Shown: in pieces, positions 1 to 27,768 of the stretch
Numbering within the stretch: the first letter of the stretch is position 1
How the letters are laid out: each line of letters starts with the position of its first letter
Assembly: GCA_036522975.1 (NCBI GenBank)
Contig: DATDES010000166.1
Coordinates: forward strand, 1-27,768
Length of the DNA stretch: 27,768 bases
DNA from: Burkholderiaceae bacterium
GTDB taxonomy: Bacteria > Pseudomonadota > Gammaproteobacteria > Burkholderiales > Burkholderiaceae_C
Reading direction: 5' to 3'
Notes under the pieces: model-generated
Databases searched by the model: none
What the model saw: only the letters and a program-made list of their open reading frames with translations
What the model was told of the DNA's origin: nothing
Program-made: the position numbers and the translations under genes

Positions 1-70
1 CGATGGCAGCTCTGCCGGCCTCGTCCTCGTCGTCGGCCCATGGATCAGATCGAAGCTTCCGGTCTGACAT
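1..70 (-). CDS. Possible 5' end of a gene running off the left edge (MSDRKLRSDPWADDEDEAGRAAI...), product unknown
   Basis: Open frame from ATG at 70 to the window edge; perfect TATAAT on the minus strand at 119-124; too short to assign. Confidence 0.3.
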   Translation of the reverse strand, partial: MSDRKLRSDPWADDEDEAGRAAI

Positions 71-118
71 GGTCGCTAACGCGGTCGATTTCACAAACTT
101 GCCCAACAAAGCCGCGAG

Positions 119-124
119 ATTATA
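119..124 (-). promoter_or_regulatory. Sigma70-type -10 box (TATAAT) pointing toward the left-edge gene
   Basis: ATTATA on + strand within ~70% GC DNA; no convincing -35. Confidence 0.4.
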
Positions 125-223
125 CGGGCATACCCGCGCCCTCCCGGTCACCCCGCGGCTTCGCCGCACAATCCCGCCGCTCAGGGCACTGAACCCGAGC
201 CCCCAAGACGACACCAAGCCAAG

Positions 224-2350
224 ATGCCGACATTGCGCTCCCTGCCATTGGTCCTTGCCCTCTGCACGTCGCCGTGCCTGGCCCAGGCCGCGACCGCCGT
301 GGTGACCACCGAGCAGGTCCACGCCGAGCTGGTGGCCCATGCGCCCGAGGGCATCGCGCCGGGCAAGCCGGTCTGGCTCGGCCTGCAGATCGAGCACCAG
401 CCGCATTGGCATACCTACTGGAAGAATCCGGGCGACTCGGGCCTGCCCACGACGCTGAGTTGGCAATTGCCTTCCAGCGTGGCAGCCGGCGACATCGACT
501 GGCCGACGCCGAAGAAGCTGCCGGTCGGACCCCTGGTCAATTACGGCTACGAGGGCAAGTTGCTGTTGCCGGTACCGTTGAGTGTGAGCCCCGCCTTCGA
601 CGCAAAGGTGCTCGACGTCAAGCTGTCGGCGCAATGGCTGGTCTGCAGGGAGGTGTGCATCCCTCAGCAGGGCGAGTTCGCGCTCAGTATCCCGGCGCAG
701 GCCAGCACCGCGGGCCATGCGGTGGCGTTTGGCACCGCACAGGCCGCCAAGCCGCAGCCCGCCACCGGGGCGCTGGCGCGCGCCGAGCTGGTCGACGGCG
801 CCAAGACCTTGCGCGTGACCGTGACTGGCCTGCCTGCCGCCCTGCGCGGCCGCGAGCTGGCCTTCTTCGCCGAAACCGCCGGTGTCATCGAGCATGCCGC
901 TCGCGTGCCCGCGCGCTGGGACGGCGACGCCTGGCAGGCGCAGGTGCCGGTCTCGATGCAGCGCTTCGAGAGTCCGGCGCAAATGCAGGCGGTGCTGGTC
1001 GCGCCGGGTGCCACCGCGGGCGTGCAGGTGAGCCTGGCGATCGCCGGCGCCTGGCCGGCATTGGCCGCCCCGGCACCGGCGCTTCAGGCCGAAGCACCTC
1101 TCGCGGCAGTACCCGCTGCGCCGGCGACACCCGCCCTCGGTTTCGGCCTGGCGCTGGCTTTTGCTCTCGTCGGCGGCGCGTTGCTGAACCTGATGCCCTG
1201 CGTGTTTCCGATCCTGTCCCTCAAGCTGCTCGGCTTCGCCGGGCATGTGCACCAACGCCGCGCCTTGCTCGCCGGCGGTCTGGCCTACAGCGCCGGGGTC
1301 GTGCTGACATTCGTCGCCCTCGCAGCATTGTTGCTGGCGCTGCGCGCGGGCGGCGAACAGATCGGTTGGGGCTTCCAGCTCCAGTCGCCGCTGTTCATCG
1401 CCGCGCTGGCCGTGCTGTTCACCTTGATCGCCCTGAACCTGGCCGGCCTGTTCGAATTCGGAACGCTGTTGCCGAGCGGTCTGGCCTCGATGCGTCTGCG
1501 CCACCCGCTGGCCGACTCAGCGCTGACCGGTGTGCTCGCGGTGGCCGTCGCCTCGCCCTGCACCGCGCCGTTCATGGGTGCCGCGTTGGGCCTCGCATTC
1601 ACGTTGCCGCCGGCGCAGGCCTTGAGCCTGTTCGCTGCGCTGGGCCTCGGCATGGCCCTGCCCTACCTGGGCGTCAGCGCTTGGCCCGGCCTGGCACGTG
1701 CGATGCCCAGGCCCGGCGCCTGGATGGCGACCTTCAAGACCGCGATGGCGTTTCCCATGCTGGCCACCGTGGTCTGGCTGGCTTGGATCCTCGGCCAACA
1801 GACCGGCATCGACGGCGTGGCGGCATTGCTGGCAGTCCTGGTCGCACTGGCGTTCGCGCTCTGGGCCTGGGGCCGCATCGAGAGCGGGCGTTTCGCGCGC
1901 ACCGCGTGGAGTACCACCGGCCTGGTCCTGCTCGGCACTGTTTTGGTCTGGGCCCTGCCAAGCTGGCGCGAGGCGCATGCGACCGAATCGAGCCCTGCGG
2001 TTGCCGACGCGCGCTGGCAGGCCTGGAGCCCCGCGCGCGTGGCCGCGCTGCATGCCGAGGGCCGCACGGTGTTCGTCGACTTCACTGCAGCGTGGTGCGT
2101 GACCTGCCAGGTCAACAAGCGCACCACCCTGGGCAACAGCGCCGTGCTGGCCGACTTCGACGCCCAGCGCGTGGCCTTGCTGCGCGCCGACTGGACGCGC
2201 CGCGACGCGGCGATCAGTGCCGAGCTGACGCGCCTTGGCCGCAACGGCGTGCCGGTATACGCTCTGTACCGGCCTGGGCAGGCGCTGCCGACCTTGCTGC
2301 CCGAACTGTTAAGCCCGCAAGCGCTGCGTGATGCGCTCGCTGCCCCTTGA
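224..2350 (+). CDS. dsbD: Thiol:disulfide interchange protein, DsbD/ScsB family (periplasmic N-domain, transmembrane domain, C-terminal thioredoxin)
   Basis: Signal peptide; WHTYWKNPGDSG and CREVC in the N-domain; TM cysteines in NLMPCVFP and ASPCTAPF; C-terminal DFTAAWCVTC. Confidence 0.9.
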   Translation: MPTLRSLPLVLALCTSPCLAQAATAVVTTEQVHAELVAHAPEGIAPGKPVWLGLQIEHQPHWHTYWKNPGDSGLPTTLSWQLPSSVAAGDIDWPTPKKLPVGPLVNYGYEGKLLLPVPLSVSPAFDAKVLDVKLSAQWLVCREVCIPQQGEFALSIPAQASTAGHAVAFGTAQAAKPQPATGALARAELVDGAKTLRVTVTGLPAALRGRELAFFAETAGVIEHAARVPARWDGDAWQAQVPVSMQRFESPAQMQAVLVAPGATAGVQVSLAIAGAWPALAAPAPALQAEAPLAAVPAAPATPALGFGLALAFALVGGALLNLMPCVFPILSLKLLGFAGHVHQRRALLAGGLAYSAGVVLTFVALAALLLALRAGGEQIGWGFQLQSPLFIAALAVLFTLIALNLAGLFEFGTLLPSGLASMRLRHPLADSALTGVLAVAVASPCTAPFMGAALGLAFTLPPAQALSLFAALGLGMALPYLGVSAWPGLARAMPRPGAWMATFKTAMAFPMLATVVWLAWILGQQTGIDGVAALLAVLVALAFALWAWGRIESGRFARTAWSTTGLVLLGTVLVWALPSWREAHATESSPAVADARWQAWSPARVAALHAEGRTVFVDFTAAWCVTCQVNKRTTLGNSAVLADFDAQRVALLRADWTRRDAAISAELTRLGRNGVPVYALYRPGQALPTLLPELLSPQALRDALAAP

Positions 2351-2381
2351 TGTGTCAATCGCAGCCAAAGGAGTCAACACC

Positions 2382-3002
2382 ATGAACCTGAATGCCCTCA
2401 CGCCCTTGATGTTCGGCCTGTCGCTGCTGGGGGGCGCGGCCCTGGCCGCCAGTACCGCCAGCGTGGGCCAGGCAGCGCCCGCCTTCAGCGTCAGCGACGC
2501 CAACGGCAAACCCGTATCGCTGGCCGACTTCAAAGGCAAAACGGTGGTCCTCGAATGGGTCAACCCGGAGTGCCCGTATGTGCGCAAGCATTACGACAGC
2601 GCCAACATGCAGGCGACCCAGAAGGCGGCCACGACCCAAGGTGTGGTCTGGTTGTCGGTGAACTCGACCCACGCCAGCCACTACGATTTCAAGAAGCCGG
2701 CCGAGATGCAGGCCTGGACGCAGAAGCAAGGCGCCGCGCCGACCGCCACGCTGATGGACGGCGATGGCAAGATCGGCCGCGCCTACGGTGCACGGACCAC
2801 GCCGCACATGTACGTCATCGATGCCCGAGGCACCCTGGTCTATGCCGGCGGCATCGACGACAAGCCGAGTTCCAACCCGGGCGATGTGAAGACGGCGAAG
2901 AACCTGGTCACGGCGGCACTGACCGATGTGCTGGCCGGCAAGGCCGTCGCGCAGCCTGTGACACGACCATACGGCTGCTCGGTCAAGTATTCGGGTAGTT
3001 GA
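2382..3002 (+). CDS. Exported redoxin (AhpC/TSA, thioredoxin-fold), likely DsbD partner
   Basis: AAGGAG RBS at 2368-2373 before ATG 2382; signal peptide; GKTVVLEWVNPECPYV, GARTTPHMYVID and C-terminal YGCSVKY. Confidence 0.85.
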   Translation: MNLNALTPLMFGLSLLGGAALAASTASVGQAAPAFSVSDANGKPVSLADFKGKTVVLEWVNPECPYVRKHYDSANMQATQKAATTQGVVWLSVNSTHASHYDFKKPAEMQAWTQKQGAAPTATLMDGDGKIGRAYGARTTPHMYVIDARGTLVYAGGIDDKPSSNPGDVKTAKNLVTAALTDVLAGKAVAQPVTRPYGCSVKYSGS

Positions 3003-3088
3003 CCCACCCCCGAAGCGGCTTCGCCGCGCCCCCTCAAGGGGGCAACGCCAGTGGCCCGGCAGAGCCGGTTCCACGGCGCTCGCTGGGA
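3000..3088. repeat. Multi-hairpin palindromic intergenic element (copy 1) between convergent redoxin and glpD
   Basis: TGAC..ACCCCC start, GCGGC-TTC-GCCGC (3015-3027), GCCCCC-TCAA-GGGGGC (3028-3043), long imperfect stem 3046-3078; same layout as 9872-9957. Confidence 0.7.
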
Positions 3089-3098
3089 AATGCTGTCT

Positions 3099-4706
3099 CT
3101 ACGGCAGTTGTTGGTATTGGGTCGCCAAAGTCTCGAACGACACGCGAGAAGCCTCGGCATCGAAGCCCGCGCCGAGTTCATCGGCCAGGATCGCGGCCAC
3201 GGGCGTGGCCTGGCGCGCGGCTTCGGCGGCGTCGAGAAAGAGCAGGCGTGACCGTCGGGCCAGTACGTCCTCGACGCTGAACGCCATCTCCTGGCGCGCG
3301 GCGAACCGCACCATCGCCTCGCTCAGGCCGCCCTGCCCTGATTCCGCATCGCGCCACAGCCAGCGGCTCGCGCCGGGCAGGCTGCGCACGACGGCGGCCT
3401 CGTCGCCATACAGGTGTTCTCCCGGCGCAGTCGTGATCGAGACGCTGGCTCTCGCGGGCGCCCCCACGAGCGGCAGATGCACCGTGACGCCGCCGGCGCG
3501 GCGCGGCAGCAGGCGACGGTCGAAGCAGCGCTCGAGCACGTCTTCGGCCATCGCGCGGTAGGTGGTCCACTTGCCGCCGGTGACGGTGACCAGGCCCGAA
3601 CGGCCGACCAGCACGGTGTGCTCGCGCGAGATCTGTTTGGTGTCCTCGCTGTCGTCGCCGCTCGGCTTCACCAGCGGACGCAGGCCGACCCACACCGAGC
3701 GCACATCGGCGCGCGTCGGCGACTTCGACAGGTAGCGCGCCGACTCGCGCAGGATGAACTGCACCTCCTCGGCGAACGGTGTCGGCTCGAACACGACGTC
3801 GTCGCGCGGCGTGTCGGTGGTGCCCAGGATTGTCTTGCCCAGCCACGGCACGGCGAAGAGCACGCGGCCGTCCTCGGTCTTTGGCACCAACAGCGCATGC
3901 GAACCGGGCATGAATGCCCGGTCGACCACCAGGTGCACCCCCTGGCTCGGCGCGACGATGCCGGGCTTTGCGGGCGCACCGGCCTCGCGGTCCATGTTAC
4001 GCAGGTCGTCGACCCAGACCCCGGTGGCATTGATCACGCACCGGGCGGCAATGCGCAGCCCGGCACCCCCGATCGCGTCCTGTGCGACAACGCCTGTGAC
4101 CTTGCCGCCGTCGCGCCGCAGCGCGGTGACCGGGCAGTGGTTGAGCACGACGGCGCCCCTGGCCGCCGCAGTGCGGGCCAGGGCCAGGGCTAGGCGCGCG
4201 TCGTCGAACTGGCCGTCCCAGTACTTCACGCCGCCCGACAAGCCGCGGGCCTGCACTGTCGGCAGCAGTTCCCTGGTGCGGGTAGCCGAGAGGAACTCAG
4301 TCGCGCCGAGGCCGCGCGACCCGGCCAGCGCGTCATACATCTTCAGGCCGACGCCGTAGAACGGCGCTTCCCAGAAATGGTAGGCCGGCATCACGAAGGC
4401 CAGCGGCTGCGCCAGGTGCGGCGCGTTGGCTAGCAGGGTGGCACGCTCGTGCAAGGCCTCCCGTACCAGCGACACATTGCCCTGCGCCAGGTAGCGCACC
4501 CCGCCATGCACCAGTTTCGTCGCGCGCGAGCTGGTGCCTTTGGCGAAATCGTCGGCCTCGAGCAGCACGACCGAGAAACCGCGCGCCGCCGCGTCGAGCG
4601 CGACGCCGCAGCCAGTGGCGCCGCCACCGATCACGGCGAGGTCGAACCCGCCCGCGTCCTGCGCCGCCACGAGCGCCTCCGCGCGCGCCGATGCAGCGAG
4701 CGTCAT
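3099..4706 (-). CDS. glpD: FAD-dependent glycerol-3-phosphate dehydrogenase/oxidase
   Basis: DLAVIGGGATG FAD motif, GTSSRATKLVHGGVRYL, DGQFDDARL, WVGLRPL, ISREH, GGKWTTYR. Confidence 0.92.
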   Translation of the reverse strand: MTLAASARAEALVAAQDAGGFDLAVIGGGATGCGVALDAAARGFSVVLLEADDFAKGTSSRATKLVHGGVRYLAQGNVSLVREALHERATLLANAPHLAQPLAFVMPAYHFWEAPFYGVGLKMYDALAGSRGLGATEFLSATRTRELLPTVQARGLSGGVKYWDGQFDDARLALALARTAAARGAVVLNHCPVTALRRDGGKVTGVVAQDAIGGAGLRIAARCVINATGVWVDDLRNMDREAGAPAKPGIVAPSQGVHLVVDRAFMPGSHALLVPKTEDGRVLFAVPWLGKTILGTTDTPRDDVVFEPTPFAEEVQFILRESARYLSKSPTRADVRSVWVGLRPLVKPSGDDSEDTKQISREHTVLVGRSGLVTVTGGKWTTYRAMAEDVLERCFDRRLLPRRAGGVTVHLPLVGAPARASVSITTAPGEHLYGDEAAVVRSLPGASRWLWRDAESGQGGLSEAMVRFAARQEMAFSVEDVLARRSRLLFLDAAEAARQATPVAAILADELGAGFDAEASRVSFETLATQYQQLP

Positions 4707-5269
4707 GTTGTCACCTCCTCGCCCGCCAACAGGGCGAGCTTGTTCATCGTCGCCCAGTTGCGCGTCGTGGCCTGCTCACCAACCACCTTGGCGAACGCCT
4801 GGCTGACGGGGCTGTCGAGCACACCGCTCGCGCACCACAGGTAGGCCGCGTGCGGGACCAGGGCCAGGCCGTCGGGCGCCCAGTCACGCGCACTCAGGTG
4901 TTCGAGCACCCGCCTGTCGAGGCTGGGTGCGAGGATCGCCAGCATCAGCCTGGCGTCATCGTCGGCCAGCGCCCGCAGCGGGTGCGCGGCCAAGAGTTCG
5001 GCCAGGGTGTCGGCGGCCAGCACGAAGACCCGCGCATGGATGCCGAGCTTCTTGTGCAGGGCGGCCTCGATCGCCGACGCCAGGGCTGCCGCTGTGGCAC
5101 GCGGGAGCGCACCGAACACTGCATTGCCGCTGTTGAGCAGGGTCCGCACGTCGGTGTAGCCCAGGCTCTCGAGCAGGCTTCGCAGGTCGGCCATCGCGAT
5201 GCGCTTGGCGCGGCCGACATTGACGCCGCGCAGCAGCGCGATCCAGGTCGGGCGCGGACGACGGGCCAT
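4703..5269 (-). CDS. DUF1697 family protein
   Basis: IALLRGVNVG...MADLR..LESLGYTDVRTLLNSGNAVF signature; ATGA overlap with glpD. Confidence 0.85.
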   Translation of the reverse strand: MARRPRPTWIALLRGVNVGRAKRIAMADLRSLLESLGYTDVRTLLNSGNAVFGALPRATAAALASAIEAALHKKLGIHARVFVLAADTLAELLAAHPLRALADDDARLMLAILAPSLDRRVLEHLSARDWAPDGLALVPHAAYLWCASGVLDSPVSQAFAKVVGEQATTRNWATMNKLALLAGEEVTT

Positions 5270-5281
5270 CGGTGCAGGGCC

Positions 5282-6064
5282 TCAGCTGATCACCGACTGC
5301 TGTGCAATGCCACCGTCGACCAGCACATGCTGGCCCGTCATGCCGTCGCTGTCGTCGGCGGCCAGGAAGAGCGTGGCGCGCGCGACATGGCTCGGGTCGA
5401 GCCTGATCTTCAGGCATTGCGCGTCGAGGAACTCCTTGTCCGCCGCCGGGTCGCGGTGCAAGGTGGTCTGGCGGTCGGTGACGATGGCGCCAGGCACCAG
5501 CGCATTGACGCGGATGTTGCGGGCACCGAGTTCGCGCGCCAGGGTACGCGTCAGGCCGAGGATGCCGGCCTTGGCTGTCGTGTAGCCGACCAGGTTGGGC
5601 CGGCCACGCATCCAGCTCACCGAGCCCATGTTGATCACGCTGCCGCCGCCGGCCTTCGCCATGCCGGGCGTGACGGCCTGGATGGCGAAGAAGTAGTGCT
5701 TCAGGTTGAGCGCGAGGCGGTCGTCCCAGAACGCACTCGTCACCTCTTCCATCTTGTGGCGGTCATCGCGGCCGGCGTTGTTGACGAGCACGCGCACCGG
5801 CCCGAGCTCGCTCTCGACGCGGCCGAGCAAGGCCTGGTAGGCGGTCACGTCGCGCACGTCGCAGGCGCCGTACCAGGGCACCGGGCCGCCGGCCGCGAGC
5901 ACCTCGTCGATCAGGGCATTGCCGCCTTCGGGCTTGGTTCCGCAGAACGCAACCTTCGCGCCCTGTGCCGCGAACGCGCGCACGAGTTCGGCGCCGATGC
6001 CCGAACTGCCGCCGGAGACGAAGACCACACGGTCCGTCAGCGACGCGTAGCGGGTGTAGCTCAT
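5282..6064 (-). CDS. sedA: SDR oxidoreductase, probable sulfoquinovose 1-dehydrogenase
   Basis: SGGSSGIG, NNAGRDDRH, YTTAK; the INMGSVSWMRGRP and LVPGAIxTxRQ segments match my recollection of Pseudomonas putida SQ1 SQ dehydrogenase rather than Caulobacter XylB (SWHLGL); cluster context. Confidence 0.75.
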   Translation of the reverse strand: MSYTRYASLTDRVVFVSGGSSGIGAELVRAFAAQGAKVAFCGTKPEGGNALIDEVLAAGGPVPWYGACDVRDVTAYQALLGRVESELGPVRVLVNNAGRDDRHKMEEVTSAFWDDRLALNLKHYFFAIQAVTPGMAKAGGGSVINMGSVSWMRGRPNLVGYTTAKAGILGLTRTLARELGARNIRVNALVPGAIVTDRQTTLHRDPAADKEFLDAQCLKIRLDPSHVARATLFLAADDSDGMTGQHVLVDGGIAQQSVIS

Positions 6065-6075
6065 GACGGGGCTCC

Positions 6076-6978
6076 CTACAGTTGGGCGATGTGGGCCGGC
6101 AGCCCCGCCACATCGACCCGCAGTTGCAGCACGCGGCCGGCAAGCGGCTCGCGCGCCAATTCGTCGGCCGGGCGCTTCTCGCGCGCGGTCGTGATGTACA
6201 GGGTCTTGAGGTCGGGGCCGCCGAAGCAGGGCATCGTCGGGCAGCGCACCGGCAGCGGTATCTCGCGGCTGAGCGTGCCGTCGGCGCTGAAGCGTAGCAC
6301 GCGCGCGCCCTCGAACATCGCCACCCAGTAGCCACCCTCGACATCGACGGCAGCGCCGTCGGGGCGGCCGCCATAGCGGGCGAGATCCTGCGCCGGGGTC
6401 TTGGGTGGAAACTGCAGGAATGCGCGGCGACGCGACAGGCTGCCGTCGCCGACGTCGAAGTCCAGCGCGTCGACGCGGTGGGCCTTGGTGTCAGCCCAGT
6501 ACATCGTGCGCGCATCGGGGCTCCAGGCCAGGCCGTTGCTGACCGTGATGTCGCCGGCCATCTTGTCGAGCCGGCCCGCGCCGAAGCGGTAGAGCGCGGC
6601 ACGCGGCGGATCGCGCGGCTCGTAGATCGTCCCGACCCAGAAGCGACCCTTCGGGTCGGCCTTGCCGTCGTTGAAGCGCTCATGCGCCGGGTCGTAGGGT
6701 GCCTCGGCAAGGGGGTACGACTTGCCGGACCCGGGGTCGAAGCGCACGAGCCCGTCACGCAGGGCCAGCAGCAGACCACCGTCGTTCAGCGGTGCGCAAC
6801 TGCCAACGTCGGTGTCGAAGGACCACTCGCGGTGCGTGCCGCTGGCCGGATCGAAGCGGTTCAGTGTGTGGCCCGGGATGTCGCACCAGTAGAGCAACTG
6901 CTCGCCCGGGTGCCACAGCGGCGACTCGCCGAGCAGGCTGGGTGGAACGCCAGGCAAGGATTCGATTCGCGCGCTCAC
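6076..6978 (-). CDS. sedB: SMP-30/gluconolactonase family, probable 6-deoxy-6-sulfogluconolactonase
   Basis: LGESPLWH, RFNDGKADPKGRFWVG, SNGLAWSPD, PDGAAVD, PTMPCFGG; GTG start at 6978 overlaps the epimerase TGA (GTGA). Family is certain, substrate is from context. Confidence 0.75.
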   Translation of the reverse strand: MSARIESLPGVPPSLLGESPLWHPGEQLLYWCDIPGHTLNRFDPASGTHREWSFDTDVGSCAPLNDGGLLLALRDGLVRFDPGSGKSYPLAEAPYDPAHERFNDGKADPKGRFWVGTIYEPRDPPRAALYRFGAGRLDKMAGDITVSNGLAWSPDARTMYWADTKAHRVDALDFDVGDGSLSRRRAFLQFPPKTPAQDLARYGGRPDGAAVDVEGGYWVAMFEGARVLRFSADGTLSREIPLPVRCPTMPCFGGPDLKTLYITTAREKRPADELAREPLAGRVLQLRVDVAGLPAHIAQL

Positions 6979-7844
6979 GCTTTGGCGATGTCGATCGTCA
7001 TCCAGGCTTCGAGCGTCTCGCCTGCGGGCAGGCCGACCAAGCCATGCGCGGCCGGGTCGGCCATCTGGATCGCATTGCTGACATGGCTGACCGGCTCGAC
7101 GCAGAAGTAGTCGCGCGACGGCGGCGTGAAGACCACCAGGTAGGGCAGCGATGACGTGAGCTTGAGGGCCAGCTTCTCGTCGCGCAGGTTGGCCGCGCCG
7201 CGCCAGCCTTCGAAGCAGTTGTCGAAGTCGAGGTGGCGCACCTCGCCGTCGATGCTGCCCTGCTGGACACGCCGGGTGGGCAGTTGCGTGCCCGGGTCGG
7301 ATTCCCATCGCTGCGTGCACTCGATGTGCAGGCGGCTGCGAGAGCGCTTCGGGAAATACGGGTGCCAGCCCAGGCCCACCGGCTGGGTGCGCGCGTCGAT
7401 ATTGGTCACCGACAGGCGCAGTGTCAGCGCCTGGTCGCTCAGCTCGATGCTCTGGGTTGCGTCGAAGTTGAAGGGCCAGTGCTCGTTGGCCAGGTGCGTG
7501 GTGGCCAGCTCGGCCTGGGTGGCATTGCTGCCGGCGACGCGCCAGGGGGTCTGCCACACCGTGCCGTGCAGCGAGTGCGGGTTGCCGGCATCGAAGTTCG
7601 GCGCGGTCGTGTGGTCACGGCCGAGCCAGCGGAAATGGCGATAACCGATGCGATTCGAATAGGGCGCCAGCGGGAAGCAGGCCGACGGCCGCGAGGCCAG
7701 CAGTTCGGCCGGCTCGCAGCTGCGCAGGATCGGTGTCGTGTCGTGCCAGAAACCGGCGATGGCGCCGCCCAGGTCGGGGCGCAAGGCCAGGCGCAGCGCG
7801 CCGGCACGAAGTTCGATGGCTGGGGTGCTAGGGACTGCGGTCAT
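6975..7844 (-). CDS. Aldose 1-epimerase family, probable SQ mutarotase
   Basis: FPLAPYSNRI, HSLHG, GLGWHPYF, YFCVEPVSH; GGAG RBS before ATG 7844. Confidence 0.8.
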   Translation of the reverse strand: MTAVPSTPAIELRAGALRLALRPDLGGAIAGFWHDTTPILRSCEPAELLASRPSACFPLAPYSNRIGYRHFRWLGRDHTTAPNFDAGNPHSLHGTVWQTPWRVAGSNATQAELATTHLANEHWPFNFDATQSIELSDQALTLRLSVTNIDARTQPVGLGWHPYFPKRSRSRLHIECTQRWESDPGTQLPTRRVQQGSIDGEVRHLDFDNCFEGWRGAANLRDEKLALKLTSSLPYLVVFTPPSRDYFCVEPVSHVSNAIQMADPAAHGLVGLPAGETLEAWMTIDIAKA

Positions 7845-7913
7845 GGGGCTCCGGGGCGGGTTCGTTGGCGCGCCGGCGATCGCGCGCGTGCGCATCGTAA
7901 GCGCTGCAGCGCC

Positions 7914-9038
7914 TCACCAACAGGCCGGCAGGACTTCGGCAAGCGCCACCACGCGGCCTTCGTCGATGCTCCTGTGCGCAGCCAGGCCAGTGGCCACCGC
8001 CCGCAGGCCCTCGTCGAGCGGTATTTCCGCCGGCAGGCCGTTGCGCAGCGCGTGCGCGAACTTCTGGTGTTCGATGTAGCTCGCGCCGAAGTGCTGGCCC
8101 AGGTACTTGATGTTGGTGTCGCGGATCTGGCGCACGGCGACGCCCTTGGCGGTGCCGGACGGCTGGCCCCAGACCTCGCGCCGGCCCCAGTCCTCGCGGC
8201 GCCCGTAGCGCAACACGCCAGAGGGCAGCAGCGACTCGAGCTTGCCTTCGGCGCCGACGATGGTGACGTGCTCGTTGTCGACCGAGTTCTCCGCGAACAT
8301 GCACAAGTCCAGGCTCGCACGGGCTCCGCTGGGGTACTCGACGATCACGTAGGCACTGTCGAGGATGTCGGGCACTGTTTGACCATCGGGGCCGTCGTAG
8401 CTTTCGTCGAGGTGGTTGACGCGCTGGCCACCCGAGGCGAACACCCGCGCGGGCTTCTCCTTCAGGATGAAGTCCATCAGGTTGAAGTAGTGGCAGCACT
8501 TTTCGACCAGAGTGCCGCCGGTATTGGCATTGAAGCGGTTCCAGTCGCCGACCTTCGGGTAGAAGGGCTCACGGTGCTCGCGGATCGCCACCTGGTGCAG
8601 GCGGCCGACGCCGCCCTCGTGGGCGATGCGGATCATCTCGGCCACCGGCGGCATGTAGCGGTATTCCTGCGCCACCCAGACGATGCCCTTGCGACCTTTG
8701 GCGCGCTCGATCATCTCGACGCCGTCGGCCACGCGCGTGACAAGCGGCTTTTCGCACAGGATGTGCAGGTCGGTCGCCAGCGCGTCGCGCATCACCTCGA
8801 TGTGGGTGAAGTTCGGACTGGCGATCACGAGCGCGTCGCACAGGCCGCTCTTCAGCAGGTCCCTGTGGTTTTCAAAGAGCTGGGCCTTGCCGTCGAGCAG
8901 CGCCGCGGCAGCGTCCCGGCTGGGCAGCGCCGGGTCGGCGATCGCGGTGACCTTGGCACCACCCAAGGCGCGCAGGTTCTCGATGTGCTCGCGGCCCATG
9001 CTGCCGCAGCCGATGATGCCGTAACGAAGCTTGTTCAT
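7914..9038 (-). CDS. sqgA: Gfo/Idh/MocA-fold protein, probable NAD+-dependent sulfoquinovosidase (GH188)
   Basis: GIIGCGSMG and CEKPL; EYRYMPP, IREHREPFYPKV, WNRFNANTGGTLVEKCCH, LDLCMFAE and KYLGQHFGASY match recalled GH188 and plant homologues; located in an SQ cluster lacking a GH31 gene. Confidence 0.8.
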   Translation of the reverse strand: MNKLRYGIIGCGSMGREHIENLRALGGAKVTAIADPALPSRDAAAALLDGKAQLFENHRDLLKSGLCDALVIASPNFTHIEVMRDALATDLHILCEKPLVTRVADGVEMIERAKGRKGIVWVAQEYRYMPPVAEMIRIAHEGGVGRLHQVAIREHREPFYPKVGDWNRFNANTGGTLVEKCCHYFNLMDFILKEKPARVFASGGQRVNHLDESYDGPDGQTVPDILDSAYVIVEYPSGARASLDLCMFAENSVDNEHVTIVGAEGKLESLLPSGVLRYGRREDWGRREVWGQPSGTAKGVAVRQIRDTNIKYLGQHFGASYIEHQKFAHALRNGLPAEIPLDEGLRAVATGLAAHRSIDEGRVVALAEVLPACW

Positions 9039-9045
9039 GCGGGTC

Positions 9046-9876
9046 TCAACCTTTGAGGCCGCCCTGCGTCAAGCCACCGACCACGCGCTCCTGAAAGATC
9101 GCAATCAGCACGGCAATCGGCACGATGGCCACGATCAGGGCGGCCGAGATGATCGGCCAGGGAAAAGTGAACTCGCCCTGGTACAGCGTGATGCCGACCG
9201 GCAGGGTGCGCATCGACGCGCTCGAGTTCAAGGACAAGGCGAGCAGGAATTCGTCCCAGGCATTGACGAAGGCCAGGATGCCGGCCGTGAACACCCCCGG
9301 CGCGGCCAGCGGCACGACCACACGCCACAACGCACCCATGCGTGTGCAGCCATCGATCATCGCAGCGTTCTCGAGGTCCTTGGGGATGCTCTGGAAGAAG
9401 CTCACCAACACCAGGGTGCAGACCGGCAGGTTGAGCACGATGTAGGGCAGCACGAGCGCGGTATAGGTGTTGAGCAGCCCAAGCGCGCGCATGGTCTCGA
9501 AGATCGGCACCAGCAGCGTGACCAGCGGGAACATGCTCGATGCGACGATGCAGGTCAGGATCAGCTGCCGGTGCTTGAGGTTCAGGCGCGCGATCGCGTA
9601 GGCGGCCAGGGCCGAGACCAGCAGCGAGAAGACCGTCGCGCTCAGGGCCACCGCCAGGCTGTTGCCCAGGTACTTGAGCAGGGGCTGGTCGGTGAAGGCC
9701 TGGACGTAATTGGCCAAGGTCGGGTTGTGCGGCCAGTATGTGATGGGCTTGCTGACCAGCTCCGATTCGGTCTTCAGCGAGGTGAGCAGGATCCACACCG
9801 CGGGAAAGAAGCCGTTGATCACGACCAGGCCGGCCGCGATCAGGCGCAGCGACTTGGCATCCCAAAGGCTCCTCAT
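9046..9876 (-). CDS. Carbohydrate ABC transporter permease (MalG-like)
   Basis: Multiple TM helices; SIPKDLENAAMIDG EAA motif; FVNAWDEFL; LPVGI. Confidence 0.92.
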   Translation of the reverse strand: MRSLWDAKSLRLIAAGLVVINGFFPAVWILLTSLKTESELVSKPITYWPHNPTLANYVQAFTDQPLLKYLGNSLAVALSATVFSLLVSALAAYAIARLNLKHRQLILTCIVASSMFPLVTLLVPIFETMRALGLLNTYTALVLPYIVLNLPVCTLVLVSFFQSIPKDLENAAMIDGCTRMGALWRVVVPLAAPGVFTAGILAFVNAWDEFLLALSLNSSASMRTLPVGITLYQGEFTFPWPIISAALIVAIVPIAVLIAIFQERVVGGLTQGGLKG

Positions 9877-9957
9877 GACGACCCCCAAGACGCCTGCGGC
9901 GTCGGCCCCCCGAGGGGGCGCGTTTCGTCTCGAGGCGGCTCGGCGACGAAACTCATG
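9872..9957. repeat. 80-bp triple-hairpin element (copy 2) flanked by a CTCATG direct repeat
   Basis: CTCATG at 9872-9877 and 9952-9957; stems GACGCC-TGC-GGCGTC (9889-9903), GCCCCC-CGA-GGGGGC (9905-9919), GTTTCGTC...GACGAAAC (9922-9952). Confidence 0.8.
9873..9956 (-). other. 27-aa element-derived mini-ORF (MSFVAEPPRDETRPLGGPTPQASWGSS) bridging the two permeases
   Basis: Its ATG overlaps the upstream permease TGA (ATGA at 9956-9953) and its TGA overlaps the downstream permease ATG (ATGA at 9876-9873); translation is untested. Confidence 0.45.
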
Positions 9958-10855
9958 CGTTCTTCCCGATGCGCTTCAAGTAGAACCCGGTCACGAACAG
10001 CGAGAGCACGAACATGCACACCGCGAGCGTGCTGCCGTAACCGACGTCGAGGTAGTCGATCGTGGTCTTGTGGATCAGCATCGCCAGCGTCTCGGTGCTG
10101 TTGCCCGGGCCGCCCTTGGTCATCGTGTACGGGATGTCGAAGGTCTGCAGCGCGGTGATGGTGCGGAAGATCAGCGCGACGATGATCGACGGCATCAGCA
10201 TCGGGATCGTGATCTGCCAGAACTGCTGCCACTTCGACGCGCCGTCGACCTCGGCCGCCTCGTAGAGCGATTTCGGGATCATCTGCAGCCCTGCCAGCAG
10301 GATCAGGGCCATGAAGGAACTGGTCTTCCAGACGATCGTCAGGCAGATCGCCGCGAAGGCCCAGTTCGGCCGCAGCAGCCACATTGCCGGCTCGCTCGGC
10401 GCGGCCACCCGGCGCACCACGTCGTTGACGACACCGTACTCGGTGTGGAAGAACCACGCGAAGATCAGGCCGGCGAATGCCAGCGGCAGCGCCCAGGGCA
10501 GCAGGAGGGCCAGGCGCACCGGCCACTTGCGTTTGAACGGCAGGTTGGCCAGCATCGCCAGGCCCAGGCCGACGACCAGCGCGCCGGGCACGGTGATCAA
10601 GGTGATCAGCACCGTGTTCTTGGTGGCGTTCCAGAAGTCCGGGTCCTTGAGGACGAGCGCGTAGTTCTCGAAGCCGACGAACTTGAAGCCGCCGCCACCC
10701 GACAGGCGCAGGTCGTAGAAGCTGTTCCAGATCAGCTTGGCGATCGGATAGACGACGATCAGCGCCAGCAGCAGGAAGGCCGGCGCGAGCAGCATGACGC
10801 CGAGCGTCTTCTCGCTCGGGTCACGCAGTCGATCGACAGTGCTCGCGCCCGCCAT
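9953..10855 (-). CDS. Carbohydrate ABC transporter permease (MalF-like)
   Basis: LLLAPAFLLL, FVGFENY, LLLPWALP, IPKSLYEAAEVDGA EAA motif, TKGGPG. Confidence 0.92.
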   Translation of the reverse strand: MAGASTVDRLRDPSEKTLGVMLLAPAFLLLALIVVYPIAKLIWNSFYDLRLSGGGGFKFVGFENYALVLKDPDFWNATKNTVLITLITVPGALVVGLGLAMLANLPFKRKWPVRLALLLPWALPLAFAGLIFAWFFHTEYGVVNDVVRRVAAPSEPAMWLLRPNWAFAAICLTIVWKTSSFMALILLAGLQMIPKSLYEAAEVDGASKWQQFWQITIPMLMPSIIVALIFRTITALQTFDIPYTMTKGGPGNSTETLAMLIHKTTIDYLDVGYGSTLAVCMFVLSLFVTGFYLKRIGKNA

Positions 10856-10867
10856 GCCCGCCGCCGC

Positions 10868-12142
10868 TCAGCGCATCACTCGGGTCAGACGCGACTCGAT
10901 CTCGTTCACGCCCTCGGCCGGGGTCTTGGTGCGCGCCAGCACCGCGCTGGTCGTGGTGCGGATGATGTCGCTGACCTGACCGTAGTCCTTGCTCATCGGG
11001 CGGCTCTTGCCGGCAATGACGACATTGGCGGCGTCCTTGAACCAGGGAACCACCTTGGTCACGTCGGCATCGGTGTAGACGCCGGGGTAGGTCGCCAGCA
11101 GCGAGCCTTCGACGGCGAGGAACTTGCTCGACTCGGGGCTGGCCAGGTGCTTGACGAGGTTGGCCGCCGCCTGCTTGTTCTTGCTGAAGGCGCTGACCGC
11201 CCATTGCCAGCCGCCGACGCAAGTCGCGCTCTTGCCGCCGGTCATCGCCGGCAACGGCATCACGCCGACCTTGCCCTTGACCTGCGAATCGGCGTCGTCT
11301 TTGAAACGGTCCCAGGCGAAGCCCCAGTTGATCGCGAACACGACCTGGCCGGCCTTGAATTCGTTGACCGTGTCGGGGGTCTTGACCTCGGCGACATTCT
11401 TCTTGATCACGCCGGCGTCGACCATCGACAGCCACTGCGTCAGCCCCTTGGTTGCCGCACCCTTGTCGAGCGTCATCTTGCCGGCCGGGTCGTTGAAGTC
11501 CTTGCCCTGGCCCCAGTAGGGCAGCAGGAACGTGCAGACGGCGCCCTCGATCGGCGCGCCCTGGATCGACAGGCCTTGCAGGTTGGCATTGCTCTCGGCC
11601 TTCTGGATCTTGGCCGCCGCGGCCGTCAGTTCGTCCCAGGTCTTGGGCTCCGCGACGCCGTACTTGTCGAGCAGGTCCTTGCGGTAGTACATGAACATCG
11701 CATCGGCAAAGGCCGGCATCGCGGCGATCTTGCCGTCGACGACGTTCGACGTCGCATACACCGGCAGGTAGGGCTTCATCACGTCGGCCGGCTTGCCGAT
11801 GTAGGCATCGAGCGGCTCGAGCCAGCCCGCCCCGTAGTACTGCGCCGGGTTGACGATGTCGATCAGGTAGATGTCGATCGCCGGGTCCTTGGCGTTGAGC
11901 ACGGTGCTCAGGTACTGGCGCTGCAGCTCGCTGGTCGCGCCACCGGTCTCGATCTCGACCTTGACGTTGGGGTTCTTGGCCTGGTACTGGTCGAACAGCT
12001 TGCGCATCAGGTCCGGACGCTGGTTGGCGCCGCCGGAGAACACGCGCAGCGTGGTCTGCTGGGCGAAGGAGGTGACGCTGAATCCGACGCCGGCCAGGAA
12101 GGCGGCGAGGGTCAATGTCGTGAGGGATTGGCGGCGCTTCAT
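10868..12142 (-). CDS. smoF: ABC substrate-binding protein, SmoF-like SQ/SQ-glycerol binding protein
   Basis: Sec signal peptide, AAGGAG RBS; ETGGATSELQRQYLSTV, PAFADAMFMYYRKDLLDKYG, IEGAVCTFLLPYW, TCVGGW, SRP and ESRLTRVMR align with recalled Agrobacterium SmoF. Confidence 0.8.
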   Translation of the reverse strand: MKRRQSLTTLTLAAFLAGVGFSVTSFAQQTTLRVFSGGANQRPDLMRKLFDQYQAKNPNVKVEIETGGATSELQRQYLSTVLNAKDPAIDIYLIDIVNPAQYYGAGWLEPLDAYIGKPADVMKPYLPVYATSNVVDGKIAAMPAFADAMFMYYRKDLLDKYGVAEPKTWDELTAAAAKIQKAESNANLQGLSIQGAPIEGAVCTFLLPYWGQGKDFNDPAGKMTLDKGAATKGLTQWLSMVDAGVIKKNVAEVKTPDTVNEFKAGQVVFAINWGFAWDRFKDDADSQVKGKVGVMPLPAMTGGKSATCVGGWQWAVSAFSKNKQAAANLVKHLASPESSKFLAVEGSLLATYPGVYTDADVTKVVPWFKDAANVVIAGKSRPMSKDYGQVSDIIRTTTSAVLARTKTPAEGVNEIESRLTRVMR

Positions 12143-12185
12143 CGTTTGTCTCCTTGGGCTGGGGCTGGGACGGGAAACCCGGGTG

Positions 12186-13259
12186 TCAAAGGGCGGCGCC
12201 GCTGCCGGCGTCGAACAGGTGCAGGTGGCGCGGGTTCATGTGCACGGCCAGGCGCGTGCCGGGCGGGTCGCGAAACGCGGCGTTGCAGCGCGAGACCATC
12301 TCGGCCGCGCCGATCTTCAGCGACACCAGGGTCTCGGCGCCCAGGGGTTCGAGCAGCGAGACCTCGGCCGGCACGGCCAGGTCGCTCTCGCTCTGCCGGG
12401 CGAGCGTGATGTTCTCGGGCCGGATGCCGAACTTGAGCTTGGCCGCTCCGTTGGCGCGCGCCGCCAGCTCGGGCGGCAACGCGATCTCGGTCCCGCCGAG
12501 GTCGGCCCGCCCGCCCCGCAGCGCGCAGTCGGCCAGGTTCATCGGCGGCGCGCCGGTGAAGCCGGCGACGAACACCGCGGCCGGGTGGTTGTAGATGTTG
12601 TCGGGCGTGTCGTACTGCATCTTCCTGCCGGCCGACAGCACCGCAATGCGGTCGGCCATCGTCATCGCCTCGACCTGGTCGTGGGTGACGTAGATGATCG
12701 TCGCGCCCAGGCGCTGGTGCAGACGCTTGATCTCGCTCCTCATCTCGTGGCGCAGTTGGGCATCGAGGTTCGACAGCGGCTCGTCGAACAGGAAGACCTT
12801 GGGCTGGCGCACGATGGCGCGACCGATCGCCACGCGCTGGCGCTGCCCGCCCGACAGCGCGGCAGGCTTGCGCTCGAGCATGTGGTCGATCTTCAGCAGC
12901 TTGGCCGCGTCCATCACGCGGCGCTTGATTTCCGCCTCCTCGGTTCCGCGCAGGCGCAGGCCGAAGGCCATGTTGTCGTACAGGTTCTTGTGTGGGTACA
13001 GCGCATAGTCCTGGAACACCATCGCGATGTCGCGCGCGCGAGGCGGCAGGTCGTTGACGACCTTGCCGTCGATGCAGACGTCGCCGCCGGTGATCGTCTC
13101 CAGGCCGGCGATCATGCGCAGCAGGGTGCTCTTGCCACAGCCCGAGGGCCCGACGAAGACCACGAATTCGCCATGCTGGATCTGCAGGTCGATGCCGTGG
13201 ATGACTTGCGTCTTGCCGTCGTAGCTCTTGACGACGCCCTTGAGGTCGACCGCCGCCAT
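12186..13259 (-). CDS. Carbohydrate ABC transporter ATP-binding subunit (MalK/UgpC-like)
   Basis: GPSGCGKS Walker A, LSGGQRQR signature, FLFDEPLSNLD, YVTHDQ; ATG 13259 overlaps the aldolase TGA. Confidence 0.95.
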   Translation of the reverse strand: MAAVDLKGVVKSYDGKTQVIHGIDLQIQHGEFVVFVGPSGCGKSTLLRMIAGLETITGGDVCIDGKVVNDLPPRARDIAMVFQDYALYPHKNLYDNMAFGLRLRGTEEAEIKRRVMDAAKLLKIDHMLERKPAALSGGQRQRVAIGRAIVRQPKVFLFDEPLSNLDAQLRHEMRSEIKRLHQRLGATIIYVTHDQVEAMTMADRIAVLSAGRKMQYDTPDNIYNHPAAVFVAGFTGAPPMNLADCALRGGRADLGGTEIALPPELAARANGAAKLKFGIRPENITLARQSESDLAVPAEVSLLEPLGAETLVSLKIGAAEMVSRCNAAFRDPPGTRLAVHMNPRHLHLFDAGSGAAL

Positions 13260-14080
13260 CAGTAGGCTCCCGAACCGGTCTGCGTGCCGCCCGCCAAGGT
13301 GTGCACATGGGTTTCGCCGTCGGGCGTGGTGAGCGCTTTCACGGCCGCTTGTGCGCCGCGCATCAGCAGTCCCAGGTCGCTGCCGATGGCCACATAGTCG
13401 AAGCCCATCGCGCGGTACTGGACGACGAGCTCGGGCGTGCCGCCGACGGTGCCCACCGGCATGTCCACCGCCTTGCAGCGGCGCGCCGCGTCGGCCATCA
13501 CGCGCATCACATCGGGATGGGTGGTGTTGCCGGCGTGGCCGAGCGCGGCCGACAGATCGCCGGGGCCGAGGAAGAGGGAATCGACGCCCGGCACCGCGGC
13601 AATCGCTTCGAGTTGCGCCACCGCGGCCGGCGTCTCCAGTTGCAGCACGGCGCCGACGGTCTTGTTGGCCGTCTTGGCGTAATCGGGCACGGTGCCGAAC
13701 TTGGAGCCCCGGCTCATGCCGGCCAGGCCGCGATTGCCTTCGGGCGGGTAGCGCGTGGCGGCCACCGCGCGCCGGGCTTCGTCGGCGTTCTGCACGAAGG
13801 GAATCAACAGGGTGTGCGCGCCGGCATCGAGCACCCGCTTGATGCTGACGGTGTCGTTCCAGGGCACCCGCACGATCGGCACCATTTTCGTATTGCCGGC
13901 CGCCTGCAGCAGATGAATCACCTCCATCATGTCTAGCGGCGTGTGCTCCATGTCGATCACGCCCCACTGGAAACCGGCGTGGCCCATCGCCTCGGTGACG
14001 ATGGGGCTGGCAGCCATGATCCACGTGCCGAGCGGCGCGTGGGATCCGGCGGACTTGAGCAACTGGCGTAGCGGGTTCAT
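13259..14080 (-). CDS. sedD: HpcH/HpaI class II aldolase, probable 2-keto-3,6-dideoxy-6-sulfogluconate (KDSG) aldolase
   Basis: IDMEHTP, VRVPWND, KRVLDAGA, RYPPEGNRG, QLET, FLGPGDLS; GAGG RBS before ATG 14080. Substrate is from context. Confidence 0.75.
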   Translation of the reverse strand: MNPLRQLLKSAGSHAPLGTWIMAASPIVTEAMGHAGFQWGVIDMEHTPLDMMEVIHLLQAAGNTKMVPIVRVPWNDTVSIKRVLDAGAHTLLIPFVQNADEARRAVAATRYPPEGNRGLAGMSRGSKFGTVPDYAKTANKTVGAVLQLETPAAVAQLEAIAAVPGVDSLFLGPGDLSAALGHAGNTTHPDVMRVMADAARRCKAVDMPVGTVGGTPELVVQYRAMGFDYVAIGSDLGLLMRGAQAAVKALTTPDGETHVHTLAGGTQTGSGAY

Positions 14081-14095
14081 GACCGGGTTCCTCAA

Positions 14096-15838
14096 TCAAT
14101 AGATGACCGGCTCGGGTGTACTGGCCGCACCCTGCAGGAAGTCGAAGTCGCAGCCTTCGTGGGCCTGCGTCACGTGTTCGCGGTACAGGCGCACGAAGCC
14201 GCGGCTCTGAGGTGCGGCCGGCGCCCTCCACGCGGCGCGACGGCGCGCCAGTTCGCCGTCGGCAACATGCAGGTGGACGCGCCGGGCCTCGATGTCGATC
14301 TCGATCTCGTCGCCGCTGCGCACGCACGCCAGGGGCCCGCCGACCGCGCTCTCGGGGCTGACGTGGAGGATGCAGGTGCCGTAGTGGGTGCCGCTCATGC
14401 GCGCGTCTGAGATGCGCACCATGTCGCGCACCCCTAGCGCGAGCAGTTTCTTCGGGATCGGCAGGCCGCCCCATTCGGGCATGCCCGGGGCGCCGACCGG
14501 ACCGGCGTTGCGCAGGACGAGCACTGTGTTCTCGTCGCAGGCGAGGTTCGGGTCGGCACAGGCCCGGTTCATGTCGGCCGGGTCATCGAACACGAGCGCG
14601 GTGCCCCGGTGCTTGAAGAACTTCGGGCTGGCTGCACTGGCTTTCATTACCGCGCCCTCGGGTGCGAGGTTGCCGCGCAGCACGGCCAGCGCGCCACCGG
14701 GACTGACCGGCCGGTCGAGCGGGCGGATCACTTCGTCGTCGAGCACCGCCACGCCCTCCAGGTTATCGCCGAGGGTGCGGCCGTTGACGCAACGCTCGCC
14801 CAGCGACAGCTGCGCCCTGATCCGGGTCATCAGCGCCGGCAGGCCGCCGGCGTAGTGAAAGTCTTCCATCAGCCGGTCGCCGCTCGGGAACAGGTTGGCC
14901 AGAACCGGTACCTTGCGGCCGACGGCATCGAGGTCGTCGAGCGTGAGTTCGACGCCGGCGCGGCGCGCCATCGCGATGATGTGCACCGCGGCATTGGTCG
15001 AACCGCCCAGGGCCATTTGGACCGCTGCGGCGTTCAGGAACGCGCCGCGGGTCAGGATCGATTGCGGCGTCAAGTCGTCCCAGACCATCTGGACAACGCG
15101 CTCGCCGCAGGTGGTGGCCATGCGCACATGGCCGGCATCCATGGCCGGGATCGCGGTCGAGCCGGGCAGTGCCAGGCCGAGCGCTTCGACGATCGAGGTC
15201 ATCGTGCTCGCGGTGCCCATCGTGTTGCAGGTGCCCGGGCTGCGGGTCATGTGCGCTTCGAGTTCGATCCATTCGGCCTCGCTGACCTTGCCGGCCTGGT
15301 ACTCGTCCCAGAACAGGCGCGTGTGGGTGCCAGCGCCTACTTTGCGCTCGGCTTGTCCGGGCTTGAGGTAGCGGTCGTTCAGCATCGGCCCGGCCGCGCA
15401 GAAGATCGTCGGCAGGCCCATGCTGATCGCACCCATCAGGGTGCCCGGCGTGGTCTTGTCGCAGCCGGCGAGCAGCACGACCCCGTCGATCGGCAGCGAG
15501 CGCAACAGCTCCTCGACTTCCATCGCCAGGAAGTTGCGATAGAGCATCGTGGTCGGCTTCACCATCACCTCGCCCAGGCTCATCGCCGGCAGCTCAAACG
15601 GCAAGCCGCCGGCCATCAGCACCCCGCGCTTGACCGCTTCGGCGCGCTCGCGCAGGTGGGCGTGGCAGGGTGACAGCTCGCTCCAGGTGTTGACGATCGC
15701 AATGCACGGCTTTTCGAGCACATCCTCGCGCCGCAGGCCCATCTGCTGGGCGCGCTGGCGGTGCGCGAAGGCACGCATGTCACGCGCGGCAAACCAGCGC
15801 CGGCTGCGCAGATCGGCGAGCGTCTTCAGGCGGCTCAT
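14096..15838 (-). CDS. sedC: IlvD/Edd-family Fe-S dehydratase, probable 6-deoxy-6-sulfogluconate dehydratase
   Basis: NTWSELSPCH, GCDKTT, GTCNTMGTAST, GGSTN; RAFAHRQR, GEVMVKPTT, GAGTHT and RMSGTHYG match the recalled P. putida SQ1 SG dehydratase. Confidence 0.78.
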   Translation of the reverse strand: MSRLKTLADLRSRRWFAARDMRAFAHRQRAQQMGLRREDVLEKPCIAIVNTWSELSPCHAHLRERAEAVKRGVLMAGGLPFELPAMSLGEVMVKPTTMLYRNFLAMEVEELLRSLPIDGVVLLAGCDKTTPGTLMGAISMGLPTIFCAAGPMLNDRYLKPGQAERKVGAGTHTRLFWDEYQAGKVSEAEWIELEAHMTRSPGTCNTMGTASTMTSIVEALGLALPGSTAIPAMDAGHVRMATTCGERVVQMVWDDLTPQSILTRGAFLNAAAVQMALGGSTNAAVHIIAMARRAGVELTLDDLDAVGRKVPVLANLFPSGDRLMEDFHYAGGLPALMTRIRAQLSLGERCVNGRTLGDNLEGVAVLDDEVIRPLDRPVSPGGALAVLRGNLAPEGAVMKASAASPKFFKHRGTALVFDDPADMNRACADPNLACDENTVLVLRNAGPVGAPGMPEWGGLPIPKKLLALGVRDMVRISDARMSGTHYGTCILHVSPESAVGGPLACVRSGDEIEIDIEARRVHLHVADGELARRRAAWRAPAAPQSRGFVRLYREHVTQAHEGCDFDFLQGAASTPEPVIY

Positions 15839-15874
15839 CGGCAGGGGAGGGATTTCGAGGATCGCATCGGCTGG

Positions 15875-15888
15875 TGTTACCGCTAACA
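15875..15888. promoter_or_regulatory. Palindromic LacI/GntR-type operator TGTTA-CCGC-TAACA in the divergent promoter region
   Basis: Matches the ATGTTA-N4-TAACAT consensus of the LacI-family gluconate repressor GntR; 37 bp upstream of the dehydratase ATG and 41 bp upstream of the regulator ATG. Confidence 0.75.
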
Positions 15889-15929
15889 TTAATGGGTGAG
15901 CGACCTCGCTACCACCCGAGCAAACCCGA

Positions 15930-17021
15930 ATGCCCCCGTCGAATCCCTTGCCCGCCCGTGCCGCGCCACGTCAGCCACGCCGCGGTCACGGCCGAGCCAC
16001 CTTGGCCGACGTGGCCGCCGCCGCCGGCGTCACCGCGATCACCGTTTCGCGTTACCTGCGCGAGCCGCACCGCGTCGCGCCGGCCACCGCCAGCGCCATC
16101 GCCGCCGCTTTGCAGCAGACCGGCTACCTGCCCAACAAGCAGGCCGGCGTGCTGGCCAGCGCCGCCAAGGCAGCGCCGGGCGGCGCTCGGATGGTCGCGG
16201 CCCTGATCCCGAGCATCGCCAATTCGATCTTTGCCGAGACCGTGCAGGGTCTGGCCGATGCGCTGCAAGGATCAGGGTGTGAGTTGTTACTCGCTTCGAC
16301 GGGCTACTCGGTCGATCGCGAAGAGGAACAGTTGCGCGCGCTGCTTGGCTGGTTCCCGAGCGCCCTGGTGGTTACCGGCCGGCGCCACACGCCCGGCGCA
16401 CTGGCCCTGTTGCGCCAGGCGCGATCGCGCGGGACGCCGGTGATCGAGATCTGGGACCATCACCCCGAGCCTGGCGCGGAAAGCTTCACCCAAATCGGGT
16501 TCGACCACGAACAGATCGGCCGCGCGATGGCCGAGCACCTGATCCAGCGCGGGCACCGCTCCCTGGCCTATGTCGACAGCGGCGTGGCCGAGGACTTTCG
16601 GGCTCACGAACGCGGCGACGGCTTCCTGGCTGCCGCCAAGCGCCGTCGCATCCCGGCGCGGCGCTTGACGGCGCCGGCCGGCGAAGCCATCGAGGCCGGG
16701 CGCCTCGCCCTTGCCGGCCTGCTCGATCCAAAAGGCCGCCTGACCGTGCGTGCCGCCGCCTTCGCCAATGACCACCTGGCCTGCGGCGCGCTGCTCGAAG
16801 CGCGGCAGCGCGGCCTGGCGCTGCCGCAGGACCTGGCATTGCTGGGCTTCGGCGACTTCAGCCTCGGCCGCCAACTCGACCCACCACTGTCCACCGTGCA
16901 CACGCCGCGCTTCGAAATCGGCCAGGCGGCGGCGCGCGCGCTGCTGCAGGCCCTGCACAGCGGCCAGGCCGCCGCCGATCAACGCCTGCCCTGGACCCTG
17001 ATCGCCCGTGGCAGCAGCTGA
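15930..17021 (+). CDS. LacI-family transcriptional regulator (GntR/IdnR-like), probable repressor of the SQ operon
   Basis: HTH TLADVAAAAGVTAITVSRYL, GYLPNKQAGVLAS, IPSIANSIFAETVQG, PVIEIWD, LLGFGD, PPLSTV. Confidence 0.9.
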   Translation: MPPSNPLPARAAPRQPRRGHGRATLADVAAAAGVTAITVSRYLREPHRVAPATASAIAAALQQTGYLPNKQAGVLASAAKAAPGGARMVAALIPSIANSIFAETVQGLADALQGSGCELLLASTGYSVDREEEQLRALLGWFPSALVVTGRRHTPGALALLRQARSRGTPVIEIWDHHPEPGAESFTQIGFDHEQIGRAMAEHLIQRGHRSLAYVDSGVAEDFRAHERGDGFLAAAKRRRIPARRLTAPAGEAIEAGRLALAGLLDPKGRLTVRAAAFANDHLACGALLEARQRGLALPQDLALLGFGDFSLGRQLDPPLSTVHTPRFEIGQAAARALLQALHSGQAAADQRLPWTLIARGSS

Positions 17022-17637
17022 AGCCGTCGCCGCCGCGGGCACCGGCTTCGCCCTCGGCGCGACCCTGATCATCGCCATCGGCGCCCAGAACGCCTTCGTG
17101 CTGCGCCAGGGCCTGCGGCGCGAGCATGTCGGCACCGTCGTCGCCTTCTGCGCCGCTGCCGATGCGCTGCTGATGACCCTCGGCGTGCTCGGCGCCGGCC
17201 GCGCGCTGACCGCGGCCCCGCAACTGGCGCGCTGGATGGCCGCGGCCGGCGCCCTGTTCCTGCTGCTCTATGGCCTGCGGGCCCTGCACCGCGCGTGGCG
17301 CCCCGCGTTCCTCGTCGCCGCCAGCCGGGATGGCCGCATGACGCGACGGGCCGCACTGGCGCAGGCGGCCGCCTTCACCCTGCTCAACCCGCACGTTTAC
17401 CTCGACACGGTGATGCTGGTCGGCGCGGTCGGCGCGCAGCAGAGCGTAGCAGTGCGCCCGGCCTTCCTGGTCGGCGCCTGCGCGGCCAGTGCGCTGTGGT
17501 TCGGTGGCCTGGGCTACGGCGCGCGCTGGCTCGCACCCTGGTTCGCGCAGCCCGCGGCGTGGCGCTGGCTCGACACGGTGGTTGGCCTGACGATGTTGCT
17601 GCTCGCCGCCGTGCTGGCGCGACACGCGCTGGCCTGA
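17008..17637 (+). CDS. LysE/ArgO-family amino acid exporter
   Basis: IAIGAQNAFVLRQG, TLLNPHVYLDTV, hydrophobic helices; the only candidate start is a GTG inside the regulator 3' end. Confidence 0.85.
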   Translation: MAAAEAVAAAGTGFALGATLIIAIGAQNAFVLRQGLRREHVGTVVAFCAAADALLMTLGVLGAGRALTAAPQLARWMAAAGALFLLLYGLRALHRAWRPAFLVAASRDGRMTRRAALAQAAAFTLLNPHVYLDTVMLVGAVGAQQSVAVRPAFLVGACAASALWFGGLGYGARWLAPWFAQPAAWRWLDTVVGLTMLLLAAVLARHALA

Positions 17638-17640
17638 ACG

Positions 17641-20600
17641 TCAGGCCAGCTTCGGGCGGATGCGCTGCCGCCAGTGCATCAGCGTGTCGTGCAGGCGCTG
17701 GGCGTCGATCGGCTTGGTCAGGAAGTCGCTCATCCCGCTGGCCAGGGCTTCGTCACGCTCCGAGGTCAGCGCTGCAGCGGTGAGCGCGATGATCGGCAGG
17801 CTGGCATGGCGACGGCGTAGCTTGCGGGTGGCCTCGTATCCGCCCAGCACGGGCATCTGCACGTCCATCAGGACCAGATCGAAGGGCATTGCGGCGTCGG
17901 CCTGGGCGTCGACCGCCGCGACCGCCTGCTCGCCGTTGCTGGCCTGCGCGACCGTGATGCCCCACTGTTCGAGCAGGGCCACCGCGATGAGCATGTTGAC
18001 CGGGTTGTCTTCGGCGATCAGCACCTGCAAGCCCGCCAGCGGGCCGCTGCACTCGGACAGCGCGCCAAAGGCGGGCACCGGCGCGGCCTCGGTGCTCGCC
18101 GGCATCGGCAGTTCGGCCCAGAATCGGCTGCCCTGGCCGGGCCGGCTATCGACCCCGACCTCGCCGCCCATCAACTGGGCCAGTTCGCGGCAGATCGACA
18201 GGCCCAGGCCCGTACCGCCGAACCGTCGGGTCGTCGAATCGTCGGCCTGCGTGAACGGCGTAAAAAGGCGGGCCTGCACCTCGGCTGTGATGCCAGGCCC
18301 GCTGTCCTGGACTTCGAAGCGCAACCGCCGGCCGTCGATCGGCCGGACCTCGATGCGCACACCGCCCCGCTCGGTGAACTTGAGTGCGTTGCTGAGGTAG
18401 TTGGACAACACCTGGCGCAGGCGCACCGAATCGGCGCGCACCCGCCGCGGCACGTTCGGGCGCACCGCCATCTCGAGCGTCAGCGAGCGCGCCTCGGCCA
18501 GGGCGCCGTAGCCCTGCTCGATCGACTCGAGCAAGGCATGGAGATCGAAGTCGGTCGCCTCCAGACGCAGCTTGCCGGCCTCGATCTTCGAGAGGTCCAG
18601 GATGTCGCTGATCACGCCCGACAGCGCCTGCGCGCTGTCGTCGATCTGCTGCAGGTAGCGCTCACGCCGGGCGGCGTCGAGTCCCGGCTGGCGCGCCAGG
18701 CGGGCCAGCCCGACCAGGCCATTCAACGGCGTACGGATCTCGTGGCTGGTATTGGCCAGGAAGGCGCTCTTGGCGCGGCTCGCAGCCTCGGCATCATCGC
18801 GCGCGCGCGCCAGCGCCTGCTCGACCTGGCGCCGTTCGGTGACGTCCTCGGCGAGCCAGATCGTCGCACCGCGGCCGGGGTGGTCCGGATCGATCGCACG
18901 CGCGAGCAGGCGGCAGACGAAGGTGCTGCCGTCTCGTCGAGCCATCACGCGCTCGAAGTCGATCGGCACGCCGCGCGCCAGCACCGGGTTCAGCTCGTCT
19001 CGCGCCGCCTGCAGGTCCTCCTGGCTGGGCCAGATGCTGACGTCCGGTTGGCCCGCCAGAGTGCCGACGGTCCAGCCGAACATCTGCTCGAAGGCCGGAT
19101 TGGCCAGCTGGAAGTGCCGGTCGCGCGTCATCGCGATGCCGATCGAGGCGTTCCGCAGGATCGCCTCGCGCTCCAGCCGCTCGCGCTCGCTGGCTGTCAC
19201 GTCGCGTCCGTTCAGCACCAGGTAGTCACGGCCTTCGAGCGTGAAGCGCGCCGCCGAGACGATCAGCGACAGTTCACGCCCCCGACGGTCGACGAACTGC
19301 ACCGCCTGGTCGCGCACCTCGCCCGTCGAGTTGACGTCGCGCAGGAAGCGCTGGCGCGCCTCGCTGTCGGGCCACGCACCCAGCTCCGTGGCGGTCCTGC
19401 CGACGGCTTCGTCGCGGCCCCAGCCACTGACCCGCAGGAAGGCGTCGTTGACCATCACATACCGCCCGGTGGCCAGGTCGGTGAGGGTGATCAGGTCGGG
19501 GCTGGTGGCCACCAGGTGGGTCATCAGGGCCTCGGAGCGCACGCGCGAGGCCTCGGCGCGCAAGCGCACCGTTTCGTCGTGATAGATCGACAGGATGGCC
19601 GAGCCGCCGGCCGTGTCGATCTTGACGCTGGTGACCTGGGCGACGATGCGCCGCCCGTGCGAGTTGCGCAGCACGAACTGCTGCGGCGGCATCGACTCGC
19701 CCACCGCCTGCTCGGTCAGTACTCGCGCCCGTCCGGCAGCCCTCTGACGCGAGCCGTCGCCATCGTCGTAAAAGTCGAGCAGGTTGCGACCGATCAGCGC
19801 CGCGGTATCGGACGCCCCGAACAGCGTCAGCGCCGCGTCGTTCGCGTCCAGAACATGGGTGTCCCGGTGCAGGACCAGGGGTGAGGGCGAGCGGGCAAAC
19901 AGTTCGCGGTAGCGAGCCTCGGTCGCCACCCGCCCCATCTCGGCCTGCTTTTCGGCAGTGACGTCGCGACCGACACCCCAGTAGCCAAGGAAGACGCCAC
20001 GGGCATTGAAGCGTGGCCGCCCGCTGACGGTGTACCAATGCGCCACGCCGTTCGCGTCGCTGCGCTGCAACAGCAGGTCGACAAAGGGCTGGTGCGATTC
20101 GAGGTCGGCGCGGTGGGCGTCCATGGCCGCCGCATCGAGCCCGAAGTTCTCGATCTCCCAGGGCGCCTTGCCCTGCCGTCGCGCGGGCTGCAGGCCCGAG
20201 CCGCCACTCGAATGCTCCGAGACATGGGTGAAGCGAAACGAGGCGTCCATCTCCCAGTACCAGTCCGCCGCGACCGCCAGCAGGCCGGCGAAGCGCAGCT
20301 CGCGCAAGCGTGCGCGCGCCCCGCTGCGTGCCACCGCGCGCGCCAGCACCAGGCCGGCGGCAAGGCCTGAGGCCAGCAACAGCAGGTGGGTCAGCGCGCG
20401 CAGCGCGAGCAGGTAGGCGTCCGGGTCCGGCATCCCCGGAACCCAGCCCGCCTGCCCGGCGAAGGCCAGTCCGAGCACCACCAAGGCGCAGACACCGGTA
20501 ACGGCCAGCGCCAGGCGCGGTCCGAGCAGCACCGGCATCAGGCAAACCACCAGCGGCAGAAAGGCCAGGCCGACCGAATGCACGCCCAGGCCGAGGCTGA

Positions 20601-20913
20601 TCGTACTGATCGTGACGGCAGCGATCACGCCACTGACCGCGGCGAGCACGGCGGCCCGCGGCGACAGGCGTGCACGCACCGGCCGGCGATTGAGCAGCCC
20701 CGCCACCAGGGCCAGCCCTGCGCAGCTCGCACTGACTAGCAGGCGTTGCCACAGCGGGGCAGCGATCGCGGCGACTGCGAACAGAACCGCCCCCACGGCG
20801 CCCAACACCATCACCGCATTGACGAAGCGGCGCGACAGGTCGGCACTGAACGCCGCGTCGACACTGTCCGGGCCCAGCAGGCCCGTCGTTGCGCCGAACT
20901 CGGATTCGGACAC
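17641..20913 (-). CDS. Membrane-anchored hybrid sensor histidine kinase (~6 TM, four PAS/PAC, HisKA, HATPase, receiver)
   Basis: FLANTSHEIRTPLNG H-box, QVLSNYLSNALKFT, DSGPGI, GGTGLGL, DLVLMDVQMP; start assumed at GTG 20913 just after the pyrF stop. Confidence 0.88.
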   Translation of the reverse strand: MSESEFGATTGLLGPDSVDAAFSADLSRRFVNAVMVLGAVGAVLFAVAAIAAPLWQRLLVSASCAGLALVAGLLNRRPVRARLSPRAAVLAAVSGVIAAVTISTISLGLGVHSVGLAFLPLVVCLMPVLLGPRLALAVTGVCALVVLGLAFAGQAGWVPGMPDPDAYLLALRALTHLLLLASGLAAGLVLARAVARSGARARLRELRFAGLLAVAADWYWEMDASFRFTHVSEHSSGGSGLQPARRQGKAPWEIENFGLDAAAMDAHRADLESHQPFVDLLLQRSDANGVAHWYTVSGRPRFNARGVFLGYWGVGRDVTAEKQAEMGRVATEARYRELFARSPSPLVLHRDTHVLDANDAALTLFGASDTAALIGRNLLDFYDDGDGSRQRAAGRARVLTEQAVGESMPPQQFVLRNSHGRRIVAQVTSVKIDTAGGSAILSIYHDETVRLRAEASRVRSEALMTHLVATSPDLITLTDLATGRYVMVNDAFLRVSGWGRDEAVGRTATELGAWPDSEARQRFLRDVNSTGEVRDQAVQFVDRRGRELSLIVSAARFTLEGRDYLVLNGRDVTASERERLEREAILRNASIGIAMTRDRHFQLANPAFEQMFGWTVGTLAGQPDVSIWPSQEDLQAARDELNPVLARGVPIDFERVMARRDGSTFVCRLLARAIDPDHPGRGATIWLAEDVTERRQVEQALARARDDAEAASRAKSAFLANTSHEIRTPLNGLVGLARLARQPGLDAARRERYLQQIDDSAQALSGVISDILDLSKIEAGKLRLEATDFDLHALLESIEQGYGALAEARSLTLEMAVRPNVPRRVRADSVRLRQVLSNYLSNALKFTERGGVRIEVRPIDGRRLRFEVQDSGPGITAEVQARLFTPFTQADDSTTRRFGGTGLGLSICRELAQLMGGEVGVDSRPGQGSRFWAELPMPASTEAAPVPAFGALSECSGPLAGLQVLIAEDNPVNMLIAVALLEQWGITVAQASNGEQAVAAVDAQADAAMPFDLVLMDVQMPVLGGYEATRKLRRRHASLPIIALTAAALTSERDEALASGMSDFLTKPIDAQRLHDTLMHWRQRIRPKLA

Positions 20914-20921
20914 CGCTGCGC

Positions 20922-21746
20922 TCAGGTGCAAGCCGCGCGTGCGGCCGCCAGCAGATCGCGGGTGCTGCGCGCGGCCTCGCGCGCCGCCACCGCGAAGTCC
21001 TTTCCGGCGCCAGCGTAGAGCACCGCGCGCGACGAGTTGACGACGATCGGCCCGGTCGACCGCCATCCCGCTGTGACAGTCGCGCGGGCGTCACCCCCCT
21101 GCGCGCCAATGCCCGGGATCAGCAGCAACAGCTCGGGCGCCAGCTCGCGCACCCGGGCCACCTCGGCCGGGAAGGTCGCGCCGACCACCAGGCCGAGCCG
21201 GCCGCTCCTGTTCCAGGGCCCGGCCGCGAGCCGGGCGATGTGTTCGAACAGCAGGTCGCCCGACGCCAGGGGCTGGTTCTGCAGGTCGCTGCCACCGGGG
21301 TTGGACGTGCGGCAAAGCAGGATCAGCCCGCGGCCGTCGTAGCCGAGGTAGGGCTCGATTGAGTCGAAGCCCATGAACGGCGACAACGTGACCGCATCGG
21401 CCTGGTAGCGCACGAAGGCCTCGCGCGCATACTGCTCGGCGGTGCTGCCGATGTCGCCGCGCTTGGCGTCGAGGATCACCGGTACGTCAGGCGCCACCCG
21501 GCGGATGTAGGCGATCAGCCGCTCGAGTGGTTCCTCCGCGCGCTGGGCAGCGAAGTAAGCGATCTGCGGCTTGTAGGCGCAGACCAGATCCTTGGTCGCG
21601 TCGACGATGCGGGCGCAGAAATCGAAGATTCGCATCGCGTCGCCACGCCAGGGCGCGGGAAAGCGTTCCGGTTCAGGGTCGAGGCCGACGCAGAGCAATG
21701 AATCGCGCCGCGCCTGGAGCTGCTGCAGTTGCGCCAGGAAGGCCAT
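20922..21746 (-). CDS. pyrF: Orotidine-5'-phosphate decarboxylase (type 2)
   Basis: LCVGLDP, AYKPQIAYF, ILDAKRGDIGSTA, LCRTSNPG, LIPGIGAQGG, VNSSR. Confidence 0.96.
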   Translation of the reverse strand: MAFLAQLQQLQARRDSLLCVGLDPEPERFPAPWRGDAMRIFDFCARIVDATKDLVCAYKPQIAYFAAQRAEEPLERLIAYIRRVAPDVPVILDAKRGDIGSTAEQYAREAFVRYQADAVTLSPFMGFDSIEPYLGYDGRGLILLCRTSNPGGSDLQNQPLASGDLLFEHIARLAAGPWNRSGRLGLVVGATFPAEVARVRELAPELLLLIPGIGAQGGDARATVTAGWRSTGPIVVNSSRAVLYAGAGKDFAVAAREAARSTRDLLAAARAACT

Positions 21747-21749
21747 CGC

Positions 21750-24525
<2,776 letters not shown>

Positions 24526-24627
24526 GGCGGCGAGGAGCGACAGCGAACCGCTGCGCACGTCCGGGGACGCCGGGCGCTCGGATGGTACGAAGCCCCGATG
24601 CGGTGTCAAACCCGGATATGCGGCCCC

Positions 24628-24654
24628 TTGCGCGCCACTGGCCGCCGCTATACT
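24628..24654 (+). promoter_or_regulatory. Putative sigma70 promoter for metXW (TTGCGC...TATACT)
   Basis: TATACT at 24649-24654 places the start site just before the riboswitch; the 15-bp spacer to TTGCGC is short. Confidence 0.5.
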
Positions 24655-24663
24655 GCGTTGCAC

Positions 24664-24715
24664 AGCGCCGATTTGTTCCAGATTGCGGGCGCTTTATCAA
24701 ATACCGCTAAAAGGG
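24664..24715 (+). ncRNA. SAM-II riboswitch
   Basis: AGCGCC/GGCGCU P1 stem, GAUUUG after P1 5' strand, loop AUUGCG, AAAU linker, 3' GCUAAA plus AGGG; upstream of metX, the typical SAM-II context. Confidence 0.85.
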
Positions 24716-24720
24716 ACATC

Positions 24721-24752
24721 GAGCCGGTGTCCGCTTTCAGCGGCACCGGTTT
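24721..24752 (+). promoter_or_regulatory. Strong hairpin between riboswitch and metX start (possible terminator or expression platform)
   Basis: GAGCCGGTG-T-CCGCT-TTC-AGCGG-CACCGGTTT stem; only a short T run follows. Confidence 0.5.
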
Positions 24753-24760
24753 TCCCATTC

Positions 24761-25882
24761 ATGGCATCGATCGGCAACGTCACCGCGCAATCCCTGCGCT
24801 TCACCGAACCGCTGGCGCTGACCAGCGGCGCGGCGCTGGCCGACTACGACCTGGTCTATGAAACCTACGGTCGGCTCAACGCCGACAACAGCAATGCGGT
24901 GCTGGTGTGCCATGCGCTGAACGCCTCGCACCACGTCGCCGGCGTCGACGGCCTGGGCGACCTCGGCTGGTGGGACAACCTGGTGGGGCCCGGCAAGCCG
25001 CTCGACACCGACCGCTTCTTCGTCATCGGCGTCAACAACCCCGGCTCCTGCTTCGGCTCGACCGGGCCAATGCACCCGAACCCGGCCACCGGCAGGCTCT
25101 ATGGCGCCGACTTTCCGGTCGTGACCGTCGAAGACTGGGTCGACGCGCAGGCGCGGCTGATCGACCGTCTGGGCATCACGCAATTGGCCGGCGTGCTCGG
25201 CGGCAGCCTGGGCGGGATGCAGGCCCTGGCCTGGGCGCTGCGCTACCCGGACCGCATCCGCCACTGCATCGGCGTGGCGACCGCACCAAATCTATCGGCC
25301 GAGAACATCGCCTTCAACGAGATCGCGCGCCGCGCCATCATCACCGACCCCGAGTTCCACGGCGGCCATTTCTACGAGCATGGCGTGCTGCCGCGGCGCG
25401 GCCTGCGCATCGCGCGCATGATTGGCCACGTCACCTACCTGTCCGACGACGTGATGGGCAGCAAATTCGGTCGCAAGCTGCGCGACGGCGCGATCTCCTT
25501 CGACTACGACGTCGAGTTCGAGATCGAAAGCTACCTGCGGCATCAAGGTGACAAGTTCAGCGACTACTTCGACGCCAACACCTACCTGCTGATCACGCGC
25601 GCGCTGGACTATTTCGACCCGGCCTCGACCTTCGGAGGCGATCTGGCCCGTACCTTCGCCGCGGTGCGGGCCAAGTTCTTGCTGGTCAGTTTCAGCACGG
25701 ACTGGCGCTTCTCGCCGGCACGCTCGCGCGAGATCGTCAAAGCCCTGGTCGATGGCAAGCACCGCGTCAGCTACGCCGAGATCGACGCCCCGCACGGCCA
25801 CGACGCCTTCCTACTCGACGATCCGCGCTATTTCGCCGTGATGCGCAGCTACTTCGAACGCATGGCCCGTGAATTCGCATGA
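24761..25882 (+). CDS. metX: Homoserine O-acyltransferase (acetyl or succinyl; MetX family)
   Basis: [36 protein letters not shown] nucleophile elbow, HGHDAFLL. Confidence 0.95.
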
Positions 25883-26466
25883 GTGAACGCAAGGACCTCG
25901 AGTTGATCGCCGAACTGGTGCCGCAGGGCAGCCGCGTGCTCGACCTGGGCTGTGGCGGCGGCGAGTTGCTGGCGCACCTGATCGAGCACCGCCGGTGCAG
26001 CGGCTACGGCATCGAGCTGGCCGACGCCAACGTCCATGCCTCGCTGGCCCGCGGCATCGACGTGATCCAGTTCAACCTCGAGGACGGTCTGGCCCTGTTC
26101 GAGGACCGGAGCTTCGACGTGGTGCTCCAGCTCGACACCTTGCAGCACCTGCGCAACACCGAGAAGATGCTGCGCGAGACAGCACGCGTCGGGCGCATCG
26201 GCATCGTCAGCTTCCCGAACTTCGCGCATTGGCCGAACCGGCTGCACGTCGCCAGCGGGCGCATGCCGGTGACGAAAATCCTGCCCTACCAGTGGTACGA
26301 CACGCCCAACATCCGCGTCGGCACCTATGCCGATTTCGAGGTGCTGGCGCGCAAGAATGGCCTGACGATCCTGGACAGCTTCGGCCTGCAGGACGGGCGG
26401 GCGGTGCGCCGGTGGCCGAACCTGCGTGCCAGCGTGGCGGTGTTCAAGTTCGAGCGCCAATCCTGA
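25879..26466 (+). CDS. metW: Methionine biosynthesis protein MetW (methyltransferase-like)
   Basis: [31 protein letters not shown]; ATGA overlap with metX. Confidence 0.95.
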
Positions 26467-26508
26467 CCCGAGGAACAAGCTCGACGTGTCCTGCTACACC
26501 TCAAGCCC

Positions 26509-27681
26509 TCAGTTCGCCCGCGTCGCCGCCGGCAGGCGCGCCAGCTTGCCGGCGTAGATAGCCCGCTCGCGCCGCGTCGTGCTGTTGTCCATGGCTCGTG
26601 TCAGGTGCTCGCGCGCACCGGCCGCGTCGCCCAGCCCGGCCAGAGCCACGGCCAGCCAGAAATGCAGCTCGTGGTAGTCGGGGTCGCGCTTCAGTTCGCG
26701 CAGGATGTGATCGCGCGCGGCCCCGTAGTCGCCGGCGATCGCGGCAGTCCGGCCGAGGTCGAAGTGGCGGAAGGGCGGATCCCGCTCGAGGCGCGCCAGG
26801 CGCTCGTGCAGGGGCGCTGATTCGACACTGCGATCCTGCGCATCCAGCAGCTTGGCCAGGTTGCGCAGCGCGTTGGGATTGTTTAACTGGCGCTCAAGAG
26901 AAGCCTGGAAGGCCCGTTCGGCGAGCACGTCGAGTCCACGCCGCTGGTAGATCACGCCCAAGGTGTTGAATCCGCTCGGGTAGCTCGGATCCTGCCGGAT
27001 GGCTTCCCGCGCATAGGCGTAGGCATCGGCCAAGTTCTCGCCCACCAGAGATTCGGCAGCGCGGTTGGTCATGAACATGGCGACAACGGTCTGCTCTGTC
27101 AGTGGTTCCAATTTCACTCTGCGACCCCGCGGAAGAGGCCCGAAGGTCAGGCGCAATTGGGTATCCGAATCAAGCCCCGGCACGATGTCGACCACCCGCT
27201 TGCCAACGGCGATGTTCACGTGGCCGTTTACCAGGGTCAACCCACTGCTGCGGCTCCAGGTTTCGTAGCCAAGCACGGCCTGATAAGTCACCGGCAGGTG
27301 CAGGTACTTGGCCAACGCGGCCGTCATGACGACCAAGGCCAGGCAGTTGCCGGAGCGCGCGTCGAAGGCCTCGGCGGCATTGCGCGTGCCTTCGGCGTCG
27401 TAGTCCAGCTTCAGTTGCGCGCGGTTGTACAGCGCGTCGACGAGGCCGCGTTGCGGGCCCAACCTGCGAATCTGCGGCGCAATCTCGACCTCCAGGTAGC
27501 GCTTCATCGCCGGGCTTATCGCAAACACCTCGGCCGGGTCGATGCGCTGAGAGGGCGCCTCAAACGCGCTGTCGTCGAACAGCGCTGTTGGCACTGCCGG
27601 CGCAGCGCGCTCGTTCATCAACGCGCATCCGGACAGCAGCTGTGTGCCGAGCACCCAAGCCAACAGGCCCATTCGCTTCAT
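26509..27681 (-). CDS. Predicted lipoprotein with transglutaminase-like (Cys/His) domain and C-terminal TPR repeats
   Basis: GGAGG RBS; lipobox LSGC; GNCLALV and NGHVNI motifs; TPR-like FNTLGVIYQRRG, ALRNLAKLL, HFWLAVALAGLG. Confidence 0.75.
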   Translation of the reverse strand: MKRMGLLAWVLGTQLLSGCALMNERAAPAVPTALFDDSAFEAPSQRIDPAEVFAISPAMKRYLEVEIAPQIRRLGPQRGLVDALYNRAQLKLDYDAEGTRNAAEAFDARSGNCLALVVMTAALAKYLHLPVTYQAVLGYETWSRSSGLTLVNGHVNIAVGKRVVDIVPGLDSDTQLRLTFGPLPRGRRVKLEPLTEQTVVAMFMTNRAAESLVGENLADAYAYAREAIRQDPSYPSGFNTLGVIYQRRGLDVLAERAFQASLERQLNNPNALRNLAKLLDAQDRSVESAPLHERLARLERDPPFRHFDLGRTAAIAGDYGAARDHILRELKRDPDYHELHFWLAVALAGLGDAAGAREHLTRAMDNSTTRRERAIYAGKLARLPAATRAN

Positions 27682-27768
27682 GGCGGCCTCCAAGCGACAA
27701 TCGCGTCGATGCATGGTAGGCCTTATGCCGCCTGCGTTTCAACCCTCGACACCGCCGTTCATCCCTCC

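Follow-up and report, generated by a model that had tools for sequence, protein, structure and literature searches.

A predicted sulfo-ED cluster for sulfoquinovose without sulfolactaldehyde dehydrogenase, reductase or TauE exporter genes in a Burkholderiales bacterium

In Pseudomonas putida SQ1 (Felux et al. 2015), the sulfo-ED pathway relies on an SDR-type sulfoquinovose (SQ) dehydrogenase with an Arg152/Arg154 sulfonate pocket (structure in PMC12133307), an SGL-family lactonase, an IlvD/EDD dehydratase, an HpcH-type aldolase and a mutarotase, and the cluster analysed here resembles it in all of these components. Extended sulfoglycolysis clusters with SuyAB (PMC9594981) and a tandem ED-type sulfofucose pathway (PMC12421959) are precedents for the scheme proposed below. 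In the latter, from Paracoccus wurundjeri, the step analogous to the conversion of sulfolactaldehyde (SLA) to sulfolactate was not assignable to a gene, and GabD/SlaB homologues were lacking; since the in-cluster candidate was inactive, a housekeeping aldehyde dehydrogenase (ALDH) is an assumption there too.

Identity and borders of the cluster

The window, which is the whole stretch of 27,768 nucleotides analysed, is contig C166 of a 78% complete MAG (G000) of a soil or freshwater Burkholderiales bacterium. All real genes of the window were called by codon-position GC analysis together with Pfam and NCBIfam scans (Table 1). Protein homology confirmed the predicted identity of positions 3099-17637 as a genuine SQ/sulfo-ED cluster, because three of its proteins have SqgA, SmoF and the P. 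putida SQ dehydrogenase (PpSQDH) as their closest solved relatives by a wide margin, the sulfonate-binding arginines of SQDH are kept, and a search for GH31 in the genome G000 found none.

Table 1 Predicted features of the cluster, in order of position
Feature	Position	Strand	Evidence or remark
GlpD-type FAD-dependent glycerol-3-phosphate dehydrogenase, last gene of the operon	3099..4706	-	Pfam DAO + DAO_C
DUF1697 protein	4703..5269	-	Pfam PF08002, E 5e-34
SQ 1-dehydrogenase (SDR)	5282..6064	-	Top PDB match P. putida SQDH 9gwu, E 1.9e-80
Sulfogluconolactone lactonase, SMP-30/gluconolactonase family	6076..~7005	-	Pfam SGL, E 4e-82; start codon uncertain
Aldose 1-epimerase, putative SQ mutarotase	6975..7895	-	Pfam Aldose_epim, E 1e-34
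GH188 NAD+-dependent sulfoquinovosidase SqgA (Gfo/Idh/MocA)	7914..9038	-	PDB matches to FlSqgA, ArSqgA
Two ABC permeases	9046-9888 and 9953-10855	-	Pfam BPD_transp_1
SmoF-type SQ-glycerol binding protein (SBP)	10868..12142	-	PDB 7nbz SmoF, E 5.7e-135
MalK-type ABC ATPase	12186..13259	-	Pfam ABC_tran, OB_MalK, TOBE_2 in frame; codon-position GC profile
HpcH/HpaI class II aldolase	13259..14095	-	Pfam HpcH_HpaI, E 4e-39
IlvD/EDD-family dehydratase, putative sulfogluconate dehydratase	14096..15838	-	Pfam ILVD_EDD_N/C
LacI-type palindromic operator TGTTACCGCTAACA	15875..15888	.	Between divergent operons
LacI-family regulator	15930..17021	+	Pfam LacI + Peripla_BP_3
LysE/ArgO-type exporter, overlaps lacI end	17008..17637	+	Pfam LysE

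SqgA matched 8qc2/8qc8 (FlSqgA) with E 8e-96 and 8qc3/5/6 (ArSqgA) with E 2.5e-95, the next PDB match being an unrelated Gfo/Idh/MocA protein (E 1.6e-23). The motifs EYRYMPP, EHR..F..K, CCH.F and G.H.G aligned with solved SqgA (PDB codes and key residues from PMC10755693). For the SBP, the runner-up to SmoF had an E-value of 2e-58. Residues S148, R153, R155, Y161 and K165 of the SDR correspond to S147, R152, R154, Y160 and K164 of PpSQDH, and D100 and R102 to D99 and R101. The first five were also counted at the related loci, where they were invariant in 49/49 tblastn matches. The SGL lactonase is syntenic in relatives. The HpcH aldolase, with a GarL/HpaI-like NCBIfam match under the cut-offs, is the putative enzyme for cleavage of KDSG to pyruvate and SLA. 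The longest ORF of the dehydratase extends to 15889, where the operator overlaps its first codons, and the NCBIfam profile alignment begins at residue 20 of this long ORF; translation probably begins at 15838.

Both operon ends are visible, as the earlier note had stated, with the operator at the 5' end and a convergent AhpC gene at the 3' end. The window flanks encode DsbD, AhpC/TSA, a hybrid histidine kinase, pyrF, purB, upp, metX/metW and a TPR protein. The operator pattern was matched once in the window vs 0 times in 100 shuffles. A search for more TGTTA-N4-TAACA sites, which the earlier note had proposed, found none further in G000 and one per cluster copy in 21/29 other genus genomes, while the reversed control pattern gave none. 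The site lies at the cluster in genus genomes with known cluster coordinates. As it was seen nowhere else, no unlinked gene is visibly co-regulated.

Enzymes and exporters for the C3 sulfonate

The absence of an ALDH, a YihU-type reductase and TauE from the cluster was borne out by gene scans and whole-genome family searches alike. When Aldedh (PF00171), TauE (PF01925) and NAD_binding_2 (PF03446) were searched across the genome, none was found on C166 and all matches were on other contigs. The absence is no assembly accident, because the ALDH-less, TauE-less layout recurs in six long genus contigs, where the cluster lies between DsbD/AhpC and histidine kinase/pyrF. SqgA was present in 23/24 genus genomes searched, and the cluster layout is also kept in >10 other Burkholderiales genera; outside the genus, an ALDH was found within 5.5 kb of the cluster at only 3/30 loci.

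DUF1697, GlpD and LysE had been suggested as possible SLA handlers, a suggestion that gained no support; all three are weak candidates. DUF1697 is a genome-specific insertion that separates the SQ dehydrogenase gene from that of GlpD: it was absent from 6/6 syntenic genus clusters, and its paralogues in the genus (10/29 genomes) are unlinked with <=46% identity. GlpD is the sole GlpD homologue in G000 and is retained in genus genomes without SqgA, with orthologues in 28/29 genus genomes. Its NCBIfam GlpD score was 305.6 bits (under the 360 cut-off), its top PDB matches were GlpD/GlpO (3da1, 2rgh, 2qcu), and it keeps the GlpD/GlpO active-site motifs GTSSR..KLVHGG.RYL, GLRPL and GGK.T.YR. In a Cupriavidus locus, glpK (750 bits), a GlpD-like gene (54% identity) and a GabD-type ALDH adjoin the SQ cluster, and in Polaromonas and Piscinibacter the GlpD orthologue comes after the SDR gene. 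We propose that GlpD would serve the glycerol aglycone of SQ-glycerol. LysE is probably outside the pathway; it is of LysE/ArgO type (NCBIfam L-lysine exporter, 179 bits, under the 213.65 cut-off) and adjoins the cluster only in part of the genus and in no other genera.

The claim that the C3-sulfonate step is encoded elsewhere held in part. A suyAB search, as proposed in the earlier note, located SuyA/SuyB on contig C120 and ComC on C54, but a dedicated gene for SLA to sulfolactate was not found in the 78%-complete MAG. GabD-type and KGSADH-type ALDHs were both absent from the G000 assembly, whose ALDHs are PuuC-like, ExaC, PhnY and a split MMSDH. All cultured relatives tested (5/5) carry 1-4 unlinked GabD-type ALDHs over the SSADH cut-off. 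Within the genus, this type was found in only about 6-8/30 genomes and in none of the 97-100% complete G001, G009 and G043; most genus genomes have only a KGSADH-like ALDH (best PDB match A. brasilense KGSADH, E 6e-242). SLA is most likely oxidised to sulfolactate by an unlinked ALDH of broad specificity. The 'new pathway variant' of the earlier note is only partly right: the lack of an exporter is accounted for by SuyAB, an extension of a known kind, and the missing SLA step is already reported for an ED-type sulfosugar pathway, that of sulfofucose in Paracoccus (PMC12421959).

The order of the sulfolactate module is GntR <-> SuyA-SuyB-2-Hacid_dh-Ldh_2. In G000, the SuyAB orthologues (C120:3-1014) share 87.5% identity with SuyB of the related locus L081 and 95% with that of genus genome G004; the ComC orthologue at the end of C54 fits an assembly gap to C120, and the GntR regulator beside SuyA is missing. 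SuyA/SuyB orthologues in G017 and G004 show ~90% identity to L081 SuyB. SuyA/SuyB adjoin the sulfo-ED cluster in at least 11/80 related loci, and other module genes do so in a few more. At L081 they immediately follow the SQ dehydrogenase gene, and at L093 and L100 one module borders directly on the other, with neither an intervening gene nor an ALDH. Close homologues are annotated in their sources as (2R)-sulfolactate sulfo-lyase beta and (2R)-3-sulfolactate dehydrogenase; NCBIfam has no SuyB model, and SuyB is here a prediction from these annotated homologues. The module is also present in G001, a genome without SqgA, so it could serve imported sulfolactate only. Internal use is indicated because the module is repeatedly fused physically to the SQ cluster. 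The absence of an exporter is best explained by this unlinked SuyA-SuyB/D-2-hydroxyacid dehydrogenase/ComC module: sulfolactate is probably cleaved by it to pyruvate and sulfite rather than exported, which would make an exporter superfluous.

Proposed pathway and alternative explanations

In the scheme that we consider rather probable as a whole, LacI would control an operon for the upper part of SQ catabolism. SQ-glycerol would enter via the SmoF-type ABC system and be cleaved by SqgA to SQ and glycerol, the latter passing to an unlinked GlpK and then to GlpD. SQ would be converted to pyruvate and SLA by the mutarotase, SQ dehydrogenase, lactonase, dehydratase and aldolase, and SLA to sulfolactate by an unlinked ALDH. 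The D-2-hydroxyacid dehydrogenase and the ComC-type (R)-sulfolactate dehydrogenase would turn (S)-sulfolactate into sulfopyruvate and then (R)-sulfolactate, and flux through the SuyA-SuyB sulfo-lyase would end in pyruvate and sulfite.

We also considered an ordinary non-phosphorylative pentose (Dahms-type) pathway, for which an SLA enzyme would not be expected. Pentose oxidative pathways use the same gene families, the dehydratase scores above the NCBIfam equivalog cut-off for 'L-arabinonate dehydratase' (894.3 vs 882), and the top NCBIfam match of the SDR is D-xylose 1-dehydrogenase, under its cut-off. However, the closest solved relatives of three cluster proteins are SQ-specific and lead by tens of orders of magnitude, the SQDH sulfonate-binding residues are kept and a sulfolactate lyase module is recurrently adjacent, which makes the pentose pathway hardly credible. 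Another reading, in which SLA is oxidised by a conserved-module protein that is not an ALDH (either SQDH, with the hydrated aldehyde as its substrate, or the PGDH-like D-2-hydroxyacid dehydrogenase), would suit the abutting modules of L093 and L100, the 27/30 cluster neighbourhoods outside the genus without ALDH, and P. wurundjeri, which lacks GabD/SlaB homologues and has the same step without an assigned gene. Neither family is known for oxidation of an aldehyde to an acid. The cultured relatives all have unlinked GabD-type ALDHs and the cluster-specific extras DUF1697 and LysE are not conserved, and we hold this reading to be quite improbable.

An HpsN-type DHPS-3-dehydrogenase might instead take SLA directly, or via DHPS and racemisation, and feed SuyAB. 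The second half-reaction of such enzymes is SLA to sulfolactate, and many genus genomes have a second histidinol-dehydrogenase paralogue, which in G017, G004, G023, G003 and G044 is separated from the SuyAB module by 6-12 kb. The G004 paralogue, followed by an SDR gene, matches C. pinatubonensis HpsN (PDB 8v35) over its full length (E 1.3e-230), and an HpsN fragment also adjoins the SQ cluster in Cupriavidus (L126). However, an HpsN orthologue is absent from the G000 assembly, where only HisD matches (36% identity), and HpsN is specific to (R)-DHPS whereas SQ gives the S series. No gene was assigned to an SLA reductase: the two beta-hydroxyacid dehydrogenases of G000 fall under every NCBIfam cut-off and lie in unrelated contexts. 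The dedicated sulfolactate racemase pair favours (S)-sulfolactate as the intermediate, and we consider a DHPS branch unlikely. Excretion was weighed as well: a housekeeping reductase or dehydrogenase could make DHPS or sulfolactate, which would exit by LysE or an unlinked TauE, with SuyAB used for external sulfolactate only. LysE shares its operator region with lacI, two TauE genes are present in G000 (C242 and C156), SuyAB occurs in the SqgA-less G001, and the SuyAB module of G017 contains TctA of a tripartite tricarboxylate (uptake-type) transporter. LysE is nevertheless nearest to lysine/arginine exporters and unassociated with the cluster outside the genus, the TauE genes adjoin unrelated YeeE/ThiF, EVE and GGDEF genes, and the recurrent fusion of SuyAB with the SQ cluster speaks against excretion, so we give this reading little credence.

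Comparison with known systems

Unlike P. putida SQ1, the present cluster has neither a GabD-type SLA dehydrogenase nor a TauE-type exporter, and it contains GH188 SqgA instead of a GH31 sulfoquinovosidase, together with an ABC importer and GlpD. P. putida excretes sulfolactate, whereas the present genome encodes SuyAB elsewhere. The replacement of GH31 by SqgA in a sulfo-ED cluster is a context listed for the GH188 clusters of Kaur et al. 2023 (PMC10755693), a survey in which the fate of SLA is not discussed. The SBP is close to SmoF of the Agrobacterium sulfo-SMO system; here, the SmoF-type importer is found with sulfo-ED and not with sulfo-SMO enzymes.

As in Paracoccus wurundjeri (PMC12421959), an ED-type route from a sulfosugar to pyruvate and SLA is combined in one organism with a sulfolactate racemase and SuyAB. 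That system uses sulfofucose and SlcC/ComC-SuyAB, whereas the present substrate would be SQ or SQ-glycerol, the modules are unlinked in G000, a PGDH-like D-2-hydroxyacid dehydrogenase takes the place of SlcC and the host is a betaproteobacterium. In sulfo-TAL clusters of Thermotogae and Chloroflexi (reviewed in PMC9594981), sulfoglycolysis is likewise joined to a downstream C3-sulfonate enzyme; the present extension is on sulfo-ED and in Burkholderiales. Variation at the SLA step is also known from the Vibrio sulfo-ED variant with DHPS as end product (PMC13372026), which has an SLA reductase in its cluster, whereas the present cluster has neither an SLA reductase nor an SLA dehydrogenase.

Layout and identity of the sulfoquinovose cluster

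Because the G+C content of the window is ~69%, most of its long open reading frames are shadows, and genes were called from codon-position GC combined with Pfam and NCBIfam scans. A single operon was observed, and its genes and surroundings are listed in the table.

Features of the cluster and its surroundings on contig DATDES010000166.1
Feature	Position	Strand or arrangement	Content
Single operon	~15838 down to 3099	minus	
Operon order, first half		minus	IlvD/EDD dehydratase; HpcH/HpaI aldolase; MalK-type ATPase; solute-binding protein; two permeases
Operon order, second half		minus	Gfo/Idh/MocA protein; aldose 1-epimerase; SMP-30-type lactonase; SDR; DUF1697; GlpD-like flavoprotein
Perfect palindrome	15875-15888	between the two transcription units	TGTTACCGCTAACA
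LacI regulator	15930-17021	divergent from the minus-strand operon	
LysE-type exporter	17008-17637	divergent, overlaps the LacI gene	
Flanks			housekeeping genes, with DsbD and AhpC at one end and a hybrid kinase, pyrF, purB, upp and metXW at the opposite end

The longest open reading frame of the dehydratase begins at 15889, within the LacI operator, and the NCBIfam profile alignment starts at residue 20. Translation more probably begins at the ATG at 15838, which places the operator ~40 nt upstream. A promoter and terminator scan gave nothing above chance. When further TGTTA-N4-TAACA sites were searched for, as the earlier note had advised, none was found in the host genome (G000), and in the genus the operator is unique to each cluster copy. 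No unlinked gene is therefore visibly co-regulated, and an operator-based regulon search for an unlinked sulfolactaldehyde (SLA) enzyme was dropped. A site with three mismatches to the operator, TGTGGCCGCTGACA at G000:C69:4744-4757, lies ~40-60 nt upstream of glpK and is probably due to chance, given 14 such sites genome-wide. Two genus genomes have two operator sites each, G006 (C23 and C30, also with two SqgA copies) and G002 (C193 and C557), and represent either a duplicated cluster or bins holding two strains.

Among solved structures, the Gfo/Idh/MocA protein is closest to the GH188 NAD+-dependent sulfoquinovosidases FlSqgA (8qc2/8qc8, E-value 8e-96) and ArSqgA (8qc3/5/6, E-value 2.5e-95), and the next, unrelated PDB match has an E-value of 1.6e-23. 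The catalytic and sulfonate-binding residues of both enzymes are listed in ArSqgA numbering (PMC10755693, JACS 2023), and the motifs containing the catalytic Tyr, two His and the Arg/Lys that bind the sulfonate align between the window SqgA and FlSqgA. The solute-binding protein has A. tumefaciens SmoF, an SQ-glycerol binding protein, as its best solved relative (7nbz, E-value 5.7e-135) and is, by this overall homology, a putative SmoF-type protein. For the SDR, it is the P. putida sulfoquinovose (SQ) dehydrogenase, PpSQDH (9gwu, E-value 1.9e-80). Residues S148, R153, R155, Y161 and K165 have spacing identical to that of PpSQDH S147, R152, R154, Y160 and K164, and D100 and R102 correspond to D99 and R101. 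Equivalents of the catalytic tetrad and of the sulfonate-binding Arg152/Arg154 are present in the window SDR, and those of the five spaced residues are invariant in 49/49 matches among related loci. The lactonase, the IlvD/EDD dehydratase and the HpcH/HpaI aldolase share the operon with the SQ dehydrogenase and are assigned by Pfam family and gene order, with putative substrates.

Because of the PDB matches to SqgA, SmoF and PpSQDH and the SDR residue matches, the locus is a real SQ-glycerol/sulfo-Entner-Doudoroff (sulfo-ED) cluster. The same PDB matches rule out a Dahms-type pentose pathway, a reading suggested by the lack of GH31 and by the putative sulfogluconate dehydratase (14096-15889), which scored above the NCBIfam L-arabinonate dehydratase equivalog cut-off (894.3 vs 882 bits). 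As the dehydratase passes this model, automatic annotation will label these SQ clusters as pentose operons; their pentose-like look is an annotation trap, and surveys may miss them. SqgA-containing sulfo-ED clusters are already known (PMC10755693). In a Candidatus Rhodoferax locus (L109, 16895-21725), a cluster with SqgA is followed by a GH31 glycosidase, which departs from the complementary occurrence reported for the two sulfoquinovosidase families. Six other loci of the genus (L013, L014, L054-L056 and L075) have the sulfo-ED enzymes and SqgA in a cluster without ABC importer genes.

Distribution of the cluster and candidates within it

The host genome is a MAG of 1.97 Mb in 263 contigs and is 78% complete. 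In genome-wide family searches, all matches to PF00171 (aldehyde dehydrogenase, ALDH) and PF03446 (beta-hydroxyacid dehydrogenase) were on contigs other than that of the window, and TauE (PF01925) was matched only on C242 and C156. SqgA was found in 23/24 genus genomes searched. On six long genus contigs the cluster recurs, flanked by DsbD/AhpC and kinase/pyrF and free of additional genes, and neither an ALDH nor a YihU-type reductase is present in these syntenic loci. When species-representative genomes were scanned (the host genus is uncultured Burkholderiales), 80 loci shared the architecture of a LacI gene divergent from dehydratase-aldolase-[ABC]-SqgA-[mutarotase-lactonase]-SDR, in Roseateles, Rubrivivax, Piscinibacter, Pelomonas, Methylibium, Polaromonas, Rhodoferax, Variovorax, Cupriavidus and others. 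Cultured carriers include Roseateles agri R3-3, Rubrivivax albus ICH-3, Piscinibacter defluvii SH-1 and Pelomonas sp. KK5. Across 30 non-genus loci, Pfam families were tallied in 122 flanking ORFs: Aldedh occurred three times, with an ALDH in 3/30 neighbourhoods, and TauE and NAD_binding_2 were outside the 25 commonest families (each >=2 ORFs). The genes that follow the cluster in ten related loci encode regulators, ABC parts, a GH31 or SuyB, with no ALDH among them. The claim that the window has no ALDH, YihU-like reductase or TauE gene was thus borne out, and the lack of these genes in the cluster is a property of the whole clade.

In two 100%-complete genus genomes, only aldolase-mutarotase-lactonase-GlpD is left at the syntenic site (L036, G001:C133, 1154-5521; L037, G043:C56, 8749-13298). 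As the dehydratase, SQ dehydrogenase, SqgA, ABC transporter and LacI are missing, this four-gene site is either what is left of a reduced cluster or a small pathway of another kind.

The proposal that DUF1697, GlpD or LysE handles SLA was not supported for any of the three. DUF1697 is absent from 6/6 syntenic genus loci, with only unlinked paralogues of <=46% identity elsewhere (10/29 genus genomes). The gene is a lineage-specific insertion and, being conserved in no relative's cluster, was ruled out as a pathway enzyme. The LysE protein is nearest to lysine/arginine exporters in NCBIfam, below their cut-offs, and its gene accompanies the cluster in some members of this genus only. The GlpD-like protein has the DAO + DAO_C architecture and the active-site motifs of GlpD/GlpO, and scored 305.6 bits, below the equivalog cut-off of 360. 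Alignment to GlpD/GlpO structures revealed conserved substrate-site motifs, the residues of which we take to have the substrate-site roles known from GlpD/GlpO. It is the sole GlpD homologue in G000, where glpK is on C69. Orthologues occur in 28/29 genus genomes, including the SqgA-less G001 and G043, and also at the cluster end in Polaromonas and Piscinibacter; in Cupriavidus sp. TMH.W2, a GlpD-like gene and a glycerol kinase (above its cut-off) flank the SQ cluster. Most simply, GlpD would handle the glycerol set free from SQ-glycerol. A role as DHPS, SLA or sulfolactate oxidase is unsupported, since this is the only GlpD, has intact motifs, is kept without SqgA and occurs with glpK in Cupriavidus.

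Fate of the C3 sulfonate

In a related locus (L081), the SQ dehydrogenase gene is directly followed by a 117-aa ORF without a Pfam match and a UxaA-type (GD_AH) protein, which contains GD_AH_second and GD_AH_C and no N-terminal domain. With this domain arrangement, the pair has the layout of SuyA/SuyB and is a predicted sulfolactate sulfo-lyase. There is no NCBIfam model for SuyB and the PDB offers only galactarate dehydratase (E-value 2.5e-37); close homologues are named (2R)-sulfolactate sulfo-lyase beta and (2R)-3-sulfolactate dehydrogenase by JGI, as automatic annotations only, along with one NCBI record. Orthologues in G017 and G004 share ~90% identity with L081 SuyB. In these relatives the module order is GntR, divergent from SuyA-SuyB-D-2-hydroxyacid dehydrogenase (2-Hacid_dh)-Ldh_2. 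The genome search for suyAB succeeded in G000 as well: SuyA/SuyB was located at C120:3-1014, with SuyB cut by the contig end (87.5% identity to the L081 copy, 95% to that of G004), and the orthologue of ComC (Ldh_2), a putative (R)-sulfolactate dehydrogenase, at C54:5788-6588, also at a contig end. A C54-C120 assembly gap of ~1.6 kb, estimated from the missing gene lengths, fits. Of the 80 related loci, at least 11 have SuyA/SuyB next to the sulfo-ED cluster and a few more have other module genes there; in L093 and L100, no gene separates the two modules. Between suyA and a LOG-like (Lysine_decarbox family) gene of G000 there are only 258 bp (C120:1014-1272); the same slot in G004 and G017 is occupied by a GntR/UTRA regulator, of which the best G000 GntR homologue has only 42% identity, and the SuyAB regulator appears to be deleted in G000.

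Since sulfolactate is the sulfonate analogue of 3-phosphoglycerate, we infer that the PGDH-like dehydrogenase fits the role of (S)-sulfolactate dehydrogenase. Acting alongside ComC, it would provide the (R)-sulfolactate needed by SuyAB, which would be cleaved to pyruvate and sulfite. This intracellular cleavage is the most likely fate of the C3 sulfonate and would explain why there is no sulfolactate exporter in the cluster, so that the module largely resolves the exporter half of the puzzle. Both TauE genes of G000 are in unrelated contexts, which argues against their being sulfonate exporters; with a SorA-type molybdoenzyme, they could be candidate sulfite handlers. Xsc is absent from G000 (best match 160 bits vs a 676-bit cut-off).

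As one of three options, the earlier note had the C3-sulfonate step encoded elsewhere in the genome. This holds for suyAB and ComC; an SLA dehydrogenase or reductase was not found in the G000 assembly. The ALDHs of this 78%-complete assembly are PuuC-like, ExaC, PhnY and a split MMSDH, none of them GabD-type or SLADH-like, and were rejected as the SLA enzyme. The one at G000:C18:898-2340 exceeds the phosphonoacetaldehyde dehydrogenase (PhnY) cut-off (867 vs 636 bits), which suggests 2-aminoethylphosphonate catabolism in the organism. Its beta-hydroxyacid dehydrogenases were also rejected: one is Gnd; the other two are unspecific, reach ~125-150 bits to YihU vs a cut-off of 348 and lie in unrelated contexts. 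A beta-hydroxyacid dehydrogenase beside LacI in Roseateles agri passed the cut-off for tartronate semialdehyde reductase and is a neighbour, not an SLA reductase.

Among relatives, a GabD-type ALDH follows the SDR gene in L068, with orthologues of 76-80% identity in ~6-8/30 genus genomes and none in G000, and unlinked GabD-type ALDHs, 1-4 per genome, are present in each of the five cultured relatives tested. Our overall model, in which SLA is oxidised by an unlinked broad-specificity ALDH, is favoured and considered reasonably probable. There are three less likely rivals: that HpsN is the SLA enzyme, that an enzyme of the SQ or sulfolactate modules moonlights as the SLA oxidiser, and that a C3 sulfonate is excreted. 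HpsN matching the C. pinatubonensis DHPS-3-dehydrogenase (E-value 1e-230) is encoded 6-12 kb from SuyAB in many genus genomes and was not found in G000; its position in these relatives points to a capacity for DHPS degradation. HpsN loci include L135 (G004:C12, 13113-19899), where it lies within a LacI-type/ABC-transporter unit followed by an SDR gene, and G017:C17:497266-498486. Most genus genomes also have an ALDH whose best solved relative is the A. brasilense alpha-ketoglutaric semialdehyde dehydrogenase (KGSADH; E-value 6e-242), with an E-value of 5e-106 to the R. leguminosarum SLA dehydrogenase 8c54; it was not found in the G000 assembly. That the widespread Burkholderiales system of sulfo-ED, sulfolactate racemase and SuyAB oxidises SLA with an enzyme that is not of the GabD/SlaB type is unlikely in our view; candidates would be the KGSADH-like ALDH, HpsN or the module's own dehydrogenases. 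For the Paracoccus sulfofucose pathway, the search for a GabD/SlaB homologue was negative and the candidate encoded in the cluster showed no activity (PMC12421959). If such an enzyme does exist, it could equal the one missing there.

Comparison with known systems

The suggestion of a new pathway variant is only partly upheld. The absent exporter is largely explained by SuyAB/ComC; the missing SLA dehydrogenase is a real gap, already recognised in the literature. Known systems include a Vibrio variant of sulfo-ED that has an SLA reductase (PMC13372026) and, for sulfo-TAL, extended sulfoglycolysis clusters that contain SuyAB (PMC9594981). A limited literature search gave no paper on SQ degradation in Burkholderiales by sulfo-ED coupled to SuyAB. 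In the prevailing two-tier picture, sulfolactate or DHPS is released by primary degraders and desulfonated by other bacteria, and a 2026 review still has sulfo-ED excreting sulfolactate for secondary degraders. Our results suggest that in many Burkholderiales from soil and freshwater, cultured strains of Roseateles, Rubrivivax, Piscinibacter and Pelomonas among them, a single cell can degrade SQ-glycerol completely to pyruvate, DHAP and sulfite, using a sulfo-ED module without its own SLA dehydrogenase. The loci, some of them in cultivable organisms, also offer a large set for comparative work on which enzyme oxidises SLA in SuyAB-coupled ED-type sulfosugar pathways.

With the P. putida SQ1-type sulfo-ED pathway, the window shares the SQ dehydrogenase with its Arg pair, the lactonase, the dehydratase and the aldolase. 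However, the clustered GabD-type SLA dehydrogenase and TauE/DUF81 exporter of that type are absent from the window cluster, as is the clustered YihU-type reductase of the Vibrio type.

Follow-up and report, generated by a model that had tools for sequence, protein, structure and literature searches.

A predicted LacI-controlled operon for uptake and sulfo-Entner-Doudoroff breakdown of sulfoquinovosyl-glycerol and sulfoquinovose in a soil-dwelling member of the Burkholderiaceae

Introduction

Which sugar is degraded by a compact gene cluster whose members automatic annotation labels as pentose and inositol enzymes? The cluster lies in a contig of 27,768 nucleotides (the whole of this stretch is called the window below) from a metagenome-assembled genome (MAG) of a Burkholderiaceae bacterium, and an earlier note on this DNA had read it as a sulfo-Entner-Doudoroff (sulfo-ED) operon. 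Our analysis supports that interpretation, as five of the encoded proteins (SDR, Gfo/Idh/MocA protein, binding protein, dehydratase and aldolase) have characterised sulfoquinovose (SQ) proteins as their best matches. Very probably, the LacI-controlled operon allows the cell to import free SQ as well as sulfoquinovosyl-glycerol (SQGro), which forms the head group of plant sulfolipid, and to degrade both by the sulfo-ED route.

Results

Organization of the locus

The ten minus-strand genes were all present at the expected place, as was the LacI gene that diverges from them (Table 1), which confirms every entry of the earlier gene list: IlvD/Edd dehydratase, HpcH aldolase, ABC importer, Gfo/Idh/MocA protein, epimerase, SMP-30 lactonase, SDR and divergent LacI regulator. 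From dehydratase to SDR, the intergenic distances of the ten-gene run measured 0/15, -1, 43, 12, 76, 7, 18, -4 and 11 nt, in agreement with the tight packing and the gaps of -4 to 76 nt reported before. The ten genes of the operon as first described thus stand, but its end at the SDR gene (5282) does not: the transcription unit probably extends through DUF1697 and glpD to 3099, because DUF1697 starts 12 nt after the SDR gene and glpD overlaps DUF1697 by 4 nt. A search for RNA evidence for the operon found none. For synteny, we compared 39 loci that carry a dehydratase homologue flanked by 9 kb or more on each side.

Table 1. Features of the operon region; assigned functions are putative.
Feature	Position	Strand	Family or closest relative
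FAD-dependent glycerol-3-phosphate dehydrogenase GlpD	3099..4706	-	Pfam DAO + DAO_C
DUF1697 protein	4703..5269	-	Pfam DUF1697
Sulfoquinovose 1-dehydrogenase, classical SDR	5282..6064	-	best solved relative PpSQDH (9gwu), E 1.9e-80
SMP-30/gluconolactonase-family lactonase	6076..6978	-	Pfam SGL domain, 2.8e-82
Aldose 1-epimerase, candidate SQ mutarotase	6975..7895	-	Pfam Aldose_epim
NAD+-dependent sulfoquinovosidase SqgA, GH188, Gfo/Idh/MocA	7914..9038	-	closest solved FlSqgA + ArSqgA (8qc2, 8qc3)
ABC permease 2	9046..9876	-	Pfam BPD_transp_1
ABC permease 1	9953..10855	-	Pfam BPD_transp_1
Periplasmic SQGro/SQ binding protein, SmoF-like	10868..12142	-	closest solved A. tumefaciens SmoF (7nbz)
ABC transporter ATPase, UgpC/MalK type with TOBE domain	12186..13259	-	Pfam ABC_tran, OB_MalK, TOBE_2
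HpcH aldolase, closest to KDSG aldolase	13259..14095	-	Pfam HpcH_HpaI
6-Deoxy-6-sulfogluconate (SG) dehydratase, IlvD/Edd	14096..15838	-	Pfam ILVD_EDD_N, ILV_EDD_C
Predicted LacI operator TGTTACCGCTAACA	15875..15888	.	14-bp palindrome, CG centre, 91-bp divergent intergenic region
LacI-family transcriptional regulator, divergent	15930..17021	+	Pfam LacI HTH, Peripla_BP_3/1

Uptake and glycoside cleavage

Comparison of sequences, structure models and synteny led us to assign putative identities to the binding protein, SqgA, SQ dehydrogenase, dehydratase and aldolase. The SmoF-like character proposed earlier for the binding protein was borne out by its match to 7nbz (E 5.7e-135, 453 bits; next match 2e-58) and by retention of seven of the nine SmoF ligand residues, comprising the sulfonate pocket (Ser43, Gly166, Thr220) and the hydroxyl contacts (Asp67, Asp113, Trp276, Arg345) of the A. 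tumefaciens protein (PMC8940949). The two exceptions, Gln12 to Asn and His13 to Gln, concern residues that in SmoF touch free SQ only (PMC8940949). The protein would capture SQGro or SQ in the periplasm and deliver it to an ABC importer of two permeases and one ATPase. The ATPase passes the NCBIfam UgpC subfamily model (481 bits versus a cut-off of 432), and its start codon shares 1 nt with the stop codon of the aldolase gene. Permease 1 shows 75-95% identity in related clusters; for permease 2, the ATG at 9876 was picked through comparison with relatives, most of which lack the 76-nt spacer that precedes it here.

The Gfo/Idh/MocA protein, in which GH188 motifs had been noticed earlier, is indeed homologous to SqgA, with E values of about 1e-95 to 8qc2 and 8qc3 and of 1.6e-23 to the next family. 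It has the two-domain Gfo/Idh/MocA architecture of the GH188 SqgA enzymes (PMC10755693) and keeps the equivalents of all catalytic and sulfonate residues of ArSqgA (Lys107, Tyr136, Arg166, Lys172, Glu189, His193 and His321). It would cleave the glycoside via transient, NAD+-dependent oxidation at C3, releasing SQ and glycerol. A sulfoquinovosidase, either SqgA/GH188 or GH31, occurs in 35 of the 39 related loci; some relatives carry a YihQ-type GH31, the classical SQ marker, in place of SqgA (one GH31 was scanned, and it passes the YihQ-type model).

From sulfoquinovose to KDSG

Anomers of SQ would be equilibrated by the epimerase, which we assigned as SQ mutarotase on context only. Its catalytic His/His/Glu, read from the sequence in SLHG (108), GWHPYF (176) and CVEP (265), corresponds to the conserved triad of the Herbaspirillum mutarotase HsSQM (PMC5902678).

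Oxidation of SQ to sulfogluconolactone is expected from the SDR, in which the catalytic Asn/Ser/Tyr/Lys tetrad is kept together with equivalents of every SQ contact of PpSQDH (Asp99, Arg101, Gln198 and the sulfonate pair Arg152/Arg154). The motif SWMRGRP, pointed out earlier as SQ-type, is present at residues 150-156 and is functionally meaningful, as it contains both arginines with which the P. putida SQ dehydrogenase binds the sulfonate; the next two solved relatives of the SDR (7wwx and 4lvu) have neither. An SDR is encoded in 34 of the 39 loci, 30 times with SWxRGRP and four times with SWMRGNP. Where PpSQDH has the NAD-specificity residue Asp45, the present SDR has Gly and then Thr and Lys; Burkholderiales SDRs read CG(T/L)(K/R) at this site, and GH31-linked clusters retain Asp.

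The GTG start of the SMP-30 gene overlaps the epimerase stop (GTGA), and its product would open the lactone ring to give sulfogluconate. Its closest solved relative is 7plb, a non-SQ SMP-30 protein (E 9e-51) that we take to be the Caulobacter xylonolactonase. Since to our knowledge no solved sulfogluconolactone lactonase exists for comparison, the assignment as such a lactonase was made on context. Context is also what lets us infer the mutarotase, the ligand of the regulator and all catalytic activities as such.

The IlvD/Edd enzyme would dehydrate sulfogluconate to KDSG. Although its ORF reaches 15889, the ATG at 15838 is the more likely start, given homologues that are 578-580 aa long. In structure-based alignments of predicted models, its top Swiss-Prot match is P0DOV7, the P. 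putida SG dehydratase (60% identity, full length), whereas it shares 49% with two L-arabinonate dehydratases and 38% with the Caulobacter D-xylonate dehydratase. RAFAHRQR, GAGTHT and SGTHYG were all found and are invariant or nearly so within the clade, and homologues at 63-89% identity sit in SQ-marker clusters. In alignments of the same kind, the top Swiss-Prot match of the aldolase is P0DOV8, the P. putida KDSG aldolase (50% identity), compared with 31-43% to GarL, HpaI and RhmA; its gene adjoins the dehydratase gene in nearly all related loci.

Regulation and the glycerol branch

A LacI orthologue occupies the same divergent position in the 39 related loci. The pattern TGT[TA]ANCGNT[AT]ACA has its sole match in the window at the palindrome TGTTACCGCTAACA, and 37 of the 39 loci carry one copy in the same intergenic region. 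This conservation suggests that LacI binds the palindrome and would there repress the operon, with release predicted to be triggered by SQ or an intermediate.

Downstream, glpD probably belongs to the operon as the branch for the glycerol aglycone and directly follows the SDR gene in six relatives (L016, L017, L020, L028, L039 and L051). Glycerol would be phosphorylated by a kinase encoded elsewhere and then converted to DHAP via the operon's GlpD. The DUF1697 gene, though co-directional, is probably not a conserved part of the pathway; a search of 80 related loci gave no homologue.

Alternative substrates

The annotation fits a generic oxidative (Weimberg/Dahms-type) pentose or hexose pathway for L-arabinose, D-xylose or another neutral sugar of this kind, in which a disaccharide-type ABC importer feeds an SDR, a lactonase, a pentonate dehydratase and a keto-deoxy-acid aldolase, with an inositol-type dehydrogenase alongside. 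The dehydratase passes the NCBIfam 'L-arabinonate dehydratase' equivalog model NF009559 (894 bits versus a cut-off of 882), a homologue bears that name in a public record, D-xylose dehydrogenase (XylB) is the best NCBIfam model for the SDR, and the lactonase is closest to 7plb. NF009559 does not discriminate, however, because it also accepts dehydratases whose genes neighbour those of SQDH-type SDRs in GH31-containing loci of Alphaproteobacteria and Paraburkholderia, and the SDR scores 299 against the XylB cut-off of 400. Together, the dehydratase identities, the sulfonate arginine pair of the SDR and the SqgA and SmoF homologies, whose retained sulfonate-binding residues have no place in a pentose pathway, led us to reject this reading as extremely unlikely; a check of whether best hits and clades were pentose enzymes did not refute the SQ reading.

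The same enzyme families could also process another C6-sulfonated or anionic sugar, for example sulfofucose (6-deoxy-6-sulfogalactose) or another sulfosugar glycoside. An ED-type pathway with SDR, SMP-30 lactonase, HpcH aldolase and ABC importer exists in Paracoccus (PMC12421959), and the configuration at C4 cannot be read from sulfonate-binding residues alone. That pathway, however, uses a dehydratase of the enolase superfamily (PF13378/PF02746) in an organism without the IlvD/Edd type (PMC12421959), whereas the present dehydratase is of the IlvD/Edd type and has the SQ enzyme as its closest relative. Contacts to the equatorial C4-OH of SQ are moreover kept (SqgA Glu189; SmoF Asp67 and Arg345), and relatives replace SqgA by the YihQ-type GH31. 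We therefore regard a different sulfosugar as very unlikely and SQGro and SQ as the most probable substrates.

Fate of sulfolactaldehyde

Neither an enzyme for sulfolactaldehyde (SLA; GabD/SlaB-type dehydrogenase or YihU-type reductase) nor a TauE-type exporter was found within the window. The last step, SLA oxidation or reduction, is thus missing from it, a point that the earlier note did not mention. None of the five aldehyde dehydrogenases of the 78%-complete MAG is GabD-like. Other contigs of the MAG carry suyAB and a comC-like gene at their ends, and in thirteen relatives a suyB homologue shares the locus with the sulfo-ED cluster.

Discussion

Among known systems, Pseudomonas putida SQ1 (Felux et al. 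2015; P0DOV7, P0DOV8, 9gwu) likewise has the four core enzyme families encoded in a single cluster, and its enzymes are the closest to the dehydratase (60%) and aldolase (50%) described here. In contrast to SQ1, the sulfoquinovosidase is GH188 rather than GH31, glpD is appended, SLA dehydrogenase and exporter are missing from the cluster and Asp45 of the dehydrogenase is Gly. Uptake also differs, relying here on a SmoF-type ABC system; we know of no ABC importer in the SQ1 cluster. The Herbaspirillum cluster presumably uses a GH31 sulfoquinovosidase. Paracoccus wurundjeri, like the present MAG, unites ED-type sulfosugar cleavage with SuyAB and a dehydrogenase of the ComC type, and there too no SLA-oxidising enzyme has been assigned (PMC12421959); it differs in substrate (sulfofucose, not SQ) and dehydratase (enolase type, not IlvD/Edd), and in our MAG the sulfo-ED and suyAB modules lie on different contigs.

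The earlier statement that this gene combination was not recognised as described in this lineage does not hold, as both betaproteobacterial and GH188-linked sulfo-ED clusters have been published. Herbaspirillum seropedicae has a betaproteobacterial sulfo-ED operon with an aldose-1-epimerase, HsSQM, of the same triad (PMC5902678), and Felux 2015, as cited in PMC12890257, places sulfo-ED clusters in Betaproteobacteria. GH188 genes within sulfo-ED clusters without GH31 were already reported by Kaur et al. 2023 (PMC10755693), whose supplementary family list contains 27 Burkholderiales mentions, including Rubrivivax albus ENE75_02570, a species with a syntenic cluster in our set (L068). Cultured strains with the syntenic cluster include Roseateles agri R3-3, Piscinibacter defluvii SH-1, Piscinibacter caeni MQ-18, Rubrivivax albus ICH-3 and Pelomonas sp. 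KK5. The GH188 enzymes that have been characterised belong to sulfo-EMP contexts of Arthrobacter, Flavobacterium and Cryobacterium (Kaur et al. 2023, PMC10755693); SqgA here is an uncharacterised Burkholderiales member in a sulfo-ED context.

The host is a soil bacterium, and over ten studies of soil and rhizosphere metagenomes contain nearly identical DNA. While SmoF serves a desulfonating monooxygenase (sulfo-SMO) pathway, its relative here would serve a sulfoglycolytic one; as the SmoF pocket had been found conserved only in a few Rhizobiales homologues (PMC8940949), its retention in the present binding protein widens the known range to Burkholderiales. The sulfo-ED route itself is already known, and the cluster, of modest novelty, adds to the published betaproteobacterial and GH188-linked clusters.

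Organization of the gene cluster

The window is one entire contig (C166) of a metagenome-assembled genome (MAG) from an uncultured organism, of 1.97 Mb in 263 contigs with 67% G+C, estimated from marker genes to be 78% complete and 3% contaminated. Twelve minus-strand genes lie in a single run between 3099 and 15838, separated by gaps of −4 to 76 nt, with one plus-strand gene diverging from them. The earlier note had described a tightly packed run with a divergent LacI gene between 5282 and 17021 and had read it as a sulfoglycolytic Entner-Doudoroff (sulfo-ED) operon for sulfoquinovose (SQ). Gene set and gaps are as claimed there, each of the quoted motifs was found in the sequence, and the reading of these misannotated genes as a cluster for SQ degradation is supported. 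The operon probably reaches 2.2 kb past the left border originally proposed. On the opposite flank, a 1141-aa hybrid sensor histidine kinase (17641-21066) adjoins the LacI/LysE genes; the closest relatives (loci L010-L020 and L069) also have a histidine kinase in this flank.

Genes of the cluster, with minus-strand genes listed in order of transcription
Product	Coordinates	Strand	Order
IlvD/Edd dehydratase	14096-15838	-	first
HpcH aldolase	13259-14095	-	second
ABC ATPase	12186-13259	-	third
Solute-binding protein	10868-12142	-	fourth
Permeases	9953-10855 and 9046-9876	-	fifth, sixth
Gfo/Idh/MocA protein	7914-9038	-	seventh
Aldose 1-epimerase	6975-7895	-	eighth
SMP-30 lactonase	6076-6978	-	ninth
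SDR	5282-6064	-	tenth
DUF1697 protein	4703-5269	-	eleventh
GlpD	3099-4706	-	twelfth, last
LacI	15930-17021	+	divergent

Dehydratase and aldolase resemble SQ enzymes

Structures were predicted for the dehydratase, from an alignment of 22 homologues (pLDDT 81), and by the same procedure for the aldolase (pLDDT 90), followed by Foldseek searches against Swiss-Prot models. The top match of the dehydratase was the Pseudomonas putida 6-deoxy-6-sulfo-D-gluconate (SG) dehydratase P0DOV7, with 60% identity over the full length, compared with 49% to two characterised L-arabinonate dehydratases and 38% to the Caulobacter D-xylonate dehydratase. Likewise, the HpcH/HpaI aldolase matched the KDSG aldolase P0DOV8 best (50%), with GarL, HpaI and RhmA at 31-43%. 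Both proteins are nearest to the P. putida SQ enzymes, and best hits to pentose enzymes, which the earlier note had named as a refuting outcome, did not result. When the dehydratase was used in a large protein search, all matches were close relatives under generic names, and the P. putida enzyme was not among them.

A pentose pathway has the automatic annotation on its side: the dehydratase passes the NCBIfam equivalog model for L-arabinonate dehydratase (894 bits, cut-off 882), and the public record of a homologue bears this name. This model (NF009559) was, however, also passed by all five other homologues tested (from loci L025, L076, L078, L081 and L089). Three of these five come from loci with a GH31 gene and an SDR of the SQ dehydrogenase type, in Shinella, Salinarimonas and Paraburkholderia, and the single GH31 scanned, from a Shinella locus, passed the YihQ-type model. 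The label therefore does not discriminate, and the model result is no counter-argument to SG dehydratase identity. We rejected the pentose pathway. A sulfofucose pathway was rejected as well, its dehydratase belonging to another family. At one further locus (L026), an 80%-identical dehydratase stands alone between glycogen-debranching and pseudouridine synthase genes, an arrangement uninformative on substrate.

Predicted SQ dehydrogenase, sulfoquinovosidase and import

The best PDB match of the SDR was the P. putida SQ 1-dehydrogenase (PpSQDH, 9gwu; E 1.9e-80). In PpSQDH, Asn119-Ser147-Tyr160-Lys164 form the catalytic tetrad, Asp99, Arg101 and Gln198 contact the sugar, and Arg152, together with Arg154 via water, makes up the sulfonate pocket (PMC12133307). 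Upon alignment, the window SDR was identical at every one of these positions, and both arginines were absent from its next two PDB relatives, 7wwx and 4lvu. The motif SWMRGRP, which had been singled out as SQ-type, coincides exactly with the PpSQDH sulfonate pocket. A difference from the NAD+-specific P. putida enzyme lies at the end of strand beta-2, where the acidic residue Asp45 gives PpSQDH its NAD+ specificity (PMC12133307): the window SDR has Gly instead, followed by Thr and Lys (VAFCGTKPEGG, SDR residues 38-48). The other Burkholderiales SDRs compared mostly carry CG(T/L)(K/R) at this site, with NGTK or CGTQ in three, whereas SDRs of GH31-linked clusters retain the Asp in the form LD(I/V)D or similar, which suggests a switch in cofactor preference. 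From the replacement of Asp45 by Gly, use of NADP+ or of both cofactors is predicted; the change would point to another cofactor preference and does not speak against SQ being the substrate.

Two crystallised GH188 NAD+-dependent sulfoquinovosidases matched the Gfo/Idh/MocA protein at E ~1e-95, with the next family following at 1.6e-23. The catalytic residues of the GH188 reference ArSqgA (Lys107, Tyr136, Glu189, His193 and His321), as well as Arg166 and Lys172, which form a sulfonate triad with a backbone amide of the same loop (Kaur et al. 2023, PMC10755693), are all identical in the window protein. Its catalytic positions fall within EKP (96-98), EYRY (125-128), EKCCH (179-183) and GQHFG (314-318), and its loop EHREPFYPK (residue 154) aligns with EHRFPFLHK of ArSqgA, with the spacing of Arg and Lys unchanged. 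These matches and retained residues confirm the GH188 motifs reported previously, and the sulfoquinovosidase present in the cluster is this SqgA homologue; no GH31 was found in the MAG, which is incomplete (78%).

The earlier suggestion of a SmoF-like binding protein also held: the Agrobacterium SQ-glycerol binding protein SmoF was matched at 5.7e-135, with the next match at 2e-58. SmoF binds the sulfonate through Gln12-Ser43-Gly166-Thr220 and contacts the sugar through His13, Asp67, Asp113, Trp276 and Arg345 (PMC8940949), and seven of these nine residues are identical in the window protein. The two differences are Asn for Gln12 and Gln for His13, residues that in SmoF bind free sugar only, not glycosides (PMC8940949).

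The two permease genes are separated by a G+C-rich spacer of 76-77 nt (9877-9953) with three short hairpins, whose fold was no better than that of shuffled sequence (z -0.97). Locus L011 shares this insert at the corresponding position (92% over 72 nt), and the permease genes adjoin or overlap (GCATGA) in L012, L020 and L025. Just the last 20-22 nt of the spacer recur elsewhere in the MAG, on contigs C88 and C58.

The lactonase contains an SMP-30 family domain, its best solved relative being a non-SQ SMP-30 protein. Lactonase and epimerase were assigned at family level only, both with their catalytic motifs present, and their roles in SQ degradation are inferred from gene position. In roughly half of the related clusters that are syntenic in other respects, lactonase and epimerase were not detected, which fits with these steps also running spontaneously.

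Conservation in related loci

Scanning one genome per species with the dehydratase yielded more than 590 relatives, of which the best 80 (63-89% identity) were taken with 10-kb flanks; synteny was counted over 39 of these loci, those whose flanks reach 9 kb or more on both sides. An SDR orthologue was present in 34 of 39, with SWxRGRP in 30 and SWMRGNP in four, and SqgA or GH31 in 35 of 39; just three of the 39 had neither SDR, SqgA nor GH31. The loci are mostly from Burkholderiales, including MAGs labelled Rubrivivax, Methylibium, Aquincola, Polaromonas, Rhodoferax, Variovorax and Albidiferax and the isolates Roseateles agri, Piscinibacter caeni, Piscinibacter defluvii, Pelomonas sp. KK5 and Rubrivivax albus. 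More distant loci (Shinella, Ensifer, Salinarimonas, Paraburkholderia) carry GH31, along with a GabD-like aldehyde dehydrogenase adjoining the cluster.

In six relatives, glpD directly follows the SDR gene. In the window, a DUF1697 gene, starting 12 nt after the SDR gene and overlapping glpD by 4 nt, intervenes, and no homologue of it was found in the 80 related loci. GlpD therefore represents a conserved accessory function that deals with the glycerol aglycone, and the DUF1697 gene appears to have been inserted locally and recently and to be no pathway component. More than ten studies of soil and rhizosphere metagenomes contain near-identical DNA, which fits a diet of plant sulfolipid; no RNA run containing the stretch was found.

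A conserved candidate operator

The 91-bp intergenic region between the dehydratase and LacI genes contains a 14-bp palindrome, TGTTACCGCTAACA, at 15875-15888, the sole match to TGT[TA]ANCGNT[AT]ACA in the window. Of 39 relatives, 37 have one copy in the corresponding intergenic region. TGTTACCGCTAACA is a predicted operator of the LacI/GalR form, presumably bound by the LacI protein, which SQ or a pathway intermediate is predicted to release as inducer. Between 2300 and 17700, a scan found no promoter-like sites, and eight terminator-like sites compared with 7.1 expected by chance, such a scan being uninformative at 67% G+C.

Fate of sulfolactaldehyde

Textbook sulfo-ED organisms excrete sulfolactate. 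The window contains neither a dehydrogenase (SlaB/GabD type) nor a reductase (YihU type) for sulfolactaldehyde (SLA), and no sulfonate exporter. Five aldehyde dehydrogenases were found in the MAG (PuuC-like, ExaC, phosphonoacetaldehyde dehydrogenase and two fragments of methylmalonate-semialdehyde dehydrogenase), none of the five being GabD-like; in a MAG 78% complete and 1.97 Mb in size such absence means little, because the genomes of close relatives measure 4.2-4.4 Mb. Elsewhere in the MAG, outside contig C166, there are two TauE-family genes. The close relatives encode, elsewhere in the genome, homologues 60-61% identical to the aldehyde dehydrogenase of the Shinella cluster, which may be ordinary succinate-semialdehyde dehydrogenases.

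Thirteen relatives carry a homologue of the sulfolactate sulfo-lyase subunit SuyB within the sulfo-ED locus, in most followed by a 2-hydroxyacid dehydrogenase and an Ldh_2 protein, whose best NCBIfam model is L-sulfolactate dehydrogenase, under the cut-off. The suyAB module lies near the sulfo-ED cluster in L021 (790-5283), L069 (1625-5929) and eleven more loci. Loci examined in detail have a GntR gene, suyAB, a D-2-hydroxyacid dehydrogenase and a ComC-like Ldh_2 gene within a few kb of the sulfo-ED genes, with no aldehyde dehydrogenase beside them. In the MAG itself, suyA and suyB occupy the very start of contig C120 (3-1005, L097), with SuyB 86% identical to that of a relative and cut after residue 256. 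The ComC-like Ldh_2 gene occupies the very end of contig C54 (5785-6591, L090), its product, truncated at the N-terminus, sharing 72% identity with that of a relative. Together, these probably formed a single module that an assembly gap has divided. A search of four genomes of relatives found suyB in three. Judged from these genes, suyAB and Ldh_2 in the MAG would imply that the organism can desulfonate sulfolactate, and the co-occurrence of sulfolactate lyase and sulfo-ED genes within genomes, close together in 13 relatives, suggests mineralisation within one organism.

In such a scheme, the SQ dehydrogenase of the Burkholderiales clade would use NADP+, or both cofactors, in place of NAD+, and the sulfo-ED reactions would yield pyruvate and SLA. 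SLA would then be converted to sulfolactate by an oxidising enzyme not of the GabD type, and the ComC-like/2-hydroxyacid dehydrogenase pair and SuyAB would release sulfite and a second pyruvate, with glycerol captured by GlpD. We hold it possible, at somewhat below even chances, that this soil Burkholderiales lineage completely mineralises SQ-glycerol in one cell, with no excretion of sulfolactate and with an NADP+- or dual-cofactor SQ dehydrogenase. One-cell mineralisation is a possible reading, based on binning and inference. According to Stewart et al. 2025, sulfoglycolysis and biomineralisation in one bacterium are unusual; in that system, too, the SLA-oxidising enzyme is missing, as in the window lineage.

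Relation to known pathways and significance

Sulfo-ED as a pathway has been known since 2015. In Betaproteobacteria it is known from an operon of Herbaspirillum seropedicae (PMC5902678) and from a statement on its distribution (PMC12890257), and GH188 genes in sulfo-ED clusters without GH31 were reported in 2023 (Kaur et al., PMC10755693), the supplementary list of which already includes Burkholderiales and a Rubrivivax albus gene. Rubrivivax albus also has a syntenic cluster (L068). With pathway, betaproteobacterial clusters and GH188-linked clusters already published, the window cluster represents no new pathway, and the earlier note's impression that this gene combination had not been described in the lineage did not stand.

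About 10 billion tonnes of SQ are produced each year, which makes the identity of its degraders among soil bacteria relevant to carbon and sulfur cycling. The window belongs to a Burkholderiales lineage that is widespread in soil and rhizosphere, has relatives in Rubrivivax, Roseateles, Piscinibacter, Polaromonas, Rhodoferax and Variovorax, and carries a full module for import of SQ-glycerol and sulfo-ED catabolism. Automatic annotation reads this module as pentose and inositol metabolism, with NF009559 mislabelling the whole SG dehydratase clade as L-arabinonate dehydratase. SQ degraders will consequently be undercounted by surveys using automatic names or GH31 alone, and the absent SLA-oxidising enzyme becomes accessible to testing in cultured relatives.

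Follow-up and report, generated by a model that had tools for sequence, protein, structure and literature searches.

An 'inositol dehydrogenase' of a Burkholderiaceae bacterium is very probably a GH188-type NAD+-dependent sulfoquinovosidase encoded in a sulfo-Entner-Doudoroff operon

NAD+-dependent sulfoquinovosidases and their gene clusters

The founding members of glycoside hydrolase family GH188 are ArSqgA from Arthrobacter sp. U41 (PDB 8QC3, 8QC5 and 8QC6) and FlSqgA from 'Flavobacterium' sp. K172 (8QC2 and 8QC8) (Kaur et al. 2023, PMC10755693). [quoted passage not shown] GH188 enzymes carry out an NAD+-dependent, metal-independent net hydrolysis of sulfoquinovosyl glycerol (SQGro) and of alpha- and beta-PNPSQ, in the course of which solvent hydrogen enters C2. 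In ArSqgA, the sulfonate of sulfoquinovose (SQ) is held by the side chains of R166 and K172 and by the backbone NH of residue 170. The equivalent of this residue is a leucine in 96% of GH188 members, and in ArSqgA the loop P278-T293 packs against it. RdSqgA, from Roseobacter denitrificans OCh 114, has also been described, with citation of PDB entry 8ZN9 (PMC12780224); judging from the title of that entry, we take 8ZN9 to be the RdSqgA structure. In addition, two Tyr-variant GH188 groups, 'Y160' and 'Y158', have been reported (Backlund & Higgins 2024, PMC11465081); A0A7D6IM98 and A0A388P5E9 are among the Tyr variants described so far.

The genomic settings of these enzymes differ. The Arthrobacter cluster is of the sulfo-EMP type and RdSqgA belongs to a sulfo-SMO (monooxygenase) cluster of a marine alphaproteobacterium, whereas the enzyme analyzed here lies in a sulfo-Entner-Doudoroff (sulfo-ED) cluster with an ABC importer, in a betaproteobacterium unlike the hosts of ArSqgA and FlSqgA. 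The occurrence of SqgA in sulfo-ED clusters was already reported by Kaur et al. 2023 (PMC10755693), who show it in the place of GH31 (Fig. 5, Table S3). Their Pfam signature of the pathway consists of PF08450, PF00920, PF03328 and PF01263; in Table S3, PF01263 stands for the YihR mutarotase family, PF08450 is a sulfo-ED signature family, and KDSG aldolases belong to PF01081 or PF03328.

Homology, fold and active site of the Burkholderiaceae enzyme

The DNA analyzed (hereafter, the window) is a stretch of 27,768 nt from a Burkholderiaceae bacterium (GCA_036522975.1, contig DATDES010000166.1). The gene of interest occupies positions 7914..9038 of its minus strand, starts with ATG and shows a GC3 of 0.90 in that frame. 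The plus-strand reading of the same segment is also stop-free, yet it was rejected because its product is rich in Ala, Arg and Val, as is usual when GC-rich DNA is read in an antisense frame. Orthologues of the protein are labelled inositol dehydrogenase or Gfo/Idh/MocA oxidoreductase in the databases. The original prediction was that such a label conceals a GH188 sulfoquinovosidase, and we find this very probable, since sequence, fold, retained residues and operon context all agree; the activity itself is a predicted one. The gene and the sites discussed below are as follows.

7914..9038, minus strand: sqgA, predicted GH188-type NAD+-dependent sulfoquinovosidase, 374 aa (from the ORF, homology and the structural model)
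8994..9011, minus strand: dinucleotide-binding motif G10-C-G-S-M-G15 of the Rossmann domain (translation; inside the PF01408 match)
8748..8750, minus strand: K97 (EKP), equivalent to ArSqgA K107, C3-OH contact (alignment)
8661..8663, minus strand: Y126 (EYRYMP), equivalent to ArSqgA Y136, C2 contact and proposed catalytic Tyr (alignment)
8553..8573, minus strand: putative sulfonate-binding loop R156-E-P-F-Y160-P-K162, equivalent to ArSqgA R166...L170...K172 (alignment)
8490..8504, minus strand: E179...H183 (VEKCCH), equivalent to ArSqgA E189 (C4-OH contact) and H193 (C3-OH contact) (alignment)
8142..8198, minus strand: clade-specific loop REDWGRREVWGQPSGTAKG, residues 281-299, kept in the Burkholderiales clade and hypervariable family-wide
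8091..8093, minus strand: H316 (GQHFG), equivalent to ArSqgA H321, C1-O contact (register from the HMMER alignment and ArSqgA numbering)

In phmmer searches against the PDB, the protein aligns over its full length (residues 3-367) with the GH188 structures, at E-values of 8.3e-96 for FlSqgA (8qc2/8qc8), 2.5e-95 for ArSqgA (8qc3/8qc5/8qc6) and 2.8e-87 for 8zn9, and the best non-GH188 structure, 3ezy, follows at 1.6e-23. The separation from non-GH188 proteins was judged by the bit-score gap (324 bits against FlSqgA and ArSqgA, 87 bits against the best structure outside the family). Pfam and NCBIfam contain no GH188-specific model; a PDB search with the C-terminal domain alone (residues 125-374) was used as a proxy for family membership, and it retrieved 8qc3, 8qc2 and 8zn9 with E-values between 6.5e-61 and 1.6e-58; the chain ranked next had 3.5e-7 (209 vs 33 bits).

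The structural comparison that the original prediction had called for points the same way. The two-domain fold of GH188 is present, with PF01408 (residues 4-123) as the Rossmann domain, a GxGxxG motif at residues 10-15 and PF02894 (residues 141-366) as the C-terminal domain. The predicted model (pLDDT 93.3, pTM 0.92) has GH188 chains as its best 12 Foldseek matches in the PDB (TM 0.88-0.93, rmsd 1.7-1.9 A), and the first match outside the family drops to a TM of 0.76. The fit is closest to the FlSqgA and ArSqgA structures (TM 0.90-0.93, rmsd 1.7 A), to which identity in the Foldseek alignment is about 43%, and the TM to 8ZN9 is 0.88.

Residue conservation is equally consistent. The residues singled out by the original prediction (Y126, R156, K162 and H316) all lie where it had placed them in the translation, and its spacings of 30 residues from Tyr to Arg and of 6 from Arg to Lys are those of ArSqgA Y136, R166 and K172, with which the HMMER alignment pairs them. 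More broadly, K97, Y126, R156, K162, E179, H183 and H316 correspond one-to-one to ArSqgA K107, Y136, R166, K172, E189, H193 and H321, so that the Lys/Tyr/Glu/His/His contacts to SQ and the Arg/Lys pair of ArSqgA and FlSqgA recur here, and every side-chain contact to SQ described for ArSqgA is retained in the alignment. In RdSqgA, the residues K98, Y127, R156, L160, K162 and H183 likewise correspond to K97, Y126, R156, Y160, K162 and H183, with Leu instead of Tyr at position 160. On alignment grounds, the sulfonate-binding triad of GH188 thus appears to be present in the Burkholderiaceae SqgA, with R156 and K162 at the same spacing. The family alignment shows almost no variation at G10 and G12, and K97, R156 and K162 are invariant in alignment A2. 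Position 126 is a Tyr in 54 of 69 family representatives and in all 121 near relatives, and position 316 is a His in 57 of the 69. Overall, these catalytic and sulfonate-binding residues are kept in 54-67 of these 69 diverse representatives, in 121/121 near relatives and in 80/80 genomic loci.

The operon around sqgA and its recurrence in Burkholderiales

The operon around sqgA is a sulfo-ED cluster, and the mislabelled gene almost certainly provides the first step of an operon for sulfosugar degradation in a Burkholderiales bacterium of freshwater or soil. Its components, apart from sqgA, are these.

3099..4706, minus strand: glpD, glycerol-3-phosphate dehydrogenase, at the distal end of the operon (PF01266 and PF16901)
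5282..6064, minus strand: SDR, candidate sulfoquinovose 1-dehydrogenase (PF13561; best PDB match 9gwu)
6076..6999, minus strand: SMP-30/gluconolactonase-family lactonase, candidate sulfogluconolactonase (PF08450, E 3e-82; gene start not fixed, near 6960-6999)
6975..7895, minus strand: aldose 1-epimerase, candidate SQ mutarotase (PF01263; kept in the closest loci)
9046-9888 and 9953-10855, minus strand: two ABC permease genes (PF00528 in both)
10868..12142, minus strand: SmoF-type sulfoquinovosyl-glycerol binding protein of an ABC importer (SmoF homology, Pfam SBP_bac_1)
12186..13262, minus strand: ABC ATPase of the UgpC/MalK type, start codon not fixed (PF00005 and TOBE_2)
13259..14095, minus strand: HpcH/HpaI aldolase, candidate KDSG aldolase (PF03328)
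14096..15889, minus strand: IlvD/EDD-family dehydratase, candidate sulfogluconate dehydratase (PF00920 and PF24877)
15930..17021, plus strand: divergent LacI/GntR-type regulator (PF00356 and Peripla_BP_3; in most related loci)

All four sulfo-ED families (SDR, PF08450, PF00920 and PF03328) are found on the same strand and tightly packed, in a set that resembles the sulfo-ED system of Pseudomonas putida SQ1 with its SDR, SMP-30 lactonase, IlvD/EDD dehydratase and aldolase. The SDR finds its best PDB match in the P. putida sulfoquinovose 1-dehydrogenase (9gwu, E 1.9e-80) and is the only one of the four with a sulfo-specific best solved relative; we infer the substrates of the other three. The NCBIfam name of the dehydratase is L-arabinonate dehydratase, barely above the cut-off, so that sulfogluconate is proposed as its substrate from context only, and the SDR resembles, below cut-off, an NCBIfam xylose dehydrogenase model; hence, some of the flanking enzymes would, by themselves, fit a pentose pathway. 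The binding protein matches Agrobacterium tumefaciens SmoF (7nbz and others) at 5.7e-135, with the next match at 2e-58. The first importer of this type to be characterised came from the sulfo-SMO cluster of Agrobacterium. The ATPase scores 481 bits against NF008653 (cut-off 432), and the permease genes adjoin sqgA in most related loci. As claimed by the original prediction, the window has no classical GH31 YihQ: a PF01055 search detected none in the window or in the whole, 78%-complete, assembly. In this respect, too, sqgA conforms to the GH188 pattern seen with ArSqgA and FlSqgA, that of an SQ catabolic cluster in which no GH31 is found.

Besides the SmoF-type importer, two differences set the operon apart from those of P. 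putida SQ1 and Kaur et al.: the addition of glpD and the lack, within the window, of a sulfolactaldehyde dehydrogenase and of a TauE-type exporter. The glpD product matches NCBIfam GlpD models below their cut-offs, and the gene is oriented like the SDR gene and comes after it in two of the related loci (L001 and L002); in most of the closest loci, it lies no more than 10 kb to either side of sqgA. Neither a sulfolactaldehyde dehydrogenase or reductase nor a TauE/sulfolactate exporter was detected in the window. An orthologous operon from Piscinibacter (the cultured P. defluvii SH-1), whose SqgA is 88% identical, is extended by genes for an aldehyde dehydrogenase, a glycerol kinase and a TauE exporter. 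With the first of these as a query, the 78%-complete genome under study yielded paralogues of at most 42% identity, and the TauE query yielded no match in it. The pathway thus looks incomplete as encoded, and most of the closest relatives likewise have neither the sulfolactaldehyde dehydrogenase nor the exporter within 10 kb of sqgA.

The first 120 sequence matches to the protein are all at least 84% identical. The gene and its motif recur in all 80 Burkholderiales loci examined and the operon gene set in most of them, with carriers in Piscinibacter, Aquincola, Rubrivivax, Methylibium, Roseateles, Polaromonas, Rhodoferax and Limnohabitans; several genomes harbor two paralogous sqgA clusters each. 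The GH188 list of Kaur et al. (PMC10755693) contains 27 Burkholderiales entries, including Rubrivivax, Methylibium, Aquabacterium, Leptothrix and Comamonadaceae, and a close relative of the protein analyzed here, WP_127999892 (UPI000FDE3956), has no exact accession match in it. The re-annotation is almost certainly correct, but it adds a member to an already published family.

By analogy with FlSqgA and ArSqgA, a plausible course of the reaction can be outlined. With NAD+ bound in the Rossmann domain, SqgA would transiently oxidise C3 of the sugar, K97 and H183 touching its C3-OH and the 6-sulfonate being bound by R156, K162 and the backbone NH of residue 160. Abstraction of H2 by Y126 and H316-assisted elimination of the glycerol aglycone would give an enone, and its hydration, followed by re-reduction of C3 by the bound NADH, would amount to net hydrolysis to SQ. 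The same logic of oxidation, elimination, hydration and reduction is found in the NAD+-dependent glycosidases of GH4 and of GH109, a metal-independent family with a Gfo/Idh/MocA-like fold. Identity to these two families is nevertheless very low, their catalytic Tyr lies elsewhere and they have no sulfonate pocket; neither is among the top Foldseek matches of the model. SQGro, the presumed physiological substrate, would be taken up through the SmoF-like binding protein, the two permeases and the UgpC/MalK-like ATPase, and the SQ released from it would be processed by mutarotase, SQ dehydrogenase, lactonase, dehydratase and aldolase to pyruvate and sulfolactaldehyde, the fate of the latter being likewise presumptive. 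GlpD could deal with the released glycerol together with a GlpK whose gene lies elsewhere in the genome.

Tyr160, the clade-specific loop and alternative readings

The one change among substrate-contacting positions relative to ArSqgA was overlooked in the original prediction. Residue 160, between R156 and K162, is a Tyr in place of the Leu170 of characterised enzymes, in 121/121 near relatives and in 80/80 genomic loci, and a Tyr is found at this position in 4 of the 69 family representatives. The other three Tyr-bearing representatives (P0207, P0224 and P0271) have short loops and no equivalent of the catalytic Tyr126, which the Burkholderiaceae SqgA keeps. The contact at this position is made through the backbone NH, so the side chain of residue 160 need not matter and is not defining. 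The 'Y160' group shares with our enzyme the replacement of Leu170 by Tyr and even the residue number. Going by their description, however, the 'Y160' and 'Y158' groups are actinobacterial, with a truncated P278-T293 loop and sulfo-EMP-like clusters (SF kinase, aldolase, SuyAB and fucose isomerase), as opposed to the full-length loop of 36 residues and sulfo-ED cluster seen here; membership of the 'Y160' group is therefore unlikely.

The loop next to Tyr160 is a second peculiarity. The original prediction, while right about the ORF, the residues, their spacings and the absence of GH31, had regarded REDWGRREVWGQPSGTAKG as an extra segment with respect to plant homologues. It is instead the occupant of the hypervariable loop equivalent to ArSqgA P278-T293, and the region is just 2 residues longer than in FlSqgA and ArSqgA. 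With 36 residues, its length is ordinary among the 69 full-length family representatives (range 0-83, median 28), and the sole named eukaryote in the comparison, Paulinella (P0154), has 45. An insertion was rejected on these grounds. In sequence, the loop is unrelated to that of ArSqgA, and it is conserved across the Burkholderiales clade (121 near relatives and 80 loci) in a family where it is otherwise hypervariable. It is also the least confident part of the model (pLDDT 56-63).

Given the difference at Tyr160 and an adjoining loop that is peculiar to the clade and modelled with low confidence, altered specificity or kinetics are possible. The invariant Tyr and the conserved REDWG..R..WGQPSG loop, present in 80/80 genomes, mark the Burkholderiales SqgA as a clade, and it could be argued that this clade is a functionally distinct GH188 subfamily with an undescribed sulfo-ED end in freshwater and soil betaproteobacteria, a proposal that we consider improbable. 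If it held, the combination of the Tyr with the Trp-rich loop would alter the shape of the sulfonate pocket or of the dimer interface and lead to another substrate scope or other kinetics, with lyso-sulfolipid or other sulfosugar glycosides as conceivable substrates, and the lack of a sulfolactaldehyde-processing gene in most clade operons would reflect the undescribed end. Somewhat more doubtful still is the proposition that the enzyme is a GH188-fold NAD+-dependent glycosidase whose specificity has shifted, through such remodelling, from SQGro to another sulfosugar glycoside, a lyso-sulfolipid or a beta-linked SQ conjugate. Substrate divergence of this sort would suit the rarity of the clade's Tyr in the family, the replacement of the loop packing on Leu170 and the paralogous sqgA clusters of several genomes. 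Against it stand the backbone nature of the contact at residue 160, the full complement of side-chain contacts to SQ, the close homology of the co-encoded binding protein to SmoF, which binds SQGro, and the presence in the operon of glpD, which fits a glycerol aglycone.

An ordinary Gfo/Idh/MocA dehydrogenase, such as a myo-inositol 2-dehydrogenase releasing oxidised product and NADH within a generic oxidative pentose or hexose operon, is very hard to credit: the JGI name of many orthologues (myo-inositol 2-dehydrogenase), the generic Gfo/Idh/MocA domains that are all Pfam detects and the likeness of the dehydratase and SDR to pentose-pathway enzymes speak for it, but the IolG model TIGR04380 reaches 111.7 bits against an equivalog cut-off of 355 and aligns only over its positions 2-251 of 330, structures of inositol dehydrogenases reach 40-52 bits where SqgA scores 324, the protein retains the Arg/Lys sulfonate pair and the C1-contacting His, the best solved relatives of the binding protein and the SDR are sulfoquinovose-specific, and the orthologous Piscinibacter operon ends with a TauE gene. 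Members of the TauE family are sulfite or organosulfonate exporters.

The identification of the gene as a GH188 sulfoquinovosidase gives a specific function to a large set of proteins now labelled inositol dehydrogenase or Gfo/Idh/MocA oxidoreductase. Earlier work has covered the enzyme family and its mechanism as well as its presence in sulfo-ED clusters, and the gain lies in annotation and ecology, not in a new principle. Sphaerotilaceae and Comamonadaceae-type bacteria emerge as likely users of sulfoquinovosyl glycerol. According to a 2026 review (PMC13436972), little is resolved about sulfoquinovose cycling in freshwater, where knowledge comes mainly from P. putida SQ1; these Burkholderiales lineages are hence useful candidates.

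Family assignment of the SqgA protein

The sqgA gene (7914..9038, minus strand) is a single open reading frame with an ATG start, encoding 374 aa with the GC3 expected of a real gene (0.90; the window has 68.5% G+C). The plus-strand frame of 7914-9038 is open too, yet its Ala/Arg/Val-rich product is what an antisense frame of GC-rich DNA typically yields, and it was rejected. The upstream permease stops 7 nt before the sqgA ATG and the epimerase gene starts 18 nt past the sqgA stop, and these short gaps place sqgA inside a tight operon. Compared to most close relatives (370 aa), the protein carries a four-residue insertion, PDGQ (residues 217-220; window 8379-8390, minus strand), with a similar version, GPNGLTV, in a few of them.

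Pfam detects only generic Gfo/Idh/MocA N- and C-terminal domains in this protein, and the usual database label, inositol 2-dehydrogenase, fails its own test, since the protein reaches only 111.7 bits with the NCBIfam equivalog, whose cut-off is 355. Among all PDB sequences, the best matches are FlSqgA (8qc2/8qc8; 8.3e-96, 324 bits) and ArSqgA (8qc3/8qc5/8qc6; 2.5e-95), both biochemically characterised enzymes on which CAZy family GH188, that of the NAD+-dependent sulfoquinovosidases, was founded (Kaur et al. 2023, PMC10755693), followed by 8zn9 (2.8e-87), deposited alongside the marine sulfoquinovosidase paper describing RdSqgA (PMC12780224). The next chain is a Thermotoga dehydrogenase (1.6e-23). 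It was the C-terminal domain that served to define GH188 (Kaur et al. 2023, PMC10755693), and residues 125-374 alone match strongly only the three sulfoquinovosidases (6.5e-61 to 1.6e-58; next 3.5e-7). Built from an alignment of 48 sequences, the AlphaFold2 model is of high confidence (pLDDT 93.3, pTM 0.92). When it is compared with the PDB by Foldseek, GH188 chains take all of the first 12 places (TM 0.88-0.93, rmsd 1.7-1.9 A), with the best non-GH188 structure at TM 0.76. All of the defining GH188 features that can be computed are present. The original prediction that this "inositol dehydrogenase" is a GH188 enzyme is thus supported by the agreement of PDB matches, C-terminal domain, fold, active-site residues and operon content, and we consider it very probable that the protein functions as a sulfoquinovosidase. 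As a side observation, Supplementary file 2 of PMC10755693 files the FlSqgA source organism, "Flavobacterium sp. (strain K172)", under Paenarthrobacter ureafaciens (locus AUR_19370, 380 aa), which would explain the near-identity of FlSqgA and ArSqgA.

Active site and loop 281-299

In ArSqgA, sulfoquinovose (SQ) is contacted by K107 and H193 (C3-OH), Y136 (C2-OH), E189 (C4-OH) and H321 (C1-OH), while R166 and K172, together with the L170 backbone NH, bind its sulfonate (PMC10755693). By HMMER alignment, counted against the ArSqgA numbering of Kaur et al., the respective equivalents are K97, H183, Y126, E179, H316, R156, K162 and residue 160. The translation bears out the residues first proposed, Y126 (EYRYMP), R156 and K162 (HREPFYPK) and H316 (GQHFG), and the Tyr-Arg and Arg-Lys spacings of 30 and 6 are identical to those of ArSqgA. 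The SQ-contact positions are kept in 121/121 near relatives, in all of the best 80 genomic loci and in 54-67 of 69 representatives (full-length members of 50%-identity clusters of the wider family). The sole active-site difference is Tyr at residue 160, a position at which 96% of all GH188 members (Backlund & Higgins 2024, PMC11465081) and 54/69 of our representatives have Leu. Since it is the backbone NH of this residue that touches the sulfonate, Tyr160 is no argument against sulfonate binding.

The mechanism demonstrated in FlSqgA and ArSqgA is inferred here by homology: bound NAD+ would oxidise C3, Y126 would remove H2, the aglycone would be eliminated, the enone would take up water and NADH would re-reduce C3, for a net hydrolysis of either anomer.

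Residues 281-299, REDWGRREVWGQPSGTAKG, had been taken for an extra segment, but they are not an insertion. Only two one-residue insertions separate them from the ArSqgA and FlSqgA loop, and the surrounding 270-305 stretch is hypervariable across the family (0-83 residues, median 28; 36 here), being longer still in representatives with 44-52 residues, among them a protein of the eukaryote Paulinella (45). In ArSqgA a loop packs against L170 (PMC11465081); here REDWGRREVWGQPSGTAKG stands in its place, and nowhere is the model less confident than in this segment (pLDDT 56-63). The loop is strongly conserved inside the Burkholderiales clade and, in combination with Tyr160, makes up a sequence signature of that clade.

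The sulfo-ED operon and its relatives

Features of the operon
3099-4706, minus: glpD (domain match), distal end
4703-5269, minus: DUF1697 gene (domain match)
5282-6064, minus: SDR; best solved relative P. putida sulfoquinovose 1-dehydrogenase (1.9e-80)
6076 to about 6975, minus: SMP-30 lactonase (domain match; start approximate)
6975-7895, minus: aldose 1-epimerase (domain match)
7914-9038, minus: sqgA (GH188 evidence)
9046-9888 and 9953-10855, minus: two ABC permeases (domain match)
10868-12142, minus: binding protein; best solved relative SmoF, which binds sulfoquinovosyl glycerol (SQGro) (5.7e-135; next 2e-58)
12186-13262, minus: UgpC/MalK-type ATPase (domain and NCBIfam match)
13259-14095, minus: HpcH aldolase (domain match)
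14096-15889, minus: IlvD/EDD dehydratase (domain match), proximal end

A LacI regulator diverges from the operon, followed by a LysE-family gene (17008-17637, plus strand) that recurs in some close relatives. Together with SqgA, the operon carries the sulfo-Entner-Doudoroff (sulfo-ED) Pfam signature of Kaur et al. (PF13561, PF08450, PF00920, PF03328, PF01263; Table S3, PMC10755693). Freed SQ would pass through mutarotase, dehydrogenase, lactonase, dehydratase and aldolase to pyruvate and sulfolactaldehyde. Beyond the window, for which a lack of GH31 was originally reported, no GH31 domain was found in the whole assembly either, as far as its 78% completeness (263 contigs) reaches. The dehydratase narrowly passes the NCBIfam L-arabinonate dehydratase equivalog (894 against 882 bits), and automatic annotation will hence call the cluster a pentose pathway. 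The DUF1697 gene has a counterpart in 0/80 related Burkholderiales loci, where glpD, the SDR and the rest are conserved, and appears to be incidental, inserted in this lineage, rather than a conserved part of the pathway.

Homologues of SqgA number in the thousands; the best 120 are 84-100% identical, and the named ones among them bear the labels inositol dehydrogenase, predicted dehydrogenase or Gfo/Idh/MocA oxidoreductase. The best 80 loci are all from Burkholderiales (Piscinibacter, Aquincola, Rubrivivax, Methylibium, Roseateles/Pelomonas, Leptothrix, Polaromonas, Rhodoferax, Acidovorax, Limnohabitans and many MAGs), and in most of them sqgA is surrounded by the importer and ED genes seen here. 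In a Piscinibacter operon (SqgA 88% identical), glpD is followed by aldehyde dehydrogenase, glycerol kinase and TauE exporter genes, none of which is in the window. That operon is a complete sulfo-ED route with glycerol disposal, consistent with SQGro as substrate and glycerol as leaving group. With Piscinibacter queries, a GlpK (73% identical) was found on another contig (C69) of the same 78%-complete genome, the best aldehyde dehydrogenase match there was only 42% identical, no TauE was found in operon or genome, and no sulfolactaldehyde dehydrogenase or reductase was found in window 3099-17637 or elsewhere in the genome. Aldehyde dehydrogenase, glycerol kinase and TauE genes are likewise missing within 10 kb of sqgA in most of the closest relatives, so the lack of sulfolactaldehyde-processing genes in this sub-clade is probably no assembly accident.

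In several genomes sqgA occurs as a pair of paralogues, one about 88% and the other about 78% identical to ours (loci L018/L060, Piscinibacter defluvii SH-1; L028/L066, P. caeni MQ-18; L062/L064, MAG REEB187; L017/L024, MFD04651.bin.1.139), each accompanied by a separate ABC importer and separate dehydratase/aldolase genes; for the Piscinibacter pairs, lactonase, epimerase and glpD are absent from the second cluster.

Tyr variants and the GH188 family

SqgA in sulfo-ED clusters and 27 Burkholderiales family members were already reported by Kaur et al. 2023 (PMC10755693), and a 2026 review noted GH188 in freshwater MAGs (PMC13436972). As far as could be found, the combination of Tyr160 and conserved loop has no earlier description. 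The published Tyr-variant groups are actinobacterial, with a sulfo-EMP-like context and a truncated loop (PMC11465081), and the Burkholderiales clade differs in all three respects. Among the 69 representatives, the only others with Tyr at the Leu170 position (P0207, P0224 and P0271, the last of which has it at residue 160) have short loops (23-31 residues) and Ser, Cys or Leu instead of the catalytic Tyr, which our protein keeps as Y126. These three may correspond to the published Y160/Y158 groups, in which case the proposed catalytic Tyr would be lacking there, an absence unmentioned in the microPublication (PMC11465081). The protein described here adds a member to the published GH188 family, with variation at the level of a clade.
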